Part shown: piece after piece, positions 1-64,000 of the stretch
Layout: each line of letters opens with the position of its first letter
Numbering within the stretch: position 1 is the stretch's first letter
Virus record (IMG/VR): IMGVR_UViG_3300025120_000020
Reading direction: 5' to 3' (one strand)
Length of the DNA: 64,000 bases
Source of the DNA: a virus
Notes under the pieces: model-generated
Databases searched by the model: none
Told to the model about the DNA's origin: nothing
The model's input: the letters and a program-made list of their open reading frames with translations, nothing else
Made by a program: the position numbers and the translations under genes

Positions 1-2
1 TG

Positions 3-1529
3 GCCAAGAGCGCGTCAAACCTTGACCTTGTCGCGTCCTTAGAGAACCAAGTAAGCGGAGGCGCGAATGCGACCCAGACCACAGCATCCAAACAGCCCCG
101 CGCACACGCTCCAGTCGGCGGAGGTCATTTGTATCTATCAGGAGTGAGTGGGAACTACGCGAGTGTGCCTACAAGCACAGACTACGACAACCTTGCGAGC
201 TTCACGATCGAGACCGAAGTGAGCCTGACCGATTGGAACGACACCTCAGATGCTCAAGCTCTCATGGCGAGGGCTTATAGCTGGGAAATCAGAGTGCAAG
301 ACGGAGGCAAAATTCTTGTGGTTAATCGTAATTCATCGGGGTCGCAATACAATATCATATCGACAGCATCGCTGGGCCTCACCAACGGCACACTGGCTAA
401 GGTCAGAGTCATGCGTGATGGTTACGATTGGAGCTTTTATAAGGATGATGGGTCAGGCTTTGTGCAAGTAGGGTCTACCGTAACGACCGCGCAAAACACC
501 AATCAGGTCAACACAAGACCCATCGAGGTGGGTGCTTATAACAACGGCACTAATAAACCAGCAACGGGTTCGTTCAAACGTGCGCGACTGTGGGACAACG
601 CATCACCAGACTCGACTGACCCCATTCTGGATATGTCCTTCTCCGACGGCGACCATGAGGCATCCTCCTTCACCTGCTCGACAGGGCAGACGGTAACCAT
701 CAACACCTCAGGAACCGACCCCGCCACCATTGTTCGTAAATCATTCATGCGGATGGATATCGTCGATGACGAATATGAGTTCACAACGGATTCATCAGCG
801 GTCAACGGAACCATCGTCGTTGGAACACTTGAGGGAACCTACAGCGCAAACATCTCCCTTGATGCTTCTACGCAATACGACCTGCAAGCGCGTGGTGTGG
901 CATCTTCAGCGAACGTGGGATTCTTGAAGAACCCTGTGGGTTATCTCGTCTCCTCGTCGCCACTTAGTGAAAGTGAGGTCACTCAGATGGAGAACTACTT
1001 TGTTGATAAAGGGGCAGCAGCGAGGAGTGCATTTGGGAGTGTTACGAACTTCAATTCCGCATGGAAAGACTGCTCCTCAATCACATCATTCCCTGCGATC
1101 AACGCGCCATCAGTAACGGACTTCTATCGAGCATGGCGCCAATGCTCCTCTCTCACATCCTTTCCGCTGATTAATCCCGAATCGGCACTGCGCTTCCGTG
1201 AAACATGGTATGGCTGCACATCCCTCACCACGTTCCCTGCTAACTTCTTTGATGATTGGTCTCCCTCATCGCTATATACCAAAACGTTCGATAACGCATG
1301 GTATAACTGCACCTCCCTCACCGCTCAGTCCGTAGAAAACATCCTTGCCTCCATCGACACCAGCGGAGTCTACGGAACAAACACAGGGGCAAGCGGAGGC
1401 ACTCAGCTATCAGACATCACAATCGACATCGACTACGACGGAACCACGTTGTCATCCGCTACCGCCACGGCAATCACCAGCCTCAAATCTAAGAATTGGG
1501 CCATCTCAATCAACTCAGTAATTCAATAA
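3..1529 (+). CDS. Virion appendage/receptor-binding-like protein, 5'-truncated (LamG-like domain plus BspA/DUF285-like LRR repeats)
   Basis: Frame is open from base 3 (AKSASNLDLVASLENQ...ATQTTASKQP) into the 129..1529 ORF. Beta-sandwich segment (FTIETEV...IEVGAYN...FKRARLW). Repeats AWKDCSSITSFP/AWRQCSSLTSFP/TWYGCTSLTTFP. Visibly higher GC than the rest of the window. Confidence 0.6.
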   Translation, partial: AKSASNLDLVASLENQVSGGANATQTTASKQPRAHAPVGGGHLYLSGVSGNYASVPTSTDYDNLASFTIETEVSLTDWNDTSDAQALMARAYSWEIRVQDGGKILVVNRNSSGSQYNIISTASLGLTNGTLAKVRVMRDGYDWSFYKDDGSGFVQVGSTVTTAQNTNQVNTRPIEVGAYNNGTNKPATGSFKRARLWDNASPDSTDPILDMSFSDGDHEASSFTCSTGQTVTINTSGTDPATIVRKSFMRMDIVDDEYEFTTDSSAVNGTIVVGTLEGTYSANISLDASTQYDLQARGVASSANVGFLKNPVGYLVSSSPLSESEVTQMENYFVDKGAAARSAFGSVTNFNSAWKDCSSITSFPAINAPSVTDFYRAWRQCSSLTSFPLINPESALRFRETWYGCTSLTTFPANFFDDWSPSSLYTKTFDNAWYNCTSLTAQSVENILASIDTSGVYGTNTGASGGTQLSDITIDIDYDGTTLSSATATAITSLKSKNWAISINSVIQ

Positions 1530-1530
1530 T

Positions 1531-1920
1531 ATGCCTGAAGAAAATATAGAACTAACTCCAATCGAACAAAGCCGCGCCGAAACAGGACGGAGATATTTCG
1601 CGGTCGAACCTGATGTCTATGTCGCGATGTCTCAAGGAGTAGACCAAATTCGCAACTACCCAAAAGGTATAAATACAATTGCCCAGACACTGACGGGTCT
1701 AATCCCAATTGAGAAGCTGGAGACTGCAAATGATGACAGTGGCTTTGTCCTGACCTCTTTAGAGGTCTCGCGATTTACTGAGGCGGATGAAGCAATGATG
1801 GCTGATCCTATTGCATTAGGTCTGATTATAGAGATGACCAAAGCGGAGTTCGATACCCTAAAACCTTTGCCAATAGAGGAAATAGAGGAAATAGAGGAAA
1901 TAGAGGAAGATATAATTTAA
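1531..1920 (+). CDS. Hypothetical acidic protein (possible fibre-associated chaperone)
   Basis: 129 aa ORF starting 1 nt after the upstream stop; IEE-repeat tail. Confidence 0.6.
   Translation: MPEENIELTPIEQSRAETGRRYFAVEPDVYVAMSQGVDQIRNYPKGINTIAQTLTGLIPIEKLETANDDSGFVLTSLEVSRFTEADEAMMADPIALGLIIEMTKAEFDTLKPLPIEEIEEIEEIEEDII
1873..1908 (+). repeat. Tandem repeat (ATAGAGGAA)x4
   Basis: Four perfect 9-nt copies encoding IEE IEE IEE IEE. Confidence 0.95.
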
Positions 1921-1923
1921 AGG

Positions 1924-2175
1924 TTAAAAAGACTGCCTCTTCAAAGTTTTAAACATGTCATACAGGTATTGATCCTGCTTGCCAGCTTTTCTTACTTTAG
2001 TCTTCATTTCAAATGAATGTGATGTATGGGCGATCTCTCTTTTAATCACCCAGCCATCTTCAATAAAATAGTCGGTATCCCATTCAAATAACTCTGAAAT
2101 ATAATCAAGAGCAATCAAGTGTCTTTGACCCTCGGATATCTCAATTTCGACTTCCTGCTTACCTGTAATCTTCAT
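1924..2175 (-). CDS. Hypothetical protein
   Basis: 83 aa ORF with its own promoter-like element upstream. Confidence 0.7.
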   Translation of the reverse strand: MKITGKQEVEIEISEGQRHLIALDYISELFEWDTDYFIEDGWVIKREIAHTSHSFEMKTKVRKAGKQDQYLYDMFKTLKRQSF

Positions 2176-2183
2176 GAATTGTT

Positions 2184-2211
2184 ATTACACTATTTGTGTC
2201 CAGATTGTCAA
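2184..2211 (-). promoter_or_regulatory. sigma70-like promoter TTGACA-N16-TGTAAT (overlaps a GTGTA motif)
   Basis: Read from the minus strand; ATG 8 nt downstream of the -10. Confidence 0.6.
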
Positions 2212-2243
2212 GAGGATTATATTTGGGTTTTATTTCTTCACAA

Positions 2244-2933
2244 TTAATCTTTAATAAAAGTGGAGTGCATCAAAGGAGTATGGTCAACACCATGAAATCC
2301 AAATGTGTCATAAGTTGAGAGTTCATCCGTAATGTGCTTTTGTTCTGGACACGCATTCCACTCAACTCCGAATTTAGCTGCCAACTCAACGGGAGCAAAT
2401 TTAATTTTATAAAGGGACTCTAGCTCCTCCTTTGACTTTAAACAAATAAATACATCTTCATTTCCAAAGGGACCATTAAGAGGATCTGTTATCTTCTTAG
2501 TGGCTTGCAATAATTTCTTACTTCTAAGAGAGAAGCCTCCATTCCCAACCCTACGAGATTTATCATTTATTGGATCGCGCCAAGGAGAACCAATGTAATC
2601 ATAGTTAAGGAATTCATCTTTCCAAAGCGAAGCATCGATTATAAATCCATCGTTTTCAATCGTTAAAACAAAATCCGTATTTATGTGATTGTCCAAACGA
2701 TTAAGTTTGAAAAAATTATAAGATTCATAACTGGAGTCCAAGTCATCTTCAAAGACGAATCTAACTCCAAGCGCTTCAAATTTAGAGGTATCTAGGTTGG
2801 GGATTTTTGAGCAAATCACGAAATCATCGAATTCAAAAACAGAGATGCAATGTTTAACAATCCCCAAGGTTATCTCTACCTCATCTTCTGATGAAATATA
2901 AGTAAAAAGAGATATGGTTTTATTGGATTTCAA
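2244..2933 (-). CDS. DUF5672-like putative glycosyltransferase
   Basis: Motifs ENDGFI, YDYIGSPW, VGNGGFSLRS, NEDVF, FGFHG. Confidence 0.75.
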   Translation of the reverse strand: MKSNKTISLFTYISSEDEVEITLGIVKHCISVFEFDDFVICSKIPNLDTSKFEALGVRFVFEDDLDSSYESYNFFKLNRLDNHINTDFVLTIENDGFIIDASLWKDEFLNYDYIGSPWRDPINDKSRRVGNGGFSLRSKKLLQATKKITDPLNGPFGNEDVFICLKSKEELESLYKIKFAPVELAAKFGVEWNACPEQKHITDELSTYDTFGFHGVDHTPLMHSTFIKD

Positions 2934-2935
2934 GA

Positions 2936-3130
2936 CTAATCTTCAGTAAAAGTTATATCACGAACTTCAAGGTCTTCTGGGTTTTTCGCAGCGCGAGCTT
3001 CTGCTTTTTTTAGTTCATTTTCTGTAAAGAGAAAGTGTCTATCATCATCAGAACTAATCTGAATATAGACAAGCGCACCATTACCTCTCTTATCATTATT
3101 GACAACAGCCTTGATATATGCGTATTTCAT
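2936..3130 (-). CDS. Hypothetical protein
   Basis: 64 aa ORF tightly packed in a minus-strand run. Confidence 0.6.
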   Translation of the reverse strand: MKYAYIKAVVNNDKRGNGALVYIQISSDDDRHFLFTENELKKAEARAAKNPEDLEVRDITFTED

Positions 3131-3148
3131 GATGGTATTAGCCTGAAT

Positions 3149-3385
3149 TTATTCGTATTCAAAAAACGACTCTTCAATGCCACCCATAATATTGTCTTCC
3201 TCTATTGGACAATCGCTCAGAATGTTAGATAACATTTCATTTTCCTCTTCTGTAGGCTGTTCAGAGTCATCAAGTATCTTCTGAAATCTTTCGATAGAGC
3301 CAAAATTATCAATAATATCTCCATCCTCCAACTCATAAGTGCGAACTTGCTGGAGAGAGCGAAGTTCAATTTTTTTTATTTGCAT
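3149..3385 (-). CDS. Hypothetical acidic protein
   Basis: 78 aa ORF starting 3 nt after the thyX stop. Confidence 0.6.
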   Translation of the reverse strand: MQIKKIELRSLQQVRTYELEDGDIIDNFGSIERFQKILDDSEQPTEEENEMLSNILSDCPIEEDNIMGGIEESFFEYE

Positions 3386-3388
3386 AAT

Positions 3389-4006
3389 TTAATAACCCCA
3401 ACTATTTAAGGTATGTCTAAACGGATTTTCTTCGATATTCCTAACCAAGTCAAGCATTTTTTGAGCGATTTCTCTTATTTCTTTTTGAGCGTGTTCACTA
3501 TTCCTAAGTTTTAGGAAGTTTGCAAAGCTTCTCATGTTGAATTGAACATCTGCTTGAATACGACTATTGTAAGTCTTGAAGAACCGTGCGGATTCCTTTG
3601 CTCGTTTGCGCCCTAACTCTGGCTCAAGTTCAGCAATGCATTGGTGGTAAAGCTCATTCCCTTTTTGTGTGTAAGACACTAACATTTCCTGCCAAAACGC
3701 TGGCCAATCTTCAGGAAGAAACATTTTGTCTTCCTTAAGCTCTTTGTAGCGAGCCGATTCAGCATTGAGCGAAGAAATCCTATGTTTAAGCAAATGTATA
3801 TGACTGGCAATATCACAATCAACAAGAAAGTGAACGCTACCCTTCTCAAAGGGTGTCTCATGTCCGTTACTCCAAAGCATGTCGATGAGCTTCGGAATTC
3901 TCTGTCTTTTCTCTTCATTTAACTCTCTACTTGTTGAAGTCCATGCGCTACAAGCGATGACTTCATCAGATCCATAGTGTCCAAGTAATTCTACTGTATT
4001 TGTCAT
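3389..4006 (-). CDS. thyX: Flavin-dependent thymidylate synthase
   Basis: GHETPFE and ThyX signature variant HLLKHRISSLNAESARY; HAQKEIR. Confidence 0.93.
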   Translation of the reverse strand: MTNTVELLGHYGSDEVIACSAWTSTSRELNEEKRQRIPKLIDMLWSNGHETPFEKGSVHFLVDCDIASHIHLLKHRISSLNAESARYKELKEDKMFLPEDWPAFWQEMLVSYTQKGNELYHQCIAELEPELGRKRAKESARFFKTYNSRIQADVQFNMRSFANFLKLRNSEHAQKEIREIAQKMLDLVRNIEENPFRHTLNSWGY

Positions 4007-4012
4007 ATTTTA

Positions 4013-4783
4013 TCAATATTTAAATGGATTTGCCGTGATAAATGTATTTGGCATTATCTTCCTAACATAAACATACCCTGAATTACGATAAGAGTCAAGC
4101 ATGTGATTTGTTAATGTTCTAAAAACCTTTGGAGTTCTATCTTTTACGCCCTTATTATTCATGGTAATACTCCAATCAGAATAAGTGGTTGCTTGGCCCA
4201 TTTCAAAGTCCATGCCCAACTGTTTCGCTATTCCCCAAAAATAAAACTCATCAGCAAAGATAACTTTTTCTTTCACAAAGAACTGTGACCAGTGCTCAAA
4301 AGTCTCAACAAACACTTCCACATCTTTTCTTCGGCAAACAAAAAACTGACAAACAGCGTTATACTCACCAAAATCGTAACCTTTTATCCCCTCCTTGAAA
4401 ATCTTTTGACCTTTAACTTTTGTGTGGAAGCTAAAATGCTTGGTAAAAGTCGTTTTTTTATATTTTTTTTTGATCAGGTCTACTGTGGTATCCAAATCAT
4501 ACAGGGGGAAATGAGAATCGCTAATTAAAGTAAAGTATTCATTGTCCTCGTCCTCTAAAGCTGCCCTCATTAGCTCTATTGTCGCTTCTACTAATGAAAA
4601 ATGACCCCAAGCTGTTGGAACGGTATTTTTTATGCAGTAATTAGAGAATGGGTGCTTAGTTTGATGTTTTGAGTGCAAATAAAGATTAAAACAGTCCTTG
4701 TCTCCCTGATTAAAAAACTCCTCCCAAACGCGATTGTGATAAAAAGAATTGATTGTTAAATTCAAAAAAGCTACTTTTTCCAT
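4013..4783 (-). CDS. GT14 / Core-2 I-branching (Branch)-like glycosyltransferase
   Basis: KVAFLNL, W..FF, YLH, TAWGHFSLVEATIELM..AL..NEYFTLISDSHFPLY, ADEFYF. Start placed at MEKVAF. Confidence 0.78.
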   Translation of the reverse strand: MEKVAFLNLTINSFYHNRVWEEFFNQGDKDCFNLYLHSKHQTKHPFSNYCIKNTVPTAWGHFSLVEATIELMRAALEDEDNEYFTLISDSHFPLYDLDTTVDLIKKKYKKTTFTKHFSFHTKVKGQKIFKEGIKGYDFGEYNAVCQFFVCRRKDVEVFVETFEHWSQFFVKEKVIFADEFYFWGIAKQLGMDFEMGQATTYSDWSITMNNKGVKDRTPKVFRTLTNHMLDSYRNSGYVYVRKIMPNTFITANPFKY

Positions 4784-4829
4784 TAATTTGTGTTTATAGT
4801 GTATTATAATAGTATAACCCAATTATACT

Positions 4830-5186
4830 ATGGACAATTTTGAAAATCCCTTAGAAAGTCAGGCCAGCGTCAATGATGCTGGAGAAATGGAAGTAACCAT
4901 CGCCAAGAAGTATTCTCAAGCAGAAGCTGGAGTTTACAAGTCTTACATGCACATGTGCGCTATGGACGATAAAATGTTTACAGATACAGCTGGGATGGGT
5001 GATAAGGATACTTACGGTGCTTGTGCCATGCAATATGGTAAAATGCGAGCCATGATGATGGACGATAGCAAAGGAGAACTCACTGAAAAACAAAAGAAAT
5101 TACCCCCAGCATTACAAAAAGCCATCATCGAGAAGATGAAAAAAGAGGGTAAGAATAAAGAAGACGAGAAAGAAGAAAAAGAATAA
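4830..5186 (+). CDS. Hypothetical phage protein
   Basis: 118 aa with LTEKQKKLPPALQKAI segment; GTGTA motif upstream. Confidence 0.7.
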   Translation: MDNFENPLESQASVNDAGEMEVTIAKKYSQAEAGVYKSYMHMCAMDDKMFTDTAGMGDKDTYGACAMQYGKMRAMMMDDSKGELTEKQKKLPPALQKAIIEKMKKEGKNKEDEKEEKE

Positions 5187-5221
5187 TTGATTTTTATATC
5201 TTTTTTCTATAAAATCTTTTA

Positions 5222-5521
5222 GTGAAAACGATTGTTAAAAAGAAATTAGAAATCGAAACTAAAAGACATGATTTCGATAACGAATTTGCTTATATCGAAA
5301 CGTGGCACAACACACAGCTGAAAGATTGTTTTTTCGCAGAGAAGCAATTCCTCTGGCCTGATGGTAGCTTGAAGGCTGGAGGAAAAAAATATTTCTTAGG
5401 CAGGAGTCTTGATTCCCCAGAAAAAGAGATTAAATGTATTAATTATAATAATTTTAACTACTTCGACCATCTATACTTTTTTGGTGAAACTGGAGAGGTT
5501 ATAAATATATTGAACAAGTGA
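5222..5521 (+). CDS. Hypothetical protein
   Basis: 99 aa, GTG start 6 nt after TTGATT-N17-TAAAAT. Confidence 0.6.
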   Translation: MKTIVKKKLEIETKRHDFDNEFAYIETWHNTQLKDCFFAEKQFLWPDGSLKAGGKKYFLGRSLDSPEKEIKCINYNNFNYFDHLYFFGETGEVINILNK

Positions 5522-5522
5522 T

Positions 5523-6395
5523 ATGGCTGAAGAAGTAGAAGAGGTAAAATCGCTAACTTACCACGTTCAAGGAAATAGAGCAAACGCTGCTACATATACT
5601 TTTTATTCAGCTCCTTTCTTCCCAGAGATAAAAGAGGAAGCGGATACAATTAAGGTCAAATTCAATGAGGGTTATATTTACGATCATGCGAATATGACAA
5701 CGGATGATTTTGAGGATAAAACTAGCGATAATGCCTCCATCCCCCGAATTAAAGTCGAAGACTTAGAGCATACTCATGCCGAAGGTGAGAAGGTCGAATA
5801 TTCTATAGAAATCATAAGAAACGAGAAAACTGGAGAAGTAGTTTCAGCAAAAATTATTAGAACTGATCAAAAAACTAATGCCGAGACTTTTAGGAATTTT
5901 ATTGTAGAAAATGAATTAGAAACCCCCCCGCAACTTTTAAATCCACCAAATAAAACTCCAGAAGGGAAAGAAAGTTTTATCTACATCGATTTAGCTGATT
6001 TTAAAGGGTTTGAACTTAAAGAACTTTATGTAAGAGAAAATATTCACGTTTACTATAGGGGTTTTGAACAATTATCGGATAAAGATTCTGATAAAGTAGG
6101 CTCCGAAGAAGATCCATTCCCAATATTACTTACAACAGGAACGACTGGAGCGAATGGGATGATAGGAGTAAAGGCTTTAGTTGAGGAGAAAGATCGCTCG
6201 GACAATGTATCGGATGAAAACATCCTTGACATAACTGATGATGAGAATCAGATTTACCTATTTGTGCCAAAGTTCGACGATTCATTTTTGCAAGAGCAAA
6301 TTGACGCTTGTGCAACGACAGCACAACTAACCGCTTTGCAAGCCTCGGTCACCACCTCACTTGCGGCGATGCAAGCTCAAATTGATGATCTCTAG
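5523..6395 (+). CDS. Hypothetical acidic protein with C-terminal coiled coil (possible virion protein)
   Basis: 290 aa; ends TTAQLTALQASVTTSLAAMQAQIDDL. Confidence 0.65.
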   Translation: MAEEVEEVKSLTYHVQGNRANAATYTFYSAPFFPEIKEEADTIKVKFNEGYIYDHANMTTDDFEDKTSDNASIPRIKVEDLEHTHAEGEKVEYSIEIIRNEKTGEVVSAKIIRTDQKTNAETFRNFIVENELETPPQLLNPPNKTPEGKESFIYIDLADFKGFELKELYVRENIHVYYRGFEQLSDKDSDKVGSEEDPFPILLTTGTTGANGMIGVKALVEEKDRSDNVSDENILDITDDENQIYLFVPKFDDSFLQEQIDACATTAQLTALQASVTTSLAAMQAQIDDL

Positions 6396-6420
6396 ATTGA
6401 TTCGATCAATGCGGCAATCT

Positions 6421-6729
6421 TTAAAAATAAAGTTCATCAAAGAACCTATTTCCATTATATGCCTTGTCATCAATCCAAAAATCATATGCTGGCTTGTTCA
6501 TCTTAAGCTCTGTATATTTGACCCCCCACTCTTTAAGTTGCTTCTTTGTAAGCTCCGACCAATCTTTTCCTGAGTTCCCTCCTCTCGCAGTCCAGTAGAT
6601 TACTGTATTGCCACTATCAACCAATCCATTGAAATATTGAATACGAGCTTTCATAGGGCGAGCTAATTCATATCTGCCCCGACTATCTGTGCAAATAGTC
6701 CCATCAATGTCTACGATAAAAGTTTTCAT
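6421..6729 (-). CDS. Minimal HAD-family phosphatase (capsule-biosynthesis type)
   Basis: Motif I VDIDGTI, motif II WTAR, K-P and IDDK motifs III/IV. Confidence 0.85.
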   Translation of the reverse strand: MKTFIVDIDGTICTDSRGRYELARPMKARIQYFNGLVDSGNTVIYWTARGGNSGKDWSELTKKQLKEWGVKYTELKMNKPAYDFWIDDKAYNGNRFFDELYF

Positions 6730-7202
6730 AGTTCTTTAATTTTTGTTATAATTTTCGTGGCACTTATATCCTCAGAGAATGGAATGAAATATACCTCTGT
6801 TTGTCCACAGGATGCCTTCTCAGACGGATGTAATGTCGCAATGCTATAATCTCCACCTTTATACCAACGAGAGGGCTTAAGGTGTCTCAGGTAGCCAGAA
6901 ACTGTTGCGTCATTAAACACAAACACATGGTCAACGCACTCATGACAAGCTACAAGAAAGGCTCTCTGTTTTTGGCTGATAATAGGTCTTTCTGAACCCT
7001 TATTTTGCTTAACGCTTTCATCTCCATTCACGCCGACAACTAATTCGTAATCATCGGGCAAATCTTCCTTAATTGATTTCAGAAGGTGTGCATGACCTGC
7101 GTGAAACAAATCAAAGCAACCATTAGTAAAGGCCATATTTTTCGTTCCCGTCGAAAAATGGTGCATAATCTTAGTTATATTAGCTATTTTAGGATGATTC
7201 AT
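6726..7202 (-). CDS. rfaE2: Heptose-1-phosphate nucleotidyltransferase (RfaE domain II / HldC-like)
   Basis: FTNGCFDLFHAGH (HxGH), VGVNGDESV..NKG..RPI, KGGDY. Confidence 0.9.
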   Translation of the reverse strand: MNHPKIANITKIMHHFSTGTKNMAFTNGCFDLFHAGHAHLLKSIKEDLPDDYELVVGVNGDESVKQNKGSERPIISQKQRAFLVACHECVDHVFVFNDATVSGYLRHLKPSRWYKGGDYSIATLHPSEKASCGQTEVYFIPFSEDISATKIITKIKEL

Positions 7203-7948
7203 ATCGTTGCTGTTCCAGCTTTACTGATGACAATGCTACAGCAAGTCTGAGCGTAGTCAATCGCTGAATCTATATCTTGATTGAATAAATAGTTAGTCGC
7301 AAAAGCAGCAAGGAAAGTGTCTCCAGCACCACTCACATCTCTCACTTGAGCGACAGATTTCAAAGGGTATTTCTTTCCTTTGAACCTACATCCTCCACCC
7401 CCTAAAGTAACAATAAGGTTATCCATACCCATCCCTTTAAATCCATTCTCTTTGTATTCCTTTTCGTTGATTTTAATCAGATCAAATGAATTAGCCCACT
7501 TTGAATTATATTTCTTTTTAGTGTCTAAAAAAGACATTTGAGCATTATCTGCAATATATTTTAAATCTTTGTCTGTCAGATATCCCTTATTGTAATCAGA
7601 AACGATTACAGCATCATAAGACCACACGTTTGCTTCATGCAACTTTAATTCATCAATCTCTTTATACTCATCTGAATCAACGCGCAAAAACATTTGATTA
7701 GAATTAGAGTCAATATATCTAACCTTTGCTCCAGTGCTTTTATTGCTTTTAATCTCTACCTCTGCCTTTTTACCTAAATCATCAAGGCAAGCAATGACAT
7801 TTCTATGGACGTTAAAGGCCATACCCATAAAGGTAACTGAGTCCTCCTGCTTAAAAACAGGGACTGGAGCTTCTGGGCATAATCTATCAGCAGACCCATA
7901 AGTAAAAATGTCTAAGCATGACTCTCCAATAACAAGAATTTTTTTCAT
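7199..7948 (-). CDS. rfaE1: Heptose-7-phosphate kinase (RfaE domain I / HldA-like, PfkB family)
   Basis: ILVIGESCLD..G..RLCPEAPVPV, VSDYNKG, DVSGAGDTF. Confidence 0.88.
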   Translation of the reverse strand: MKKILVIGESCLDIFTYGSADRLCPEAPVPVFKQEDSVTFMGMAFNVHRNVIACLDDLGKKAEVEIKSNKSTGAKVRYIDSNSNQMFLRVDSDEYKEIDELKLHEANVWSYDAVIVSDYNKGYLTDKDLKYIADNAQMSFLDTKKKYNSKWANSFDLIKINEKEYKENGFKGMGMDNLIVTLGGGGCRFKGKKYPLKSVAQVRDVSGAGDTFLAAFATNYLFNQDIDSAIDYAQTCCSIVISKAGTATI

Positions 7949-8319
7949 TTCTGCGAATCTCCTTTTTGAACCCTGTAAGAATCTTCCTCAAAATGCTGAG
8001 TGCTTACTTCAAATACAGAAGATTCTTCTATAGCAATGAGTTTATGAGGTATACAAGGCTTTAAATGAATTGTCTCTCCAACCCGCAAGATCATTTCTTT
8101 TTCCTCGGCATTACTCAAATCATAATATTTTAAAAGAAGTTTACCTTTTATTACGGCCCAAGTTTCTTCCTTCTTGATATGGTAGTGCATGGAGAACTCC
8201 GCTCCTTTATTAAACTTTAGAATTTTTCCGCAATAAAGTTCGTTGTTCGTAATCCAGATCTCTTTACCCCAGCCCTTTGCATAAGTCTCAACAATACCTT
8301 TGATTGGCTCCATGCTCAT
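7945..8319 (-). CDS. Cupin sugar-phosphate isomerase-like protein
   Basis: KGWGKE, SMHYHIKKEETW, PHKL, EVST (mannose-6-phosphate isomerase type II-like cupin). Confidence 0.8.
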   Translation of the reverse strand: MSMEPIKGIVETYAKGWGKEIWITNNELYCGKILKFNKGAEFSMHYHIKKEETWAVIKGKLLLKYYDLSNAEEKEMILRVGETIHLKPCIPHKLIAIEESSVFEVSTQHFEEDSYRVQKGDSQK

Positions 8320-8325
8320 TAAGTA

Positions 8326-8353
8326 ATTTTAGCTAGAATACATGAAAATTCAA
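8326..8353 (-). promoter_or_regulatory. sigma70-like promoter TTGAAT-N16-TAAAAT for the heptose operon
   Basis: ATG 6 nt after the -10; lies just downstream of a terminator. Confidence 0.6.
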
Positions 8354-8363
8354 TAGCTAATCA

Positions 8364-8392
8364 TAAAAAAACCGTCCCGAAGGACGGCTTTT
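8364..8392 (-). terminator. Rho-independent terminator
   Basis: Minus strand GCCGTCC-TTCG-GGACGGT followed by a T run. Confidence 0.85.
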
Positions 8393-8552
8393 AAATTATT
8401 TAAAATGATTTATGTTTATTGCTGCTCTTTCCCCCTCTCCTTTCCTTTTACCTCGCCTTTATTAGAAATAGCTGAGTAACAAAAAAAAGATGAGATAGCT
8501 GACAATACAATTATCCTCACGGTTTAATCACATAAATTATGATGCGTTATTT

Positions 8553-8753
8553 TTACTTATCGCCTTTATCTTTGGCTTTACCAAAATTAATGCTGAGAAA
8601 ATCTACGACTTTGTAAGCTTTCGACAGCCAAGTCCCCTGTTTTGGGGTTGGGGAAGCAGCAGCAAATGCACTAGCCGCAGCAATAACAGCACAAGCCCAG
8701 TTAAACCAAACTTTATCTTCAACGAACGATGTAATAATCTCAATAATATCCAT
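8553..8753 (-). CDS. Small membrane protein, holin-like
   Basis: 66 aa, hydrophobic helix WACAVIAAASAFAAA then PTPK and a basic C-terminus. Confidence 0.55.
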   Translation of the reverse strand: MDIIEIITSFVEDKVWFNWACAVIAAASAFAAASPTPKQGTWLSKAYKVVDFLSINFGKAKDKGDK

Positions 8754-8803
8754 AACAATATTTTGTTTGTATAGCTTATTACACCAAGCGAGGCAACAGG
8801 GAA

Positions 8804-8935
8804 TTATCTGCCTTGTCCCCTGTAGGGTTTTTTGTAATTTTTAGAGCTTTTAATGCTAGAGGTCTTGCTTTTAGCATGAACTCCTTTGCGCCTAATCTTC
8901 TTCTTTTCCTCGTAAGTTTTGTTTGCTTTTTTCAT
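8804..8935 (-). CDS. Small highly basic protein ending YRGQGR
   Basis: 43 aa from MKKANK; ATGA-like coupling to the upstream stop region. Confidence 0.65.
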   Translation of the reverse strand: MKKANKTYEEKKKIRRKGVHAKSKTSSIKSSKNYKKPYRGQGR

Positions 8936-9477
8936 TTTTTTAATTCTTCTAATAAACTTTCTAAATTTCTCATTAGAGAGTCTTCTTTGAGCCAAATATT
9001 GTCACAAATTGTCCTGCGATATTCGCCATGTTTATCGACATCACTAGCGTAATTCCAACCTTTTAAAGTTACTTCTCCAGTCACAGAATCAGCCTCTGTT
9101 GTTGTCCAAATCACAATAGCACCTTTATTTAAGTATTGTTTCAATTGACGGGGAGGGATACACCTTTTAAATTTCTCCCAGTGAGAATTCCTTAAACCTT
9201 TTACTTCTATAAACGAATCTTTTATTGCAATGTCAGGCTTGCCTCTAGAGTTTTCAAAATCAATAAAGCATGGAGATACTTCTACATCTTTTAAATTTTC
9301 TCTTAACCAAACTACAGTAGCTACCTCGGACTTTACGCCAATTAAATTACTATCAACTCTATTGTGATTGTAAGATCCAGAGCCTTTGGTTTTATCGCCT
9401 CCGTATTTTTCAACAATTTTTTTGGCATGATCCTCACACCAATCCAGTTGTTCTTGCGATAACTCTATTTCAATCAT
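8932..9477 (-). CDS. PD-(D/E)XK nuclease-like protein
   Basis: GVKSE...PDIAIKDSFIEVKG. Confidence 0.6.
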   Translation of the reverse strand: MIEIELSQEQLDWCEDHAKKIVEKYGGDKTKGSGSYNHNRVDSNLIGVKSEVATVVWLRENLKDVEVSPCFIDFENSRGKPDIAIKDSFIEVKGLRNSHWEKFKRCIPPRQLKQYLNKGAIVIWTTTEADSVTGEVTLKGWNYASDVDKHGEYRRTICDNIWLKEDSLMRNLESLLEELKK

Positions 9478-9842
9478 TAATCTTTGACAAATTGTCCATC
9501 CACCATCTTTCCAGTGCGGCCCTTAATTACATCATAAGCTGCATTTAAACAGTCTGTAGTGTCTAGCTCTACCATCTTAGCGAGTAAAACAATAGTAACC
9601 AACATGTCTCCAATACCGTCCTTAACTTCTGCAAGAATATCCTCTTTATTTTCAGGAGGAATTCCAAGAACTTCCATCAAGTTAGGTTGACGATCAAGAT
9701 CATTTAGTTTTTTTAAAGCTGCTCTTGTTTCATCAAGCTCTTCTTGCGTCTTGTCTAGTTGTCTAAGTGGGGTAGAAGAATCTAAAATCCCTTTACTTTC
9801 CCCCCACTCAATCACTAATTTACTTAGTTCTTCGTGTTCCAT
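9477..9842 (-). CDS. MazG-like nucleotide pyrophosphohydrolase
   Basis: W...KG, QLDKTQEELDE, DGIGDMLVT, AYDVIKGRTGKMVDGQFVK. Confidence 0.85.
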   Translation of the reverse strand: MEHEELSKLVIEWGESKGILDSSTPLRQLDKTQEELDETRAALKKLNDLDRQPNLMEVLGIPPENKEDILAEVKDGIGDMLVTIVLLAKMVELDTTDCLNAAYDVIKGRTGKMVDGQFVKD

Positions 9843-9852
9843 ATCTGCTCTT

Positions 9853-9880
9853 AGTATAAGGAAATTTTAAGCCGTGTCAA
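9853..9880 (-). promoter_or_regulatory. sigma70-like promoter TTGACA-N16-TATACT
   Basis: Near-consensus; ATG 10 nt downstream. Confidence 0.75.
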
Positions 9881-9887
9881 CTATTTT

Positions 9888-10184
9888 TCATAATTTAACA
9901 GTCTTAGGGGATATTTCCTCTATTTCTTCGCATAACCTAAGTATCTCTGAAGTCTGCATATCAGGAGCTTTTGCTTTTAACTTAAAAAGCTCTTTATAAA
10001 AATAAATATAATCCCTGTCCTGATTAACATATTCTTGATCTCTGATATTAAAAATGTGATCTATGTATGTCTCGTAAATTGTAGCATCAATGCACTTCTC
10101 TACTGGATCATAAACAGAATTAGACACAACGTAGTCAAAGATGTCGTGACGGCTCACATTGATATGAAATATCTCTTCATTCAC
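9888..10184 (-). CDS. Hypothetical protein
   Basis: 98 aa ORF following the endolysin. Confidence 0.6.
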   Translation of the reverse strand: MNEEIFHINVSRHDIFDYVVSNSVYDPVEKCIDATIYETYIDHIFNIRDQEYVNQDRDYIYFYKELFKLKAKAPDMQTSEILRLCEEIEEISPKTVKL

Positions 10185-10186
10185 TG

Positions 10187-10819
10187 TTAAAGCTCTTTTA
10201 TACGTTTGATGACCATTTGGTAGGTTTCATCTGAAGGGTCATTCTTTCTATTCGGCGCAATCATTTTGTGCGTTAGAATGTTTTCTATTCCAAGGTCAAA
10301 TTTATCCATAAGGTATTTGCATTTCTTGGCAGCAGAATCAATTTCAACCGCACTTGGTGTGCGTTTATTAGTATCTCCATAAAAAGAAATGCCGACACTA
10401 TGGCCATTTAGACCACTTACACCTTTCCAAGAAGATCTTCCTGCATGCCAAGCCCTTTTTTTGTCATAAACAAATTGTGTGCGAGATCCATCAGGCGCAA
10501 TAAGATAGTGATAACTAACCTTTGATGCAGCATTTAAAATCCATGAACGAGTCCCATCATGACTTCCACTGCTATGATGCAGAACCACATACTTAGGTTT
10601 AATGGCTCCAGATTGGTTTGGAGAAGCTTTATAAACTTCAGGGTAATCATCTTTAAGTTCTTGAGCTTCAGGCTCTGGCTTTTCTGGCTCACCTTTATCA
10701 TCATGAATCAGATTCTCCCAAATCATTTTCCATGTAGCAGGACCATCAATCCCGTCAGCTTTAAGGCCAAGTTTTTTTTGAACTTGCTTAACGATACGGT
10801 CTTTACCAGAAAACTTCAT
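10187..10819 (-). CDS. Endolysin: PG-binding domain plus N-acetylmuramoyl-L-alanine amidase (Amidase_2)
   Basis: VQKKLGLKADGIDGPATW; VVLHHS, SYHYLI, RAWHAG, SVGI, THKMIAPNRKNDP. Confidence 0.9.
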   Translation of the reverse strand: MKFSGKDRIVKQVQKKLGLKADGIDGPATWKMIWENLIHDDKGEPEKPEPEAQELKDDYPEVYKASPNQSGAIKPKYVVLHHSSGSHDGTRSWILNAASKVSYHYLIAPDGSRTQFVYDKKRAWHAGRSSWKGVSGLNGHSVGISFYGDTNKRTPSAVEIDSAAKKCKYLMDKFDLGIENILTHKMIAPNRKNDPSDETYQMVIKRIKEL

Positions 10820-10828
10820 AATCACCTA

Positions 10829-10856
10829 ATTATATTCTTTGGCAAGATAAATTCAA
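10829..10856 (-). promoter_or_regulatory. sigma70-like promoter TTGAAT-N16-TATAAT
   Basis: Perfect -10; ATG 9 nt downstream. Confidence 0.6.
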
Positions 10857-10879
10857 GCAATTAATATTACATTAATTTC

Positions 10880-11194
10880 TTATTTTTTTAAAAATTTATC
10901 AGGATTCTTTTCAAACTTCTTCGCTAATGCAATTAACCCATTTGTAATCTCTGGAGCTACTACTCCAACTACGCCATAAGAAATAGCCTTAATAAAATCA
11001 CTTATAGGAGCATCATGCAATACGAACCATAAAATGCCTGATAATATAGCAGCAGCCAAAACATTCCTAAAAAAACATTTTAAGGAAACCCTTCCCTTAA
11101 AAGTAAGCATGCGAACAATCATACCTGATGCTCCAATAACAGGAATAACCCAGCCACCGTCTAAAAACTCCCTGATTATGCTTTTAAAATCCAT
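10880..11194 (-). CDS. Holin
   Basis: Three hydrophobic segments and a charged C-terminus; adjacent to the endolysin. Start placed at MDFKS. Confidence 0.7.
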   Translation of the reverse strand: MDFKSIIREFLDGGWVIPVIGASGMIVRMLTFKGRVSLKCFFRNVLAAAILSGILWFVLHDAPISDFIKAISYGVVGVVAPEITNGLIALAKKFEKNPDKFLKK

Positions 11195-11279
11195 ACAAAA
11201 TATATTACACAAAAATATGCCACAAACATATATTTATAAAAAGATTCTAGAAACAGAAGCCTTTAATAATGAAGGTTTT

Positions 11280-11531
11280 CTATTGGTTATAAACTTGTCG
11301 CTCTAGCTTTCTGTAACGAGCGTCTGAGTGCCAAACCTCATCGGTCTGCGGAGTATAAACGCCCTCTTCAGTCTGAATTGGCTGACCCTCCTTCAGCTTC
11401 AACGAAGACGGCTGATATATGTTTAAACTGCTTGTTTTCGGTGAGGAGCTGCCCCCGCAAGAAGTCAGCGCGATCACTGGACTCATTGTCGCCAATATCC
11501 CGTAGCTTTTCAATTTCTTCGATAAGTTCAT
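11280..11531 (-). CDS. Lipoprotein, o-spanin (Rz1-like) candidate
   Basis: Signal MNLSKKLKSYGILATMSPVIALTSC with lipobox LTSC; overlaps the upstream gene out of frame; in the lysis cassette. Confidence 0.65.
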   Translation of the reverse strand: MNLSKKLKSYGILATMSPVIALTSCGGSSSPKTSSLNIYQPSSLKLKEGQPIQTEEGVYTPQTDEVWHSDARYRKLERQVYNQ

Positions 11532-11637
11532 ATTTTCTTTTGTTATGTTTCTCTGTAATTTCAGAGAATGCGAGTTTATTTCTCAAATTGAGGTATAACT
11601 CCACGCTTTTTAATACAGATTTAATTAGAGATACCAT
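11368..11637 (-). CDS. Coiled-coil protein, i-spanin (Rz-like) candidate
   Basis: Amphipathic N-terminus plus coiled coil; 3' half overlapped by the lipoprotein gene. Confidence 0.45.
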   Translation of the reverse strand: MVSLIKSVLKSVELYLNLRNKLAFSEITEKHNKRKYELIEEIEKLRDIGDNESSDRADFLRGQLLTENKQFKHISAVFVEAEGGSANSD

Positions 11638-11644
11638 TTCTTTA

Positions 11645-12445
11645 TTATACACACTCTAAGACTTGTTTCCAATCCATTTCTCCAATCGCAGATGTTAGCT
11701 TTGTAATGTCTGCTTGGGTAAATTTTTGATACTTGCCCTTGAGTTTTGTGGGCATCGCTATCTGCTTGACCTTTGCCCCAGAGTTTTCTGCCATTTTATC
11801 TGCAATTTCTTTAAAAGAAACAGAGTTGCCAGTCCCAACATTAAAAACCCCATTAGTATCATGATGAAGCATCCTATAATGAACTTCACAAACATCTTCC
11901 ACATGCACGAAGTCTCTACTAGCTTTTCCCCTAAATACTTTGATCTCGCCATCTTCTTGAATTTGTTTGATGAATTTCGTTATCGGACTTGCCTGATCTC
12001 CTTTATGTTCCTCATGTGGACCATATACATTAAAATAGCGAAATCCTTGATAGGGATGATCTTCGTTCAAAAGCCAGTTGTCAAACATATATTTGCTATA
12101 AGCATAAGGGTTTAGAGGGACGCAGAACTGATCCTCTTCAAATGTCTCTGCTGCACCATAGACAGAACCACTGCTAGCGTATTGAAATTTAACACCCATA
12201 TTCGCACATAATTGATAAAGTGTGCCAGAGAATATAAAATTCTCATTTAAAATCTTTTTTAAGTCGGTTTCCGTAGTGCTAGAGTTAGCTCCAAGATGAA
12301 TGACGGCATCAATACCATTCAAAGGAGGCAAACTACCACCGAACTTAATATCGTAAGGAACGACCTCTATTCCTCTTTTCTCAAGATAAGGACAGAGATT
12401 TTTGCCAATAAACCCCTCACTGCCCGTAACTAATACCCTTTTCAT
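11645..12445 (-). CDS. rfaD: ADP-L-glycero-D-manno-heptose 6-epimerase-like SDR
   Basis: TGSEGFIG, HLGANSSTTE, YASSGSVYG, PLNPYAYSK..FD, FRYFNVYGP.E.HKG..AS, YQKFTQAD. Confidence 0.88.
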   Translation of the reverse strand: MKRVLVTGSEGFIGKNLCPYLEKRGIEVVPYDIKFGGSLPPLNGIDAVIHLGANSSTTETDLKKILNENFIFSGTLYQLCANMGVKFQYASSGSVYGAAETFEEDQFCVPLNPYAYSKYMFDNWLLNEDHPYQGFRYFNVYGPHEEHKGDQASPITKFIKQIQEDGEIKVFRGKASRDFVHVEDVCEVHYRMLHHDTNGVFNVGTGNSVSFKEIADKMAENSGAKVKQIAMPTKLKGKYQKFTQADITKLTSAIGEMDWKQVLECV

Positions 12446-12457
12446 AAAGGTATTATA

Positions 12458-13429
12458 TTACAGTTCGCCTTCGTCCTCTACAATTTCTTTTACTGATTCC
12501 AAGAATGGATAGCCATTCAATAAATCTTGATGCTCTGCGAAAGACTCGTCATCCCAACACCACTGAGAAAACTTTTCATCCTCATCCCAAGCAATAACCT
12601 CTTCTGAAGCCATTGAACTTACAGGTTTTTTAGACCAAAATTTACAACTCCAGTAACGAGGAGTAGTTTTATCTTTAGCTGTATCGCACTTGTGTCGAGC
12701 ACGGAAATTACGGCGACGATCTGGGTCATCACGCTTGATTTCCATGTTAGGGTCACCAAATTTAACCATGATGACATTACCAGTCTCTGGGTTTTTTACA
12801 TAAACGCCAAACTTCTTTTTACCGTCTTTTAATCGGAAGGGCTTATTTAAAGTTTTTTTTTCAGCGTCTGAATACTCAAGATCTTCGATGTCTTGGTCAG
12901 ACTCCTCTAAAGCATCGATTCTTTGAAGATCTAAGCGAGCGCAAGCAAAATCAAGCTCGTCAAAATCAACAAAAGCGCTGTTTGGATCTTCCATATAATA
13001 ATCTTCAGATCCTTTGGCGACATCTTGATCTGCTGCGCGGTAAGACTTCTTGACTTTACCTCCACGCACCATCTTCAGGAACATATTAACCCTAGCCATC
13101 GCCCACTGACCTCTGGTCTTGCCGGGCCTATGGCTAGAGCTGAATGCCCCCGAACCTCGACGGTATATTTTTTTAAGTTGTGTAAGCGAAACTTTTTTAG
13201 AATACTTCTTGTTATGCTCCTTAACTTTGTTTTTTAGAGCAGTAACAACTTTCTCTGAGAAGTTAATCTTCTTTCCATCTTTACCCGCGCTGCCCTTTTT
13301 GTTCTTACTAGAACCTTTCTTACGCTCACTAGGTTTTGCTGGAGTTTGTGCTTCACCTTTAGGCCCAGATCGCTTGGCAGCTTGAGACTCAAGAAATTCC
13401 TTAGCTTCTTTAGAGAAATCGTATTCCAT
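12458..13429 (-). CDS. Modular basic/acidic phage protein (DUF5824-like plus C-terminal KFGD...RARH.C...YWSC domain)
   Basis: LKKIYRRGSGAF..SHRP...QWAMARVN and KFGDPNM...RRRNFRARHKC...YWSCKFW modules separated by an acidic linker. Confidence 0.65.
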   Translation of the reverse strand: MEYDFSKEAKEFLESQAAKRSGPKGEAQTPAKPSERKKGSSKNKKGSAGKDGKKINFSEKVVTALKNKVKEHNKKYSKKVSLTQLKKIYRRGSGAFSSSHRPGKTRGQWAMARVNMFLKMVRGGKVKKSYRAADQDVAKGSEDYYMEDPNSAFVDFDELDFACARLDLQRIDALEESDQDIEDLEYSDAEKKTLNKPFRLKDGKKKFGVYVKNPETGNVIMVKFGDPNMEIKRDDPDRRRNFRARHKCDTAKDKTTPRYWSCKFWSKKPVSSMASEEVIAWDEDEKFSQWCWDDESFAEHQDLLNGYPFLESVKEIVEDEGEL

Positions 13430-13444
13430 CAAAGGATGTTACAC

Positions 13445-13627
13445 TTATTTTTCAAAAACTTCGTTATAACTTTGAAGTTTTTCTTCATCAGTCATTTTAC
13501 TAAGCTTTTCCTCAACCTCTTTGTTTACCAAGGTAGAAATAACTTCAATTAGCTCTGCGAAAGTCAAATTACTTGTAATATGATTTACGAAGGCTTCATG
13601 AAGCTCTTGTTCTTGCTCTGGAGACAT
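13445..13627 (-). CDS. Hypothetical protein
   Basis: 60 aa, TAATG coupling. Confidence 0.6.
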   Translation of the reverse strand: MSPEQEQELHEAFVNHITSNLTFAELIEVISTLVNKEVEEKLSKMTDEEKLQSYNEVFEK

Positions 13628-14022
13628 TATTTCTGTAGGGCTTTGCTTTTATAGATGCGTAGATCAGGCTGATTATCCTTCTCTTTGAATTTATTCTTGA
13701 AAATAACGATTTCCGTCTTTTCATCTTTTACCGACAAGCTTCCAGAATAAAAAGGCTTATCGTCACCTTTACGCCACAAAGCCCCGATTTCACGTTCTGA
13801 CCAGTCATCATTAGTCTGGGTAGAATCTTGCGGTCTACTCAGATAGATCCGAAGATCAGGTTGGGCATCCTTCTCCTTAAACTTATTCTGAAAAATAACA
13901 ATTTCGGTAGTAGAACCAGAAACGGTAAAGTTACCAGAATAAAATGGCTTTTCGCCACCTTTGCGCCAAAGAGCACCAACTTCTCGGTCACTCCATTCAC
14001 TATTTTTTTTATTTTCTTCCAT
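13627..14022 (-). CDS. Tandem DUF736-like domain protein
   Basis: Two copies of W.eREvGALWRK...PFYSG......EIVIF.NKFKEKD.QPDLRIY. Confidence 0.7.
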   Translation of the reverse strand: MEENKKNSEWSDREVGALWRKGGEKPFYSGNFTVSGSTTEIVIFQNKFKEKDAQPDLRIYLSRPQDSTQTNDDWSEREIGALWRKGDDKPFYSGSLSVKDEKTEIVIFKNKFKEKDNQPDLRIYKSKALQK

Positions 14023-14170
14023 GAGTCTTTAAGTAATCTTTGATTAGATGTTTTTTGTCGTGAGGGAGCTTAGTATAGCGCTGTTTAACGCGCTTGTAAA
14101 CCCTTTTCATGATCGGATCAGCTTGAAAATTAAGCAAACCTCTCAAATATCTTGAAGTAGACCCACTCAT
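14009..14170 (-). CDS. Small basic protein (53 aa, below the ORF-track cut-off)
   Basis: Own translation MSGSTSRYLRGLLNFQADPIMKRVYKRVKQRYTKLPHDKKHLIKDYLKTHGRK; TAATG coupling fills the gap. Confidence 0.6.
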   Translation of the reverse strand: MSGSTSRYLRGLLNFQADPIMKRVYKRVKQRYTKLPHDKKHLIKDYLKTHGRK

Positions 14171-14379
14171 TACTGACTAAACGAAACCCTATCAAGGCTA
14201 GTTTTAGCAAAACGACGAATAAGTCCGTTATTACGGTCAAATACCTGAATGTAGTTCCCAGTTTCTCCACGGAACTGAGCGTTCAAAGTTTCTCCTTGAG
14301 TGGTTTGGAGGCCGAAGAAGCGACCACGGGTTCCACGAATAAGACTTAAGGCAGTTTTCTGCTTTCGATTTAATTTCAT
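14170..14379 (-). CDS. Small hypothetical protein
   Basis: 69 aa directly behind a strong promoter. Confidence 0.7.
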   Translation of the reverse strand: MKLNRKQKTALSLIRGTRGRFFGLQTTQGETLNAQFRGETGNYIQVFDRNNGLIRRFAKTSLDRVSFSQ

Positions 14380-14387
14380 AACACGTT

Positions 14388-14415
14388 ATTCTAAGTGGAA
14401 TTGGGACTTTGTCAA
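14388..14415 (-). promoter_or_regulatory. sigma70-like promoter TTGACA-N16-TAGAAT
   Basis: ATG 8 nt downstream. Confidence 0.75.
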
Positions 14416-14442
14416 CTAAAAAGTCGAACAATTCGTCGCAGA

Positions 14443-14622
14443 TCAACGGGCTTCGCCCGTGTCTGGATAGTTAGCGTTCTCCTTGCAAAAAATAGGGTTA
14501 GCATCTGCTTCAACATCAAAAGGGGTGTCCACAAACTCGCAATGAAAAACCCTTGTATATCCGTCCCCCTCCATATTGCCCCCACAGTTAGGGCAACAGA
14601 ACAATATTCGTTCTTCGTTCAT
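14443..14622 (-). CDS. Small Cys-rich (zinc-ribbon-like) protein, 59 aa
   Basis: Own translation MNEERILFCCPNCGGNMEGDGYTRVFHCEFVDTPFDVEADANPIFCKENANYPDTGEAR; ATGA overlap with the clp gene. Confidence 0.7.
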   Translation of the reverse strand: MNEERILFCCPNCGGNMEGDGYTRVFHCEFVDTPFDVEADANPIFCKENANYPDTGEAR

Positions 14623-16901
14623 ACGTTAATTTTGTTCAGGTTTATTTCTGAGCAGTTTTCTGTGATTTTTTCGCAAATGAACTTGTTAATATGAGTTTCA
14701 AATCGTTCTTCAAAATCAACTAGATTTTTACAGGAGCGAGCAAACTTTTTCAAAAAACTCAAGGTGAATATAACTTCTATTTTGTTTAAGCGGAGATCAT
14801 CATTAATTTTTTGAAGCTTGTTATAAAGGATTCTAAAAATATCCTTCTTTTTAATGTGCTGCAATAATACATTGCAATCAACCAGAGATAATAATTCTTT
14901 AAAAATAGACGAGGTTGGAGATTCTTTGTCGGAATTAAAGCCCATTGATGAAGTATTTTCTACTCCGCTAGTCACAAAAATTTTGACGTTGGAAAAGTCA
15001 GCGATATCTCCATTGGACATTTGCAACTTTCCGTCCTTTAGTATTTGAGCAAATAGACTCTTAACAGACAAGTGTAACTTATGGAAATCGTCAATAATAA
15101 TGACGCTATTAGGATGTATATTGATCTTCTCGCATAAAGAAGTGTTGTTCATGATTTCTGGTAAGATTTTAAACTTAGCGAACTCATCTGAGAAATGAAC
15201 TCCACTATAATTTAAGACATTCACCCCACTCTTTTCCAGAGAATCCTTTAAGGTAGAGCAGAAAAAACTTTTGCCCGTAGACTCTTCACCAGTGATGCAG
15301 TAAATACTTGGAACTGAACTTTTTTTATGTATACCGTAACTTGAAAGTGATATTGATTCAATAAGAGAATCGATGATTTTATCATTACCCACAAACTTTT
15401 CTTTTAAGCTGACAGACAGATCTGATAAAATATTTGACTTCCTCAAGGGATTTTCCTTTTTAGAGAAAAATTCTTTTAAGTGTTTTACTGTAACATCCGG
15501 TAACTCTTCTTCTTTTTCGTTTGTCCAAGAAGTCAACTGATCTGTGACAAAAGAAAGAATAGAATCTTCAGAATCAAGGTCAATATTTTTTTCTTTTATA
15601 TTCTCTTTAATTTGTTTAAAAGAGGAGTCTTGGCCCCAATGAGAAACTTTTGCTTGTGCGCCACAATGATCTATAACATCAATAGCTTTATCTGGATAAA
15701 ACTTATTTGGAAGATATTTCTCACAAAAGTTAATGACATTGTTTATGAAGTTGTCTGTATAACGGACACAATGAAACTCTTCATAATATGAAGCAATAAC
15801 GGGTAATATCTCTTGCATCTGGAACTTAGAAGGCTCCTTGATGATTACCCTTTCAAAGCGACGATCTAGAGCAGTATCTTTTTTAATTGTATTAGTATAT
15901 TCATTAATTGTAGTCGCCCCGATACAACTTATAGTGCCTCTTGCTAATTCTGGCTTGAGTATATTTGAGGCTTCCAAAGAGTTCTCAGTTGTTCCTCCCG
16001 CTCCCACCAAAGTATGGATTTCGTCTATAAAGAGAATGATATTATCATACTTTTTAACCTCATTGACAAACTTCTCCAACCTCTCTTCAAACTGCCCCCT
16101 GTATTGAGTTCCAGCAACCATGCTAGACAAACTCAAGGAGTAAATAACCTTATTGGCTATAAGCTCTGGAGCCTCCTCATTAACAATATTAGACGCTAGT
16201 CCCTCGATCAAAGAGGTTTTACCCGTTCCCGCTGGCCCCACTAAAATCGCATTGGGCTTTTTCTTCCTACAGAGGATGGTGGCTATCTCTGATATTTTAT
16301 CATCAAAGTCCACAACCTTATCGAACTCGTCGCGGGAGGCTTTTAGGTTTAAATTTTCCGCGAATTGATCTAGGATCTTATTTTCGTCAAACATCCCGAT
16401 CCAGTTTCCCATAGGTAGATCAAAATCGTTGTTTTCGGAATTAAATTCTATTTCCACCTCTTCTTCATCTTTTACGAAAAAAGAAATGTCATTAATTAGT
16501 TCATTGCGATCATCTACGTCGAAAACTTCTGCTAAAGCCTTCGGAGTATATTCATCGCTTAACATACACAAAAGCATTGACTCTGTGCTAATATAATCTA
16601 ACCCAAAAAGCTGTTTTTGGATAAACTCAGAATGATCAATAAGCTGAGATAATTTTTTTGAATACTGCCTAGAAATCTCCTTATTTGGATTTTTCTTTTC
16701 AATAACACGTTGCGAAGCTATATTAAGTGCTTTGATGCTATCATATCTACCTAAAATAGTTTCACATGACAAACTTAGGTTATCCATGAAACAGGAGAAG
16801 AAAATATCTAAATCAACTTTATTCCTGCCAAGATGTTCAGTTAAGTCTTGAGATTTTTTTAATATAGAAGCTAGTTGAGGAGTGAAGGGCAAATCGTTCA
16901 T
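14619..16901 (-). CDS. ClpA/ClpC-like AAA+ ATPase
   Basis: Clp N-domain; GPAGTGKT, VAGTQYRGQFEER, ILFIDEIH, ALDRRF, PDKAID; degenerate second AAA (GEESTGKS, IIDDFHK); MGF loop. Confidence 0.9.
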   Translation of the reverse strand: MNDLPFTPQLASILKKSQDLTEHLGRNKVDLDIFFSCFMDNLSLSCETILGRYDSIKALNIASQRVIEKKNPNKEISRQYSKKLSQLIDHSEFIQKQLFGLDYISTESMLLCMLSDEYTPKALAEVFDVDDRNELINDISFFVKDEEEVEIEFNSENNDFDLPMGNWIGMFDENKILDQFAENLNLKASRDEFDKVVDFDDKISEIATILCRKKKPNAILVGPAGTGKTSLIEGLASNIVNEEAPELIANKVIYSLSLSSMVAGTQYRGQFEERLEKFVNEVKKYDNIILFIDEIHTLVGAGGTTENSLEASNILKPELARGTISCIGATTINEYTNTIKKDTALDRRFERVIIKEPSKFQMQEILPVIASYYEEFHCVRYTDNFINNVINFCEKYLPNKFYPDKAIDVIDHCGAQAKVSHWGQDSSFKQIKENIKEKNIDLDSEDSILSFVTDQLTSWTNEKEEELPDVTVKHLKEFFSKKENPLRKSNILSDLSVSLKEKFVGNDKIIDSLIESISLSSYGIHKKSSVPSIYCITGEESTGKSFFCSTLKDSLEKSGVNVLNYSGVHFSDEFAKFKILPEIMNNTSLCEKINIHPNSVIIIDDFHKLHLSVKSLFAQILKDGKLQMSNGDIADFSNVKIFVTSGVENTSSMGFNSDKESPTSSIFKELLSLVDCNVLLQHIKKKDIFRILYNKLQKINDDLRLNKIEVIFTLSFLKKFARSCKNLVDFEERFETHINKFICEKITENCSEINLNKINV

Positions 16902-19459
16902 TTCTTCTTGAGATCCATTAATTTCATCATAATCTTGGTATCTACGACCCTTGCTGAGTCTACGAAATTACTACCACGACCTTTGCTTGCATTCAAGATC
17001 AAAATACAGTCTTTTGAAATTTTGTATTGATCAAGAAAATCAGAAAGAGTTTCAGACCTTGAGTTATCCATAATTAGAAAGCTAGTTGAAGCAGTATTAT
17101 CTGAACCTTCAATAAGCATATATTTGTTGCCGTTTTGAGATATCCTTGTAAAGAAATCTTTAACTTGGCAAACAGTTTTGAACTTAGAGTTCTCTGGAAT
17201 CTCATCCAAGTCTTTCAGAGAATTCATTGAGCCAAACTCGTCCTCAAAGCAGTCCTTCAAGTCAAAAGAATAACTGTAGCCCAATAAACTATTTTCATAC
17301 CACCAATTAGAAAACTTGCGATATGGTTTATTCTTGTCAAAAATTTCTTTATAGCTCTTAAACTTCTTTTTAAAAGTCTCAAACCTAGACTCCTTCATTA
17401 TAGGGCGACCATCATCAGCGATAGCCTTAGCCTCAATGACTTTAGATATTGCATGTAAAATATCATCACCGAACCTGTCTTTAAAAAGAATAAAATTCCT
17501 CTTTTCTCTATCAGTCAAGATATTGAATGCTTGAGCTTCTAGAACCAAACGACTCCTTTTCTCTGTGGTTTCCCCCATAGCTCCAGCTTGAATTAACGCA
17601 ACTAGAACAGAAATATTAATACCACAGCTTTTCGCAGCGGAAAAAACATCATACTTACTCGAAAAGCCATCAGAACCCTTAAAGTTTATAAGACCCTCAA
17701 TCGATTTCGCTGAAATACCTTTAATGCTATTTAAGCCATATCTAATGTTGTCCCCTTCAATCGAAAAATTCATTTTTGATTTAAATAAGTTTGGGGGCAG
17801 TAGTTTGATGCCGAAATGATCTAATTCTTGGTGGACAGAGGCGACAACTGCCAAGGGATCTGGATCAAACTCTGAAGATTCAAGGACAGACAAAAAGAAC
17901 TCTCTAGGATACTTATACTTTAGATAAACCGTCTTAGCTGCCAACTCAGCATAAGCAAAACTGTGAGACTTGTTGAAAGAGTAATCTGCTGAAGCTTGAA
18001 GAGCACTCCAATAGAAGTCACTAATCTGAGAGTCTAATCCTAAATCTTCTGCTGCCTGATAAATCCTATCTCTCCACTTGGGCATCTCGTCAGCTTTCTT
18101 TTTGCCAACAATGCGACGAAGAGTTTCTGCCTCTTCTAGGGTCAAACCGAAAACCTTATTAGCAATCTGCATCAACTGCTCTTGATACAAAATAACATTT
18201 TTAGACCAAGATAGGATTTCGTCTAGTTCTTTATGAAGGTCACTTGATTGGGGGGCTTGTTTTTGTCGAATGTATTCGTCAACAAATTGTAAAGCACCCG
18301 GTCTAGCAAGAGCTACAACATCAGAAAGTTCATTTAAATTATCTGGCTTAACGTCTTGGCACACTCTAAAGTTTGTGCTAGCAGAAATCTGGAATAAGCC
18401 TTCTGGATGATTGTAATCCTGAAGCTTCTCGTATATGAATCCATCATTAGGGTCAACGTCATCTATATTGATTCCAATCTTGTCGCAAGTCCTATGAGCA
18501 ATAGTTAGAGTTCTTAGGCCAAGAATATCGAACTTAACCATAAGGTCAGCGACATCATGCATATTGTAGCCTGTTATAAGGTCTCCATCTTTAGTTTTTT
18601 GTAGAGGAACAACATCTCCTATTGATTGGGAGCAAATGGCGATACCAGATGGATGAACTCCCGTGTTTTTAATTAAATTTTCTATCTTCTTCGCGTTGGT
18701 GAAAGTCTTATTGTGTTTCTTAACCCAATCGTCGAATTTTTCATTATCTTCTCTTGCATTTTCCAGAGAGGATACTTTACCGTGAAGCTTCGGAATCATG
18801 TCGCTAACCGCATTAGCTTGTTCCTCCCTAGCTTCATCAAAATACTTGGTCGCTTCTCTGATACAGAGCTTAGAACTAAAAGTGTTGAAGGTTAAGATCT
18901 TTGCTGTCCTGCCCTCATGTTTTTCTTCGATGTATTGAATAACTCTCTGTCTTTGCTCATAACTAATGTCTGAGTCAACATCAGGAAGTAGGCTACCAAC
19001 AAGAAACTCTTTATTGCGTTTATCGTAAACTTTTTTAGCACGACTCTTCGAAACAAAACGCTCAAAGAATAAGTTGTGAGGGATAGGATCAATATTGGTT
19101 ACCCCAAGCAAATACAAAACTAAAGATCCAGCAGCAGAACCACGACCTGCTCCAGTGGGGATACTGTTTTCATGGCAGAAGTTTAGAACATCCCAGTTTA
19201 ACAAAATATAATCTGTAAACCCAAGCTCTTCGAAAGTCTCTAATTCTTGTTTCGCACGATCAAAATATTCTTTTTTATTCTCATGCTTTGTAATTCCTTT
19301 ATCCCGCAATCCTTTGCGGGTAAGCTCATACATAATTTCTTTAGTGGAGCTTTCTTTGCCAAGCCCAATACTACTCAATACAGCTTCGCTGACAGAAGTC
19401 TTAGGTAATTCAACGCCAATAGGCTCACAATCGTCGTAAACAGAAAAATCTCCAAACAT
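16898..19459 (-). CDS. dnaE: DNA polymerase III alpha catalytic core lacking the PHP domain
   Basis: GAGRGSAAGSLV, FFERF, PDVDSD, HPSG, KFDILGL, YSFNKSH, IRYGL..IKG, C-terminal OB fold. Confidence 0.95.
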   Translation of the reverse strand: MFGDFSVYDDCEPIGVELPKTSVSEAVLSSIGLGKESSTKEIMYELTRKGLRDKGITKHENKKEYFDRAKQELETFEELGFTDYILLNWDVLNFCHENSIPTGAGRGSAAGSLVLYLLGVTNIDPIPHNLFFERFVSKSRAKKVYDKRNKEFLVGSLLPDVDSDISYEQRQRVIQYIEEKHEGRTAKILTFNTFSSKLCIREATKYFDEAREEQANAVSDMIPKLHGKVSSLENAREDNEKFDDWVKKHNKTFTNAKKIENLIKNTGVHPSGIAICSQSIGDVVPLQKTKDGDLITGYNMHDVADLMVKFDILGLRTLTIAHRTCDKIGINIDDVDPNDGFIYEKLQDYNHPEGLFQISASTNFRVCQDVKPDNLNELSDVVALARPGALQFVDEYIRQKQAPQSSDLHKELDEILSWSKNVILYQEQLMQIANKVFGLTLEEAETLRRIVGKKKADEMPKWRDRIYQAAEDLGLDSQISDFYWSALQASADYSFNKSHSFAYAELAAKTVYLKYKYPREFFLSVLESSEFDPDPLAVVASVHQELDHFGIKLLPPNLFKSKMNFSIEGDNIRYGLNSIKGISAKSIEGLINFKGSDGFSSKYDVFSAAKSCGINISVLVALIQAGAMGETTEKRSRLVLEAQAFNILTDREKRNFILFKDRFGDDILHAISKVIEAKAIADDGRPIMKESRFETFKKKFKSYKEIFDKNKPYRKFSNWWYENSLLGYSYSFDLKDCFEDEFGSMNSLKDLDEIPENSKFKTVCQVKDFFTRISQNGNKYMLIEGSDNTASTSFLIMDNSRSETLSDFLDQYKISKDCILILNASKGRGSNFVDSARVVDTKIMMKLMDLKKK

Positions 19460-20073
19460 TACAAATTCATTTCTTTTTTAAGTGCAGAAAAAACCTTAAA
19501 GCACATCTTGTTGTCATATAAGGCATCATGCAGCTTCTCTTCTTCAAACTCTATGCCAAAGAATTTAAGCAATTGGTTTTGAGAAACTCTCGCCTTGAGG
19601 GATCGGTCATGGATTATCTTATACTGCCAACTCAATAAATCTTTCTTGGGCTTATCGAGATCTTCCCTGTAAGCCTTGCCGAAGGCTCTAGTGTCATAAA
19701 TTCGATTAAGATACGAGTAATCAGGAGTTTCCCCCAATAACCTTTGCATCCCAGCTACCATGTAGACATCAAAGCCCAAAAGGTTCTGACCAACAATTTT
19801 ATATTCTGGGTTGAATAAATCAGCTTTAAAATCAGCCCAAACTTTCTTCAAAGGTTCTTTTCTTTCGTCATACTTGTCCCAAGTGAAACCAGTAAGGCGC
19901 TCTACTAATTTATTGATTTGCAGATCTTTATGACTAATATACCTATCGTTCTCTTCGATGATTCTATTACCTTGACAGATCAACCATGAAACCTGCCAAG
20001 TGCGAGAAGAATGTAAATTAAGTCCTTCAGTTTCCGTATCGAAAACTAGATATTTTTGATTATGTGGTAGCAT
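19459..20073 (-). CDS. DEDDh 3'-5' exonuclease (DnaQ/epsilon-like)
   Basis: FDTETEG, GQNLLGFD, HDALYD. Confidence 0.9.
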   Translation of the reverse strand: MLPHNQKYLVFDTETEGLNLHSSRTWQVSWLICQGNRIIEENDRYISHKDLQINKLVERLTGFTWDKYDERKEPLKKVWADFKADLFNPEYKIVGQNLLGFDVYMVAGMQRLLGETPDYSYLNRIYDTRAFGKAYREDLDKPKKDLLSWQYKIIHDRSLKARVSQNQLLKFFGIEFEEEKLHDALYDNKMCFKVFSALKKEMNL

Positions 20074-20761
20074 CTTTATAAGACTCCCAGCAGAACTCGT
20101 CTGAGCAGAAGTGATTTAGGTTTGGGCTTTGGAAAGTTGGAGATTTGCCTCCAGATCTATTGCAAGTAGCTTTATACATTTGTGAAGCTGCAAATTCATC
20201 TTTGTTGTGATGAACAATTGTCTTAACTGCTTGCGTCTTGACTCCAAGTCCATCAATAACAGACTTGATTTGAAAATCAAAAGGATGATTATTATCTTCA
20301 ATAAAATAAACTGGGTCTAAGTGTTTAATATCTATATGAGATAATCCAAAATAAAATAAATTATTAAAAATATAAGAGTCGTAAAAGGGGACGCAAACCT
20401 TAAGGTTTTTAAAATCTTCCTTACTGTATTCGGATAAAATCAGGGAATTGCAATCATTCAAAGATGCACTGGAATACATTTTTTTTAAATCTTTTACCCC
20501 TTCATTATTTTTTGCAAAAAGAACTAACTTGCTAGACCTTTCGTTTTCATCAACTCCATTATTTATAACAGGAATCCTAAGACCAAATACTAAATTAATA
20601 CGCTCCTCTTGAAAAAGATTGTTAAATATTCTAAATCCATAAAAGCTATCCTCAACCAAGACAACGCGATCCAAGGAGTTGAGCTTTGCGATTTCCAATA
20701 TTTTCTCTGCGGTCAGAATAGACTTACCTATACTAAACTGGCTCTTAAAGAGAGGTATCAT
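20060..20761 (-). CDS. Stand-alone PHP domain of DNA polymerase III alpha (degenerate metal sites)
   Basis: FKSQFSIGKSIL, VVLVED..YG, LVFG, LVLFAKNNEG.K.L align by eye to the DnaE N-terminal PHP. Confidence 0.8.
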   Translation of the reverse strand: MIPLFKSQFSIGKSILTAEKILEIAKLNSLDRVVLVEDSFYGFRIFNNLFQEERINLVFGLRIPVINNGVDENERSSKLVLFAKNNEGVKDLKKMYSSASLNDCNSLILSEYSKEDFKNLKVCVPFYDSYIFNNLFYFGLSHIDIKHLDPVYFIEDNNHPFDFQIKSVIDGLGVKTQAVKTIVHHNKDEFAASQMYKATCNRSGGKSPTFQSPNLNHFCSDEFCWESYKDATT

Positions 20762-20767
20762 GCAGAA

Positions 20768-20796
20768 ATCTTAAAGGAGGTCACTTGGGCTGTCAA
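20768..20796 (-). promoter_or_regulatory. sigma70-like promoter TTGACA-N17-TAAGAT for the polymerase operon
   Basis: ATG 6 nt downstream. Confidence 0.65.
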
Positions 20797-21817
20797 ACGA
20801 AAAAGACGGACAACCAGAATATTTTTTCTTCTCGATATGTGTGCCTACTCCTTCGTCAAGCATGACTTGTAAATCTTCTTTTACATAAGATGACTTGATG
20901 AACTTATCTTTTCCCCCAAGCAGGTGATAATAATCGAATGGAAACTTGAATGGACAGTGCCACATCAAATCTCCATTCTTTTTCAATTGCCCTACATGAG
21001 TAGCTCTACCACAAACAATTTTACCAGCGAACCCGTCTTCCTTTGCTGGATAACCCTTGTCCCAAGCAAGACCGCTAACCGCAGTCTTTTCACTGAAGTT
21101 GTTGATTACCTGCTGAACATCCGTCAAAAAATATTCAAAACCTTCTAAGTCTAGTTCATCTAACGGCTCCATAGCCATAAGACCTTCCGCATTTAAGTCG
21201 AACTTTAAGAATAAGAACTCCATGCGCCTCTTCAGGTATTCTGGATACAAATATTTAACAGCAAGGCAATACATATAATCCTGCATGTTGTCTGTATACT
21301 CCTTACCTTCGAAAACATTTTTAGAGGTTTTAAAGTCTCGGATTATAGCTGTTTTTTTTCTTTTAAAGAGGAATAGCTTATCTATAAACCCTAGTATCCG
21401 ATAATTCTTATCTCCTTCATCTACAGATATATCGAAATCTTTCTCAGAGATAGCTTCTGTAGGTTTCCCCTCTGTATCCCCAAAGAAGTCAAAATTCAAA
21501 CCCTCAACTGTCATCTTATTGATTAGGTCCATATTCTCAAAGTCGTCTATCTCATACTTTTTAGCATAAGCTTCGACCATCCTCTTAATAGGAGAGCTAA
21601 CATTTATATCTTGAGCTTTAATAATAGCCCTATAATGCTTCCTATGTCTAGGGTTACCTAAGTTCTCAAAAATAGCATGACAGATTGTCCCACGCAAAGA
21701 TCCATGATTAGATTTGTCTGGTAGACGCAAATGATACTTAGCCCAATATTGCCAAGTGCAAGTCTGCATTGTTTTAATGCGTGAGGCTGACAGAGGCTTG
21801 TTTTCAGATTTCTCCAT
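20771..21817 (-). CDS. PD-(D/E)XK exonuclease, Cas4/AddB/RecB-like
   Basis: LSASRI....C, GTICH..FE, GFIDKL, DFKTSK, Q...Y, C-terminal cysteines. Start placed at MEKSEN. Confidence 0.85.
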   Translation of the reverse strand: MEKSENKPLSASRIKTMQTCTWQYWAKYHLRLPDKSNHGSLRGTICHAIFENLGNPRHRKHYRAIIKAQDINVSSPIKRMVEAYAKKYEIDDFENMDLINKMTVEGLNFDFFGDTEGKPTEAISEKDFDISVDEGDKNYRILGFIDKLFLFKRKKTAIIRDFKTSKNVFEGKEYTDNMQDYMYCLAVKYLYPEYLKRRMEFLFLKFDLNAEGLMAMEPLDELDLEGFEYFLTDVQQVINNFSEKTAVSGLAWDKGYPAKEDGFAGKIVCGRATHVGQLKKNGDLMWHCPFKFPFDYYHLLGGKDKFIKSSYVKEDLQVMLDEGVGTHIEKKKYSGCPSFSFDSPSDLL

Positions 21818-22853
21818 AATGGAAGTCGTATTTTTTTTCGAACTTCCGTAAATTAGAAGTAAATGTTTTATTGACCCCACGTTTATTCATCTCTTTGGCA
21901 AAATCAATAACGTTGGCTATTGTTTCATTATGCTTAATTGATGCACAATATTCAACATATTTGTTTATTTGGTCTTTATCCATGTCTCCGAAATCATTTT
22001 CTGGAGGTGGAGAAAAAAATACTTTATCAAAATCAATTTGATCGCAGAGCTTGAATATAGACTTAATTGAACCTTCAAATCCCCTGTTAGAACCTGAATT
22101 AAAATCATTATTAAATGCAATAAAAATTTTATCTAAGGGCAAGCCATGCAACTTAGATATGAACTTAGGTGAAATATTAAGACCGAAAGAAACAAGAACA
22201 TTTTTGATTCCAGCATCAAATAATGAAATACAATCTCCAATCGATTCTACAACATAAACACTGCGACTTTCTTCAATAGCAGTTCGAACTTTGTCAATCG
22301 TATAATATGGATAAAACCAATCAGAACACCTCCCATTGTGCAACCATTTAGGTCTAGGGTCATCCGTTACCTTTCGGCCCGAAAAGCCATGTATCCTCCC
22401 GTCAGGGCGGCAAATGGGGAATATGACTCGCTGATACATTTTTCCAGACATTGCCAATCCGCACTTGAACTTCTTCAAAGTGTCTTCTGATATCCCCCTA
22501 TTCAAATAAAAGTCATAATGGGGTAGCAAGCGATTTAAACAAGAATCTGGATATGTTTTTTCTTCATTCAAAAGTTTTTTTTGAGCAGAGCGTTCATATA
22601 TATTTACACTATTACTCTTTAGGTAAGAGCTTAAAATACTTTTGTCATTAGTATTTAAAGTTTTCTGAAGTAAGGCTTCAAAGGGGAGAAACATAGAGTC
22701 TTCCACATAATCTTTCCAAACCCCAGTATCTTTATAAATCTGTAGTGCTGTAGAATTATCACCAGACCTATATACAGCGCTAGTTCTCCAATAAGAGCCA
22801 TGATCTTTTAGTCGATAACCAAGATCTTCTAAAACAGATTTGTAATCGGTCAT
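21804..22853 (-). CDS. DnaG-like primase (Toprim; Cys-less zinc-binding-like N-domain)
   Basis: YLNRGIS, RVIFPI, GFSGR, PKW, VVESIGD, NND, NDFGDM. Confidence 0.85.
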   Translation of the reverse strand: MTDYKSVLEDLGYRLKDHGSYWRTSAVYRSGDNSTALQIYKDTGVWKDYVEDSMFLPFEALLQKTLNTNDKSILSSYLKSNSVNIYERSAQKKLLNEEKTYPDSCLNRLLPHYDFYLNRGISEDTLKKFKCGLAMSGKMYQRVIFPICRPDGRIHGFSGRKVTDDPRPKWLHNGRCSDWFYPYYTIDKVRTAIEESRSVYVVESIGDCISLFDAGIKNVLVSFGLNISPKFISKLHGLPLDKIFIAFNNDFNSGSNRGFEGSIKSIFKLCDQIDFDKVFFSPPPENDFGDMDKDQINKYVEYCASIKHNETIANVIDFAKEMNKRGVNKTFTSNLRKFEKKYDFHYGEI

Positions 22854-24400
22854 TGCGAAAGACTGATTGGGATGTCATCACTTTCGTTGCTAGACTCCAA
22901 ATTAACATCAACGTTATTAATAGAATTAACAATATCCTGAAGGTCTCCGCGCTCTTCGATTCTAAAGTTTTGAATATTCAAGTTTATAAAATTCTTGCGA
23001 TTAGAGCCATCTGGCATTTCTATGGGATTAATGTCACGAAGAGGGTTTTTACCTAGATGACGAGCTTTAAGATTTACTAGCTTGTGAGTTCCGAATCGAT
23101 CTCCATCTTCATGAATTTCATCTGGAACTTTCCTCCTCAATAAAAACAGATGAGAACAGAATTGAGTGATCCCATCAGAAAGAGAGACCACACTTTCATT
23201 ATCGACTATCGAATCTGTTCCCCTGTTACCCGTAATCCCAAGTCTATTTGCTTGAACAGAAGTCATCATTGAAACGCAGGGCTTGCCATCAAAACACAAA
23301 TCCCTATGGATAGTTTGCTTGAACAAGTGAACCATCAAAGAAACTTGCTGCCAACCAGAATCGTTTTTGCCAACGCTATTAAAGTCTGTCTTGATATAAT
23401 CAAAACTAAAAATCATTTTATTACCCCTGCCAACTTTAGAGTAGTAATACCTTTTTAGATAAGAGCACATTTCTTCAGCAGACATACCAGCAACATTCAC
23501 ATAATAAAACTGCATATTACCAGACTTTATCTTATCCCAAGTTTGACGAACCTTTGCTACAACCTCTTCAACAGACCAATTCTTATAACTAGAAGTCCTC
23601 CACTTCCCACTTTGCAAGAGGTAAACAGGTATGCCGCTCATTGCAGAACATTGACGAAAAATAAGCTCCTCTTCACTCATTTCACCATTGTCAAAATGTA
23701 AGACAGGAATATTGTATTTAGCTCCAGTTCTTATTGTGTAATCCATGCAGAACTGAGTCTTTCCCACGCCAGAACGAGCAACAATAACAGAGATGTTTCC
23801 CTCTAAAAGTAAAGATCCGTAAATCTCGTTTATTCTTTCATGTGGCCCCATTAATCCAGATTCTTCAATAGGATTATTTCCCCTATCTTCAACCAAATCT
23901 TCCATCATATCAAAAAGATTAATTGGCCCATCATCAGTAAACTCAAAATCTTTAATATTTTTGTTATAAATCTCGTCAGCTTTATCTATAATTTCTGAAT
24001 ATTTTATATCAGGATCGACCTTTTTGACATAAGAAGCTACGTCCCTTGCGGAGCGATAGATCTCTCTACGAGCAGAGAACTTTTTCAATTCCTTTACTGA
24101 AGAAATAAAGATATCTTCAGTAATCTTATGGTAAACAAGGGATCGGATGTATTCTGGCAGGTCAATACTGTCTGGGAAACTAACCTTTAGTTGCTCCAAT
24201 CTTGGAATAAGAATAGTGTCATCAATTGACTCCATATTATTCAATGCATTGCGGATCAATTTAAAAATAGAAAGATGAACCTGAGAGTCTTCACTAAAGA
24301 AATCTTTCTCATTGAGAAACACTGAAACTTCAGCCCACTTGTGAGGGTGCTGGAGAAGACCCTTTAATACAGTCTTCTCTAGATCCATGCTAGATATCAT
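22850..24400 (-). CDS. dnaB: Replicative DnaB-like helicase
   Basis: ARSGVGKT, GEMS, FDYI, SVQANR, SDGI, KARH; DnaB-type N-domain. Confidence 0.9.
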   Translation of the reverse strand: MISSMDLEKTVLKGLLQHPHKWAEVSVFLNEKDFFSEDSQVHLSIFKLIRNALNNMESIDDTILIPRLEQLKVSFPDSIDLPEYIRSLVYHKITEDIFISSVKELKKFSARREIYRSARDVASYVKKVDPDIKYSEIIDKADEIYNKNIKDFEFTDDGPINLFDMMEDLVEDRGNNPIEESGLMGPHERINEIYGSLLLEGNISVIVARSGVGKTQFCMDYTIRTGAKYNIPVLHFDNGEMSEEELIFRQCSAMSGIPVYLLQSGKWRTSSYKNWSVEEVVAKVRQTWDKIKSGNMQFYYVNVAGMSAEEMCSYLKRYYYSKVGRGNKMIFSFDYIKTDFNSVGKNDSGWQQVSLMVHLFKQTIHRDLCFDGKPCVSMMTSVQANRLGITGNRGTDSIVDNESVVSLSDGITQFCSHLFLLRRKVPDEIHEDGDRFGTHKLVNLKARHLGKNPLRDINPIEMPDGSNRKNFINLNIQNFRIEERGDLQDIVNSINNVDVNLESSNESDDIPISLSQ

Positions 24401-24618
24401 CGAGCACCTCCCTCGTCCAAAGAAATTTCGACCAACTTACTCAAAGCCATATCGACACAAGTATTTTCTGTCTTGGTTGCAAAAGTAGGTTGACCCACAT
24501 CATTAATATAATAAAGGAAGAATCCCTTGTTTCCTCCGCTCTCAGAACCCGTGCAATCAAAAAGCTTCGTTAGAATGCTTATAGGTAACGTATTATCCGT
24601 TTTGTCAAAATTGTTCAT
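24397..24618 (-). CDS. Hypothetical protein
   Basis: 73 aa, ATGA-coupled on both sides. Confidence 0.65.
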   Translation of the reverse strand: MNNFDKTDNTLPISILTKLFDCTGSESGGNKGFFLYYINDVGQPTFATKTENTCVDMALSKLVEISLDEGGAR

Positions 24619-25022
24619 ATAATGTCTAATGCTCTTAGAAGCTCCTCGTCAATGGTATCCCTTTCCAATATTCTGACAAGCTTAATTTGGTTAATTTCAC
24701 AAAAATACTCCTTTTTCTCATCTCTCTGCAACTGAGAAAGGAAATTTTGCCTAGAGTTTGAGTGGAAGAACTTGTTGTATTTGTAATGTTGATTGCCATC
24801 CACCTCTACTGCAAGTTTTTTATTTGCGTTGTAAAAGTCTAATGTCATTCGTGTCCCAAGAACGGGAAGCTCCTCGAAAACAACATCAGAAACCCAATTT
24901 GAGTATAAGAGATCTTTAACTTTTTTTTGAAGCTTACTCCGACACTTTTTGTCCCAATCAATTAAATACTTTGTAGAGTTTTTGAGCTTTTGTTCCCGAC
25001 CAGTTGTCGTTAAAAAGATCAT
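24615..25022 (-). CDS. DUF559/Vsr-like endonuclease
   Basis: LDFY, AVEVDGNQH, RDEKK..C....I.L. Confidence 0.8.
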   Translation of the reverse strand: MIFLTTTGREQKLKNSTKYLIDWDKKCRSKLQKKVKDLLYSNWVSDVVFEELPVLGTRMTLDFYNANKKLAVEVDGNQHYKYNKFFHSNSRQNFLSQLQRDEKKEYFCEINQIKLVRILERDTIDEELLRALDII

Positions 25023-26146
25023 GCGAAAACGTTTTCAGCAATAAATAAGTGCATTGCTTTTGTCACCTCTTCGTTGCTCTCCAAGAGATCATACAAAGCT
25101 TTCATTCCTTGATACTTCTCCTGAAGTTCAATGCCTCTATCGCCAAGATATTTGATCAACTCCTCATCAAACTTAAACCAAGAAGCTGACTTCTCAATAA
25201 AGTTCCACATTAGAAGCATTTCAATAATCTCACGCTCAATCCAAATAGACTTTCCATCAGATCGACCATGCTTAATTGGATAGCGGATACGCATTCCCGT
25301 GCTCTCATTCGTAGACTTTTGAATATGAACCTTGGCATAATGCCCAATGATTGGATTCTCTGGGCTTGGCCTTGCCTTTTGGTCTTGCAAGATCAAGTCG
25401 GCCTGATTTCTCTTTTCGAAGTTAATGATCCAGTCTGGATAGTGAAGTGCTGCATTGCCACCGCTAGAATTGGTTTGGTTGTTTGGATCACTAGCTGCAT
25501 ACTGACTCGTCTTAATAGTTGACCGAACCTGAGAGATCATAATGCACATGTGACCAAATTTACCCATCCCAAGACTAACTCGCTTTAAGAAATCTGAAGT
25601 TAAAGATGCACCTGCTGCAACTTTTGCTGCGTCACTGGTAGTCTTCTCTAGGTCAGATTTAGGAATCAAGCCATCCATACTGTCGATGACAATGCAAAAT
25701 TTTTCTTTATCTGGGTTATTCTTTAGTAGTTCTCTAAGACCATCGAAAACTACATCATAAATATTGCACTCCCAAACAAGGCAAGTGCCGACTTCCCAGT
25801 CTTCTGGGTCAGTCACAAACTTCAATCCAGAACGCTTTTGGATGTCTCCTGATAGGCGACCCTCTGCTTTAATATAAAGACCCTTGGTTTTCTCTACTGT
25901 CTCAAGCATGTTCTTCATAACATGAAGAGCCTCGTTTGTTTTACCTCCTTCATTGCAGCCGATAAAACGCTGCAAACCAGCTCCAAGACCACCACCAATA
26001 AACTGGTCTAAAATCAAAGAACCAGTCGAAACTATATAAGGCTTCGCAGTATCTTCATAATTGTAATGAAACTCTTTGTTACTCTTAAAAAACTTCGACA
26101 TAAATTGCGAAGTGCCGATTGTTTCTTTTGCGCTTTTCTTACTCAT
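25019..26146 (-). CDS. recA: RecA/UvsX-like recombinase
   Basis: VSTGSLILD..IGGG, EGGKT, IVIDS, ISQVR, SGGNA..HY. Confidence 0.88.
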   Translation of the reverse strand: MSKKSAKETIGTSQFMSKFFKSNKEFHYNYEDTAKPYIVSTGSLILDQFIGGGLGAGLQRFIGCNEGGKTNEALHVMKNMLETVEKTKGLYIKAEGRLSGDIQKRSGLKFVTDPEDWEVGTCLVWECNIYDVVFDGLRELLKNNPDKEKFCIVIDSMDGLIPKSDLEKTTSDAAKVAAGASLTSDFLKRVSLGMGKFGHMCIMISQVRSTIKTSQYAASDPNNQTNSSGGNAALHYPDWIINFEKRNQADLILQDQKARPSPENPIIGHYAKVHIQKSTNESTGMRIRYPIKHGRSDGKSIWIEREIIEMLLMWNFIEKSASWFKFDEELIKYLGDRGIELQEKYQGMKALYDLLESNEEVTKAMHLFIAENVFA

Positions 26147-26585
26147 CTAAAAAATCTCTCAGGGTTTTTCTTTTTTCGATCAATCTATCTTCTCCGCATT
26201 TAAGCCTATGGTCAACCATTTTTTCGGAGTTTTTTGGCTTGTAGTAAAATTCTCTGAGCTTCTTGTCTAAGTATTCCAATCCATCTTTGGTTAAAAAATA
26301 TTTTATTGAACCATCGAACTTAAACGGAGGCTTAACCTTCAACAAAAAATCAGCATCATTTTCAAAGCGCTTGAAAACCTTCGTAGCTGTGATCATATCC
26401 AGCTTGTAATTCGTTGAAGGCTGATTATTCAGCATCTTCTTTATAAACTGCTGCCTCTCTCTAAAATAAGTAGGCTTTTTGGGTGTTTTTTTGTGGTTTT
26501 TAAATATAAACCCACACTCACACTCTAAAGCTCGGCTAGAACACAAAGAAGAACACTTTGGACATTCTTTTTTACCCCTTGGCAT
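26139..26585 (-). CDS. Hypothetical protein with N-terminal zinc ribbon
   Basis: CPKC......CECG. Confidence 0.65.
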   Translation of the reverse strand: MPRGKKECPKCSSLCSSRALECECGFIFKNHKKTPKKPTYFRERQQFIKKMLNNQPSTNYKLDMITATKVFKRFENDADFLLKVKPPFKFDGSIKYFLTKDGLEYLDKKLREFYYKPKNSEKMVDHRLKCGEDRLIEKRKTLRDFLDE

Positions 26586-26594
26586 AAAGGTATC

Positions 26595-27623
26595 CTAACA
26601 TGCATTCATATCGTTTGCAACCATTTTTCTCACCAAGCCTAAAAAATCTGTTTTTGGAGACCAACCCAACTCTCTTCTAGCTAAGTCAGAATCTCCCAAA
26701 AGCAACTCTACTTCAGCAGGGCGATAAAAAGCTGGACTAATCTGGACTAAGATCTTGTCTTCATGGTAATACTTCTCGTTAACACTATAGCCATCCCATC
26801 GACATTGATCTTTAGCAAATCCTGCAAAATTGAAAGCCTCCTCAACAAATTCTCTAATCGAGTGTGTTTCGTCTGAAGACAAGACATATTCTTTTGGATG
26901 CTCTTGGTTGAGCATCAACCAAACACCTTCAACAAAATCTTCAGCATCGCTCCAATCTCGCTTGGCATCTACATTACCTAACTCAAGAGGCATAAAATCG
27001 CCACTAGGGTATTCCTTTTGAATACGAGATACATTTTTGGTAATCTTACGAGTTACAAACTCTTCTCCGCGACGAGTTCCTTCATGGTTGAATAACCATC
27101 CTTGAATAGCAAACAAATGATAGGAATCTCTCCATACTTTTACCATGTGCCTCGCACTAGCCTTAGAAACACCATAAGGGCTTCTTGGTCGCAACGGATG
27201 AAGTTCTGACTGTGGAGAATGTAAAACGTCTCCAAACTCCTCTGAGGAGCCAGCGTTGTAATAACGGCATTTAGGACAATGCTTGCGAATTGCCTCAAGC
27301 TGATACATTACAGCCATAGCATTTGTGTTCATGTGGTTTGCTGGTTGGGTCCAACTAACCCCCACAAAAGAATTAGCCGCAAAATTAATAAAATAATCTG
27401 GCTTCTCTTTAGAGATAACCTCTTCTGTATTTACAGAATCAGTAACATCTAAGTCAATGAGTTTAAAGCGTGGATTATCTACCAGATGAGCAATATTGCT
27501 ATGATTTTTGACACTTAAACGCCGAACTCCAGCGATAATAGTGTGCTCAGTATTCTTCAGAAGATAGTCAGCCATGAAGCTGCCATCTTGACCTGTTACT
27601 CCTGTAATAATAACTTTTTTCAT
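26595..27623 (-). CDS. gmd: GDP-mannose 4,6-dehydratase
   Basis: ITGVTGQDGS, SSEEFG, PRSPYGVSK, FNHE..RRG..FVTRKI, LGNVDAKRDW, RPAEV..LLGD. Confidence 0.93.
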   Translation of the reverse strand: MKKVIITGVTGQDGSFMADYLLKNTEHTIIAGVRRLSVKNHSNIAHLVDNPRFKLIDLDVTDSVNTEEVISKEKPDYFINFAANSFVGVSWTQPANHMNTNAMAVMYQLEAIRKHCPKCRYYNAGSSEEFGDVLHSPQSELHPLRPRSPYGVSKASARHMVKVWRDSYHLFAIQGWLFNHEGTRRGEEFVTRKITKNVSRIQKEYPSGDFMPLELGNVDAKRDWSDAEDFVEGVWLMLNQEHPKEYVLSSDETHSIREFVEEAFNFAGFAKDQCRWDGYSVNEKYYHEDKILVQISPAFYRPAEVELLLGDSDLARRELGWSPKTDFLGLVRKMVANDMNAC

Positions 27624-28456
27624 CTATTTTTTATCCAATCAATTAAATTTTTAGTTGGCTCCCAGCCCAAAAGGTCTTTTGCTAAGACTGAATTACAAAG
27701 AGTATCTTGAGCTTCACCCATCCTATCGCCATGATAGTTAATTTTTTTTTCGCCATACATTTCCGAAACCTCCTTTACAGAGTGATTATCTCCTCTACCT
27801 AATTCAAATAAATTTCCAAAAGATTTTTCCTCAAAAATTAAAATCAAAGCATCGACAATATCATCTACATGAGTGAAATCTCTACGTTTTGATCCATCTC
27901 CATAAATATTAAATGCCATACCCTCTCTGTAAGCTTTGTCCCAAATACCAATTAAAGTTGCTGCTCCTTCCTCTAATTGATGAGGTCCGTATACATTATA
28001 AAACCTTGCGGTGCTTGCTTGTATATTAAATAGTTTTTGATAAAGTTCAACCGTTTCTTCAGACAAATCTTTTGTGAATGTGTATGGATTTTTAAATTTA
28101 CCTGAATGGTGAGAAGAACTCCCAGCAAAAATTAGTGGGATATTATTGGACCTACAATATTCGCAAACATTAAATGTTGCAATCACGTTGTTTTTTGCAT
28201 ATAAAACTGGATCTTTAAATGAGGGTTGGATTCTAGCTGAAGCAGCCAAGTGATAAACTATATCAACATCTTCCTCAATGTTTTCTAGGGGGTATTCTAA
28301 AATGTCAGCATTAATGTAATTAACACCAGAAATTTCATTTTCTTTTTTACCAGTAGAGTAATTATCTATGCTTACAACATCATGGCCATATTCCAATAAT
28401 CTTTTGCAAAGATTATAACCTACAAATCCCGCTCCTCCTGTAACTAATATTTTCAT
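27620..28456 (-). CDS. NAD-dependent nucleotide-sugar epimerase/dehydratase
   Basis: TGGAGFVG, HLAA, PYTFTK (YxxxK), RFYNVYGP, GDG...RDFTHVDD. Confidence 0.9.
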   Translation of the reverse strand: MKILVTGGAGFVGYNLCKRLLEYGHDVVSIDNYSTGKKENEISGVNYINADILEYPLENIEEDVDIVYHLAASARIQPSFKDPVLYAKNNVIATFNVCEYCRSNNIPLIFAGSSSHHSGKFKNPYTFTKDLSEETVELYQKLFNIQASTARFYNVYGPHQLEEGAATLIGIWDKAYREGMAFNIYGDGSKRRDFTHVDDIVDALILIFEEKSFGNLFELGRGDNHSVKEVSEMYGEKKINYHGDRMGEAQDTLCNSVLAKDLLGWEPTKNLIDWIKNR

Positions 28457-29622
28457 TTGTTTTTAGATTGAAAGTCTTGGATATCATCAATAATAATTAT
28501 TAAGTTACCCACTTTGTAATGACCAAGCAAATTATTGGAAGATATAGCTGAACTTAGATTTTTTATTAAGTTGAAATCTTTCTGATCAAAGTTTCTCCCG
28601 TCAACATAAACCGTTACCTGATGATAATTAAACTCTGTTATTTTTTTAATTCTGCTATCCAAATTAAATAATGTTTTGTCGCAGTTTTCTGAAACATAAC
28701 TTTTTACATTCTCAGAGCTACAATCTTGATAAATTACATCACAAACAGGCTCAAGATGATAAAGAAGAGTTGGATTGCAGTATTTACAAACAATAGCTAC
28801 GTCATATTTAGGGAAAATAATCGGACTCAAATATTGATCTAGTAAAACATCAGTCCCCCATTTTCTAAAGAAGTTTCTCTCATTTTTGTGGTTTGTTTTT
28901 TGCCACTCTGGAGAATCTACCCCTGTATCACCACCAGAGATTTTGTTAAACCTACTGCCTCTAGAGGTGAAATGATAAACTAATCCATCCCAAGTTTGAA
29001 TCAATTCATATCCATTAATAACAAACCTATAAAAAAGATCGGAATCTTCCCTGCTTTGAGGAGCGAACAATTCATCATGTCCACCTATGCTCAAAAAATC
29101 TTCTTTATACATGCACCAAGGAGCGAACATTCCATTAGTCGTTTCGGAATCAGGCTTTTTCTGGTAATCATTTTTACACCAATCCACAAACTTATCATAA
29201 TCAAAGTCTTTCACTTCTGAACCTAGATCAACTAAAACTTTTGATTGGTGATCTGGGTGAATGGGAGGCTCTAATCTAGTAGCGCAAACAACCTTCCTTT
29301 TATCTAAATGTTTTAATATTTGATAATCTAAGTCGGGAGCAGCAACCATATCAGCATGAAAAGCCATGATTATATCTGTTGGGGCCATAGCTATCCCCTT
29401 GTCGAACATACCAACAATACCGACTCTTTCTGGTCCAGAATTTTTATAACAATGAAGTCTTTCATCATCCAATGAATCTAACCATTCTGAAGTTCCATCT
29501 GAAGAAGCGTCATCCAAAATTAAAATATGGTGAGAACCCTCCAATTTCTTTAAAGAATTGTAACATATTTTTAAGAATTCTAAATTATTTCTAGCTGGGA
29601 TTACAAAAGTAATAGCTCTCAT
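28453..29622 (-). CDS. GT2-family glycosyltransferase
   Basis: FVIPARN, DDASSDGT, HADM, GGHDE.F...REDSD. Confidence 0.88.
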   Translation of the reverse strand: MRAITFVIPARNNLEFLKICYNSLKKLEGSHHILILDDASSDGTSEWLDSLDDERLHCYKNSGPERVGIVGMFDKGIAMAPTDIIMAFHADMVAAPDLDYQILKHLDKRKVVCATRLEPPIHPDHQSKVLVDLGSEVKDFDYDKFVDWCKNDYQKKPDSETTNGMFAPWCMYKEDFLSIGGHDELFAPQSREDSDLFYRFVINGYELIQTWDGLVYHFTSRGSRFNKISGGDTGVDSPEWQKTNHKNERNFFRKWGTDVLLDQYLSPIIFPKYDVAIVCKYCNPTLLYHLEPVCDVIYQDCSSENVKSYVSENCDKTLFNLDSRIKKITEFNYHQVTVYVDGRNFDQKDFNLIKNLSSAISSNNLLGHYKVGNLIIIIDDIQDFQSKNK

Positions 29623-29623
29623 A

Positions 29624-30265
29624 TTATTTTTTAAGGTTAATTAAGAAAAAGAAAACTCTACAATTATTAAGATCATTTGTAATGTCTGTCCCATACTGAT
29701 TTCTAGAATTCAACAATAATTCTTGTAAACCAAATCCTGATATTTTAGAGTCTGGAAAGTTTTTTGTTAGAATTTCTATCATCTCCTTTGAGTCGTATTC
29801 ATATAAGTGAGTTCCTCCATCATACTCCCAAGTAGGGGTTAATCTTCTTGGAGTAGTTATAATTATTGTTTTTTCCGTAACAAATTTTAAGGACTGTAAA
29901 TATTGATCTATTTTTTCTGGAGGAAGATGTTCAAATGTTTCTATCGAAGTGCATACATCAAATTCATTCTCTTCAAATTCATCTTTCAAATTGAAAATAT
30001 CGCAAGTTAAAAAATGAACATTATCTCTTCCGAACCTGCTCTGACTTTCTTTGATTGAATCTTCATCTATGTCAATCCCTGTAACAGACTTTGCGCCAAG
30101 AGAATAAAGGATCATAGCTCCATATCCTCTACCAGTAGCTGCATCTAAAACTTTCTGACCCTTCGTCCAATAGTCAGCTATCACATAACGATCAATCATG
30201 GTTGAGGTTGCAGGATTTTTGAGTCTGTTTATCTCTTCAAGAGTGTGATTATCTGTAGTTTTCAT
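29624..30265 (-). CDS. Class I SAM-dependent methyltransferase
   Basis: VLDAATGRGYG, GIDID, FDV..SIETFEH, ITTP. Confidence 0.88.
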   Translation of the reverse strand: MKTTDNHTLEEINRLKNPATSTMIDRYVIADYWTKGQKVLDAATGRGYGAMILYSLGAKSVTGIDIDEDSIKESQSRFGRDNVHFLTCDIFNLKDEFEENEFDVCTSIETFEHLPPEKIDQYLQSLKFVTEKTIIITTPRRLTPTWEYDGGTHLYEYDSKEMIEILTKNFPDSKISGFGLQELLLNSRNQYGTDITNDLNNCRVFFFLINLKK

Positions 30266-30954
30266 TAAATTAAATCTTCAAAATTTTTAAAAGTAACTTT
30301 ATATTTGTCAAGAAGAATCTTCAAAGTATTTTTGAAATGAGTGTAATTTGACAAGTCCCAAACATTTTTATTAAATTTGCCTGATATGTGCGACTGAAAG
30401 TAAATAAACTTATCATCTACAATGGACTGCTCCTTACTTGTGATGCAGGTATTGTTCGCAAACAGTTTACAGTCTTCTCTAAAGTGGATGTTTTTATTAG
30501 TTAACTCGTGGATTGCTAAATACTTGAATTTTTCTTGTGCTGCATAAAAAGACCCTTGAGTAGCATTCCATCCACACATCCTCCATCCTAATGGATGAAC
30601 ATCAACAGAATCCCATTCAATTAGACAATCATTCAATCTTTTCTGAGATTCATAATAATCTAAATCCAAGAATTCATTTTCTCTACAGTAATTAGGATTA
30701 GTATATGGCCTACAGTGAGTGTGGCCATGACCAGCAAATTCTATCCAATCTTGATCTTTCCAAAACTTAACCCAATCTTTATGTTTCGAAAGGGGGTATA
30801 ATCCTTGGTAATTAGAGGGCGTAAACAAAACGAATTTACATCCAAACTCCTCATTTAAAAGTTGAATATATTTAGTGCATTCGTCATTAGGTAATCCCCA
30901 ACCTTCTTCTGGATGAAGGTCGTCAATTGCTATTACTATATCTAAACTTTTCAT
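30265..30954 (-). CDS. Polysaccharide deacetylase-like (NodB/DUF2334-type) protein
   Basis: IAIDDLHP, EFAGHGHTH, E F, R..GW, QSH. Confidence 0.7.
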   Translation of the reverse strand: MKSLDIVIAIDDLHPEEGWGLPNDECTKYIQLLNEEFGCKFVLFTPSNYQGLYPLSKHKDWVKFWKDQDWIEFAGHGHTHCRPYTNPNYCRENEFLDLDYYESQKRLNDCLIEWDSVDVHPLGWRMCGWNATQGSFYAAQEKFKYLAIHELTNKNIHFREDCKLFANNTCITSKEQSIVDDKFIYFQSHISGKFNKNVWDLSNYTHFKNTLKILLDKYKVTFKNFEDLI

Positions 30955-31888
30955 AAAATCTTTTTAAAAATATTTCTTCTGAATATTCTTTTTTATACAA
31001 TTGTTTTGTTTCCTTTGAGCAATGATTGTAAAAATCACTATCACTAAATAATTTTTCCATTAGCTTACGAGCCTTTTCTAAATCTCCATCTTCTACAGAT
31101 AAACTTGGGTGTAGCTTTCTTTGAGTATCTAAATAAGAATACGCTATACATGGTATACCTAAGTAAGAACAATTTAAAGAAAAAGTTCCTGCGGCAAAGG
31201 TTCTCATCAAATGGATTGAATATTTTCTCTTTGATAATTCAAACATCCAATTAGACCAATTTGTATAATCAATATGAGTTAAATTTTTTATTTTTGTCTC
31301 ATCTTCTTTAAACCTACTTCCGCGACCCATAGTTGGTGCATATAATTCTTCGCTAAACTTCGATGCAATAGCAAAAGAGTCAATACCTCCATACCAACTT
31401 GAACAATTACCTCCCAACATAACTCCAGACCTTTTATTCTCTGGGTGCAAATCTTTAATTGCGTCTTCAATCATTAACGATTGAAAAGTTTTTATGGATT
31501 TATTTGGGAAAATTCCTTTGTAATATTTTACATCTGATTCATTATGAGTAAATATAACGTCAGCTTCTGCCAAGTTATTAAGGTAGTGTAGTTGATCGTT
31601 AATTGAGTAATCTTGGAAATACCAAAATGGTCCTTCCTGCATAACTATTATGATCTTGCAAAATTTTTTAATTTCAGAGATTTTAAAGATGGAAGGATTT
31701 TTTTTAGATAAAATAACTATCCCAATGTCATAATGTCCATAAAGAGAATTATATTTTTCAAAAGGTGGGTTAAAAACATGAGCATTTAAAGAACAGGCCC
31801 AAGCCAAATCTGTTCTAATATTTGGATGTTCTCTACTAACCATATATGGAGCTGTAGAGTCTCCCTCTTGGAAAAAAGCCACCTTCAT
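30923..31888 (-). CDS. Putative GT-B glycosyltransferase
   Basis: MQEGP.W, ADVIF.HN, AGTF.LNC.YLGIPCI, C-terminal Y...YSE helix; embedded in the glycan cluster. Confidence 0.6.
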   Translation of the reverse strand: MKVAFFQEGDSTAPYMVSREHPNIRTDLAWACSLNAHVFNPPFEKYNSLYGHYDIGIVILSKKNPSIFKISEIKKFCKIIIVMQEGPFWYFQDYSINDQLHYLNNLAEADVIFTHNESDVKYYKGIFPNKSIKTFQSLMIEDAIKDLHPENKRSGVMLGGNCSSWYGGIDSFAIASKFSEELYAPTMGRGSRFKEDETKIKNLTHIDYTNWSNWMFELSKRKYSIHLMRTFAAGTFSLNCSYLGIPCIAYSYLDTQRKLHPSLSVEDGDLEKARKLMEKLFSDSDFYNHCSKETKQLYKKEYSEEIFLKRFYEKFRYSNSN

Positions 31889-31889
31889 T

Positions 31890-32501
31890 TTAAATTGTAT
31901 CGTATAAATTATTTTGACGCTCTTGCTTTTTGATATCTTTTACATGAAGAATACAAAAATGCTCAATAGGTTCACTAGATAATTTAACTTGATTCTTCGC
32001 TCCCGCTAAGACCTCATGAACTTTATTCTGCCACTTAACATGACCTTTAGTGGAAACAAAACGAGATTGAAAATCAGGAAATCCCTCCCAACCCATTTTG
32101 TTTATTTCCCAGTTGTATTTTTTGATATGTTCTTCTGTCGCCCCACGAACGACATTGATCCTTGGAATCCAAAGCAGATCAATATCTCCTTTTTGCACTA
32201 CTGCCCTTAATGCATTCAATAATGAAGGTGGTATTTGTTCATCAGCATCAATCTGCATCAAATAGTCTTTTGTAGATAACTCAAATAAAGTATTTTTAAA
32301 AGCAGAAAAATCTTTCTGAAAGTCAAAGTAGTTTATTTTCAACCCGCAAAGCTTACAAAAATCTTCGATATCTTTAGTTACTTTGTTCTGATCTGCCAAG
32401 ATGACAATCTCCTCATCTGGTAAAACATATGGTTCAAGTGAATTAATTAATCTTTTAAATTCAAAAAACTCGTCTGCTACCGTTATCCCGTAAGTAATCA
32501 T
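31890..32501 (-). CDS. GT2-like glycosyltransferase
   Basis: ITYGITV..E, DFSAFKN, IDADE, PRIN, PDFQ.R, W..KVHE. Start placed at MITYG. Confidence 0.85.
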   Translation of the reverse strand: MITYGITVADEFFEFKRLINSLEPYVLPDEEIVILADQNKVTKDIEDFCKLCGLKINYFDFQKDFSAFKNTLFELSTKDYLMQIDADEQIPPSLLNALRAVVQKGDIDLLWIPRINVVRGATEEHIKKYNWEINKMGWEGFPDFQSRFVSTKGHVKWQNKVHEVLAGAKNQVKLSSEPIEHFCILHVKDIKKQERQNNLYDTI

Positions 32502-32540
32502 AAAAAAACTCCTTCTAGGTAAGCACAACCTAGAAGGAGC
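32502..32540 (-). terminator. Rho-independent terminator after hsp20
   Basis: 12-bp stem CTCCTTCTAGGT/ACCTAGAAGGAG followed by T7 on the minus strand. Confidence 0.8.
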
Positions 32541-32561
32541 GATATAAGTCACTTCAAAGTT

Positions 32562-32987
32562 TTACTTAACTTCAATCATTATGTCTTTTTTCTCCTCTTT
32601 TTCAAGAGGTATTTTAACTCTCAGTAGGCCATTTTTATATTCTGCCTGAATGGAGTCTTTATCAACGTTCTGGTGCAAGGTAAAGTGCTTCTTGACAGAT
32701 CGTCGAGATATTTTTCTATGGTAGAATTCAGCATCATCGTCTTTTTGCTGAGATCCCGCCTCAATCTTCAAGGTCTGTCCAGATACAGATACGGAAATAT
32801 CTTCCTGATCTAATCCGACTAATGCAAACTCAAGAATAAAATTACCATCCTTGTCTTTGTAAGCATCGTAAGGCTCTGAGCCTGAATACAGTGGAGCATT
32901 AGCTTCGTTAGCCAATAACTGCATACGTTTAAAGATATCTCCCTCGAAAACCAAGGGAGCCAACATTTTGTTTATCATCATTGTCAT
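32562..32987 (-). CDS. Small heat-shock protein (Hsp20/IbpA-like)
   Basis: PYD, EFALVG....DI.V....L.I, R.F.L, A.Y.NGLL.V..P. Start placed at MTMMIN. Confidence 0.92.
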   Translation of the reverse strand: MTMMINKMLAPLVFEGDIFKRMQLLANEANAPLYSGSEPYDAYKDKDGNFILEFALVGLDQEDISVSVSGQTLKIEAGSQQKDDDAEFYHRKISRRSVKKHFTLHQNVDKDSIQAEYKNGLLRVKIPLEKEEKKDIMIEVK

Positions 32988-33065
32988 ACTACTATTTTTA
33001 GTTAGTTTTGTTTTTCTAGCCCCATTTGGGTGCTGGAAATTCTCAGACAATAGAGATATACTAAA

Positions 33066-33167
33066 TCAATCCTCTTCTAATTGAGCTTCGTCAATACGAT
33101 CTAGTATAAATGCTATTGTTTCGTCGAGTTCTACCTCGTCTGTAAAATTAATTTCTGGTTCGGTCAT
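33066..33167 (-). CDS. Small acidic peptide, 33 aa
   Basis: Own translation MTEPEINFTDEVELDETIAFILDRIDEAQLEED; GTGTA motif 12 nt upstream. Confidence 0.55.
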   Translation of the reverse strand: MTEPEINFTDEVELDETIAFILDRIDEAQLEED

Positions 33168-33205
33168 AGTGCATGTATATACACAAAACCAAAACTTGGG
33201 GAATT

Positions 33206-34852
33206 CTACCCCTCACAAGACTTACATTCCATCATAGACCTTGCTAATTCTTGGCTAGGATTAGCACTTCTCTGGTAATAAAAGCCTTTAATGCCATTCT
33301 GCCATCCATAAATCAAAAGCTGATTAACCTCTTTGGCAGGAGCTTTTGGGGCGACCATGATATTCAGGGATTGTCCTTGGTCAATATACTTTTGCCTTTG
33401 GGCTGCTTGAATAACAATTTCTTTTTGGCTAATTTCTCCAAAAGTTTTAAATACTTCCTTCTCCTCATCAGACAAGAAAGATAAATGCTGCACTGACCCT
33501 CCTTTTCCTAAGATACCCATCCAAACATTATCATTGTCTTTACCCTTCTCGGCTAAGAGGGTTTTGAGGTAAGGATTCCTAAACGTGAATTTACCTTTAG
33601 CAAGATCTTTAGTAAAGTAATTGCCGTTGAGAGGTTCGATAGATGGAGAAACCTGACCCAAGATAAAGGAGCTACTTGTAGTTGGGGCGATAGCTAAGGT
33701 GGTAGTATTCCGACGACCGTAACCCTCACAATACATAGGCTCTCCTAAACCTAGCGACAATTCTTCTGTAGCTTCATCTGCCCGATTACGGATAATCTTC
33801 CAAATAGAGCTATTCTCCATTTTAGCCTCCATACTTTCAAAGCCAATCATCTTGCTTTGTAGGTAAGAATGCCAACCAAGAACCCCCATACCCAAAGCCC
33901 TATGACGCTTGGCGAAGTTGTGGGAGGACTCCATGAATGGAATATTAATTGTTTTCTGGATATATTCCTCCATTACTGCATCAAGAAATGCAACTAATGT
34001 TTCAATAGCGTCTGTCTTTACAATATCGTCCCATCTGACTAGATTTAAAGAAGATAAACAGCAAACGAAAGACTCGTCTTCTTTGGACGGCAAGCTAATC
34101 TCATTGCAAAGGTTTGAAGCATAAATCTTCATGTCTTTGTCTTTATAGCAGTCGGGGGCATTATTATTTGCTGTATCTTGGAAAAAAATATACGGATATC
34201 CAGTCTCAAAGCGCTTTCTAATTACAGAAGCCCAAAGCTGACGCTTTTCTGGATCGCCATCAATCATACTTTGCATCCAACCATCAGTCACAGTTACAGC
34301 GAAAGACATATCTTGGATTGCATTGCCCTCACTCTTAATACGAAGAAACTCTTTCACATCAGGATGCTCAATAGGTAGGTAAGCTGCAAAAGAACCACGA
34401 CGAACATTCCCTTGAGAAACAACAGCAGCAACCTTGTCGAACAGTTCCATAAAATGGACTGCCCCAGATGATTCACCACCAGAATTAATTGGTGCTCCAC
34501 GCTCGCGAAGATCACCAAAGTAAGCAGAAGTCCCTGACCCATGCTTAGTCTGCATTCCAACCTCAGACTGTTTAGCTAAAATACCATCCATTCTGTCGGG
34601 AACATAAACTCCATTACAAGATATAGGTAAACCTCGATCACGACCAAAATTAGACCAAACAGGGGAAGCTAAGGAATAAAATCCCTGCTTCATATAACCC
34701 TCAAACTTGTCAGCAAACCCGTCTATACCGAGATACGCTTCAGCAGTCTCTGCAATATCACGGATTCTACGCTCTGGAGTTTCGCCTTTCTTTAGATAGC
34801 CCCTCTCAAGAAATAACCTTGAGTCATCATTTAGCCAATAGTAATCTGTCAT
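33206..34852 (-). CDS. nrdA: Class I ribonucleotide reductase alpha subunit (no ATP cone)
   Basis: SPVWSN, ISC, QGNVRRG, SNLCNEI, LGMG, IAPTTSSS, DQGQS.N, YY, C-terminal CKSCEG. Confidence 0.95.
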   Translation of the reverse strand: MTDYYWLNDDSRLFLERGYLKKGETPERRIRDIAETAEAYLGIDGFADKFEGYMKQGFYSLASPVWSNFGRDRGLPISCNGVYVPDRMDGILAKQSEVGMQTKHGSGTSAYFGDLRERGAPINSGGESSGAVHFMELFDKVAAVVSQGNVRRGSFAAYLPIEHPDVKEFLRIKSEGNAIQDMSFAVTVTDGWMQSMIDGDPEKRQLWASVIRKRFETGYPYIFFQDTANNNAPDCYKDKDMKIYASNLCNEISLPSKEDESFVCCLSSLNLVRWDDIVKTDAIETLVAFLDAVMEEYIQKTINIPFMESSHNFAKRHRALGMGVLGWHSYLQSKMIGFESMEAKMENSSIWKIIRNRADEATEELSLGLGEPMYCEGYGRRNTTTLAIAPTTSSSFILGQVSPSIEPLNGNYFTKDLAKGKFTFRNPYLKTLLAEKGKDNDNVWMGILGKGGSVQHLSFLSDEEKEVFKTFGEISQKEIVIQAAQRQKYIDQGQSLNIMVAPKAPAKEVNQLLIYGWQNGIKGFYYQRSANPSQELARSMMECKSCEG

Positions 34853-35824
34853 TTAGAACAAGTCCTCTGCGTTGAACGTCTGCGAATTTTTTGAATACTC
34901 AACTGGTCGAGCATAAAAGAAGTCGGTGGCATTATTGCCAAGCAACTCCTCTTCAAACCAGATGGTATCTTTCAGCAGGTTTTTGTCAACATCAAAAGCT
35001 TGTTTGAAGCCAATTCTTTTTAGAGAATCATTTATCCTATTCTTAATGAATTCTTTTAGAACGACAGCGTTGAGTCCTTTCTCTCGGATTCCATTAATCA
35101 TCCAATCAACAATCTTACTCTCAGCATTGAATGCTTGTTGAGCCTCGTCGAGAATTCGCTGCTCTAATTCCTCGTCGAAAAGCTCAGGATGTTCTTCGCG
35201 AATAGTGTTAATGATCTTCATCCCAACAAGAGCGTGGACATTCTCTTCATTCCGTGTGTATTTGACCTGTTGATCAGTATCCTTCAGAACATTTTTATTT
35301 CGAGCAAACCAGTTTATTACATAAAATTGAGAAAACAAAGACACGTTCTCTACAAAGAGGGTGAATAGTATTAAAGCGTAAACATATTGCTTCTTGCTAT
35401 TCTTGTAAAATTTATGAGTATATTTCCTTAAATAATTTACCCGTCCTTCAATAAAGTCTAGCTTCAGATTCTCCTCAAATACATCTTCCAAACCCAAAAC
35501 CTCAAGCAACCTCTCGTAAGCATTATTGTGAATAACTTCAACGTTCGCCATAACAAATCCCAAGTCACTCAATGATGGGTGCGGCAAATTGTCTCCCAAC
35601 TTACTCCAGAACTTTTTGACAGCAACTTCGATCTGTCCGATGGCAGAAAGTGTTCTAACGATTATCTCTTTGTCCCTATCTCCAAGCACCACATTGAAGT
35701 CCTGAATATCGGAAGCGAAGCTGAATTCATTGTCAGTCCAGAACCCATTATGCATTGCCTCAATAAACTCTCCTGCCCACGGATAATGGTCAGGCTTTCT
35801 CGATATTTGTTCTTCAAAAATCAT
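34853..35824 (-). CDS. nrdB: Class I ribonucleotide reductase beta subunit
   Basis: FW...E, EVIHNNAY, ENVSLFSQF, EENVH, DFF..RP..Y. Confidence 0.95.
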   Translation of the reverse strand: MIFEEQISRKPDHYPWAGEFIEAMHNGFWTDNEFSFASDIQDFNVVLGDRDKEIIVRTLSAIGQIEVAVKKFWSKLGDNLPHPSLSDLGFVMANVEVIHNNAYERLLEVLGLEDVFEENLKLDFIEGRVNYLRKYTHKFYKNSKKQYVYALILFTLFVENVSLFSQFYVINWFARNKNVLKDTDQQVKYTRNEENVHALVGMKIINTIREEHPELFDEELEQRILDEAQQAFNAESKIVDWMINGIREKGLNAVVLKEFIKNRINDSLKRIGFKQAFDVDKNLLKDTIWFEEELLGNNATDFFYARPVEYSKNSQTFNAEDLF

Positions 35825-35845
35825 GTCTCATCTATTTACACGAAC

Positions 35846-35989
35846 GGGGTTAATGAGCAAGGAAAAAATGAAAAAATCTGGCGAAGCCATTCTATTAATG
35901 CGAACGTAGTGAGTATTAATAGAATACGAATCCTAACAACGAATCCTAACTGCACTGTAAAGGTTCGTATCCTTGCTACTTCGGCTCCA
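35846..35989. other. Highly structured intergenic element (candidate replication origin or structured RNA)
   Basis: Nested inverted repeats, a TG-GCGAAGC-CA mini-hairpin and a 12-nt direct repeat ACGAATCCTAAC x2, between divergent nrdB and sigma genes. Confidence 0.5.
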
Positions 35990-35997
35990 ATACGTCT

Positions 35998-36025
35998 ATT
36001 ATACTGAAAATAAAAAATCCGTCAA
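35998..36025 (-). promoter_or_regulatory. sigma70-like promoter TTGACG-N16-TATAAT firing into the structured element
   Basis: Near-consensus; the nearest gene start (nrdB) is about 170 nt downstream. Confidence 0.7.
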
Positions 36026-36081
36026 GAAAAAAATTTTACTTGACATTTATTGACTTAATGAGAGTATATCCATATTAAATT

Positions 36082-36669
36082 ATGGATTATGACCCAACAG
36101 ATCCTGAATTAACTGATTTAGTTAAACAGAGTGACCATGAAGAAGCTTTAGGTTTGCTGATAGAGAGGCATTCAGGAATTTATGTTGATATGGTGAGGAG
36201 ATACGCATCAAAATCCCTACCTTCAAATGACGTTATTGACATAATTGATGAAAAAGATTACATAATTTACAAAGCAGCCTTAGATTATGACGAAAACAAA
36301 GCTAAGTTTTCCACCCATGTTGGCAACAAAGCAAAATATCTCTGTTTGAGCAAAAAAACAGCAAGGAAAAACGGTAAAATCATGTTGCCATTCGATTCAA
36401 TCGATTACTCCAAAGAGTCTGACGACTTGCACCCAGATGAAAGTTGCGAAATTAAAGAAAGCATGTTTTCAATTGTCGAACTTATAAATAGTCATCGCGA
36501 TGAAAGAGTAAAAACTATTTTTAAAGAACGCTACTTTGGAGGAGAAAAAGGTAAACTTCAAACTTGGAAAAATATTGGAGAACAAATTGGTGTCTCTGCT
36601 CAGGGCTGCATAAACATTCATGACCGAACATTAAAAGAATTTAAAAAACAATTTAAAAAAAATGCATAA
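36082..36669 (+). CDS. Phage RNA polymerase sigma factor (sigma70 family, regions 2 and 4)
   Basis: LIERH.G....VRRY, KAALDYD..KAKFST; IF.ERY....TW..IG..IGVS..G....H. Confidence 0.85.
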   Translation: MDYDPTDPELTDLVKQSDHEEALGLLIERHSGIYVDMVRRYASKSLPSNDVIDIIDEKDYIIYKAALDYDENKAKFSTHVGNKAKYLCLSKKTARKNGKIMLPFDSIDYSKESDDLHPDESCEIKESMFSIVELINSHRDERVKTIFKERYFGGEKGKLQTWKNIGEQIGVSAQGCINIHDRTLKEFKKQFKKNA

Positions 36670-37744
36670 ACTAAATTTCGACGCTCCGTTCAATTCTCTA
36701 AGCTTAGGCAATGTTTCTTTAAACTTTCTTAGGGAATTAAAGAAAAAAAATATAGATCTTAATATATTTCCAATGGGTAATTTAGACTTCTCGGCCTTTG
36801 ACAAGTTACCAAAAGAAGATCAAGACTACATAAATGAAAATGCAGACAAAGCACTAAGTCGTTTAGATAGGTCAACTCCCACCCTAAAAGTTTGGCATAT
36901 TAACGGGTCAGAAAAAAAGATCGGAGATAATCAATTTTTATACACTTTTTATGAAGTGGACTCTCCTACAGAAGAGGAGGTTAGTATTGTAAAAGCTCAG
37001 AATCACGTTTTCTTTTCTTGTTCTGAAGCTGCTCAATCATTTAAGGATAAGGGTTGTGGCAATGTGTCCTATGTCCCGCTTGGTTTTGATACAGATTTTC
37101 ACAAGACAGATAAAGAATACCTTGGTGATGATGTGATTCACTTCGGTCTTATTGGTAAAATGGAAAGAAGAAAAAACACTCAAGCTCTTATTCAGCTATG
37201 GTGCAGTAAATTTGGCAATAACCCAAGATACCAATTAACTTGCTTGGTTGGAAATCCTTTTTTAAAGAAAGAACAAATGGATCAAATGATCACTCAAGCA
37301 ATGAATAATCAAAAGTATTCTAATGTTAACTTCCTGCCTCGACTTAAAACAAACAGTGAAGTTAACGACCTAATCAATTCAATTGATATCGATATTTCTG
37401 GCTTATCTAATGGAGAAGGATGGAATCTACCCGCATTTAATGCAACCGCTCTAGGCAAGTGGTCTATTGTGAGTAATTGCTCTTCTCATAAAGATTGGGC
37501 TACTAAGGATAACGCCATCCTTGTAGAGCCAGTCGGCAAACAACCTTGTTACGATAATGCCTTTTTTGTTAAAGGTAGTAAATACAATCAAGGAGAGTAT
37601 TACCGACTCCACCAAGATGGCATCTCTAATGGTTTGGATCAATCCGTTCAATTTGCTAAATCCGAAAATACAGAAGGTCTAAAGCTTCAACAGGAGTTTA
37701 CATACGCAAAGACCGCTGAAAAAATCCTAGAAAAAATTTATTAA
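36662..37744 (+). CDS. GT4-like glycosyltransferase
   Basis: VPLGFD..F, GKMERRKN, GEGWNLP...A.A.GK. Confidence 0.85.
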   Translation: MHKLNFDAPFNSLSLGNVSLNFLRELKKKNIDLNIFPMGNLDFSAFDKLPKEDQDYINENADKALSRLDRSTPTLKVWHINGSEKKIGDNQFLYTFYEVDSPTEEEVSIVKAQNHVFFSCSEAAQSFKDKGCGNVSYVPLGFDTDFHKTDKEYLGDDVIHFGLIGKMERRKNTQALIQLWCSKFGNNPRYQLTCLVGNPFLKKEQMDQMITQAMNNQKYSNVNFLPRLKTNSEVNDLINSIDIDISGLSNGEGWNLPAFNATALGKWSIVSNCSSHKDWATKDNAILVEPVGKQPCYDNAFFVKGSKYNQGEYYRLHQDGISNGLDQSVQFAKSENTEGLKLQQEFTYAKTAEKILEKIY

Positions 37745-38128
37745 ATGCCTATTTATATTTTTAAACACCCAGAAACAGAAGAATACAAGGAAATCGTTCA
37801 AACTATGAACGAAGAACATGTATATACTGACGAGTCTGGGCTAAAATGGAAGAGAATTTTTACAATCCCCAATGCAACTATTGATACAAAAGATGACGCT
37901 TGGAGCCACAATGGATTTGTAGAGAAAACTGGCAAGATGAAAGGAACTGTAGGCGATGTTCTAGATTATTCCTCAGAATTGTCTGCGATAAGGGCAGAAG
38001 CTAATGGTGGAGAAGATCCAGTCAAAAGAAAGACTTTCGATGACTACGAAAAGAAAGTGGGCAAAAAGCACATTTCTGATAAAAATAAGACTATCGAAAC
38101 CTCTAAGATCAAAATAGATCTAGATTAA
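37745..38128 (+). CDS. FmdB-like protein (Cys-less)
   Basis: MPIYIF......E..E....M..........KRIF..P. Confidence 0.6.
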   Translation: MPIYIFKHPETEEYKEIVQTMNEEHVYTDESGLKWKRIFTIPNATIDTKDDAWSHNGFVEKTGKMKGTVGDVLDYSSELSAIRAEANGGEDPVKRKTFDDYEKKVGKKHISDKNKTIETSKIKIDLD

Positions 38129-39027
38129 ATAACTGAGTATAGTCCACTGAAGGGAATGCAACCAGTAAAAGTTGGTGAGCTAAATACCAAGTAAGCTTCA
38201 CTAGCTCCAGTCACAATTTGCCCAGTGATAAATGTATCCTTGCTTCCTATAGATCCCCCGTCAGTCCCCGTGAGTATATTTTTTAAATTAGGTGTGCCAC
38301 CCACTTTCGCATCAGCAAAATCAGTAACTGCGGCAGGAGTTTCGCTACTGTTAACAGTTCTTGAACCAATGTAAAGATCTGATACAGCATCTCCACTATC
38401 ATTTAACGTGACTGAACCGCCAAAGCTAGCAGCGCCGATAACATCACAAGTTCCAGCAACACTCAAATTTCCACTAAATATTCCAGAGTGACTTGAATCG
38501 ACTTTTAGATGGGAATTAAAATTAACGTCACCAGCTTCGAAGTTCACTCCACTATTGAAAGAAACTAATAGAGAGTGATTAGTGCTATTGGTGGTAGTTC
38601 CTTCATGGTCTGCTAATATAACAGCTCCAGTGGTCTTATCAGCGAAAGTTGCTAATTTTCCTGCTAGAATTGTATTTTGTTGGCCAGAAGCTCCAAAATT
38701 TACCTGAGTCCCATTTAAGAGGGTATTAAAGTTACCAGATACATTAGTGTTAGCAGAACCATTAACCACGACATTATTTGTCCCCGTAACCAAGTTATTT
38801 GTCCCCCCTAAAACAGAACAACTACCGTCAATAGAGTTAGTAGATGATGTAGTTATAATTGGATCATTGTCAATTGTAGCACTACCATTGAAGTCTATTG
38901 GCCCATTAATATCCCTTGCTAGGTTAATCTGAACCCCAGTCGAAAGGTCAGTAAATGAAAAATCACCACTAGGACTCGTAAAAGTAGGTAATTGTAATTG
39001 TTGTGGTTGAATTTTAGTAAATGCCAT
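38125..39027 (-). CDS. Tail fibre/spike-like beta-helical protein
   Basis: SVLGGTNN.VTG..NVVVNG..N..SG repeats; S/T/G/N-rich; GTGTA motif upstream. Confidence 0.6.
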   Translation of the reverse strand: MAFTKIQPQQLQLPTFTSPSGDFSFTDLSTGVQINLARDINGPIDFNGSATIDNDPIITTSSTNSIDGSCSVLGGTNNLVTGTNNVVVNGSANTNVSGNFNTLLNGTQVNFGASGQQNTILAGKLATFADKTTGAVILADHEGTTTNSTNHSLLVSFNSGVNFEAGDVNFNSHLKVDSSHSGIFSGNLSVAGTCDVIGAASFGGSVTLNDSGDAVSDLYIGSRTVNSSETPAAVTDFADAKVGGTPNLKNILTGTDGGSIGSKDTFITGQIVTGASEAYLVFSSPTFTGCIPFSGLYSVI

Positions 39028-39065
39028 GTTACAATAGATTATCTAAATAAGAATACACTTTTTCT

Positions 39066-39644
39066 ATGAAATTTACACTTTATAAGCCTAATGCTAAAAA
39101 TACTGGATCAGCATTCACCTTTGACTGCACTAAAGACAGAAACGGTAATCCAGTTCTTTTTGTCTCCATGATTCTTCAGCATAGCTGGAATAATGAACGT
39201 AAAACGGGTTCTTTTAAGGAGAACGCCAAGAATCCAGATAAATCTACTACAATTAAACTCACAGACATTGAAGCTGGAGAGTTCTTGTCCTCAATGAAAA
39301 CTAGGATTCCATTCTTAGGTTTTCACAAAACAGAAGAAAAAACAACAATCATTAAATTCACCCCTTGGGATAAAAATCGTATCATCAAAAACAAAGATGG
39401 TCAAGAAACCTTTAAATCGCCAGCTTGGGGTCTGACAGTTACAAAAAATTCTTCTCAATTCTTTAAACTTCCAATCGAAGCTGGAGAGGCTGAATGCCTA
39501 GCTGTTTTGCTTGAAGGCTATATAAAAGAGAGTTTAACTGCTAAATCAGAAGCTTATAAGCAGGATCAGCCCAAAAAAACTTACCAAAAATCCACACCTA
39601 AAGCGTCCGTAGTTGAGGACGACGATGACGATGTCCCATTCTAA
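39066..39644 (+). CDS. Putative single-stranded DNA-binding protein
   Basis: Aromatic/basic beta-rich body; acidic tail EDDDDDVPF like the bacterial SSB tip. Confidence 0.6.
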   Translation: MKFTLYKPNAKNTGSAFTFDCTKDRNGNPVLFVSMILQHSWNNERKTGSFKENAKNPDKSTTIKLTDIEAGEFLSSMKTRIPFLGFHKTEEKTTIIKFTPWDKNRIIKNKDGQETFKSPAWGLTVTKNSSQFFKLPIEAGEAECLAVLLEGYIKESLTAKSEAYKQDQPKKTYQKSTPKASVVEDDDDDVPF

Positions 39645-41337
39645 AATCAAAGTCTTAGTTCAGTCTAATTATTCCCGTATGGTAACGGGTTTCGGGAAGA
39701 ATATTAAAAATATTCTTCTCGCTCTTTATAATGATCCAGATATTGAAGTCGTAGAAGCTGCCAACGGAGTTCCTTATGGTAGGGATATAAGCACCCCTTG
39801 GGAGTCCTACGGCACTTATCCTTCTAATCCCAAGATCCTTAGTGCTATAGAAAAAGAACCATCTAAAAAAAGAGCCGCGCAATATGGATTTTATGTAATT
39901 GATGAGATCGTAGAAAAAGTAAAACCAGATGTATTTTTGGGGATCGAAGATGTCTGGGCTTTCAGGGAATATGAAAATAAACCTTGGTGGAATAAAACAA
40001 AAAAAATCATTTGGACAACTTTAGATAGCTTACCTATTTTAGATCAAGCTATTAAAATGGAACCAAAATGTGACAAAATGTTGGTTTGGGCTAGCTTCGC
40101 TGAAAAGGCAATGAAGGAGCTTGGTCATGAGACAGTGGAGACTGTTCACGGAGCCGTAGACTACAGTCACTTTAAACCTCTGGATAACAGAGAAGAGTTG
40201 CGAAAACTCCACGGTCTTCAAGACGATTTCGTAATTGGGTTTGTATTCAAAAACCAACTAAGGAAGTCTGTCCCCAATCTATTGGAAGGATTTAAAAAGT
40301 TTAAAGAGAAAAACCCAAGGGTCTCTGCAAAGCTCCTCCTGCATACGGACTGGGGAGAAAAAGATCATGGATGGGATATCCCAAGATACCTAAAAGAAAA
40401 AAACCTTGAAGACGGAAGCGTATTAGCAACTTATGTATGCCACAAGTGTGATGATTACTTTGTTCGGCCATATTCTGGAGAAGATAAAGACTGTCCTTCA
40501 TGCGGTTCTAAGAAATCTTTAAAAACGAAGAATAGCGGAAAGGGAGTAGGAGAGAAGGAGCTAAACGAGCTATATAACATGATGGATGTTTACTGTCACC
40601 CATTCACAAGTGGAGGTCAGGAGCTACCAATTCAAGAGGCTAAAGCTGCTGGACTAATCACTCTGGTTACAGACTACTCTTGTGGAACTGATTCTGCATA
40701 TGAGCATCAAGGTGGACTACCTCTATCTTGGAATGAATATAGGGAACCAAGCACTCAGTTTATTAAAGCTACTACATGTCCAGATAGTATTTGTGAGAGA
40801 ATACAGCAAGTTTACGAAATGGACGAAGACTCTAAATCTAAACTCATTGAAACTGGCAAAAAATATGTTAAAGAAAAATTCTCAGTTCGCAATACTGTAG
40901 ATAAATTAAAACAACATATAAAGTCAGTCGAAATAAGAACAAATGAAGAGGAGGAAAAGGAGGATAAGAAGCCTAGTATCTCAGTAGAGGATTTCTTAAA
41001 AGACACCCCACTTAAAGATAGAATTGCCGTAGTGCTTCCTAGATCGGCGGGTGATGTCTTAATGGCTAACTCTCTTATGGAGAACCTTCATAATCTCTAT
41101 CCAGACAAGAAGATATTCTTTGTCACCCAGCCAGAATTTTACGACCTTATTAACGATAATCCTTTTGTTCATAAAGTTATCCCTTATTCAAACTCATTTG
41201 AAGACTTGCATGTTCTTGAAGGCAGGGGGGATCATCAGGGTCTTTTCGATATAGCCTTTCTCCCTCACTGTATGACACAGAAGACATATAGCTATAACCA
41301 CAATGGGAAAGATAAAACTCAATTTAAATTAAGATGA
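39631..41337 (+). CDS. GT4 glycosyltransferase with zinc-ribbon insert, fused to a GT9 N-terminal domain
   Basis: TGFG, KNQLRKS, CHKC..CPSC, LYN.MDV.....SGG.ELP..EA.A.G; C-terminal PRSAGDVLM......L...YP...I.FVT......I..NPFV. Confidence 0.82.
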   Translation: MSHSKIKVLVQSNYSRMVTGFGKNIKNILLALYNDPDIEVVEAANGVPYGRDISTPWESYGTYPSNPKILSAIEKEPSKKRAAQYGFYVIDEIVEKVKPDVFLGIEDVWAFREYENKPWWNKTKKIIWTTLDSLPILDQAIKMEPKCDKMLVWASFAEKAMKELGHETVETVHGAVDYSHFKPLDNREELRKLHGLQDDFVIGFVFKNQLRKSVPNLLEGFKKFKEKNPRVSAKLLLHTDWGEKDHGWDIPRYLKEKNLEDGSVLATYVCHKCDDYFVRPYSGEDKDCPSCGSKKSLKTKNSGKGVGEKELNELYNMMDVYCHPFTSGGQELPIQEAKAAGLITLVTDYSCGTDSAYEHQGGLPLSWNEYREPSTQFIKATTCPDSICERIQQVYEMDEDSKSKLIETGKKYVKEKFSVRNTVDKLKQHIKSVEIRTNEEEEKEDKKPSISVEDFLKDTPLKDRIAVVLPRSAGDVLMANSLMENLHNLYPDKKIFFVTQPEFYDLINDNPFVHKVIPYSNSFEDLHVLEGRGDHQGLFDIAFLPHCMTQKTYSYNHNGKDKTQFKLR

Positions 41338-42443
41338 GCCACTTAGTAGAAGTTTATGCAAAAGATTTGGGAGTTAAAATTGGCGACCCACATTTCAAAC
41401 CTCATTTTTTTCCTGTTCTTGAAGATAACTATATTACCATCCACAATGACAATAAAGTTCAATCCAAAGAATACGATTATTGGGAAGAGGTTATTTGTTT
41501 AGTTAAGGAGCAAGTTCCAGATATTAAGTTTATTCAAATAGGCTCTGGACAAGAACCAATAATAAAAAATGCAACAAAGTTCGCTGCCACTTCCAGCATA
41601 AAGCAGTCTGCTTACATCATTAAGAATGCATTAATGCACGTTGGCATAGATAGTTTGCCAGTTCATATTGCATCATCGTTTGATAAACCTATTGTCTCGA
41701 TATACGCACATACTTATGCCTCTACTTGCAGACCAATCTGGGGTTCAAAAAATAATCATACGATAATTGAGTCCCACAGAGATGGTAAAAAACCATCTTA
41801 CTCTTTAAAAGAACAACCCAAGCAAATAAACTTGATCAAGCCAGAGGAAATAGCTAATGCCGTTCTGAAAAGGCTAGGGAAAAACAAAAGTTCTAGAAAA
41901 ACAATTTTTATTGGCGACAAATATAAGGAAAAATTTATCCATATTATACCAGATAAGAAATATGGGGTATCCTCCAAGCAAACAGTTCTTAGGTTTGATT
42001 TACATCATGATGAAGAAAATACTCTTCATTTATTCGCAAATAATAATATTTCTATTGTGACAAACAAGCCATTAGGAGATAAACTTTTAAGTCAAAAAAA
42101 TATAAATTGCATTAATTATTTTTGTGATCGATTCGACTCGGGGTTTGTCGAAAGAGCGAAAAATAAAGGTATAACTTTACGTTTATTTTGCACGGACGAG
42201 GGAAACCTTAGTGAAGAAAGGCTTAAGTTTTTTGACAACCAAATCCTTTTAATAGACGAATCTAAAAAAATAGAAGAAAATAAAAAACAAATTGAATTGC
42301 CCGAAAAAGATTTAAAAATAAAATCTTATACAATTTACTTTAAGAACGGGCAAGCACATCACTCTCTCTTTGAGGCAAATAACAAAGAGAGTTTAGACGA
42401 TATTTTTATTGACTTGGACAAACTTATGCTTTATACTGATTAA
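41334..42443 (+). CDS. GT9 (heptosyltransferase-like) C-terminal domain protein
   Basis: HLVEVY...LG, YITIH, K.Y..W.EV, IQIG, Q.A.II.NA..HVG.DS.P.HIA....KP.V.IY. Confidence 0.82.
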   Translation: MSHLVEVYAKDLGVKIGDPHFKPHFFPVLEDNYITIHNDNKVQSKEYDYWEEVICLVKEQVPDIKFIQIGSGQEPIIKNATKFAATSSIKQSAYIIKNALMHVGIDSLPVHIASSFDKPIVSIYAHTYASTCRPIWGSKNNHTIIESHRDGKKPSYSLKEQPKQINLIKPEEIANAVLKRLGKNKSSRKTIFIGDKYKEKFIHIIPDKKYGVSSKQTVLRFDLHHDEENTLHLFANNNISIVTNKPLGDKLLSQKNINCINYFCDRFDSGFVERAKNKGITLRLFCTDEGNLSEERLKFFDNQILLIDESKKIEENKKQIELPEKDLKIKSYTIYFKNGQAHHSLFEANNKESLDDIFIDLDKLMLYTD

Positions 42444-42444
42444 A

Positions 42445-43227
42445 ATGAGTGATAAAAAGATTTACGGACCTGATCTTTACAAGCGTAATGAGCATGGGCT
42501 TTTAGAAAATGCAGAATACGAATTTAATGAAGATGGCTCTGTAAATTGGAGAGCCATGATTAAGCCAGAGTTTCTTTACCCAAATAAAGATTGGTTTGAA
42601 GCTCGCAAAAAGGATGTTCCTACTTCACCAGAGGGCTTGGATGACAAACAGCTTTTGATCATGCTTGGTGGCATTAAGGAGTTGGCTCGACTCAGGGGAT
42701 TTCAGAGTGTTTCGTTCAAAACCGACCACCTTAGTGATACTTATGTTGTGGCTAATTGTGAAATTGTTTGGTCTCCTAATTATGAAAGTCATGATCAAGG
42801 TGTTGTTTACCAAGATGTCGCAAATGCGACACTACAAAATACAGGTTCTTTCGCAGCTAAGTTCTTAGAAACTATCGCTTGCAATAGAGCTTTTGTGAGA
42901 TGTGTTCGTAATTTTCTAAACATTCACATCGTGGGAGCTGATGAGATTGATAAATCAAAAGGAGCTGTAAATTCTCAATCAGTTGAATCTTCTGCTGATG
43001 AAACTATAGGAAGCATTCTTTCCCCTCACACAAGACTATTTCAAGACTGGCAAGACTATACTGGTGGGGGTAACAATTTCGAAGACTTCAAAAAAGGAGC
43101 CTTGCGCTCTCTATGGAAGCAAGAGATTTATCAAAATAAAGATGCTCAAAACTGGAATAACTTTGACGAAATACCAGTCAAAGAGGTTCGCAAAATTAGA
43201 GCTGCTATTAGAAAACTAAAGTCCTAA
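42445..43227 (+). CDS. Rad52/Sak-like single-strand annealing protein
   Basis: GGIKELA..RG, V.A.C.I, ETIA.NRA.VR.VR..L.I...G.DE; promoter TTGACT-N17-TATACT at 42409-42437. Confidence 0.6.
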   Translation: MSDKKIYGPDLYKRNEHGLLENAEYEFNEDGSVNWRAMIKPEFLYPNKDWFEARKKDVPTSPEGLDDKQLLIMLGGIKELARLRGFQSVSFKTDHLSDTYVVANCEIVWSPNYESHDQGVVYQDVANATLQNTGSFAAKFLETIACNRAFVRCVRNFLNIHIVGADEIDKSKGAVNSQSVESSADETIGSILSPHTRLFQDWQDYTGGGNNFEDFKKGALRSLWKQEIYQNKDAQNWNNFDEIPVKEVRKIRAAIRKLKS

Positions 43228-45645
43228 GTAGTTTTTTTGAATTGCTGTAAAATTATTATTCTTTATAGCGGTTAATGATGCTTTTTGATTTCTGTCAATA
43301 ATTAATTGTTCGCTTGGTCTAAGAAGCTTAACGCTAGATTCATTAATTGTTGTGGTTGCTCCAGAATCACCTAACTCAAGAGTAATCGCAGAAATTGTTG
43401 GTTTAAAATCACCCGGCAAAGAAATCCCAAGTATAGTTCTACTAGATTGAATTTGAGGTCTTGGGATAGATTGAAGCGCAGATAGCGAACTGTTTTCTAA
43501 TGCTATTATATCTGCGATTTTACCTTTCTTAATGTCTAATGTAATTGGCCTATAAGAATCACCACTAGATCCATTATCCTGAACACTATAATATCTAGTG
43601 TCGAACCTCTCAGCTAATTCGGATATCTTCTGCGCTGCGGCATCAAGACCCGCCTGTCTATCAGCGTCATTTTTTTCTTGCGCCCTAGTTTTATCAGTCT
43701 CTACTTCATCTGTTGGTCTTTTCGATCTAGTAAAATAAGCTCTCGCAGTTTGTGGGGCTTGTTTTTCTTTATTCTGAGCATTATAAAATTCTGCTGATTT
43801 TCTCGCAAGCTTTATTATCTGGCTTTTCAACGCTTTACTTACTCCTAAATATTCAGACACACCATTAGCTTCGAATCGATACTCGTTCGAATTGAATAAT
43901 TCAAAATCAATATCTGCCTTCTTCATCCCATAAGTTGCCTTATTTGCTCCGTTAATCACTCCAACAAAACCATAACTCCCTCCCCCTTTCGACCCAGATG
44001 CTTTCATCAATTCGTTAAGGTTCCCATCAAACCATCCAAGTGATTTCCAAACGGTGTCAGCACTAGCTAAAGCTTCTATGTCTGAAAATTGGTCGAAAGT
44101 ATCAAAAGGACCGCTTATGGTCATCTCAGATCCTGCCCAGTTTGTCCTCCTAGCTGAATACTGCCTATAGTAATTAGAAACATAAATTGTATTATGCAAT
44201 ACATCAAAAAGAGCCTTTATGTATCTAAAAGCATTCCCCTGCGATGGTCTTTCTATCTTTTGGCCAGTTGCTTTATCTTTTAACTGTATAAACTCTGCAT
44301 CATCAAGATCCATATCTCCCCCTTTTTGCAACTTCTGTTTATGCCTAGAAATGCTAGTTAGTAGTTCAACACCTCCTGATCTTGCATCCTCCATAGAACT
44401 AGCCCCATTCCAATCCTCTTTTTGCCACTCAATATCAATCCCCGTTTCCGATGAGAATTTTGTCGCAACAATCCCCATTATATCAAAATTTTCCTCATTT
44501 AAAGCTCCAGCAAGATACATAGTGTAATAAAGTTTTAATATACTTTCGTTAACAAGTAGCTTCTCTATTATCGCTTCAGGCGCGTCCTCAGTCCCCTCTG
44601 AGAAAGGAACTTTTCTAAATCTAGTAATCCTTTCTCCTTGGTCAAATTCAAAACTTTGTTCTTGTTTTTCTATACTTCCACTAAAAACGTTAACAAATAC
44701 GGGATAAATTGAATCTTCCGTAAAAGAAGCGCTAATATATTTTTTTTGCTCTGAAAGAGATTGTTTAAATGGATTTAAGGGAGATAAACTTAATGCTGCA
44801 TTAGAATTTATAAAATTAATAATCCCATCTGCAAATGGATTAACATACCAATAATAACCAAATTTAGTAGCAATATTAGAAATAATTGCATCTAAAGTGC
44901 CAGATTCCTCAAATAGTATGTTATCATCAGTATTTGGTAGCCCTCTCAGGAAAATTCCACACTTTTCCAATCCAGCTTTCGCCTCTGCGAGTGTGTATCC
45001 AAACCTCAATTCGTAATTAGCATAATCTGGGAATTTACGATAGAATTGACTTACATTCTCTAAATTATAACATAAATTCTCTTTTAATAATCCTGATTGA
45101 TATACCAAAGAAGTTTTAACGCCGTCTGCGACAATATTACGTTCTTTATTATACACTGAGGTGACAGAACTTTCTTCGTTAAAAATATTTCCTATTCTTA
45201 CAACGCCACCCTTCCTAGACGGTCCTTTTCGGGGAAACTGTTGTGATGCTGGAACAGGAGTATTTGAGCATTCGCTAAAATAAGGCATTACAATAGTTCC
45301 TGATTGATCTTTAGGGTGGCTTTGACTTCCCCTAACAATAAAACAATGAGACCTCAAATCAAGCGCAGTTACATGACTCAATTCTCTGAATATTCTTGTT
45401 GATCTTCCATCTTTTTTAACGGTCTTTTTAACGGTCTTGAATCTTTGCGTCATTTCCTGAAGCCTAGCATCAGAAAACGTAATCCGTCCAGACCTAGAAC
45501 CAATAACTGTTCCAAGATCATTGCCATCTCGCGCTAAGTCTTTAGCGTCTAAAACAGTCTCCATTGATAACGAGTGATCCCCTCCAGAACTTGAAAAATT
45601 AAAATTCAAGGACACCAGCGATTCTCTATCTGATAAAAAGGCCAT
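43216..45645 (-). CDS. Tail tip/hub-like protein
   Basis: 809 aa, last gene of the tail run; GTL..IISNIA..FGY.WY motif. Confidence 0.55.
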   Translation of the reverse strand: MAFLSDRESLVSLNFNFSSSGGDHSLSMETVLDAKDLARDGNDLGTVIGSRSGRITFSDARLQEMTQRFKTVKKTVKKDGRSTRIFRELSHVTALDLRSHCFIVRGSQSHPKDQSGTIVMPYFSECSNTPVPASQQFPRKGPSRKGGVVRIGNIFNEESSVTSVYNKERNIVADGVKTSLVYQSGLLKENLCYNLENVSQFYRKFPDYANYELRFGYTLAEAKAGLEKCGIFLRGLPNTDDNILFEESGTLDAIISNIATKFGYYWYVNPFADGIINFINSNAALSLSPLNPFKQSLSEQKKYISASFTEDSIYPVFVNVFSGSIEKQEQSFEFDQGERITRFRKVPFSEGTEDAPEAIIEKLLVNESILKLYYTMYLAGALNEENFDIMGIVATKFSSETGIDIEWQKEDWNGASSMEDARSGGVELLTSISRHKQKLQKGGDMDLDDAEFIQLKDKATGQKIERPSQGNAFRYIKALFDVLHNTIYVSNYYRQYSARRTNWAGSEMTISGPFDTFDQFSDIEALASADTVWKSLGWFDGNLNELMKASGSKGGGSYGFVGVINGANKATYGMKKADIDFELFNSNEYRFEANGVSEYLGVSKALKSQIIKLARKSAEFYNAQNKEKQAPQTARAYFTRSKRPTDEVETDKTRAQEKNDADRQAGLDAAAQKISELAERFDTRYYSVQDNGSSGDSYRPITLDIKKGKIADIIALENSSLSALQSIPRPQIQSSRTILGISLPGDFKPTISAITLELGDSGATTTINESSVKLLRPSEQLIIDRNQKASLTAIKNNNFTAIQKNYLGL

Positions 45646-46484
45646 TATGAGAAATAATTTAATGTTTGTTTATTTACTAAGTAGACAGAAGAGTCTACTC
45701 CCGACTCTATCATATACACTCCAGTATGAATTTGAAGCAAATCTTCGGTGGTTTGCTCCATTCCATTTACGTAAAAATCAACGTGATTTTCTACAAATTT
45801 TGGCCCAAATATATCAGGTTCATTAGAACGCACTTCAATTGTTCTATCTTGTTTGGGTATAGCGAATAAGTCCCCTGTAGTGCCGTGGACTGGAACTTCA
45901 ACACCAGTGAATTCCGCGACTGGATCTTCAGCATATTTTAATTTTTGTCCGTTAAAAAAAACATGGTGATTTTCGAATAAATCACTTTCGGTTCCAGCAT
46001 TAGAATAAGCAGTGTTTACCTTAGATCTAAGACCATCAATATCTAAAGCGTTAAGAGGCGAGTTAATTGAAATCCCAGCGGCAAAATCTCTTTTATCATA
46101 ATAAATAATATCTTTACTATTTAAGTTCAAAACTGGATCAAACATAATTTCCCCTTGAGAATTATCTATATCAAAAATATAATTACCTAAATCATCAGCT
46201 GCTTGTATGTAATAATTTTGATTAACATCTTGTGAGATTGTAACTCCAGTAGCCTCAAGCATAGTTTGAGAGTTAAGTGACACTAAAGATACTCCACTAC
46301 CAGTAATAATATCGATATCAAAAACAAAAGGGTAATCTTTCTTTTTCCCGTTTTCATCTAATCTAAAGTGTTTTTTATCAAATAAATTTGCACCAAAATA
46401 CGGGGATTGATTTTTATGTGATATGTTAAGTTGGCTACCTGATATAGTAGAATGACCAGTAGCTATTACATAGTTATATGTCAT
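45645..46484 (-). CDS. Virion structural protein
   Basis: In the tail operon; VFFNGQKL and FYVNG..Q repeats; S/T-G rich. Confidence 0.55.
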   Translation of the reverse strand: MTYNYVIATGHSTISGSQLNISHKNQSPYFGANLFDKKHFRLDENGKKKDYPFVFDIDIITGSGVSLVSLNSQTMLEATGVTISQDVNQNYYIQAADDLGNYIFDIDNSQGEIMFDPVLNLNSKDIIYYDKRDFAAGISINSPLNALDIDGLRSKVNTAYSNAGTESDLFENHHVFFNGQKLKYAEDPVAEFTGVEVPVHGTTGDLFAIPKQDRTIEVRSNEPDIFGPKFVENHVDFYVNGMEQTTEDLLQIHTGVYMIESGVDSSVYLVNKQTLNYFS

Positions 46485-47902
46485 GATTTACCTCCCATGT
46501 AATAAATATAATTCTTTTTAAATTTATCAGCATTTTCTGTTAAATTTACACCAGATGATGCTGGTTCCACAAACGTAACAGACTCCGTGAGGGCTGTTTG
46601 ATTTACACCACTAACCTCAGACAAAACTCCAGTAAGAGGAGTTTTACCGTATAGATCAATTGTGATTTTATCTTGAGTTATTCCAGTAAACTCTGCATAA
46701 GTTTGTATTGATTCCGATACATCATTTAATCCTAAAGTATCGTAAGCACCTTCTCCAGTGGGATAATAAATGTATCCAGAGTTTGAATGAAGTTGGCCCA
46801 ACTCTTCTTTGTAGAACGTCTTAACATCACCATTATTCAAAGTATAATACTTGTAGTAACGCTCTCCCTCGCTTCTACTTTCTGACGAAGTCAGTGATAT
46901 GCTACCAGTGAATTCTTCTCTTCCAGTTATAATCTCTAATGTCCCTGTAGAGTTATAATTGTATCCTGTAATTCCAGTTTTGAAAACAATGGTCTCAGAA
47001 TAACCTGTGACTCTTTCTACCGATGTTTCAATGGCAGGATCCTCAAAATAACTACCAATAAGCCCTTCACCCAATTCTTTTAAAAAGTCTGGGTCCATAA
47101 ATCCAGAGATGATGGCCAAACCATGTAAACTTCCACTAAATGTCGCAGTCTTATTATCTGTTGACCTAAAGTAAGTGTCGCTTCCTCCAAAATATAGAGA
47201 TAGAGTCTCAGGACCAATCAGTCGGATCACCTCATTGTCAATAAAATTTTCAGATATAGGGATCTCTACCTCTTTCGTTAAACTATTGAAATAATCAAAA
47301 TAGCTAACAATAATCTGGCTTCTACCCACAGAAACGCCGATAATATTTCTTTTAGATAATTCTACTGAACCAATTACTTTGATTGAATCTCCATCATCCC
47401 TATAAGTTTGACAAAATAAGTGTCCTCTGTCAGTAACTCCAATATTATACCCCTGTGAGTGCCTTATTTCATTACTAGATATAACAGTAACGCCAGTTTC
47501 AAAACACCCAAGTATAACGCCATCATCAATATCCCCATCTTGAAACTCAAAGTCAATTACAAACGAAATATCGGCAGCGTTTAGTCCATTTAGAGGGACT
47601 TGAAAATTACCATAGGTTAAGTCTAATTTATCTCCGACACTGGATGAAGAATCAAAAATATCACTAGCTTTATTTATAACGGCTGTGTTATCAACACCTG
47701 TTGCCCCAAGTAAAAAACCAGTGTGTAAAGAAGGTTGATTAGAATAAATAGAGTTGGGGTATGTCCCAGTAACATTTCCATCTGCCCCAGTAAAAAATCC
47801 TATGCTCAAGGCAGATGCCCCTTCAAAATCATAAAGAGCAGATAACCGTTGGTTTGAACTTTGGCCGTTCAATAAAATAGCATTTAACGCTTTCTCACTC
47901 AT
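46481..47902 (-). CDS. Virion structural protein (LamG-like N-part, TG-repeat C-part)
   Basis: In the tail operon; ALYDF, lectin-like strands, multiple xTG repeats. Confidence 0.55.
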   Translation of the reverse strand: MSEKALNAILLNGQSSNQRLSALYDFEGASALSIGFFTGADGNVTGTYPNSIYSNQPSLHTGFLLGATGVDNTAVINKASDIFDSSSSVGDKLDLTYGNFQVPLNGLNAADISFVIDFEFQDGDIDDGVILGCFETGVTVISSNEIRHSQGYNIGVTDRGHLFCQTYRDDGDSIKVIGSVELSKRNIIGVSVGRSQIIVSYFDYFNSLTKEVEIPISENFIDNEVIRLIGPETLSLYFGGSDTYFRSTDNKTATFSGSLHGLAIISGFMDPDFLKELGEGLIGSYFEDPAIETSVERVTGYSETIVFKTGITGYNYNSTGTLEIITGREEFTGSISLTSSESRSEGERYYKYYTLNNGDVKTFYKEELGQLHSNSGYIYYPTGEGAYDTLGLNDVSESIQTYAEFTGITQDKITIDLYGKTPLTGVLSEVSGVNQTALTESVTFVEPASSGVNLTENADKFKKNYIYYMGGKS

Positions 47903-49515
47903 TAATAATACTTGGCTAAGTTATAAGATATTGAATTTTGACCCGTGGCATAAGATTCTTGTATAAGTAAATTTCCGCTACACAACCCAGAAACAACTTC
48001 TTTTAGTTTATCTAATTTACTACCATCCTCACTACAATTAGCCGATACAGAATAGTTTCCTAAGCTTCGCGAAATTACCTGAGAAGCCCCAAATCCACTA
48101 ATGGTTTCTTGGACATTATTAACAGCAAGAGGCTGTTTGTTTGATATATTTAAAGATAAATTTTTCAAATTTCCTGATGAGAAATCCACTTGGTTAGAAT
48201 AATTATAATTATAAGATATGGTATTTTCAACAGGATTTTTTGATATAGAGAAAGCTAGTGGCTCTTCATTCACATAAGATGAGTTAATTTCATATCCAGT
48301 AGCAACACCAGAAAATTTCTGTAAAGCAGATATCGCTATTGCCTGTTGATCAACTTGCCCAAAAGCAGTTTCCACAGCTTGAAATCTAGCATTGCTTTCA
48401 AACTCTCCTGTAGAATCAATAAACAAAGATCCCAAATATTTCAAGTTCCCCTGAACCGCGATAGAAGAGACTGAAGCATCTTTTGATAAACTTATTGAAG
48501 ACACATAAGAGTGTAAAACATTATTATTAATAAGATCAACTTTGTCTGGGTCAGCGAAAGCGAAAGAAAAATTAAGAAGGTTGGCTCCAGTATTTAAATT
48601 GTAATTAAATGCAGACGGGCCTTCTTGAACAAAACTATAAACACCTGATTCATAATCAGAGTAGGAATTAACCAATGCATTAGTTGCTACCTCTGTGGCT
48701 TGCTCTGGAGTAAAGTTACCAGTTGATAATAAACCAACTTGACTCCCTGTATTTGCGTCCATACTGCCCTGAAGACTACCATCAATACTGATAGAGAGTT
48801 CAGAGTTGTTGCTAAATGAAATTGATGTAGAGAGGTTTAAAACACCACTATCGGAGTAAGACTTATCAGAATTATCTCTATCTCCAGCCGAGTAAGAATA
48901 AACTTCTGTAATCCCATAAATATTTTCTTTTCTATCTACGTTTTCTGTCCTAGAATTTAAAAAGGCGTTGCTCCCGCTGTTGAAGAGAGCAATATTTTCA
49001 AATCCATTAATAACCTTCCCGCTAACAAACTCACGAGCATTATCAAAAGGATCTTTAGAATTAACTTTTAATCCTTTGGCTGAAACAGTATGGGTAGCAG
49101 TAATTATTTTATTATCTCCCTCCCCATAAGACCAAGAGTTTTGTGGGTCTGTAACTCCAAAATATTCTGAAAATGTTTCTCCAGAATAATACAAGGCACT
49201 TAAGCTATAAGGAAGGACTGTAGTCGAGTCGCTTTCATTAAAATCAATACTTTCTATAAAGGCGCAAGGACAGGTTTTAGCCTCATTTTCGATGGTTATT
49301 GTTAGGTCTTGATATTCATTAAGGAAACCACTGACCATTTGCATTTTTTGCAAATCTAGCCCACTCAAGTCACTACCAGTCAGAAAGCCTATTATGTTAA
49401 CCCGAATGGTGCTATGATCTAATAATCCACCAAGCTTAACTGATTCATCTTCTTCAGAAAAAAGGGGGATTGGCTCAGGGAAAGAGTAGCTTCCGTATGT
49501 AATAGAAGTCGCCAT
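47902..49515 (-). CDS. Tail tip/distal tail-like protein
   Basis: Downstream of the tape measure; beta-rich. Confidence 0.55.
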   Translation of the reverse strand: MATSITYGSYSFPEPIPLFSEEDESVKLGGLLDHSTIRVNIIGFLTGSDLSGLDLQKMQMVSGFLNEYQDLTITIENEAKTCPCAFIESIDFNESDSTTVLPYSLSALYYSGETFSEYFGVTDPQNSWSYGEGDNKIITATHTVSAKGLKVNSKDPFDNAREFVSGKVINGFENIALFNSGSNAFLNSRTENVDRKENIYGITEVYSYSAGDRDNSDKSYSDSGVLNLSTSISFSNNSELSISIDGSLQGSMDANTGSQVGLLSTGNFTPEQATEVATNALVNSYSDYESGVYSFVQEGPSAFNYNLNTGANLLNFSFAFADPDKVDLINNNVLHSYVSSISLSKDASVSSIAVQGNLKYLGSLFIDSTGEFESNARFQAVETAFGQVDQQAIAISALQKFSGVATGYEINSSYVNEEPLAFSISKNPVENTISYNYNYSNQVDFSSGNLKNLSLNISNKQPLAVNNVQETISGFGASQVISRSLGNYSVSANCSEDGSKLDKLKEVVSGLCSGNLLIQESYATGQNSISYNLAKYY

Positions 49516-49516
49516 A

Positions 49517-51061
49517 TTAAGCTATTATATACTCTATTACACGAGTTGTTGTTCCATCAACTAAATTAGATGTGACTACATCGCTTATTCCGTGAAAATC
49601 TGTTTCTTCTAAAGCTGCATTCATTTCCGTCGTTTTGCCATTTAAAAAATTTTTACCATGATGAACTCCATATGCAGGGTCTGCTGTAGTAGTAGCAGTA
49701 ACAGTCGCTGAACCTAACGAGTTCAAACTAGAAGTAACAACTTTTTGCTTCAGATCTAATAAATCAAGAATTACACCATTCCTTTTTACTTTTTCTTGTT
49801 TTTGAACGGAAATATTAAATTTTAAAATTCCTTTGGGCAAAGGGCCAGAGTCATAAGAGTCATCTGTAGTGTATTTTATATTCTCTGTTACCAATCCTTT
49901 TGGTTTGTCAATCGTAGCAGATCTTGATTTCTCGTATATTTCTGTAGCTTCTGAAAACAACCCTACAACTTTAGTCTCATTTTTGTCTTTGTTGGAAGTC
50001 CACAAAGCTATAACACTATCATATCTTGTTTGTGAATTTTTATCTTTAGCTTTGTATGTTACACTTAAATCGTATTCGAAAAACACTCCTGCTTTATTTT
50101 TAGTGCATTTATAAGAAATGCTATTTTCTTGAGATAACTCTGGGTTAGTAGAGAAACTAATAGATAGAGAAGCTTTTTTGGAGTCTTTTGTTACGCCCTT
50201 TTGTATAGCGAATGGCTTTCCAAACTGGCTGTCTTCGTCAGATATTATACTATCTATAGTCGATCCTATAGCATCCCCCAAAACTTTAGACGAGTGATGC
50301 TTTAATGACGTTAACTCAACACTAATAACTTTGGTGAGATATCCTTTTTCATCAACTGAGGTAGAGGTGGTTATCTTTTTAGAAACATTTTCTGAATCAA
50401 CAACAAAAGAAGAGTCAAAATCTTCTTGCAGATCAACAGATAAGTTTACTAAATCTATTGTTTGGTTGAGAGTTCCATTGTAATTTTTATTAAATCTAGC
50501 ATTTTCAGATATACCATCTTCATAGTGTCCTAAACTGGGTCTATTGGCATAGTAGTAATTAGTGAGGAAGGCTTTTGCGTTTGTTAAAAACTGATTTCCC
50601 GCATCTTGAGAATATTTTATAGATATACTTCTATTATAAGAGTAGTCTGCCCCCGATCTTGTAAAAGTATAGCTTTCAGAAAAATCATCTAATAAATGAG
50701 GACTTGGAATATATTTAGCGAAGGTTTTTGAGCTATAATCATCTAACCGCCTTCTTTCTTCAATTGTTATGTCTACAGTATCTTCCCCGTTTAGCGAGCC
50801 TTCTGCAAAAGATACCCTAGTAACTAACCCGTTTAATATTTCATCTCCAGCTATACGAGCTGTTATGTTTTGCCTCTTGTAAGCTGATCTAATGGCGGCT
50901 CTTCCAGAAAGTAGAACGCCGTCATTATTGTCGAACTGTATATCTTCTACCTTTAGAGTATAATTCAAAGTAACCAAATACCCAAAAACTTCCTGACTCC
51001 CAAAATAAGAATAGGAAATTTGAGAGTTAGAGTTGATTACATTATTTACTAATAGGCTCAT
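49517..51061 (-). CDS. Distal tail-like protein
   Basis: Immediately after the tape measure; beta-rich. Confidence 0.55.
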   Translation of the reverse strand: MSLLVNNVINSNSQISYSYFGSQEVFGYLVTLNYTLKVEDIQFDNNDGVLLSGRAAIRSAYKRQNITARIAGDEILNGLVTRVSFAEGSLNGEDTVDITIEERRRLDDYSSKTFAKYIPSPHLLDDFSESYTFTRSGADYSYNRSISIKYSQDAGNQFLTNAKAFLTNYYYANRPSLGHYEDGISENARFNKNYNGTLNQTIDLVNLSVDLQEDFDSSFVVDSENVSKKITTSTSVDEKGYLTKVISVELTSLKHHSSKVLGDAIGSTIDSIISDEDSQFGKPFAIQKGVTKDSKKASLSISFSTNPELSQENSISYKCTKNKAGVFFEYDLSVTYKAKDKNSQTRYDSVIALWTSNKDKNETKVVGLFSEATEIYEKSRSATIDKPKGLVTENIKYTTDDSYDSGPLPKGILKFNISVQKQEKVKRNGVILDLLDLKQKVVTSSLNSLGSATVTATTTADPAYGVHHGKNFLNGKTTEMNAALEETDFHGISDVVTSNLVDGTTTRVIEYIIA

Positions 51062-51083
51062 ATTTAAAATTGCATATACTTAC

Positions 51084-54000
51084 TTAATATCCCGGCCCCA
51101 ATAGTGGCCGCTCACTACCCGAAAGAGCGTTATTGTCTTTTTTTCTAGCCGCAGTATCGGCAGCAAGATTCTTTAGTATTGTGTTTTGGGCTTCTATTGC
51201 TGCTTTTGCAGTTGTGGCCATCTCAAAAACTGTCACTGATAAATTTGCTATTTCTGTCGAAGCGCTTGTGTATCCCTCAAGATCGGTAGCAGCATTAGCC
51301 AAAACCATCTCTGTTTCTTTGATGACTTTTGTTAAACCCTCAACATCAAAAGCGGCGGCATAATTTTGCATTTGTGTTTTTATAGCCTCTTGTTGGGTCG
51401 CTAAAGCTCTCATTTGTTCTTCATTAGCGGTTAGCGCCTTATCAAAAGCATCTTCGTCTACGCCAGCAGACATAAACCTTTCTTTTAATGAAAGTCCAGA
51501 TGCGTCTACTTGTTCTCCACCAATGGCTCTCTTTCTAGCAACCATTGAACGATCTTCGGGAGTCATAGTCCCAATAGTAATATCTTTTATAAGCTTTTGC
51601 CTTCCTTCGTTAAGGCTGGAAGTAGCTTCGCTAATTTGAGCAACTAATTCAGCCATTCTTACGGATTGTTCATCTCCAGAAAGGCTGCTATTTCTGATAT
51701 TTTTTAACTCTTCTTGGAATCTGCCGACAATACCAAGGTCGAATATTTCACCAGTCCCTGCTTTAGTCATGTCAGACACATTTACATCGCTTCTAGCTTT
51801 ATCTCGTTCTGATATAAGATTTAACCTATCTTTTGCAGCTGCTCTTAATTCTTTAGTAACTTCATTTTGCTTTTGCTGCATGAATATCGCGCCTTCTTTA
51901 ACTCTTGCTTTAAAATCCTCTGAAGCTTTCTTTAATTCTTCTGCAAGACCTTTGTCCCCCGGCGCTGCGGCCACTTGACTCGTTAATTGTTGAATTAGAT
52001 TTTGAGCTTGAGTCGTTTCTCCAGTCATTGAAGATATACTAAAATCTCTTTTCAAAAGACTTGCGAATGGCCCCTCCTTTCCAGTCATTAAGCTCCCACC
52101 TATGAATGATTTTTCGCGTTCCTCCAAGAGTGATTTTCCCACCCTCTCAGCAATGAGATTTTTTCTTTCTTTTTCTAATGCAATTTCATTTTTCTTGATT
52201 TGATTTACATTCGCCTGAATCTTTGCTGCATTTTTTAGTGTGAAGGCAGTCTTTCGGGTTACTCTTTGAAATTCTTCTTCAAGTCTAGTGCGATCATTTG
52301 CAGAGATCTTAGAGTCGGACAATGCCTTTGTAAGCTGCTCTAGCTCCCGCGAAGTATCAAGAGACGCGATTCCAGTGTCTTTAGCTAATGTGCTTAACCT
52401 TTTTTGAATTTCTTTTTGACCGATCCTTCTACCTCGACCAGCAAGCGTGTCTCCAGCGTTATCACCTCCTTTCATTATACCCGACATAATAAACGTTCTA
52501 AGCTTCTTTACCTCAGCACCTCGTTTCTCGTCTGCCGAGAGTTTTGCGTTTTTCGCTTCAATCTTATTGGCTTCTTCCGTCATTGCTCTTGAATCCAGCA
52601 CCGCCTTTCCAAAACCCACCATAGCACCAGCCGCTGCGCCCAGTGGCCCACCAATCATAGCTCCAGCCGCAGCGAATGTTGTGATTGTGCTAGTTGCGTC
52701 CGTAAAAGCGGCAGCTGTATCCGCCCCTGCTGCTTCAAGAGGCGATGAAAAAGCACCTACAGCTTGCCCAGCCATACTAAGCCCCATACCCCCTCTCATA
52801 GAGGGAGTTCTATTTCTTAAAGCTCTGCCAGTAACACCACCAATCCTTGAATTCGCTATACCAGATCCAATTTGGCGAGCGGGGTGCATAAGATTAGCTC
52901 CAAATTGACGAACATTTCCTAAGCTAGGTCTTGCTAAGTTTCCCGCTCTAGCCCCCAAATTAGAAATGCCAGACCCGATTCGTCCAACTCTTTGGCCTAC
53001 TCCAGATCCGACTTTAGATATATTTGACCCAGCCCTATTTATAAATTGTCCAGCCCTTGAATTGTTGAAATTTTGTTGCGCTTGTGCAGCGCGTTGCTTC
53101 TTAACGAGATCGCTAACTATTTTTTGATTTCGTTTTTTAATGTCTTTAATCGGGTCTTTTCCTTTTCCCTTGCCTCCTGATCCCGCCATTCCCATGCCCA
53201 TCGCCAAGAACATCAGTGAGTCCATGTCCATACCCATAGACCCTTCATTGTATCTTTTGATTTTTAGGTTGGGCAATGAGCCTTTTGCGAAATTCCCTAG
53301 CCTACTAGCTCTTTGTGCGCTAACTGCTTTCCTTCTAGATACTCTAAGGTTCGTTCCTTTTTTGTCATGTTCTCTGGCAGCTTGTGCTTTAACTTCGCCT
53401 TCGGTGAAAGATCCAGCCCCCTTCTCTCTTCTTACTTTTCTTACGAATGATCTCTTGTTTCCATCAGAGCTAGAATTTTTAAAATCACCAATAGTCTGAC
53501 GTATCCCAAAAAGCTTTTGAATTTTGCTGATATTTGGCCCTCCTCTAACATCAAAATCACCACCCAAATCTCTTTCTCTAGCTTCATATTGTAAAGATTT
53601 GCTTATGCCCACTTCAAATGCAGATCCAATAGCACCGTTCAAAGCTCCTTTGGCTCCACGGATAGAGTCAAATCCTTTTGCTATTTCAGATACTGGGGCA
53701 GATTTATCTAATGGTTTGATCCTTGAAGTCCAATCAGCAGCCTCTTTAAATAAAGTGTTTTTAACTTTTTCCTCTAGAGAATCTTCTGTCTTGTCAGAGA
53801 TTCCTTTAATTTGGGATGACTTTATTCCATGAATTTGATGAGTCGCTTTGTGCTTCACTTTATCCACCGTCATTGGACCGAAAGAACTTCTTTCGTCTAT
53901 TTTTGGAGTCAAAAATACGAAACGATCTCCAAGTTGTTTATCATTCGCAATATTAGTCCCTTCGGCTGATCCTTTTTTCCCTTTAAATATTTTCCTCTTC

Positions 54001-55790
54001 CCGCTACCTTTGTTAAATCTAGGGATTTGATCTTCGCGTAAAATCTCTTCTCTTCCATTAATGCGAACTTGCATTTCGGAAGTGTTCATGACAGCGGGGC
54101 TACCTCTAAAATTAGTAACGAAAGGCGTTGCTCCTCTAGGAGCATCTCTAGCCTCATTCATCATGGCAGACATCAAGTTTGGTTCCATTTCTCCTGCTCC
54201 TCCAGCAGCGAAGCGCTTGCCTCCCTTGCCAGCAAAACCACCTGTTCCACTAAATCCTCTAACACCCTTTGAAGCAGCTAGCATACCGATCCTTCTTACT
54301 AGCTGTTCTTGTTGAGTTAATAATTGGTTTTCTTTTTGAATGGCCGCGATTACAGCTTGTTCTTTTTGAGCTTGTGTAGCCGTGGTGCTTGCGAGCACCT
54401 TTCTTAAGTTAGCGTCTTTTTGTAATAAGCTAACAATACCACCTTCAATATTCTTAATTCTTTCGGTAGCAGAACCCATCTGCATAACAGTCTTAAATCC
54501 ATCTTTAGCAAATTTAAGAACTGTCCCGAAAATTTTAGCGAAAGCAACTGTAAAGATAGCCAACCCCGGCCCAGATAAAAAGCCTCCAATAATTTTAAAT
54601 AAACCCTGTATAAACTTATTACCCTTTTCTGGATCGAATGCTCCATCAAGCATCTCTGAAAATTTAGTGGCAAGCCCAACTAAATTCTTTAAAAGTGGTC
54701 CGAAAGTAATGCCACCCAGTTTTGCTCCTAAGCTTGTAACAGAGACAACAAGGGAATTAATTTGAGCTGCAAGCTGCTCATTAAGTGCAATGTTTTTACT
54801 TGTAGCTTCATTAGTAGCATTAAAAGATTTTGATGTAGCTTGTCCAAAAACAGAAGCTTCACTCCCAATATCTTTTAACGCAGCACTAACAACGTTGATT
54901 TGGAAAACTCCACCAGCGAGTTCTTTAATTTTACTTGCTACAGTGGGATCTGATATATTGTCTAAAGCTTTAGAGAGTGCCTGTAGTTTTTGAACTCCAG
55001 TCTGGGTGGCATTAATCTCAACTCCCAACGACTTAAGATCTTCAATGGTAGTTCCCCTGCTCAAGCGAGTAAAAATTGATTTAAAAGCGTTACCAATAAC
55101 GGCTCCACCTCGCGCAGTTCTCTGCTCAACAGCAGTAATTAGTCCCAGTAGTTCATCAAAACTAACTCCAGCATCTTCAGCCGTAGACCCAGCTCGACTA
55201 AAACCCTCCGCAAGGTCTTGAGCGGAAACAGCAAAAGCCGTATCGACAGCAACAATTTTGTTGACCACTTGCTCCGCACTAAGTCCAGCAGAGGTGAAAC
55301 CATTCATAGCTGCCGTCAGAGCCTTTACAGACTGTTCTGCTCCCAGCCCAGATATTCTGGTTAATATAAGGGAAGCTTGCAACCTTCTAGCACTTTCTGT
55401 AGCGCTCAAACCCTGCCTCGCAAGTTCAGCAGCACCTTCAGCTACAGTCTCAAATGACTGCCCTGTAACTTTGGCCACTTGAAAAATTGAATTTCTATAT
55501 TTATTAAACTCTGAAGCTCCTGCTCCCAAGATTGAGTTAATTTCAACTAATTTAGATTGAACGGTTACTGTAGTGGAGAGGAGAGCTTTAAATGATTGGG
55601 TTACTCCATTAATAATAGCAGTCGTTGCTCCGAACGCAAAAACACGAGCAGTAGAAGCATCTAGTGATTTTTGGAACTCAGAAGCTTGACCTGTAATTCT
55701 ACCTAAAGCTTGCTGCACCTGCTTCGCAGAGGCATTGATACTAGCTGGGTTTAGGTTTAGATTAGCATTAATATTTAGTGGAGCAGCCAT
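51084..55790 (-). CDS. Tail tape measure protein
   Basis: About 1570 aa, Ala/Gly-rich helical; TP901-like core (AAELARQG, LAEGFSRAG, GNAFKSIFTR), RFAAGG/RFNKG repeats. Start placed at MAAPL. Confidence 0.92.
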   Translation of the reverse strand: MAAPLNINANLNLNPASINASAKQVQQALGRITGQASEFQKSLDASTARVFAFGATTAIINGVTQSFKALLSTTVTVQSKLVEINSILGAGASEFNKYRNSIFQVAKVTGQSFETVAEGAAELARQGLSATESARRLQASLILTRISGLGAEQSVKALTAAMNGFTSAGLSAEQVVNKIVAVDTAFAVSAQDLAEGFSRAGSTAEDAGVSFDELLGLITAVEQRTARGGAVIGNAFKSIFTRLSRGTTIEDLKSLGVEINATQTGVQKLQALSKALDNISDPTVASKIKELAGGVFQINVVSAALKDIGSEASVFGQATSKSFNATNEATSKNIALNEQLAAQINSLVVSVTSLGAKLGGITFGPLLKNLVGLATKFSEMLDGAFDPEKGNKFIQGLFKIIGGFLSGPGLAIFTVAFAKIFGTVLKFAKDGFKTVMQMGSATERIKNIEGGIVSLLQKDANLRKVLASTTATQAQKEQAVIAAIQKENQLLTQQEQLVRRIGMLAASKGVRGFSGTGGFAGKGGKRFAAGGAGEMEPNLMSAMMNEARDAPRGATPFVTNFRGSPAVMNTSEMQVRINGREEILREDQIPRFNKGSGKRKIFKGKKGSAEGTNIANDKQLGDRFVFLTPKIDERSSFGPMTVDKVKHKATHQIHGIKSSQIKGISDKTEDSLEEKVKNTLFKEAADWTSRIKPLDKSAPVSEIAKGFDSIRGAKGALNGAIGSAFEVGISKSLQYEARERDLGGDFDVRGGPNISKIQKLFGIRQTIGDFKNSSSDGNKRSFVRKVRREKGAGSFTEGEVKAQAAREHDKKGTNLRVSRRKAVSAQRASRLGNFAKGSLPNLKIKRYNEGSMGMDMDSLMFLAMGMGMAGSGGKGKGKDPIKDIKKRNQKIVSDLVKKQRAAQAQQNFNNSRAGQFINRAGSNISKVGSGVGQRVGRIGSGISNLGARAGNLARPSLGNVRQFGANLMHPARQIGSGIANSRIGGVTGRALRNRTPSMRGGMGLSMAGQAVGAFSSPLEAAGADTAAAFTDATSTITTFAAAGAMIGGPLGAAAGAMVGFGKAVLDSRAMTEEANKIEAKNAKLSADEKRGAEVKKLRTFIMSGIMKGGDNAGDTLAGRGRRIGQKEIQKRLSTLAKDTGIASLDTSRELEQLTKALSDSKISANDRTRLEEEFQRVTRKTAFTLKNAAKIQANVNQIKKNEIALEKERKNLIAERVGKSLLEEREKSFIGGSLMTGKEGPFASLLKRDFSISSMTGETTQAQNLIQQLTSQVAAAPGDKGLAEELKKASEDFKARVKEGAIFMQQKQNEVTKELRAAAKDRLNLISERDKARSDVNVSDMTKAGTGEIFDLGIVGRFQEELKNIRNSSLSGDEQSVRMAELVAQISEATSSLNEGRQKLIKDITIGTMTPEDRSMVARKRAIGGEQVDASGLSLKERFMSAGVDEDAFDKALTANEEQMRALATQQEAIKTQMQNYAAAFDVEGLTKVIKETEMVLANAATDLEGYTSASTEIANLSVTVFEMATTAKAAIEAQNTILKNLAADTAARKKDNNALSGSERPLLGPGY

Positions 55791-55804
55791 TGTAATTAAA
55801 TACA

Positions 55805-56662
55805 CTAAAAGTCTTCAGCAGTCAGCTTTCCTCCTTTTTGTGCCATTTTTGCTCTAAGGTCAGAGACCCCTTCTTTGACTTTATCTCCCTGCGCCCTATC
55901 TTCTTTTGGCTGGAAATTATATATTTTTACAGCGTCTTCCCTAATGTCATCAGGAATATCAAGATTTTTAAGTTTACTCAAAAGGACGGAAGCGTAAGAT
56001 AATAGGTTTTTTTGCCATATTGTTATTTTGTAAATGTTTGTGTCAAGAATCTGATTTGGATCTCTATAATTTAAACAATATACATCAAAAAAGTAAGATT
56101 CATAAGAGACTTTCAATAAATTCTCAATATTTGTTAGTTCTTCTATCTTTGAATTAACCTCTGAAATTAAAAAAAACAAATCTTCCTCATTTACATTTCT
56201 AGTCATCTCCTTATCGTAAAAGAGGCTTAGACTTATTTCCTTATTAGCCCTTTTTCTTTTTCCTAGATTTTCAGCGCTATGATTAGTAAATTGATTCTTT
56301 TTTGTTTCTAATTCAGTAAGCTGACCTAACTGTTTTGCAACAGAATCTTCAAAAGCTTTTTTAGTATTATTATCTGCTATTTTTGCAGAAGCCTTTTTGG
56401 ACTTTTCAATAATCCATTTTAAGTCCTTCATTGAAGACTCTTCCTCTTTCGACCACCCTCCTCTATTTATTGCTAACTCTAGAAGCTCATCTTCGCCCTT
56501 GATACCTTGCTTTTTAGCTTCAGTAATACAATCTAACTCAAACTCTTCAAGCTTTAAGCTATCATATACTCCAAAATGTTTGAAGTAATAGTTTTTATAC
56601 TTGTGAGTTATTTTACTGTAACCTCGCAGTATATCTAAGAGTAGTGAATTGCACTTGTTCAT
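55805..56662 (-). CDS. Tail assembly chaperone-like protein
   Basis: Helical, directly upstream of the tape measure gene. Confidence 0.55.
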   Translation of the reverse strand: MNKCNSLLLDILRGYSKITHKYKNYYFKHFGVYDSLKLEEFELDCITEAKKQGIKGEDELLELAINRGGWSKEEESSMKDLKWIIEKSKKASAKIADNNTKKAFEDSVAKQLGQLTELETKKNQFTNHSAENLGKRKRANKEISLSLFYDKEMTRNVNEEDLFFLISEVNSKIEELTNIENLLKVSYESYFFDVYCLNYRDPNQILDTNIYKITIWQKNLLSYASVLLSKLKNLDIPDDIREDAVKIYNFQPKEDRAQGDKVKEGVSDLRAKMAQKGGKLTAEDF

Positions 56663-57441
56663 TCATCACCGAAGACATCTTTCATTTTCTCTTCGATCTC
56701 TTTTTGATTCGCTCCCATTTTGTTATACCACAAATTAGCGACCCTAGCTAAAGTCTCAAAGGATAAATCAAAAATTGCCTTGTTGTCTAAAAGAGAAATG
56801 TCTTCAATGTCTTCCTCATCTTCACACAACTGCAAGTAATGCTTTCGCTTCTGATCAAAATCGTCTCCCAAGAATAAAGGGAAGACTTCTACGGAATCAT
56901 TTACCTTATCTTCATAATAAGAAAAGTTAAAGATAAACCATTCAATAAGCTTCTGCTCTGCTTTTGCTTCTGCCGTCTGGTTGTATTGAATTCGATAAAA
57001 CTCTTCGAACTCCGCTACAGTTCTTTGTGTTTCAGCAAATGTTGCTTTTGCTTCTTCAAGTTTTTTTTCCTGCTCTTCATCAAGGTCTTTCTGGCCTTCG
57101 TAAAATTCAATAATCTTGGCAGCTTCCATATTTTCAACAAAAGCTTTATTGATTATCTCATTACTCAACTTAGAAGAAGAACCTCCTGAGTCGCCAATTT
57201 TATTGTTAAGCAGGAATCTGGTTAAATATCCAGCGTTGATAAAATCATTATACTGCTGACCATAAAAGAACTCTGCATTTTCAATCTCAGCAAAAGAAGG
57301 TTTAGCGAACACAACCCTATTAGAGATAGTTTTAGTTTTTATTTTCGAGGTTTCTACGATCTCCCCTTTAGCGTTCTCTTTCTCTACCGAAACCTTTTGC
57401 TTGACTTTTCTTTTAATTGGGAATGAATACAGCTCTTTCAT
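56659..57441 (-). CDS. Tail assembly chaperone-like protein
   Basis: Position between the tail tube and tape measure genes. Confidence 0.55.
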   Translation of the reverse strand: MKELYSFPIKRKVKQKVSVEKENAKGEIVETSKIKTKTISNRVVFAKPSFAEIENAEFFYGQQYNDFINAGYLTRFLLNNKIGDSGGSSSKLSNEIINKAFVENMEAAKIIEFYEGQKDLDEEQEKKLEEAKATFAETQRTVAEFEEFYRIQYNQTAEAKAEQKLIEWFIFNFSYYEDKVNDSVEVFPLFLGDDFDQKRKHYLQLCEDEEDIEDISLLDNKAIFDLSFETLARVANLWYNKMGANQKEIEEKMKDVFGDE

Positions 57442-57445
57442 AAAC

Positions 57446-57485
57446 TTTTTACGAAATATTATCGTAAAAAAAACAAATATATCAA
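57446..57485 (-). promoter_or_regulatory. Promoter TTGATA-N16-GATAAT with an overlapping palindrome
   Basis: TTTTTACGA-N7-TCGTAAAAA at 57446-57470 covers the -10. Confidence 0.45.
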
Positions 57486-57491
57486 CAAATA

Positions 57492-57863
57492 CTAAAAAAT
57501 ATATTCGATCTCAATAGTGGAATCTCCATGTTTTTCAAACTCAATGTGGTCAAAGCCAGTTGAACCAGAAACATTATTTGCGATTAGAGCATCATCAATA
57601 AAATAAGAATAAGTGTCATTTCTCTTCATGTGAACTGAAATATCAAATGAATTATTAGGAGAATAACCCCCAACAAACCTACCTGATTGATCAAAAATAT
57701 ACCCCACGCTTCCAGAAAAAACAAACCCACTATTCAGTAACCCATCTCCTCCAGCATTGCCAGTCCCAGCAGCTACAGAGAATCCAGAAAAAGTATCATC
57801 AATAGAAATAGTTAAATTTGTAATTGATTCTTCATAACCATCGACTTGTTGGTAAACCTTCAT
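57492..57863 (-). CDS. Small virion-associated protein
   Basis: 123 aa, S/T-G rich, GTGTA motif upstream. Confidence 0.55.
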   Translation of the reverse strand: MKVYQQVDGYEESITNLTISIDDTFSGFSVAAGTGNAGGDGLLNSGFVFSGSVGYIFDQSGRFVGGYSPNNSFDISVHMKRNDTYSYFIDDALIANNVSGSTGFDHIEFEKHGDSTIEIEYIF

Positions 57864-57879
57864 TCTCTATATATTACAC

Positions 57880-57913
57880 AAAAAAACAGCCCCACCTTTC
57901 GGTGAGGCTGTTT
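57880..57913 (-). terminator. Rho-independent terminator after the tail tube gene
   Basis: Minus strand CAGCCTCACC-GAAA-GGTGGGGCTG followed by T7. Confidence 0.9.
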
Positions 57914-57929
57914 GTATTTTTAAAATAGA

Positions 57930-59141
57930 TTAACTAATTGGTTGAGCAGTCAACTTGTTATTTGTTCCACTTACAACAGTAAAGGCTGGAACATCAGCCT
58001 GTGGGAAGAAGAACAGCCCTTGGTCAGTGGTAGAAGCACCACCGATTTGAGCAGAGAAAGTGAGATCAACAGTTTCGTTATCATCAAGTCCTTGCGAGAA
58101 TGACTGACTATCAAGAACAGCTCCACTAAGAACATACTCTACTGCGGCTGCGCCATCGTTTGTAATGTTCAATGTGATGTTAGTCTTATTATTCTCAGCA
58201 GTTCCAGTCAAAGCATACTCAAGTGCGCCTGAAGCAAAGTCCCTAGTAAGAGTATTGACGCTCATAGTAACGTCAATTGGGAATTCAAGGAGTTTGGCAT
58301 AAGCCAACTCATTTCCAAGAGCCTCAATAACTTCACGAGCTAATGGAAGCTCAACAGAAGCACTTTGAATAGGTAAAGCACTAAAGGTAGGTCCACCAAT
58401 TTTCGAAACTCCATCAGTCCCATCATTGAAAGTAATAGTTACATCTTGAGGACGAAGAACCAATGGAAGATTGTCAGCATCAGAACTTGGAGCAGGAAGT
58501 TTAACAATCCCAGTGTGAGTTCTTTCTCCTTCCAAGTCTAGCGATGGGTTAAGCAGACCAGAATTAATTCCAGTATAGAAAACCACATTAGAAGCTTGCA
58601 TTTCAATATCAGCCCGTGGGATCTCTCCAACACTGAAGTTTGCACTGTAGCTGGAAAGGAAACAGTTTCCGAATCCAACAACATCGTGGTTATCTTCATT
58701 TGTTATCATTGTTGCCTCCGTTTCATTAAAAGCATCTTCTCCCTCTGCAACTGTTAGTAGGAAAATATTGCGCTCTTTAAGAATAGGATCTTCTGTCAAT
58801 TGTCCAGAACACATTTGACCCTTAACTGATGCCGTTGATTTCTGGAAACCAAGAGCCAATTCATTTTCTCCATCCCCCAAGAAGTATCCGAAACTTAAAG
58901 TTGGATTCACTTCAGTAAGGTTAACGGTTCCGATTCGTGCTAATTGACCAAATTCTCTGACATCTTGACGCGCTCCAGCGAGATCCATTTCGAATGAAAA
59001 GGTATCAACACGATGCAGGTGATGACCTGTTACCATGCTATTGCCAGTTAAAGGAGTTCCTGCTTCGGGATATGCGCCCCATCCAGTAGGAGTTACATAG
59101 ACCGCCTTGTTTTGTGAAATTACTCTTGTTCTTGTAGCCAT
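57930..59141 (-). CDS. Major tail (tube) protein
   Basis: L.RV.......RQDVREFGQL, CFLSSYSANFSVG, two related halves; own promoter motif and terminator. Confidence 0.75.
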   Translation of the reverse strand: MATRTRVISQNKAVYVTPTGWGAYPEAGTPLTGNSMVTGHHLHRVDTFSFEMDLAGARQDVREFGQLARIGTVNLTEVNPTLSFGYFLGDGENELALGFQKSTASVKGQMCSGQLTEDPILKERNIFLLTVAEGEDAFNETEATMITNEDNHDVVGFGNCFLSSYSANFSVGEIPRADIEMQASNVVFYTGINSGLLNPSLDLEGERTHTGIVKLPAPSSDADNLPLVLRPQDVTITFNDGTDGVSKIGGPTFSALPIQSASVELPLAREVIEALGNELAYAKLLEFPIDVTMSVNTLTRDFASGALEYALTGTAENNKTNITLNITNDGAAAVEYVLSGAVLDSQSFSQGLDDNETVDLTFSAQIGGASTTDQGLFFFPQADVPAFTVVSGTNNKLTAQPIS

Positions 59142-59176
59142 ATTTATATAAAAAGGTTTACCTTAAATACACTGAT

Positions 59177-60055
59177 TTAAGACCTTGGGAAACGATAGGT
59201 TGATAAATCAAAGTCTAAGAATGCTATAGAGAAGTCTTTATTCAGTTTTTCTCGCAAAGCCTCAGAAACAACTTTTGAAGCTGTAACGCTATCAATATAA
59301 GAACATAGAGGGCTAGTCCCTTGATTTCCTACAATGCCAGTATAAGTATAAGGAAAATCTTTTACAGAGTAAGAATAAGCATATGGGAACTCCTCATAAG
59401 GAATGTGAGTTACTTTTTCTCTTACGGTATCTCTAAGCCTAGAAATAACAGAATCTAAAATATAAGAATCTTTAGTTAAAATCATGACACGAACCCTACT
59501 TTGAGTGTTTTCCTCCCCACCAAATGCGAACTCTTCATTCTCAGAAGAAGCTAGAGAAACAAAACAAGCTGGAAGGAAATAAGCCCCTTTGTCTATAATT
59601 CCTGTTTCATTATAAAAGTAAGGCGAATCTTGCCCATTCTCTAAAAAATCAGAATAGACCAAAAACTCTACATCATCATCGTGAGAGATGTAAGTATTTA
59701 CTTCTTTTACAGAATAAGTCCCAGATATATTTAATCCAGTTCCAGAAGCTTCAGGAAATAAAAGTCTTCCATTTTCGTAATCAGTATGAACCCCTCCATT
59801 TGCACTAGAATCTCCAGTGACAAGACCCCCGCTCACCATAAACCCAGAGTTTACAACATCGATATCATAATCAGCGACAAGTTGACGATACTCTCCCTGA
59901 TAACCAACCATATCAGCAGGAATATCATCAAAATCTACATAGCGAAAATTATTGTCTAATCCAGTTATATAAGCTTTAGTGTCAGTCTTTAACAAGCGGT
60001 TTTCTAACCACAAGTAAAAACTGGACAATAAATTCTGATCAAATTGAGCTTTCAT
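59177..60055 (-). CDS. Tail terminator/neck-like protein
   Basis: Position before the tail tube; DYENGR..F, LPACFV, FAFGG. Confidence 0.55.
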   Translation of the reverse strand: MKAQFDQNLLSSFYLWLENRLLKTDTKAYITGLDNNFRYVDFDDIPADMVGYQGEYRQLVADYDIDVVNSGFMVSGGLVTGDSSANGGVHTDYENGRLLFPEASGTGLNISGTYSVKEVNTYISHDDDVEFLVYSDFLENGQDSPYFYNETGIIDKGAYFLPACFVSLASSENEEFAFGGEENTQSRVRVMILTKDSYILDSVISRLRDTVREKVTHIPYEEFPYAYSYSVKDFPYTYTGIVGNQGTSPLCSYIDSVTASKVVSEALREKLNKDFSIAFLDFDLSTYRFPRS

Positions 60056-60675
60056 TTTATGATGTTTTTGTAAAACTTATCTACAAGTTTGGAGATATAG
60101 GGTTGGGTTTTGAAGTTAGTGGATCTTAAATTCTTTAAGACTTGTATCCCCGTCCCAGCTCTGGACTGATTCAAACCCCCTGCTTTATATAAGAAAGATC
60201 CTAAGTTCGAAATTCCCTTTTCTATACCGTCTGCCCAGCTAGATCCACTAGCCCAAGGTATTTGAGACACGCTAAAAAGTTCGTCTTTAGAAGGGGGGTT
60301 TGTGATAGATATTTTAAATCTACCATTAGATATTGCCCGAACTGTAACTACAAGTTTTTGTTTTAATATTTTTTCAATTCCTGCTGTTGGGTCAGACCCC
60401 TTATCAAAACCAATAAAAGAAAAAAGGTTTCCATAACCACCTAAAGTGCCAGAGCTATTTGAGGCATTTGGCCCAGCTTTAATTTCTTTCGTAACAGAAT
60501 GATTAAAAAAATCTTTAATTAAAGTTTTTTGTGCATCTTCAATAATAGGAACAACATATTTTCTTATTTCTCGCCCAGTAACTTTACCATTGTTGCCAGC
60601 AGTCACCTGCCTGAGAAGTGCGGCTTTGTTTATTGTTACTTTAAACCGAGTTGCTGATATAAATGCTTTAGCCAT
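60052..60675 (-). CDS. Neck/tail completion protein
   Basis: Position in the head-tail joining run; GNLFSFIGF, W..GIE.G. Confidence 0.55.
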   Translation of the reverse strand: MAKAFISATRFKVTINKAALLRQVTAGNNGKVTGREIRKYVVPIIEDAQKTLIKDFFNHSVTKEIKAGPNASNSSGTLGGYGNLFSFIGFDKGSDPTAGIEKILKQKLVVTVRAISNGRFKISITNPPSKDELFSVSQIPWASGSSWADGIEKGISNLGSFLYKAGGLNQSRAGTGIQVLKNLRSTNFKTQPYISKLVDKFYKNIIK

Positions 60676-61124
60676 TAGTTTTCTCGTTTAAGGGACACAG
60701 TATAGTATTGAGTCGAGAATGGTCCCACATTTTTAGCATCAGTATCTACAGTAAATAAAGCATCATCAATTTCAATCCTCGTAGAATCCTTTACCTTATC
60801 GTAACCATCTGAATCAACTTTGATTCTCACCTTACCATGAGAAGCAGTTAAATTAAATTGCGCTCCACCATCCACTACAGACTCACCCTGATTTGGCGCG
60901 TAGCTGACTCTAGCTTGCACTGTGTGCTTAACTAGCGTAGTTTGCGAACTCAACCTAGAGTCGTCCTTAGCCCTACCATACAGTGGATTATAGTTCAAAT
61001 TAGCGGGTCTTGTAGTCACCCTCTTCTCAATATAGACATAAATATCTCTAGCAAAAGTATCGTGAACTTCGCTTAACGCACTTTGGATTGCTGACTTTTG
61101 AGTAGATGTAAGTAATGAAGCCAT
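60675..61124 (-). CDS. Head closure/stopper-like protein
   Basis: 149 aa, beta-rich, in the connector run. Confidence 0.55.
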   Translation of the reverse strand: MASLLTSTQKSAIQSALSEVHDTFARDIYVYIEKRVTTRPANLNYNPLYGRAKDDSRLSSQTTLVKHTVQARVSYAPNQGESVVDGGAQFNLTASHGKVRIKVDSDGYDKVKDSTRIEIDDALFTVDTDAKNVGPFSTQYYTVSLKREN

Positions 61125-61645
61125 TAGAATGATCTGTAAGAGCTTGTAGATTGGTATGCGTCAATATTGTCAACAGGATCAATTCCATCTCGGCCAAACA
61201 CCTGCAAGGGAGAAGACTTATATTGATTATAGCGGCCAACTAAGTCATTTAAACGATCAGAAGTATCAACCTTCAAGTCTCTGTATGTTTTCGCGACAGA
61301 GTTTTTGTTTTGTCTTTGAATGGTTGTATCGCCCTCTTTTAGAGTAATCCAATCCGTATCTCCTCCATAAGTGAACCCACGCAGAGAGTCTCTAGAAGCT
61401 TTCTCATAATAGTGGATCTCATAAAGGGTCGAGAAAATATTTTCTTCAATTGGCAATAAACCTGATCCAGTAGCAATTTCTATAGCCCCCGTATTATTAA
61501 CATAAAATTCTTCATTAGTAAGACCGTTAAGCTCGCCAATGTTAGCCTCAAGCCAACCAGAAATATAAGACACGGGAAATCTTACAGTGTCATCTGGAAA
61601 CTCGTAATTTACTATTTTTGTTGCTAGTGAGCCAAGATCATTCAT
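61124..61645 (-). CDS. Head-tail adaptor-like protein
   Basis: Helical; ITLKEGDTTI hairpin typical of gp15/gp6-like adaptors. Confidence 0.55.
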   Translation of the reverse strand: MNDLGSLATKIVNYEFPDDTVRFPVSYISGWLEANIGELNGLTNEEFYVNNTGAIEIATGSGLLPIEENIFSTLYEIHYYEKASRDSLRGFTYGGDTDWITLKEGDTTIQRQNKNSVAKTYRDLKVDTSDRLNDLVGRYNQYKSSPLQVFGRDGIDPVDNIDAYQSTSSYRSF

Positions 61646-61682
61646 TAAATAACCTTACAGTAAAACCAGTCTTTAGGGAATT

Positions 61683-62066
61683 CTATAGCTCAAACAGCTT
61701 TTTTACTTCATCGTAATTTTCAGCCTTTGGATCAACAACAGGTTGTGCTTGTCCCGCTACTGTTACGTTATTTTGTTGAACATAAATATCAAAGGACTTT
61801 AGTAAATTCTTCTTTAATACTGATGGAGTGTCAATAGAGGAAGCTGGTAGACCAACCCTTTGAGCAAGAGTCGTCATTTCTCCGACAGACATGCTACCCA
61901 GATTACTAGAAAAAACATTCTTGTTATTTGTGCCATATGGATTAACATCCTTAATCCCCAAAAGATCTTCTAATTCCTTTGTTTTTTGAATCTTCTCTTC
62001 TCGCTCAGAACGCTCTTTACCATCAATAACGTTAAACTCTTCTAAAAATTCTTTCTTATTCTCCAT
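61683..62066 (-). CDS. Hypothetical protein after the major capsid gene
   Basis: 127 aa; GTGTA motif upstream. Confidence 0.6.
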   Translation of the reverse strand: MENKKEFLEEFNVIDGKERSEREEKIQKTKELEDLLGIKDVNPYGTNNKNVFSSNLGSMSVGEMTTLAQRVGLPASSIDTPSVLKKNLLKSFDIYVQQNNVTVAGQAQPVVDPKAENYDEVKKLFEL

Positions 62067-62098
62067 ACCTTATCATAATAGATTACACTAAAAAAATC

Positions 62099-62132
62099 AA
62101 AAAAAAAAGAGCCGCCCCGTAGGGCGACTCTT
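62099..62132 (-). terminator. Rho-independent terminator after the major capsid gene
   Basis: Minus strand GAGTCGCCC-TACG-GGGCGGCTC followed by a long T run. Confidence 0.9.
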
Positions 62133-62150
62133 AAATTTAGGAAACCTCGA

Positions 62151-63254
62151 TTAGAGAACGATTCCGACAAGAGCGCGGTCGTCGATACAAACGCGACCCT
62201 CTTCGACTTTACCGTAGTAACCAATCTTGTTCTGACGAACGGAGAACTGGTCATCAACGAGAACGTTGAGTTCACCAGTAGAGCCTTCATCAAGAACGAC
62301 AGGACGGAGTAGAGCGTCACGAGAACGATCAACACCGATAAGGATCTGTTCGGAAGCTTCAGTGAAGCTCACGCCACCCTTAACAGCATCAAAGATCTTG
62401 TTGAAACGCTGTCCTTTACCCATTTCAAGAACTTCGACGATATTGATACCGTAGAAGCTTGGGAGTCCAGCACCACTGTAAAGCTGAGAGCGAAGCTCTG
62501 CTGGAGCAGCGATGCTAGTCTTAAGAGCTGAAGTCATAGGAGCAGCAGCAGTGTTAATAGGATTGTATGCCATAGCACGAATATCTTCAACAACTTCAGG
62601 AGAAACGAGGAGATCCGTAACACCAGCCTTAGAACCACCAACAGGCGTTCCACCGACAAACGAGCTATTCACACGCTTAGAGAGTGTGATAAGCTTGTTC
62701 AAGTCATCAAGAACAAGGCTAGTTCCAGCAGCAGCAGTGATATGATCACCAGCAGCAGCAGTTAAGCTATCTCCAGCAACAAGAGCGGAAGCGAGCACGT
62801 TAAATGCAGTGCGCTCCTGCTTAAGCATAATTTCCTGAGCCATACGAGTGAAGGTCTTGGAAACAACGTCAACGCGAGCCTTCTTAGCATACTTACGGTC
62901 GAAAGCGAGTGCGCTGTCAAGAGTGTAAGTGCTAAACTTCAGCTCGTTGTGAGCTGGAAAGACTTGGTTGTAAGGGAGTCCACCAGCAACTTGCTGGGAG
63001 TAAACCTGCACATAATCTTCATCAGTAATGTCGTGGAAGAGATCAAGAGGAAGGGAAGGATTGTCATCAGACTGATAGGTCAGAGTGGTGAAAAGATTTC
63101 CAACGGTCACGGCATTGTTGATAACTTCACTGACCACAGGTCCGAGAAGTTCTGCAACAGCTGCCTGAGCCTCGTAAGCCTCTTCACGATTATTCGAACC
63201 CATTGCGCGAACAAGGGCTAACTGATCTTCAGTTTTTTTAATAGTAATTTTCAT
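62151..63254 (-). CDS. Major capsid protein (HK97-like)
   Basis: 367 aa with strong codon bias; preceded by decoration and scaffold-like genes, followed by a strong terminator; LLVSPE, IGYYG..EEG. Confidence 0.85.
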   Translation of the reverse strand: MKITIKKTEDQLALVRAMGSNNREEAYEAQAAVAELLGPVVSEVINNAVTVGNLFTTLTYQSDDNPSLPLDLFHDITDEDYVQVYSQQVAGGLPYNQVFPAHNELKFSTYTLDSALAFDRKYAKKARVDVVSKTFTRMAQEIMLKQERTAFNVLASALVAGDSLTAAAGDHITAAAGTSLVLDDLNKLITLSKRVNSSFVGGTPVGGSKAGVTDLLVSPEVVEDIRAMAYNPINTAAAPMTSALKTSIAAPAELRSQLYSGAGLPSFYGINIVEVLEMGKGQRFNKIFDAVKGGVSFTEASEQILIGVDRSRDALLRPVVLDEGSTGELNVLVDDQFSVRQNKIGYYGKVEEGRVCIDDRALVGIVL

Positions 63255-63269
63255 AATCTGTGAGTAAAA

Positions 63270-63848
63270 TTAGAAGTTAATGTTAACAATTGCGTATCCT
63301 CCTGCGTGGGTATCACCAGCAGGACGAGATCCAGTAGCAAGGACTTTACCGACAACAGTGTCAGCGGCAACAGCAGTAGCAAGCGTTCCACCAGCACGAA
63401 GTCCAAGCTCGACATTAGGAGCAGGGATAAGTGAGCCAGAGAAAGCTCCTTCCATAAAGGTAAATACACCCTTAGTAGCTACAGGGACAGATTCTCCAGA
63501 GAGAACGCACTGAAGCTCTTCTTTCTTCTGGGGGTAAAAGCGCAGCTTCTCTCCATTCTCATCGGTGTCGCGAACGTCACGGACGATAATTCCAAGAGCA
63601 GCATCACCAGAACCAGCCGTTGCCACCCTCAGAGGGTTAACAGCAAGAGGAGAATAAGCATTTCCTTGAGTAGTAAGGAAAGCAGATCCACCGTCTACGA
63701 GATCTATAAGATCATCGTTGAGATTGGCGGCAGAAACCTTTACAATGGTTCCAGCCCCGACATCAGTGCCTTCGTAAGCAAACATGTTGATAACATCGTT
63801 ATCATCATATTGACGGTAGGGCAATATTTTAGTAATTTCACTAGCCAT
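63270..63848 (-). CDS. Capsid decoration/cement protein
   Basis: 192 aa directly upstream of the MCP; ALGI, GESVPVATKG, VVGKVL. Confidence 0.7.
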   Translation of the reverse strand: MASEITKILPYRQYDDNDVINMFAYEGTDVGAGTIVKVSAANLNDDLIDLVDGGSAFLTTQGNAYSPLAVNPLRVATAGSGDAALGIIVRDVRDTDENGEKLRFYPQKKEELQCVLSGESVPVATKGVFTFMEGAFSGSLIPAPNVELGLRAGGTLATAVAADTVVGKVLATGSRPAGDTHAGGYAIVNINF

Positions 63849-63855
63849 AATATAA

Positions 63856-63890
63856 TTTAGTTAGATTTTTTTTTAGTTAGATTTTTTTTT
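63856..63890. repeat. Direct repeat of AGTTAGA(T)9 x2 upstream of the decoration gene
   Basis: tttagttagatttttttttagttagattttttttt. Confidence 0.75.
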
Positions 63891-63999
63891 ATTTTGTAAC
63901 TTCTACAGAGAAGTTTTCTTTCAGCTTTGCAACCAAAGAAATTTGTTCGGAGGCTTCTGCGTTGTTGTTAGGAATGGGAGCGGCCTCGACCTCTTCAAC
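63889..63999 (-). CDS. C-terminal fragment of a scaffold/prohead-protease-like protein
   Basis: Own translation ...VEEVEAAPIPNNNAEASEQISLVAKLKENFSVEVTK*; position upstream of decoration and MCP genes. Confidence 0.55.
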   Translation of the reverse strand, partial: VEEVEAAPIPNNNAEASEQISLVAKLKENFSVEVTK

Positions 64000-64000
64000 T

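Follow-up and report, generated by a model that had tools for sequence, protein, structure and literature searches.

A conserved split GT9-type glycosyltransferase and heptose-donor genes in an uncultured marine phage, candidate parts of a virion glycosylation system

Described systems and gene content of the window

WaaC and WaaF are soluble transferases of the LPS core that act at the cytoplasmic face. Self-encoded soluble transferases also glycosylate the virions of chloroviruses and some mycobacteriophages, and to our knowledge neither of these systems uses heptose or a GT9 enzyme. Virion glycosylation in mycobacteriophages is described by Freeman et al. 2023 (Cell Host Microbe, as cited in PMC12582341). 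BAHT enzymes use protein serine as acceptor and form a dodecameric ring. The N-terminal beta-barrel is defined as a feature of these enzymes, which include TibC and AAH (PDB 4RAP, 4RB4), and TibC prefers ADP-D,D-heptose (PMC4358343). Pelagimyophages carry rfaE and glycosyltransferase genes beside tail-fibre genes, which the authors read as host-surface modification (PMC7029224), while reconstituted GT-B gene clusters of metagenomic phages produced heptose and di-heptose on 5hmC (bioRxiv 10.1101/2023.12.21.572611).

The window analysed here, a stretch of 64,000 nucleotides from an uncultured marine phage (IMGVR_UViG_3300025120_000020), encodes about eight transferase-like proteins as well as enzymes for an activated heptose and a deoxy-sugar (Table 1). 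The GT2, GT4, GT14-like and DUF5672-like enzymes, Gmd and the methyltransferase named in an earlier sequence-only reading are all matched by family profiles, one of the two GT2 matches being weak, and the deacetylase call is weak. A search confirmed relatives in 411 viral contig stretches. The phage shares self-encoded soluble transferases with the mycobacteriophage and chlorovirus systems, and Gmd and a methyltransferase with the chloroviruses, but those systems are proven by mass spectrometry and structures while the one proposed here is a candidate. Like the cyanomyophage and pelagimyophage 'LPS gene' clusters (PMC7029224), it combines rfaE-type genes and several glycosyltransferase genes with nearby tail-fibre genes; however, its lineage is another one, in which the polymerase is of the DnaE type and the tail module differs, and its GT4-GT9 pair is a fixed core whereas those clusters are variable accessory genes.

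Table 1. Features of the window relevant to glycan synthesis, with strand and supporting match
Coordinates	Strand	Feature	Evidence
2244..2933	-	DUF5672 glycosyltransferase-like protein	PF18922 1.1e-19
4013..4822	-	GT14-like (Core-2/I-branching, Branch) glycosyltransferase	PF02485 3e-20
6421..6729	-	102-aa HAD-fold phosphatase candidate, GmhB slot	PF25109 2.2e-5, TIGR01689 4e-5, both below cut-off
6726..7202	-	Heptose-1-phosphate adenylyltransferase (HldE domain II / HldC type)	TIGR02199 1e-37
7199..7948	-	Heptose-7-phosphate kinase (HldE domain I / HldA type), shortened	TIGR02198 3.4e-35; PfkB 4e-16
7945..8319	-	Cupin in expected GmhA slot	Cupin_2 5e-8; WbuC-type cupin 2.7e-6
11645..12445	-	ADP-glyceromanno-heptose 6-epimerase (HldD), shortened	TIGR02197 1.4e-70
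26595..27623	-	GDP-mannose 4,6-dehydratase (Gmd)	PF16363 5.4e-101
27620..28456	-	SDR epimerase/reductase, probable Gmd partner	PF01370 4e-45; no equivalog match
28453..29622	-	GT2 glycosyltransferase	PF00535 1.5e-16
29624..30265	-	SAM-dependent methyltransferase	Methyltransf_25 8e-15
30265..30954	-	DUF2334 (deacetylase-like), weak	PF10096 1.7e-5, 25 bits against a 26-bit cut-off
31890..32552	-	GT2-like glycosyltransferase, weak	PF00535 1.4e-5
36082..36669	+	Sigma-factor-like regulator, head of plus-strand island	TIGR02937 2.2e-5; phrog_351, phrog_36
36662..37744	+	GT4 glycosyltransferase	PF00534 6e-6
38125..39027	-	Fast-evolving fibre protein, S/T/G-rich and beta-helix-like; gene lies inverted in the GT island	Sequence
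39066..39644	+	SSB-like (Whirly-like) protein, acidic ...DDDDDVPF tail	C-terminus; family consensus DDDVPF
39625..41337	+	GT4 with 4-Cys zinc ribbon, helical linker, GT9 N-lobe (last ~105 aa)	PF00534 9e-8; TIGR02195
41334..42443	+	GT9 donor lobe (residues 1-184) and extra Rossmann-like domain (190-369)	PF01075 1.2e-8
42409..43227	+	Conserved 272-aa protein of no known family	Always 3' of the GT9 donor-lobe gene
43216..51061	-	Five genes of the distal tail, downstream of the tape measure gene	45645, 46481 and 47902 products [ST]G-enriched
51084..55805	-	Tail tape measure protein	phrog_4211 7.7e-38
57492..60055	-	Three putative tail/neck proteins, modest [ST]G excess	Position only; no family match

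The split GT9 enzyme

The firmest result of the analysis is a GT9-type enzyme divided over two polypeptides, as the sequence-only reading had proposed. The 41334..42443 product contains a GT9-type donor-binding C-lobe (PF01075, 35.1 bits against a cut-off of 22), in which the motif G104, D106, S107 and H111 is invariant over 35 homologues. The N-terminal GT9 signature lies at residues 470-528 of the 39625..41337 product (TIGR02195 positions 1-59, E 0.0037), and D477, the catalytic-type Asp of its 'AGD' motif, is invariant in 25 homologues; the zinc-ribbon residues C272, C275, C290 and C293 are likewise invariant in this family. Both lobes are encoded by separate ORFs in all 82 related loci, with junctions ranging from -13 to +922 bases, so that the split does not represent a sequencing error or frameshift. 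A fused form occurred in none of these 82 loci, and a further search found no longer, fused protein, which is weak evidence.

The AF2 model of the donor-lobe protein (pLDDT 92.7) matches WaaF, WaaC, 3TOV and TibC at Z 16-17 and other GT-B folds at 11 or less; the scores for WaaF (17.1), WaaC (17.1) and TibC (16.1) are tied. Docking of the N-lobe onto the donor lobe is predicted with an ipSAE of 0.78 against 0.00 for the best of three controls; 58 of 80 solved complexes attain this mark, as do 2 of 110 mismatched pairs, although the pass may reflect likeness to solved GT9 structures.

The phage enzyme shares with WaaC and WaaF (CAZy GT9; PDB 2H1F, 1PSW) the GT-B donor-lobe fold (rmsd 2.8-3.0 over 148-170 residues), a PF01075 match above cut-off, the N-lobe 'AGDV' signature and a soluble character devoid of transmembrane segments, and ADP-L,D-heptose is its likely donor as well, since HldD is encoded. 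Unlike them, it is cut inside the N-lobe, which is fused to the zinc-ribbon GT4, and its donor lobe carries an additional Rossmann-like domain. The GT9-related donor lobe is also shared with TibC and AAH. However, in the AF2 model of the 39625..41337 product (pLDDT 84) the region ahead of the N-lobe consists of the GT4 domain and a helical linker and has no beta-barrel. The four-Cys iron-finger insertion of TibC and AAH is missing as well: no invariant or near-invariant Cys was found in the donor-lobe protein among 35 homologues, and the only four-Cys motif of the pair belongs to GT4 in the companion chain. The N-lobe signature is of the ordinary GT9 type, while that of TibC is atypical. Among solved structures the GT4 domain is matched best by 3OY2, a transferase of chlorovirus NY-2A (E 5.5e-17, TMt 0.76), and it also matches the small-molecule transferases MshA and BshA.

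Heptose-donor genes and possible acceptors

The kinase, adenylyltransferase and 6-epimerase of the ADP-L-glycero-beta-D-manno-heptose pathway are encoded. TIGR02198, TIGR02199 and TIGR02197 are the best matches of the respective ORFs, but none reaches its equivalog cut-off, and the proteins are shortened. HldD had been recognised correctly in the sequence-only reading, while its four-gene nucleotide-heptose operon (6421-8319) holds for the kinase and adenylyltransferase, the GmhA and GmhB steps being assigned by position only. A Pfam scan of about 60 ORFs of the window gave no SIS domain (the GmhA fold), and an isomerase role of the cupin is inferred only from its place in the operon; gene order around the small HAD gene is kept in the relatives G002 and G009. 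A complete heptose pathway is thus not demonstrated, because a cupin and a 102-aa HAD occupy the two slots. Three specific steps of ADP-L,D-heptose synthesis are nevertheless encoded together with a GT9-fold transferase with conserved donor-site motifs, and the phage therefore very probably makes and uses heptose, as the sequence-only reading had it. With HldD, the expected donor is the L,D form usual in LPS, while TibC prefers the D,D form.

HldD was found in 9 of 18 large related contigs. A 100%-complete relative retains GT9 and [ST]G-rich tail proteins and lacks all hld genes, and several large related contigs also have GT9 and no hld genes; to speak of a 'complete' heptosylation system was therefore an overstatement. 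The persistence of GT9 in these genomes is consistent with another acceptor, such as a host or non-structural phage protein, a small molecule or a free oligosaccharide, or with a donor other than ADP-heptose in hld-less lineages. The MshA and BshA matches agree with this, and the extra Rossmann-like domain of the second chain and the 272-aa partner gene leave room for it. However, nothing speaks positively for any particular alternative of this kind, and eight transferase-like genes with two donor pathways would be a large investment for a small-molecule product, making it unlikely.

Heptose and other sugars could instead be placed on the host LPS core, capsule or another surface glycan during infection, which could block superinfection or keep progeny from sticking to debris. 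LPS heptosyltransferases I, II and III are the best sequence models of the GT9 halves, in structural comparison WaaC and WaaF come first or tie for first, and HldD makes the LPS-type L,D donor (PMC4358343). The island of one relative contains a WavE LPS-synthesis-like gene and a sulfotransferase gene, and published work on marine cyanophages and pelagiphages interprets their 'LPS genes' as envelope remodelling (for pelagimyophages, PMC7029224). On the other hand, the NCBIfam LPS heptosyltransferase equivalog scores are far below cut-off (III, 29.5 against 170.2; I, 19.7 against 185.3; II, 16-18 against 134.6), and the literature searched gives no experiment showing LPS change by any lytic marine phage. 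The only hint of a host is a Flavobacteriaceae MAG with two contigs of a close relative. Neither a GT9 nor a strong HldE is among the MAG's own genes, a hint that the host itself may not use heptose. Among window ORFs of at least 80 aa none has multiple hydrophobic segments, and each glycosyltransferase has zero, as had been noted earlier. This and the missing wzx/wzy genes had been taken as an argument against LPS remodelling, but they do not tell it apart from virion glycosylation, because WaaC and WaaF, too, are soluble and work at the cytoplasmic face, and export would come from the host; the lack of a lipid-carrier or export gene in the window accordingly counts only weakly against remodelling. 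Together with the conservation described below, these points make modification of the host envelope a somewhat doubtful explanation, if a serious one.

The GT9 module occurs in 82 of the 87 related loci compared and belongs to the core gene set in every relative found; no relative lacking GT9 was found. Its enzymes retain 58-96% identity across relatives, compared with 22-87% for neighbouring tail proteins, and the GT4 gene 36662..37744 is conserved in 55 loci. Judged from these comparisons, an essential virion or genome function would suit the module better than an accessory exclusion gene, and typical surface-conversion genes are unlike it in both respects.

Besides glycosyltransferase genes, the island contains the SSB-like gene, whose nearest named Atlas cluster is Whirly (score 0.93), and the sigma-like gene. 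A sigma-70-like promoter match precedes the SSB-like gene, and these three features would suit early or middle expression, which is in line with envelope remodelling. The GT9 pair lies between the SSB-like gene and the 272-aa gene in about 75 loci; the 272-aa family was found in 78 loci and had no match in Pfam, PHROG or PDB. The relatives may all share one ancestral gene order, and adjacency to tail genes is thus not independent evidence.

The flanking genes, the zinc ribbon within the GT4 domain and the BshA and MshA matches, which transferases of DNA hypermodification clusters also show, would fit sugar addition to a modified phage base as an evasion of restriction. Those clusters, in which GT-B transferases with HAD or kinase and nucleotidyltransferase proteins use heptose (bioRxiv 10.1101/2023.12.21.572611), share these enzyme types with the phage. 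However, matches to BshA and MshA are to be expected of any GT4, and the cytosine methyltransferase and TET-type oxygenase of the clusters were not found in relatives: C5 DNA methyltransferase (PF00145) is absent in five, and Tet/JBP (PF12851) has no match in four, although its control was silent too. The ThyA-type hydroxymethylase (PF00303) is likewise absent in five relatives, including the 100%-complete one, and the ThyX of the phage is ordinary. DNA as the acceptor is quite improbable.

Distal-tail proteins as candidate acceptors

Glycosylation of the virion with a self-made glycan is the leading reading, although a tentative one. The phage would run a cytoplasmic glycan-building programme, in which the cupin and mini-HAD, or the host, supply the isomerase and phosphatase steps and Gmd with the SDR protein makes a GDP-6-deoxyhexose. 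The conserved heart of the system would be the two-chain enzyme, comprising a retaining-type zinc-ribbon GT4 followed by the GT9 acceptor lobe in the first chain, and the GT9 donor lobe with the Rossmann-like domain in the second; according to the models, the chains would have to associate to form a heptosyltransferase. With the GT2, GT4, GT14-like and DUF5672 enzymes and the methyltransferase it may build a short methylated hetero-glycan, to be attached to the distal-tail and fibre proteins of the phage ahead of assembly, the candidate sites being the hydrophobic-[ST]-G-hydrophobic turns conserved in the families of 46481, 45645 and 38125. Such a substrate, Ser or Thr in the turns of a beta-rich repeat protein from a neighbouring gene, would parallel those of TibC and AAH (tibC-tibA, aah-aidA).

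The donor enzymes, GT9 fold, invariant motifs, preserved split and core module suggest this reading, as judged from sequences and models. The 46481 co-occurrence, [ST]G site conservation, soluble transferases, 3OY2 match, Flavobacteriaceae MAG and a distant lineage, in which the same core sits in a different glycan gene set and abuts giant fibre genes, are also consistent with it. Against it count the missing BAHT hallmarks, the LPS-type best models, the L,D donor, the turn-like [ST]G sites, the giant fibres, the early/middle-type island and the hld-less complete relative. The preference for a virion over an LPS target in the sequence-only reading is in this sense plausible, and sequence cannot show whether the target is the phage tail, the host surface or another molecule.

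Among the structural proteins, the tape measure and, weakly, the head protein match known families, and the other 'tail and neck' labels are positional. The [ST]G enrichment reported earlier is real, if modest, in the alignments of three or four distal-tail families: homologues of 38125, 45645, 46481 and mostly 47902 show a 2-3-fold excess across relatives, compared with an average [ST]G ratio of 1.16 in 42 structural proteins of lambda, T5 and T4. Single window proteins reach P = 0.001-0.009, which is not significant once corrected for 67 proteins, and the tape measure, the 49517 and 43216 products and the putative head protein show no enrichment. The giant fibre proteins adjoining the module in other lineages have a ratio of about 1. 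The 38125..39027 product, 28-82% identical to its relatives, has 15 [ST]G sites against 8.7 expected, and relatives have up to 29 against 12.

The enriched sites follow a conserved hydrophobic-[ST]-G-hydrophobic pattern and could simply be structural beta-turn motifs of repeat folds. Conservation is 0.73-0.85 at [ST]G sites against 0.50-0.78 for other S/T, and their G is conserved at 0.73-0.91 against 0.53-0.71 for other G. The 46481 family always lies about 5 kb from the GT9 module, and the donor-lobe gene is present in 49 of its 54 loci, the other five ending at a contig edge.

Two-chain GT4/GT9 glycosyltransferase

The most solid and most unusual feature of the window is the GT9 fold split over two genes. 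The split, recognised by the sequence-only reading, is robustly real, since the two parts are separate ORFs at each of the 82 loci where both genes occur. From N to C terminus, the first chain (GT4-GT9N) comprises a GT4 domain with four invariant cysteines (zinc ribbon), a helical linker, and a stretch of about 105 residues in which the GT9 N-terminal signature lies, with its invariant Asp (D477). An ATGA overlap joins this ORF to the next, the product of which has the final N-lobe helix of GT9 at its start, followed by the donor lobe (PF01075). Relatives were confirmed on 411 stretches by an alignment-based scan of IMG/VR. Across the 82 loci the two genes overlap by up to 13 bases or lie up to 922 bases apart, and because the length and frame of the junction vary in this way, a split caused by sequencing error or a (programmed) frameshift is ruled out. 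A weak search for a longer fused form of chain 2 gave no hit. The novelty here lies in the obligate two-chain, zinc-ribbon GT4/GT9 architecture and in its constant position across a large family of marine phages.

The AlphaFold model of chain 2 is confident (pLDDT 92.7). In this predicted model residues 1-184 match the LPS inner-core heptosyltransferases WaaF (Z 17.1, rmsd 3.0 over 170 residues) and WaaC (Z 17.1, rmsd 2.8 over 148 residues), with Z scores of 16.8 to the Veillonella GT9 enzyme 3TOV, 16.1 to TibC and at most 11 to other GT-B enzymes, while residues 190-369 are predicted to form a further Rossmann-like domain. The fold search of the donor lobe does not separate WaaC/WaaF from TibC, their Z scores lying within 1. 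Membership of the bacterial autotransporter heptosyltransferases (BAHT; TibC/AAH) was rejected, two defining features being absent. Complex prediction set the N-lobe piece on the donor lobe with an ipSAE of 0.78 (best of three controls, 0.00). That mark is attained by 58 of the 80 solved complexes, and by 2 of the 110 mismatched pairs; the result speaks for compatibility, not binding, because halves of a known fold can pass by likeness to solved GT9 structures. Contact agreement in the prediction runs was at least 92% and partner pLDDT at least 72.

Neighbouring and sugar-nucleotide genes

About 75-82 loci share the gene order SSB-like, GT4-GT9N, GT9 donor lobe and 272-aa protein; in about 75 the SSB-like gene immediately precedes the GT4-GT9 gene. 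The 192-aa SSB-like product ends in ...DDDDDVPF (family consensus DDDVPF), the C-terminal tip motif of bacterial SSB, and is nearest to Whirly-type ssDNA-binding clusters in Atlas (score 0.93; a lead only); it is probably the phage SSB. A sigma-factor-like gene stands at the head of the island, which also contains a small regulator-like gene, the matches of both being weak but in agreement across NCBIfam and PHROGs. Neither the SSB-like nor the sigma-factor-like neighbour had been mentioned in the sequence-only reading. The 272-aa protein, always encoded after the donor-lobe gene, has about 38 invariant residues; no family and no solved relative were found for it, and Atlas hints point to Rad52/Sak-type annealing proteins (score <0.9). 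HMM searches found no match among PDB sequences for the GT4-GT9N, SSB-like and 272-aa families or for that of the putative tail protein 46481 (named, like the others below, by its gene start). A promoter and terminator scan stayed at background (28 found, 23 expected).

The end of the island is always convergent with distal tail genes. In a distant lineage (L072:121-7490, + strand) the SSB-GT4/GT9 core is preceded by genes for a sulfotransferase, a GT47-like enzyme, a sugar O-methyltransferase, a GT2, a HAD-nucleotidyltransferase fusion and a WavE-like protein, and the adjoining tail gene encodes a 2259-aa giant. Since the core carries a different upstream glycan set there, accessory glycan genes are swapped between lineages. 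Adjacency to tail or DNA genes is weak evidence of function, because one ancestral gene order may be common to all relatives.

The four-gene cluster read as a nucleotide-heptose operon encodes HldE domain II adenylyltransferase (TIGR02199, 1e-37) and HldE domain I kinase (TIGR02198, 3.4e-35). Its remaining genes encode a cupin (Cupin_2, WbuC-like) and a 102-aa HAD protein, all HAD matches of which are sub-threshold, and not a SIS-fold GmhA or recognisable GmhB, so that position alone assigns two of the five heptose pathway steps. Relatives have these four genes in the same order, at 55-89% identity. HldD gave a clear match (1.4e-70), though shortened, and Gmd (5e-101), a second SDR, a GT2, a methyltransferase, a weak GT2, a GT4, the GT14-like Branch enzyme and the DUF5672 protein were likewise borne out; the supposed deacetylase is a DUF2334 match slightly below the cut-off. 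A 324-aa DUF5824 protein, encoded directly downstream of hldD and kept with it in relatives (86-94% identity), has a weak PHROG match to cytidyltransferase and may be part of the sugar pathway.

Among 18 large contigs with the GT9 module, HldD was found in nine and the adenylyltransferase in eight. One related genome (G006; 147,748 bases, CheckV 100% complete) encodes GT9 and tail proteins strongly rich in Ser/Thr-Gly ([ST]G) dipeptides, yet lacks the kinase, the adenylyltransferase and HldD. The presence of hld genes is separable from that of GT9, and what had been described as a complete system is, given this genome, a clade-specific elaboration; for the same reason the [ST]G enrichment is independent of phage-made heptose.

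Candidate acceptors of the glycans

To our knowledge, marine phages often carry "LPS-like" sugar genes, the purpose of which has never been tested. The [ST]G dipeptides had been proposed as heptosylation targets on the virion. Their enrichment was upheld in homologues, not in single window proteins, the best of which (Poisson P = 0.001-0.009) lost significance on correction for 67 proteins. In all relatives examined, the excess is 2-3 fold in homologues of the putative fibre or distal-tail proteins encoded at 38125-39027, 45645-46484 and 46481-47902 (in L058, for example, 29 observed against 9.3 expected), and homologues of 47902 show it in most relatives, not L058 (3 observed, 5.1 expected); the mean ratio for 42 structural proteins of lambda, T5 and T4 was 1.16. 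No enrichment was seen for the reverse dipeptide G[ST], nor for [ST]G in the tape measure, 49517, 43216, the putative head protein, or the giant fibre proteins adjoining the module in other lineages. The sites are more conserved than the remaining S/T or G residues, lie in a hydrophobic-[ST]-G-hydrophobic context and, in the 46481 family, include invariant TG positions in a quasi-periodic run. This pattern would fit glycosylation sites under selection and turns of a beta-rich repeat fold equally well.

The 46481 homologue and the GT9 module lie about 5 kb apart at every informative locus. The donor-lobe gene was seen at 49 of the 54 loci with a 46481 homologue, the other five being cut by the contig end (three still show the 272-aa gene), and no GT9-minus relative was found among them. 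This strict co-occurrence of the module with a tail family bearing conserved [ST]G sites counts for the virion as acceptor, as do the status of the module as core and its higher conservation compared with the tail proteins, the solubility of the enzymes, and the chlorovirus transferase 3OY2 as best solved match of the GT4 domain. A MAG labelled "uncultured Flavobacteriaceae", with similar GC, includes two contigs from a close relative (75-90% identity); in it the sole GT9 match is the phage's own and no strong HldE was found, suggesting that heptose is foreign to the host; given MAG binning and uncertain completeness, this hint of a Flavobacteriaceae host is a lead only. As claimed, the transferases are free of TM segments (no hydrophobic segment in any, and at most one per ORF of at least 80 aa in the window). 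The lack of such segments and of export genes, advanced in favour of the virion, does not discriminate, because WaaC and WaaF are also soluble and export would come from the host.

Virion glycosylation is a plausible reading, tentatively preferred to the others; the observations behind it were mostly right, and its supporting arguments are weaker than stated. The narrower proposal, that a large uncultured marine phage family O-heptosylates its own distal-tail or fibre proteins at conserved hydrophobic-[ST]-G-hydrophobic turns via an obligate two-chain GT4/GT9 unrelated to BAHT, is rather doubtful; if it is true, neither a protein heptosylation system in a virus nor a split GT9 would have a precedent. 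Decoration of the virion would bear on how the phage adsorbs, how stable it is and how it is recognised in the ocean, and protein heptosylation would join the known viral modifications.

Remodelling of the host envelope by the phage enzymes is possible, if somewhat unlikely. The best sequence models of the GT9 are LPS heptosyltransferases, the BAHT hallmarks are missing, and HldD leads to the L,D donor, not to the D,D form preferred by TibC (PMC4358343). Phage sugar-gene islands adjoining fibre genes are already in the literature, and the rfaE and GT genes beside pelagimyophage tail fibres were read as envelope remodelling (PMC7029224). DNA is a very improbable acceptor. Phage clusters have been used to reconstitute heptose on 5hmC (bioRxiv 10.1101/2023.12.21.572611), and an SSB-like gene flanks the module; however, a ThyA-type hydroxymethylase and a C5 methyltransferase were not found in relatives, the phage encodes an ordinary ThyX, and no Tet/JBP match was found, though the control for that search was silent. 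That the glycans go to some other acceptor is unlikely. The two-chain enzyme, kept at every related locus examined, offers a concrete handle: E. coli makes ADP-heptose itself, and expression there would allow the question of virion, host surface or DNA to be addressed without phage culture.

General gene content of the phage

The window comes from a tailed marine phage that has not been cultured, and has a GC content of about 36%. A contig of 152,748 bases is on record as encoding the identical GT9 protein. Megablast and tblastn gave no match in 50,697 phage records, and therefore no cultured relative among them; nine of ten structural ORFs had no identity in PHROGs and Pfam. Replication genes comprise those for a DnaE-type polymerase, primase, DnaB-like helicase, RecA-like protein and ribonucleotide reductase, and an amidase endolysin adjoins a one-TM holin-like ORF.

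Coordinates of features in the window
Feature	Position	Strand	Remark
5'-open ORF	3-1529	+	
Four-gene heptose cluster	6421-8319		
HldD	11645-12445		
DUF5824 protein	12458-13432	-	
ClpB/Hsp104-like protein	14619-16901	-	760 aa, double AAA+
Replicase	16898-19459, 19459-20073, 20060-20761	-	DnaE-type Pol III alpha, adjoining small separate genes for PHP domain and proofreading exonuclease
Hsp20	32562-33050		
Sigma-factor-like	36082-36669	+	
Regulator-like	37745-38128	+	
SSB-like	39066-39644	+	
GT4-GT9N (chain 1)	39625-41337	+	
GT9 donor lobe (chain 2)	41334-42443	+	
272-aa protein	42409-43227	+	
Tape measure	51084-55805	-	phrog_4211, 7.7e-38

The ClpB/Hsp104-like protein is unusual in phages, and an Hsp20 gene is also present. 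The 5'-open ORF differs from the remainder in GC content (49.5%); its product, with 25% Ser+Thr and a weak match to LamG/ConA-like lectin, may be a fibre or receptor-binding protein.

Follow-up and report, generated by a model that had tools for sequence, protein, structure and literature searches.

The stretch of viral DNA analysed here, hereafter the window, comprises 64,000 nucleotides (IMG/VR record IMGVR_UViG_3300025120_000020). Its minus strand carries, between positions 6421 and 8319, four genes in series. They encode a Cupin_2 protein of 124 aa (7945-8319), an HldA-like PfkB kinase of 249 aa with rfaE_dom_I as best family (7199-7948), an HldC-like nucleotidyltransferase of 158 aa with rfaE_dom_II as best family (6726-7202) and a capless HAD phosphatase of the AfhF / EcbF-BcbF type, 102 aa long and assigned to phrog_1238 (6421-6729). 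All three gene junctions consist of a 4-base ATGA overlap. A promoter-like site (TTGAAT-16-TAAAAT, 8353..8326, minus strand) ends 7 bases upstream of the cupin ATG (8319); its placement is good, and it agrees with the consensus at 9 of 12 positions, a match that shuffled sequence attains equally well. The promoter-like site and the four ATGA-coupled genes had both been claimed in the preliminary description, with which the ORF and family matches agree. The intrinsic terminator of the upstream gene (8392..8367, minus strand), an 11-pair stem (5 of the pairs G-C) ahead of a run of T, marks the upstream boundary of the operon.

Two relevant genes were missing from the preliminary description: an HldD-like SDR of 266 aa on the minus strand (11645-12445), with TIGR02197 as best family, and a GT9 (heptosyltransferase family)-like protein of 369 aa on the plus strand (41334-42443), assigned to PF01075. 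A GDP-mannose 4,6-dehydratase (GMD) and an SDR are also present in the window (26595-28456), and the operon neighbours a Thy1/ThyX gene (3389-4006) whose product is an ordinary flavin-dependent thymidylate synthase match. A DNA-level search of phage records with the window produced no match.

The kinase matched PfkB (E 4e-16), phrog_8133 (1e-72) and, as best family, TIGR02198 rfaE_dom_I (3.4e-35, 121.7 bits, equivalog cut-off 345). It has the GAGD motif and, at 249 versus about 315 aa, lacks some 65 residues relative to HldA. The transferase matched CTP_transf_like (E 1e-16) and TIGR02199 rfaE_dom_II (1e-37, 129.2 bits, cut-off 181.5), its HxGH and KG..RP motifs being invariant with domain II of E. 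coli HldE. For the epimerase, TIGR02197 (heptose_epim) scored 1.4e-70 and 238 bits (cut-off 274.6), the runner-up being GalE at 93 bits; the HldD-like gene lies within the cassette itself in P-SSM2, P-TIM68 and many viral loci. Since all three proteins fall under the NCBIfam equivalog cut-offs, their substrate and nucleotide could differ. We propose that they act as a heptose-7-phosphate 1-kinase, a heptose-1-phosphate adenylyltransferase and an ADP-glycero-manno-heptose 6-epimerase, respectively. The C-terminal motif of the transferase, SATKIITK, had been read as a hint of altered specificity, but this hint is weak because the motif position varies (STT, STS, SST, ASS, SAT) among cassette transferases encoded beside canonical heptose genes. 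The GT9-like protein scored above the PF01075 cut-off (1.2e-8, 35.1 bits, cut-off 22) over profile positions 165-230 only, corresponding to the donor-binding part, and showed weak matches to LPS heptosyltransferases III and RfaQ with NCBIfam scores far under the cut-offs; it is a candidate user of the pathway product.

The cupin scored above the cut-offs of Cupin_2 (PF07883; 33 bits, E 5e-8, cut-off 27.2) and of Lyx_isomer (PF07385; 22.9 bits, cut-off 20.8, covering only profile positions 83-131 of 222), and below that of WbuC (TIGR04366; 27.3 bits, cut-off 42). With the PMI C-terminal domain (PF01050) it reached 23.0 bits, just under the cut-off of 23.6, and the relation is one of resemblance, not of membership; hhalign aligned it to the PMI-like C-terminal domain of E. 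coli ManC (probability 75%, E 2.6e-5). Both cupin motifs are present, their metal ligands H45, H47, E52 and H92 are invariant among 30 homologues, and the protein carries an invariant family-specific C-terminal motif, E-x-S-T-Q-H-F-x-x-D-S-Y-R. Sequence searches against the PDB recovered generic cupins only (best E 0.15 with the single sequence, bicupins on top with a profile), and an Atlas search recovered only unnamed viral cupin clusters. The AF2 model is a confident beta-barrel (pLDDT 92.9). Its top structural match was the cupin domain of CapF (Z 15.7, identity only 14%), and the matches included a Thermococcus mini-PMI (Z 15.0, 21% identity) and a D-lyxose isomerase (Z 14.7, 25% identity). 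In the Foldseek and VIA rankings, isomerases, CapF-like epimerases and oxygenases are indistinguishable, falling within about 1 Z of one another, and function is not settled by the fold, the domain of the nucleotide-sugar 3-epimerase CapF scoring as high. The closest specific relatives of the cupin appear to be aldose-ketose isomerases of the manno type, namely the type II PMI domain and D-lyxose isomerase.

We recovered neither GmhA nor GmhB in the window, in agreement with what had been noted before: E. coli, CPR and DPANN profiles searched against all six-frame ORFs gave nothing better than E 0.35. GmhA had no match in a near-identical contig of 41 kb, and SIS_2 domains were absent from eight cupin-bearing phage genomes or contigs (P-SSM2, P-TIM68, S-SM2 and five IMG/VR genomes).

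The distribution of the cupin in cellular genomes points in the same direction. A strong HldA-type kinase was present in 25 of 301 sampled genomes of Patescibacteria. GmhA occurs in 20 of these 25, adjacent to the kinase in 19, and in three that do not have it the cupin adjoins the kinase or is fused to it instead. Among DPANN, the kinase was found in 53 of 201 sampled genomes, GmhA being missing from 10 of the 11 that bear the cupin and present in 36 of the 42 cupin-free ones. The almost complete exclusion between cupin and GmhA yielded Fisher p-values of 3.9e-6 (DPANN), 0.004 (Patescibacteria) and 1e-8 (pooled), which overstate independence because the compared genomes are incomplete MAGs related to one another. 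The two isomerase candidates also exchange places in collinear operons, which read GmhA-HldA-GmhB-HldC(-HldD) at loci L174 and L175 and cupin-HldA-GmhB-HldC(-HldD) at L036 and L080. The kinase and the cupin are fused into a single ORF of 439-443 aa at three loci (L173, L179, L180), and a kinase-GmhA fusion ORF of 504 aa exists at L181. The preliminary description had suggested, as one possibility, that the cupin is a non-orthologous substitute for GmhA; this is well supported by the exclusion of GmhA, the slot swap, the kinase fusions and the SIS_2-free phages.

The cupin could alternatively be a CapF/WbuC-like metal-dependent epimerase/isomerase tailoring a finished nucleotide-heptose or a 4-keto intermediate, with heptose-7-phosphate supplied by the host GmhA. 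The leading position of the CapF domain among the structural matches and the weak WbuC match (27 bits) agree with such a role, as do the many cellular homologues encoded directly upstream of a GDP-mannose 4,6-dehydratase and the GMD and SDR located in the same window. We nevertheless consider it unlikely, because the cupin excludes GmhA in cellular genomes of the free-living type, where no host could lend the enzyme, and because it is found in the place of GmhA and in fusion with the kinase, which would catalyse the following step. Moreover, its identity is 14% to CapF versus 21-25% to sugar isomerases, and the GMD-linked proteins branch as a separate, well-supported clade. This large sister clade, which adjoins the GDP-mannose 4,6-dehydratase and not heptose genes, together with one complete phage genome that has the cupin and GMD without the kinase, indicates that the cupin family is not uniformly heptose-linked.

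The same probable replacement recurs in many phages of the ocean and in bacteria and archaea of tiny size. The cupin is encoded on at least 595 viral contigs. Of 80 viral loci fetched, 41 have the kinase, or an HldE-like match, no more than 5 kb from the cupin, and 33 of these also have the mini-HAD. Gene order within the cassette differs between viral loci, and three viral genomes, long or complete, encode the cupin away from the kinase, which they nevertheless contain. The PF16363 profile is too broad to judge the absence of a 4,6-dehydratase from cassette phages. Annotation pipelines give the cupin the label 'cysteine dioxygenase' and the HAD that of 'phosphoheptose isomerase'.

A further possibility is that another sugar is activated by the operon through an equivalent series of steps, from ketose phosphate to aldose phosphate, bisphosphate, 1-phosphate and NDP-sugar, for instance on the way from fructose-6-P to NDP-mannose without a mutase, or in a pentose route like the phage arabinose pathway. 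The resemblance of the cupin to PMI and to D-lyxose/mannose isomerase would be compatible with this, and so would the scores of the kinase and transferase under the HldE equivalog cut-offs, the use of arabinofuranose-1,5-bisphosphate by the characterised relative of the HAD, and the GMD-linked cousins of the cupin, which point to a mannose-related function in some members of its family. However, heptose families are the best matches of kinase, transferase and epimerase by wide margins, neither a hexose nor a pentose would offer a substrate to a C6 epimerase of the HldD type, and the cupin operons of CPR and DPANN contain canonical GmhB, HldC and HldD. The preliminary description had left room for a pathway to another sugar; with an HldD-like epimerase and a GT9-like gene in the same window, this becomes less likely, and we regard it as quite improbable.

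The HAD matches the HAD_PNKP / EcbF-BcbF families with its DxDxT, T47, K79 and DD87-88 motifs intact. It is similar to phrog_1238 (8e-27), to PDB 9iqw (4e-7) and, over the full length, to RB69 gp51 (32% identity, E 2e-13). TIGR01689 reached only 23.6 bits for a cut-off of 162, the best Pfam match was the PNKP phosphatase domain (25 bits, under the cut-off), weaker matches were obtained with phrog_415 and phrog_505 ('polynucleotide kinase'), and comparison with E. coli GmhB revealed no similarity (E 0.56). It is a homologue of AfhF/RB69 gp51, the phosphatase acting on the distal phosphate in the arabinose route of phages, and is not GmhB-like. AfhF, the HY126 counterpart of RB69 gp51, takes the distal phosphate off arabinofuranose-1,5-bisphosphate in a kinase-phosphatase-transferase route (PMC13326640). 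None of the 41 viral loci with cupin and kinase has GmhB, cellular ones have the mini-HAD or GmhB but never both together, and eight viral and seven cellular loci have neither within 5 kb. The placement of the HAD at the GmhB step, already put forward from the sequence, gains support from this mutual exclusion and from the homology to AfhF/RB69 gp51, and we propose that the mini-HAD is a heptose-1,7-bisphosphate 7-phosphatase. That it instead acts outside the sugar pathway, for example as a co-transcribed nucleotide or polynucleotide phosphatase, a host enzyme removing the 7-phosphate, would accord with the PNKP and 'polynucleotide kinase' matches and with the loci devoid of both phosphatases, but is very improbable given the presence of the HAD in 33 of 41 viral loci and of GmhB in none, the alternation of the two in cellular loci, the overlap of its start codon with the transferase stop and the sugar-bisphosphate phosphatase that is its closest characterised relative.

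We favour, with a probability of roughly 0.7, a reading in which the four overlapping genes and the HldD-like epimerase 3 kb away, probably with the GT9-like gene, make up a self-sufficient pathway that leads from sedoheptulose-7-phosphate to ADP-glycero-beta-D-manno-heptose. The window would then contain a compact ADP-heptose operon of a marine tailed phage in which the cupin most likely performs the first step instead of GmhA. We infer the catalytic activities, the nucleotide used and the acceptor from homology, gene order and comparative distribution. In the proposed pathway, the metal-dependent cupin would convert sedoheptulose-7-P into D-glycero-D-manno-heptose-7-P, the GmhA reaction, by the same C1-C2 chemistry that turns fructose-6-P into mannose-6-P. 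The short PfkB kinase would then phosphorylate C1, the AfhF-type mini-HAD would take off the distal 7-phosphate, the HldC-like transferase would add AMP and the epimerase would invert C6.

It seems rather probable, with somewhat less assurance, that the cupin family represents a widespread second sedoheptulose-7-phosphate isomerase fold, unrelated to the first, in hundreds of marine phages, CPR and DPANN, and that, with the mini-HAD, phages make ADP-heptose themselves, probably heptosylating virion or host-surface molecules via GT9-like transferases. Literature searches, including those on phage-encoded ADP-heptose and on cyanophage heptose, found no report of a cupin sedoheptulose-7-P isomerase. 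Both the inner core of LPS and heptosylated proteins are built from ADP-heptose, which the innate immune system of animals also perceives as a signal of bacteria. GmhA, an enzyme under study as a drug target, is to our knowledge considered the universal point of entry into the pathway. The existence of another isomerase unrelated to it, if confirmed, would alter how heptose capacity is read from genomes, such pathways being now called incomplete by annotation pipelines, and many ocean phages would carry a complete heptose pathway into their hosts.

Among known cupins, the CapF and WbuC domains of UDP-L-FucNAc-type pathways are likewise metal-binding and involved in sugar biosynthesis, but they act on nucleotide 4-keto sugars and have no link to HldA-type kinases. 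The D-lyxose/D-mannose isomerases (PF07385; PDB 7nzo, 2y0o) are cupin aldose-ketose isomerases of manno-configured sugars, as is proposed for the phage protein, and have the highest sequence identity to it among the structural matches (22-25%), although their substrates are unphosphorylated and they are about 50 residues longer. The type II PMI domain (PF01050, the C-terminus of ManC/AlgA) and the archaeal mini-PMIs (PDB 7zvm, 7zvy) are, like the phage protein, single small metal-binding cupins (Z 15.0, rmsd 1.8 A across about 100 residues). Type II PMI shares with it a WG motif, a lysine before the barrel and an S-x-H...E-x-W metal motif, and the proposed reaction would be the seven-carbon analogue of that of PMI. 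The first metal ligand is a His in the phage cupin and a Gln in type II PMI, and the C-terminal motif and the heptose genes as genomic partners distinguish the former.

At the level of the pathway, the phage Afh route to UDP-arabinofuranose (arabinose-5-P isomerase, AfhE kinase/transferase and AfhF HAD; RB69 gp51-55) is also phage-borne and follows the same logic of isomerase, kinase, distal phosphatase and nucleotidyltransferase, and the mini-HAD of the window is homologous to its RB69 gp51 and to PDB 9iqw. However, the Afh isomerase has a SIS fold, unlike the cupin, and its kinase is APH-like and its transferase MurU-like (PMC13326640), whereas the partners in the window are HldA-, HldC- and HldD-like. 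The Afh sugar is a pentose put onto DNA; a similar DNA-sugar role was rejected here, as neither a SIS isomerase nor a ThyA-like 5-hydroxycytosine synthase is seen in the window. In the bacterial pathway to ADP-L-glycero-beta-D-manno-heptose (GmhA, HldE or HldA and HldC, GmhB, HldD and GT9 heptosyltransferases), the order of steps would be the same as in the phage. The phage kinase, nucleotidyltransferase and epimerase are homologous to bacterial HldA, HldC and HldD, and a GT9-like gene occurs in both. The phage-encoded version differs in that the cupin and the AfhF-type mini-HAD would stand in for the SIS-fold GmhA and for GmhB.

Four minus-strand ORFs of the window, encoding a cupin (7945-8319), a PfkB kinase (7199-7948), a nucleotidyltransferase (6726-7202) and a HAD (6421-6729), are joined by ATGA overlaps. 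They are preceded by the upstream gene's terminator (8392..8367) and then by a promoter-like site (8353..8326), and followed by a convergent gene, thus confirming the four-gene operon of the preliminary description. A 41-kb IMG/VR contig was near-identical across this region (98% identity for the cupin). The window, which has a G+C content of about 37%, comes from a marine tailed phage and encodes a RecA-like protein, DnaB, a primase and a DnaE-type polymerase that is split, as well as ribonucleotide reductase, ThyX and a tape measure protein of 1573 aa. The exonuclease and PHP domains of the DnaE polymerase are separate ORFs, and a ClpB-like double AAA ATPase adjoins the polymerase (14619-16901 and 16898-20761, both on the minus strand).

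The best families for the kinase and the transferase were rfaE_dom_I (3.4e-35) and rfaE_dom_II (1e-37), respectively, both with scores under the equivalog cut-off; the kinase is short (249 aa) and retains the GAGD motif. Two genes had previously been overlooked, an SDR (11645-12445) whose best family was ADP-glyceromanno-heptose 6-epimerase (238 bits vs 93 bits for GalE) and a GT9-like protein (41334-42443). Neither GmhA nor GmhB was found in the window, and the SIS_2 domain was found neither in three complete cyanophage genomes nor in five IMG/VR genomes. We consider it likely (probability around 0.7), on strong comparative evidence, that the operon specifies a novel version of the ADP-heptose pathway in which two steps would be non-orthologous. 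No paper describing a cupin sedoheptulose-7-P isomerase was found in a literature search.

The proposal that the cupin replaces GmhA was supported by cellular genomes. Outside phages, the cupin is encoded by CPR bacteria and DPANN archaea, among other groups. Among 301 sampled Patescibacteria, 25 had a strong HldA-type kinase; 20 of these encoded GmhA, directly beside the kinase in 19 cases, three lacked GmhA and had a cupin either adjoining the kinase or fused with it, and two were uninformative (a 2.6-kb contig and a lone kinase). The kinase was present in 53 of 201 DPANN genomes; GmhA was missing from 10 of the 11 with the cupin and present in 36 of the 42 without it. This mutual exclusion, seen in two phyla of different domains, gave Fisher's exact test values of 3.9e-6 (DPANN), 0.004 (Patescibacteria) and 1e-8 (pooled), which are weakened by relatedness and MAG incompleteness. 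The operons matched gene for gene save one slot, GmhA-HldA-GmhB-HldC(-HldD) vs cupin-HldA-GmhB-HldC(-HldD). The cupin formed the C-terminal part of HldA kinase fusions of 439-443 aa in a single CPR genome and in two from DPANN (loci L173:5449-6768, minus strand; L179:2225-3556 and L180:2094-3413, plus strand), and another DPANN genome encoded a kinase-GmhA fusion of 504 aa (L181:1939-3453, minus strand). Slot swapping in collinear operons, together with a kinase fused to either protein, is a classic signature of non-orthologous displacement. HldC-GmhB fusions (338-392 aa) were also present in CPR and DPANN heptose operons (L173:4452-5630 and L182:2177-3193, minus strand; L179:3543-4592, plus strand).

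The cassette is widespread in phages. In the cyanomyoviruses P-SSM2 (gp309-313), P-TIM68 (gp191-196) and S-SM2, transferase, kinase, HAD, cupin and HldD-like epimerase are grouped together; genome papers mention only "heptose-related LPS genes" for cyanophages (PMC7378029) and rfaE-type LPS-related genes for pelagimyophages (PMC7029224). The cupin gene was present on at least 595 contigs of IMG/VR. A kinase (or HldE-like match) lay within 5 kb of it in 41 of the 80 viral loci fetched, and 33 of these 41 also had the mini-HAD, in a gene order that varied among loci; such variation points to a functional link and not to inherited synteny. Some 30 of the 80 loci came from a single lineage whose cupin gene is separate from the others, with the kinase elsewhere in the same genome. 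In P-TIM68 and S-SM2 (positions 1-5000 of loci L001 and L002), the cassette is also accompanied by a transketolase-like protein, a Zn alcohol dehydrogenase and a FabG-like reductase, hinting at further sugar modification. The public records of P-TIM68, P-SSM2, JS10 and RB69 (L001, L003, L178 and L183), as well as phrog_1238 and phrog_7851, label the mini-HAD "phosphoheptose isomerase" and the cupin "cysteine dioxygenase", both wrong by fold.

The placing of the HAD in the GmhB slot was also supported, less strongly than the cupin claim, by its exclusion of GmhB and its kinship with RB69 gp51 and AfhF. The HAD is capless (C0), contains the full set of four HAD motifs, matches phrog_1238, TIGR01689 and PDB 9iqw, and has no detectable similarity to GmhB. 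It never co-occurred with GmhB in cupin+kinase loci, whether viral (HAD 33, GmhB 0, neither 8) or cellular (HAD 4, GmhB 3, neither 7). RB69 gp51 is 32% identical to it over the full length, and AfhF, the HY126 counterpart of gp51, reportedly strips the distal phosphate from arabinofuranose-1,5-bisphosphate in a kinase-phosphatase-transferase route (PMC13326640). A structure of an AfhF-type mini-HAD seems to exist as PDB 9iqw ("Capsule biosynthesis protein", 134 aa), since its aligned stretch reads identically to gp51 (L183:3709-4095, minus strand); a literature search found no paper on this entry.

The suggestion that SATKIITK in the transferase signals altered specificity did not hold, the equivalent motif differing among HldC-type transferases: E. 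coli HldE has STT, CPR operons whose partner genes are canonical have STT or STS, and cyanophages have ASS or SST. A well-supported sister clade of the cupin, from polysaccharide clusters of Deltaproteobacteria and Binataceae, has GDP-mannose 4,6-dehydratase (GMD) as the gene immediately downstream (loci L039, L043, L049 and about 20 more, cupin at 8001 and next gene at about 8400-9400), and one complete phage genome has cupin and GMD without the kinase; this clade may be a true, small phosphomannose isomerase (PMI), or something else. The window cupin belongs to the other major clade, dominated by heptose contexts. A second sugar cluster of the window (26595-30265, minus strand) encodes a GMD (TIGR01472, 311 bits), an SDR epimerase/reductase, a GT2 glycosyltransferase and a SAM methyltransferase, suggesting that the phage also makes a 6-deoxyhexose. 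Five further glycosyltransferase-like genes (DUF5672, GT14 "Branch", GT2 and two GT1-type) are located at 2244-2933, 4013-4822, 31890-32552, 36662-37744 and 39613-41337; this glycosylation gene set is unusually large for a single 64-kb phage stretch.

The cupin was confidently modelled as a single barrel (pLDDT 92.9), and H45, H47, E52, H92 and about 20 other residues were invariant among 30 homologues. Its fold score with the CapF epimerase domain equalled that with isomerases, so that structure alone is indecisive on function. Among near-tied structural matches, the top identities were to D-lyxose/mannose isomerase and Thermococcus PMIs (104-110 aa). The GmhA reaction is the seven-carbon counterpart of the conversion of fructose-6-P to mannose-6-P. 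The cupin matched PF07385 just above and PF01050 just below the cut-off, and it aligns with the PMI-like C-terminal domain of E. coli ManC, with common motifs that reach past the generic cupin signature.

What the first reader, a model, noticed from the sequence alone, without database searches (positions are those of the whole stretch)
38125..60055. Selective Ser/Thr-Gly dipeptide enrichment in a subset of structural proteins (putative glycosylation sequon)
Hand counts of [S/T]G: about 15 in 300 aa (38125), 9/279 (45645), 19/473 (46481, e.g. RVTGY..FKTGITGY..STG..ITG..FTG), 19/537 (47902, roughly half of all its Gly), 7/123 (57492), 11/403 (tail tube) and 9/292 (59177). The equally S/T-rich neighbour 49517 has only 3/514, and the major capsid 2/367. 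Many sites are flanked by hydrophobic residues (F/I/V/L-[S/T]-G). The contrast between adjacent, similar-sized tail genes argues against a simple composition effect. Ser-Gly is the known acceptor of eukaryotic GT14 xylosyltransferases, and this phage encodes a GT14-like protein. The sequon role is inference.
Basis: partly seen in the sequence, partly recalled or inferred. Interest (0 to 1): 0.8.

Follow-up and report, generated by a model that had tools for sequence, protein, structure and literature searches.

The report
Ser/Thr-Gly signature on phage tail proteins

Summary
The counts are exact. In the seven flagged proteins [S/T]-G occurs 89 times against 42 expected from composition. Thr-Gly is the most over-represented of all 400 dipeptides, and the reverse G-[S/T] is not enriched. 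Within this one genome the signal is modest after a background correction. It is replicated in dozens of diverged relatives: the same protein families are enriched 2.2-2.6-fold everywhere, while the neighbouring Dit-like protein is depleted (0.57).

The excess comes from position-conserved sites. It is not a DNA or codon effect. T4 and Mu tail proteins do not show it. The fold does not require it, because some hub homologues keep 0-2 sites.

The proposed GT14/xylosyltransferase link fails. GT14 is in 1 of 17 related records and absent from two complete genomes that keep the signature, and the flanks are not acidic.

A GT4/split-GT9 pair is conserved throughout, but it sits beside SSB-like and recombinase-like genes, so its target could be DNA or host glycan.

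Best reading (about 0.4): a selectively kept recognition motif, most likely O-glycosylation acceptor sites. A lineage-specific structural motif is nearly as likely.

The scan has noted similar [S/T]-G excesses in other uncultured phages.

The parts
38125..39027 (-). 300-aa beta-helix/beta-roll-like tail protein with 15 [ST]G sites (O/E 1.72). Its family has O/E 2.26 over 37 thinned members.
   Evidence: (weak PF21300 beta-roll match)
45645..46484 (-). 279-aa baseplate protein with 9 [ST]G sites (O/E 3.2). Its family has O/E 2.48. It is fused to the upstream gene product in L043 and in far relatives (~715-755 aa).
46481..47902 (-). 473-aa baseplate or receptor-binding protein. The N-terminal ConA/LamG-like lectin jelly roll (1-290) has 7 sites against 5.5 expected. 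The C-terminal beta-ribbon region (291-473) has 12 sites against 4.7, with TG every 3-10 residues.
   Evidence: (Z about 15 to CBM/lectin domains)
47902..49515 (-). 537-aa hub-like protein made of about five tandem beta-beta-alpha-beta-beta (tail-tube/Hcp-like) domains. It has 19 [ST]G sites (O/E 2.3). T46-G47 and T265-G266 are invariant in 44 homologues. Homologues elsewhere range from 0 to 28 sites.
49517..51061 (-). 514-aa Dit-position protein, used as the contrast: 3 sites against 6.1 expected. Its family is depleted (O/E 0.57, and all 19 thinned members are below 1).
57492..57863 (-). 123-aa tail protein with 7 sites (O/E 2.5). Its family has O/E 2.61.
57930..59141 (-). 403-aa major tail protein (tube or sheath; no family match) with 11 sites (O/E 1.8).
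59177..60055 (-). 292-aa head-tail region protein with 9 sites (O/E 2.7). Only a few relatives were captured.
39613..41337 (+). 574-aa GT4-like glycosyltransferase. It has an invariant CxxC-x14-CxxC insert and a C-terminal GT9 N-lobe. It is the candidate transferase and is conserved at 44-96% identity in more than 540 IMG/VR stretches.
41334..42443 (+). 369-aa protein with a GT9 (heptosyltransferase) C-lobe, i.e. the donor-binding half, plus an unknown C-terminal domain. It is ATGA-coupled to the previous gene.
39066..39644 (+). 192-aa SSB-like protein (acidic D-V-P-F tail; Whirly lead). It is always first in the four-gene block.
42409..43227 (+). 272-aa conserved protein, always last in the four-gene block. 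There is only a weak lead to single-strand annealing proteins.
4013..4822 (-). It is not conserved among relatives.
6421..8319 (-). Nucleotide-heptose-like operon: HAD phosphatase, cytidylyltransferase-like protein, PfkB kinase and cupin. It is a possible sugar-donor supply and is accessory among relatives.

Best explanation
[S/T]-G is a selectively maintained recognition dipeptide on particular tail-tip, baseplate and fibre proteins of a very large group of uncultured marine phages. Most likely these are acceptor sites for O-glycosylation of the virion by phage-encoded glycosyltransferases. The best enzyme candidate is the universally conserved two-chain GT4/split-GT9 enzyme (39613-42443), possibly using nucleotide-heptose, and not the GT14. 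Shown: the excess, its directionality, its restriction to Ser/Thr, its conservation as a unit, its lineage-wide occurrence in apparently unrelated proteins, its dispensability for the fold, and its depletion in neighbouring proteins. Inferred: that a transferase reads the motif, which transferase it is, and which sugar is used.
For: 1. The excess is directional and hydroxyl-specific. TG has O/E 2.63 and SG 1.71, while G[ST] is 1.04, NG 0.86, DG 1.0 and PG 0. Codon use at the sites is ordinary, so this is not a DNA motif. 2. The same families are enriched in every relative: 38125 2.26, 45645 2.48, 46481 2.25 and 57492 2.61 after thinning to <60% identity. 3. The S/T of [ST]G is kept as S/T in 58-71% of diverged homologues, against 30-53% for other S/T. 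The partner G is also more conserved than other G. 4. The sites lie in mixed structural contexts, namely helix C-termini, just before helices, strand ends and inside long strands. No single structural role fits all of them. 5. The fold does not need the sites. Hub homologues range from 28 sites down to 0-2, below random expectation: L064 1 against 6.0, L057 2 against 8.0, P0209 1 against 8.2. The Dit-like family is depleted in all 19 thinned members. This looks like selection in both directions. 6. Fibre-like proteins with no HMM-detectable homology in distant relatives carry the same bias: L139 34 of 50 Gly, L057 54 of 86 Gly, L120 84 against 40. Some of them start with PT/PS-rich linkers. 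7. T4 and Mu tail proteins, including tube-fold hubs and fibres, show nothing comparable. 8. The phage carries a large glycan toolkit, and the GT4/GT9 pair is present in every relative whose contig reaches that far.
Against: There is no chemistry. The enrichment comes almost wholly from position-conserved sites: masking them leaves O/E 0.7-1.9, which a structural motif also predicts. Many sites sit within strands with hydrophobic flanks, and the flank pattern gives no sign of outward-facing side chains, so some may be buried. An inner hub protein is an odd glycosylation target, while the major capsid protein has only 2 sites. In 46481 the excess lies in the C-terminal beta region only, which suggests a structural repeat. 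The GT4/GT9 pair is embedded between an SSB-like and a possible annealing protein and follows the replication genes in distant relatives. It may therefore act on DNA or on host glycan. Some relatives with the pair have neighbouring fibres without the bias. Known protein heptosyltransferase substrates are not [ST]G-rich: the Ag43 passenger has O/E 0.84. I found no relative that lacks the transferases, so no presence/absence test was possible.
Confidence: 0.4

Rival explanations
1. [S/T]-G is a lineage-specific structural motif. The hydroxyl side chain caps or staples the backbone next to a glycine, which takes an unusual conformation. This would occur at helix C-caps, pre-helix N-caps, hairpin turns and kinks in long beta ribbons of fibre-like regions. 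The motif would be inherited at fixed positions and have nothing to do with sugars.
For: The excess disappears when family-conserved sites are masked. In the hub, sites recur at equivalent places in the tandem domains: Phi-S-G at the end of helices 50-63, 156-168, 390-404 and 498-511, and T-G just before helices 50, 270 and 376. In 46481 the excess is confined to the C-terminal beta region. S versus T identity is often fixed per site. The flanks are hydrophobic, as in strands.
Against: The other classical turn and cap formers, N-G, D-G and P-G, are not enriched. The same folds in T4 and Mu lack the excess. Hub homologues lose almost all sites, falling below random expectation, while keeping the fold. 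The motif occurs in several different folds and in families with no detectable homology.
Confidence: 0.35
2. The motif is read by another trans-acting factor, such as a tail-assembly chaperone, a kinase or another modifying enzyme. Alternatively, it replaces chemically labile Asn-Gly/Asp-Gly turns in long-lived extracellular proteins.
For: There are signs of selection in both directions: enrichment in some virion proteins and depletion in others. NG and DG are not enriched although the proteins are rich in beta structure.
Against: No candidate reader other than the glycosyltransferases was identified. T4 and Mu virions face the same chemical ageing without this bias.
Confidence: 0.12
3. This is the first reader's specific version: the GT14-like enzyme at 4013-4822 xylosylates or glycosylates Ser-Gly, as eukaryotic xylosyltransferases do.
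For: The gene is a real Branch/GT14 family member. GT14 does include xylosyltransferases that use Ser-Gly (established knowledge).
Against: GT14 is present in 1 of 17 relatives and absent from both complete genomes that keep the signature. There is no acidic context. Thr-Gly is more enriched than Ser-Gly.
Confidence: 0.03
4. The pattern is a chance or composition artefact produced by picking the highest counts among many proteins.
For: Within the window alone, background-corrected single-protein p values are only 0.01-0.03.
Against: The same families are enriched in dozens of relatives down to 25% hub identity, with counts such as 50 against 20 and 54 against 17.
Confidence: 0.02

Closest known systems
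Virion glycosylation of mycobacteriophages (Che8, Corndog, Myrna) by phage-encoded glycosyltransferases (Freeman et al. 2023, Cell Host Microbe). I cite this from my own knowledge; the phrase is echoed in papers listed.
   Same: The phage encodes its own glycosyltransferases, and structural proteins are the proposed acceptors.
   Different: In the mycobacteriophages glycosylation is shown by chemistry and lies on capsid and tail-tube C-terminal regions, with no dipeptide sequon described. Here nothing is shown chemically. The capsid protein is poor in the motif, and the candidate sites are dispersed [S/T]-G dipeptides on baseplate and fibre proteins of marine phages.
Bacterial autotransporter heptosyltransferases (TibC/Aah, BAHT) acting on TibA, AIDA-I and Ag43 (PMC4358343)
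   Same: Both involve a GT9-type heptosyltransferase fold, a four-cysteine metal finger in the enzyme, many Ser acceptor sites on a beta-rich secreted or structural protein, and a substrate gene near the enzyme gene. One mapped TibA site is N-S-G-G.
   Different: BAHTs are single-chain and dodecameric with an N-terminal beta-barrel, they modify Ser and not Thr, and they recognise a structural strand-loop-strand unit rather than a sequon. The phage enzyme is split, with its Cys4 insert in the GT4 part. Thr-Gly is the more enriched dipeptide. A known BAHT substrate, Ag43, has no [ST]G excess. No BAHT-specific family matched.
Eukaryotic GT14 xylosyltransferases and the Ser-Gly attachment site of proteoglycans
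   Same: A Ser followed by Gly serves as an acceptor, and a GT14-family gene is present in this window.
   Different: The acidic flanks required there are absent here. Thr dominates. The GT14 gene is not conserved with the signature.
ST-turns, ST-motifs and Schellman/alpha-L C-caps with Gly (general protein-structure knowledge)
   Same: In these motifs Ser or Thr side chains hydrogen-bond to the backbone beside a Gly at helix ends and tight turns. Several hub sites fit this.
   Different: These motifs normally share their positions with Asn/Asp, and they do not make half of a protein's glycines follow S/T. They are not enriched in comparable T4 and Mu proteins.

Membership tests
GT14 xylosyltransferase / Ser-Gly sequon system | A GT14 enzyme co-occurs with the acceptor signature | tested here: not met
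   PF02485 is found in 1 of 17 related records and in 0 of 2 complete genomes. Those genomes keep the enriched tail proteins.
GT14 xylosyltransferase / Ser-Gly sequon system | Acidic residues flank the Ser-Gly | tested here: not met
   D/E make up 10.3% of residues within +-4 of the sites, against 12.3% background. Only 0-2 sites per protein have acidic residues on both sides.
BAHT (TibC/Aah) protein heptosyltransferase system | GT9-like catalytic fold | tested here: met
   For 41334-42443, PF01075 gives E 1.2e-8 and the family profile matches 1psw (E 5e-4) and TIGR02201 (E 4e-7). The C-terminus of 39613-41337 matches the GT9 N-lobe weakly (TIGR02195 E 0.004, 3tov E 0.29). The fold is split over two genes.
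BAHT (TibC/Aah) protein heptosyltransferase system | [quoted passage not shown] | tested here: inconclusive
   No BAHT-specific NCBIfam model appeared at E<=0.1, and TibC did not appear in the PDB sequence or profile searches. A CxxC-x14-CxxC insert exists, but in the GT4 part.
BAHT (TibC/Aah) protein heptosyltransferase system | Substrates are Ser-modified beta-helix repeats; acceptor choice is structural, not a linear sequon | tested here: not met
   Thr-Gly is more enriched than Ser-Gly. The Ag43 passenger has [ST]G O/E 0.84. The papers state Ser only and a structural motif.
Phage virion O-glycosylation (mycobacteriophage type) | Glycan chemically detected on virion proteins | not testable with these tools
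   The phage is uncultured and no proteomic data were available.
Phage virion O-glycosylation (mycobacteriophage type) | Phage-encoded glycosyltransferases co-occur with the modified structural proteins | tested here: inconclusive
   The GT4/GT9 pair is present in all relatives whose contigs reach it. No relative lacking it was found for contrast. L058, with no GT9 half found, has no enrichment, whereas L059, with none found in a 41%-complete fragment, has one enriched protein.
Structural ST-turn / helix-cap motif | Sites lie at the ends of secondary-structure elements, and Asx can substitute | tested here: inconclusive
   In the hub 13 of 19 sites lie within 2 residues of an element boundary, against 50% of all residues. 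In 46481 only 5 of 19 do. N and D are minor substitutes, and NG and DG are not enriched. No coordinates were available to measure hydrogen bonds or burial.

The most novel reading that the evidence does not exclude
[S/T]-G is a linear O-glycosylation code. It would be read by a conserved two-chain GT4/split-GT9 enzyme across a very large group of abundant marine phages. Tail-tip and fibre proteins would be written with dozens of sites, while neighbouring virion proteins are purged of them. That would give a genetically programmed sugar coat on the host-recognition apparatus.
Probability: 0.25. Interest if true: 0.85.

Novelty: new variant of a known kind. Interest (0 to 1): 0.6.

Why it matters
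If the dipeptide marks sugar attachment, this would be the first sequon-like code for phage virion glycosylation. It would also be the first case outside actinobacteriophages, and in a phage group abundant in the ocean (Tara and JGI samples, more than 540 IMG/VR contigs with the transferase). Glycosylated proteins and sites could then be predicted from sequence alone. That would bear on host recognition, particle stickiness and stability in seawater. If it is structural instead, it defines an unusual and easily recognised building rule for baseplate and fibre proteins whose folds are otherwise unannotated. Either way, the finding corrects the enzyme assignment (not GT14). It also shows that the GT pair's genomic company, an SSB-like and a recombinase-like gene, leaves its substrate open.

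Tried and rejected
- DNA-level motif: codons at the sites follow normal usage and no dominant hexamer stands out beyond that. Rejected.
- N-x-S/T sequon: not enriched in any structural protein.
- Paralogy of the enriched proteins: hhalign between domains found only hub D3-D4 related. HMMs of the window's enriched families do not detect the enriched fibres of far relatives.
- Site turnover as a sign of selection for density: masking conserved sites removes most of the excess, so this gives no support.
- Amphipathic flank pattern to infer exposure: uninformative, 25 against 27 sites.
- Family and structure matches: PHROGs and Pfam gave nothing for the structural proteins, and INPHARED holds no relative. 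PDB sequence or profile searches for 39613, 41334, 42409, 39066 and 46481 gave nothing beyond weak GT9 hits.
- Search for relatives without the GT pair: alignments of distant hubs were too diverse to scan with. The metagenome loci found are short, and their records are not held for whole-record search.
- Model coordinates are not exposed, so solvent accessibility could not be computed.


Full report
**What the window is**

The window is part of an uncultured marine phage. Two related records flagged 100% complete are about 147 kb long. The structural genes have no PHROG or Pfam family, and nothing similar is in the INPHARED phage collection. On the minus strand the order runs as follows:
- capsid, 62151-63254;
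- several small head-tail genes, then 59177-60055;
- a 403-aa major tail protein, 57930-59141;
- a 123-aa protein, 57492-57863, followed by two mid-sized genes;
- a 1573-aa tape measure, 51084-55805;
- a 514-aa Dit-position protein, 49517-51061;
- a 537-aa hub-like protein, 47902-49515;
- proteins of 473 aa (46481-47902), 279 aa (45645-46484) and 809 aa (43216-45645).

**The observation**

Expectation here comes from each protein's own Ser, Thr and Gly content.
- The seven flagged proteins have O/E 1.7-3.2. Pooled, they have 89 sites against 42.4 expected.
- Thr-Gly (47 against 17.8, z 6.9) is the most over-represented of all 400 dipeptides in these proteins, and Ser-Gly is second.
- The reverse dipeptide is at expectation (O/E 1.04).
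- Before glycine only Ser and Thr are enriched. Asn-Gly is 0.86, Asp-Gly 1.0, and Pro-Gly is absent (0 against 6.2).
- Between 31% and 47% of all glycines in these proteins follow Ser or Thr.
- Codon use at the sites is ordinary, so this is not a nucleotide motif.
- N-x-S/T is not enriched.

Within this one genome the statistics are only moderate. The phage's non-structural proteins already have O/E 1.27. Against that background single proteins reach p 0.01-0.03. The pooled seven reach p 7e-6 but were chosen post hoc. Heterogeneity among the 18 structural proteins is p 0.011 by chi-square and about 0.001 by shuffling.

**Replication in relatives**

The hub has 98 close homologues and 610 in a wider search, mostly from marine metagenomes. 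I fetched about 150 related loci.
- In every relative the same genes are enriched and the same neighbours are not.
- After thinning to below 60% identity, family-wide O/E is 2.26 (38125 family, 37 members), 2.48 (45645), 2.25 (46481), 2.61 (57492) and 1.9 (hub).
- The Dit-position family is at 0.57, with all 19 members below 1.
- In very distant relatives (hub about 25% identical) the roughly 730-aa protein after the hub has 31-50 sites against 13-20 expected. The next protein, of about 900 aa, is depleted (5-9 against 13-15). The one after that, of about 460 aa, is enriched again (30-33 against 11-12).
- In L057 the post-hub protein has 54 sites against 16.9 expected, which is 54 of its 86 glycines.

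T4 (29 proteins) and Mu (16 proteins) served as controls and include tube-fold hubs, sheaths, tubes and fibres. They give overall O/E of 1.13 and 1.33, with none at p<0.01. The excess is therefore real and specific to this lineage.

**Nature of the sites**

- The excess comes from position-conserved sites. Masking columns where at least half of the family has [S/T]-G lowers O/E to 0.7-1.9.
- In homologues below 60% identity the Ser/Thr of a site stays Ser/Thr in 58-71% of cases, against 30-53% for other Ser/Thr. The partner Gly is more conserved than other Gly. The dipeptide behaves as a unit under purifying selection.
- The AlphaFold model of the hub (pLDDT 76) shows about five tandem beta-beta-alpha-beta-beta domains, with weak Foldseek matches to tail tube, Hcp, Dit and hub proteins. 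Its sites lie at strand ends, just before helices and at helix C-termini, at equivalent places in several of the repeats.
- The model of 46481 has an N-terminal ConA/LamG-like lectin jelly roll (VIA-align Z about 15, including phage tailspike domains) that is not enriched (7 against 5.5). Its C-terminal region of long beta ribbons is enriched (12 against 4.7) and has TG inside the strands every 3-10 residues.
- The motif therefore occurs in several different structural contexts.

**Dispensability and purging**

Hub homologues in the wider family range from 28 sites to 0-2. A group of full-length homologues keeps only the first T-G. In L064 (a complete genome), L063 and L057 the hub has 1 against 6.0, 3 against 5.1 and 2 against 8.0. 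In the same genomes the 46481, 45645, 57492 and 38125 homologues stay enriched. The fold does not need the sites. Some lineages fall below random expectation. Together with the depleted Dit-like family, this looks like selection in both directions.

**Glycosyltransferases**

The window encodes the following:
- a GT14/Branch enzyme (4013-4822);
- a cupin, PfkB kinase, nucleotidyltransferase and HAD phosphatase operon that fits nucleotide-heptose synthesis (6421-8319), and an epimerase (11645-12445);
- Gmd, a second epimerase, two GT2 enzymes, a methyltransferase and a DUF2334 protein (26595-32552);
- a GT4-like gene (36662-37744);
- a GT4-like protein with an invariant Cys4 insert whose last ~100 residues weakly match the N-lobe of GT9 heptosyltransferases (39613-41337), ATGA-coupled to a protein that starts with the GT9 C-lobe (41334-42443).

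It is absent from both complete genomes, which keep the signature. Acidic flanks typical of xylosyltransferase acceptors are also absent. That link is rejected. The heptose kinase is likewise accessory: it is in 7 of 19 records and absent from the two complete genomes.

The GT4/split-GT9 pair is conserved wherever the contig reaches it, and it occurs in more than 540 IMG/VR stretches. However, it is always flanked by a 192-aa protein with an SSB-type acidic D-V-P-F tail (with a Whirly lead) and by a 272-aa protein with a weak lead to annealing proteins. In distant relatives the block follows the DnaE and ClpB-like replication genes and merely faces the end of the structural operon. Its adjacency to tail genes is therefore a module boundary, and its target could be DNA or host glycan.

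In those distant relatives the large fibre-like ORFs facing the block are often strongly [S/T]-G-rich. Examples are L109 (16 against 4 and 62 against 32), L120 (84 against 40), L126 (51 against 23), L137 (47 against 20) and L139 (34 against 12). Some begin with PT/PS-rich linkers, and most are not HMM-detectable homologues of the window's enriched families. In other relatives the neighbouring fibres are not enriched.

**Comparison with known systems**

Protein heptosyltransferases of the TibC/Aah family share a GT9-type fold and a four-cysteine finger. They modify many serines on beta-helix passengers, and one mapped TibA site is N-S-G-G. However, they modify Ser only and recognise a structural unit rather than a sequon (PMC4358343, PMC5000012). 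The Ag43 passenger has no [S/T]-G excess, and no BAHT-specific model matched the phage proteins. Virion glycosylation by phage enzymes is known from mycobacteriophages, but there it has no dipeptide code.

**Verdict**

The GT14 explanation is rejected. The two main readings remain close.

The recognition-motif reading, most likely O-glycosylation acceptor sites, rests on five points:
- the Ser/Thr specificity;
- the spread over different folds and families with no detectable homology;
- the dispensability for the fold;
- the apparent purging from neighbouring proteins;
- the absence of the bias from T4 and Mu.

The structural reading rests on three points:
- the positional conservation;
- the recurrence at equivalent positions of repeated domains;
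- the concentration in a beta-ribbon region.

I put the glycosylation reading at about 0.4 and the structural reading at about 0.35. The scan's notebook holds similar, unverified [S/T]-G notes on other uncultured phages. That agrees with the breadth I measured, but it is not independent evidence.

Noticed in passing
window 39613-42443 (+): A GT9 heptosyltransferase fold appears split over two ATGA-coupled genes. The N-lobe is fused to the end of a GT4-like protein that has an invariant CxxC-x14-CxxC insert. The C-lobe starts the next protein, which carries about 180 further residues of unknown fold.
   Followed up: partly
window 39066-39644 (+) and 42409-43227 (+): The genes flanking the GT pair look DNA-related. 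One is a 192-aa protein ending in an SSB-type acidic D-V-P-F tail (with a Whirly lead). The other is a 272-aa protein with weak leads to Sak/Rad52 annealing proteins. The four genes stay syntenic down to 44% identity, and in distant relatives they sit after the replication genes.
   Followed up: partly
window 45645-47902 (-); L043 11658-13925; L148, L150: The 473-aa and 279-aa proteins of the window correspond to one fused protein of about 715-755 aa in L043 and in distant relatives.
   Followed up: partly
L139 14919-16784 (-); L126 16695-19685 (-): Fibre-like proteins of distant relatives begin with 60-100 residues of PTPS/PPTP repeats, which are mucin-like linkers. The body that follows has up to 68% of its glycines preceded by Ser or Thr.
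   Followed up: no
window 6421-8319 (-) and 11645-12445 (-): A cupin, PfkB kinase, cytidylyltransferase-like and HAD operon plus an epimerase fit a nucleotide-heptose pathway without canonical GmhA/GmhB. The kinase is present in 7 of 19 related records and absent from the two complete ones.
   Followed up: partly
window 36082-36669 (+): A sigma-70/ECF-like factor (TIGR02937, E 2e-5) heads the plus-strand island that also carries a GT4-like gene. The trio 36082/36662/37745 is conserved in distant relatives (L118, L126, L136, L139, L140).
   Followed up: no
seven flagged proteins of the window: Pro-Gly is completely absent (0 against 6.2 expected), and Arg-Gly and Lys-Gly are rare (O/E 0.2-0.4).
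   Followed up: no
G006:C1:31726-32841 (record of L003): The GT9 C-lobe gene of this close relative contains one in-frame TGA within the match.
   Followed up: no
window 49517-51061 (-) and 41334-42443 (+) families: The Dit-position family (O/E 0.57) and the GT9 C-lobe family (O/E 0.59) are depleted in [S/T]-G across thinned relatives.
   Followed up: partly
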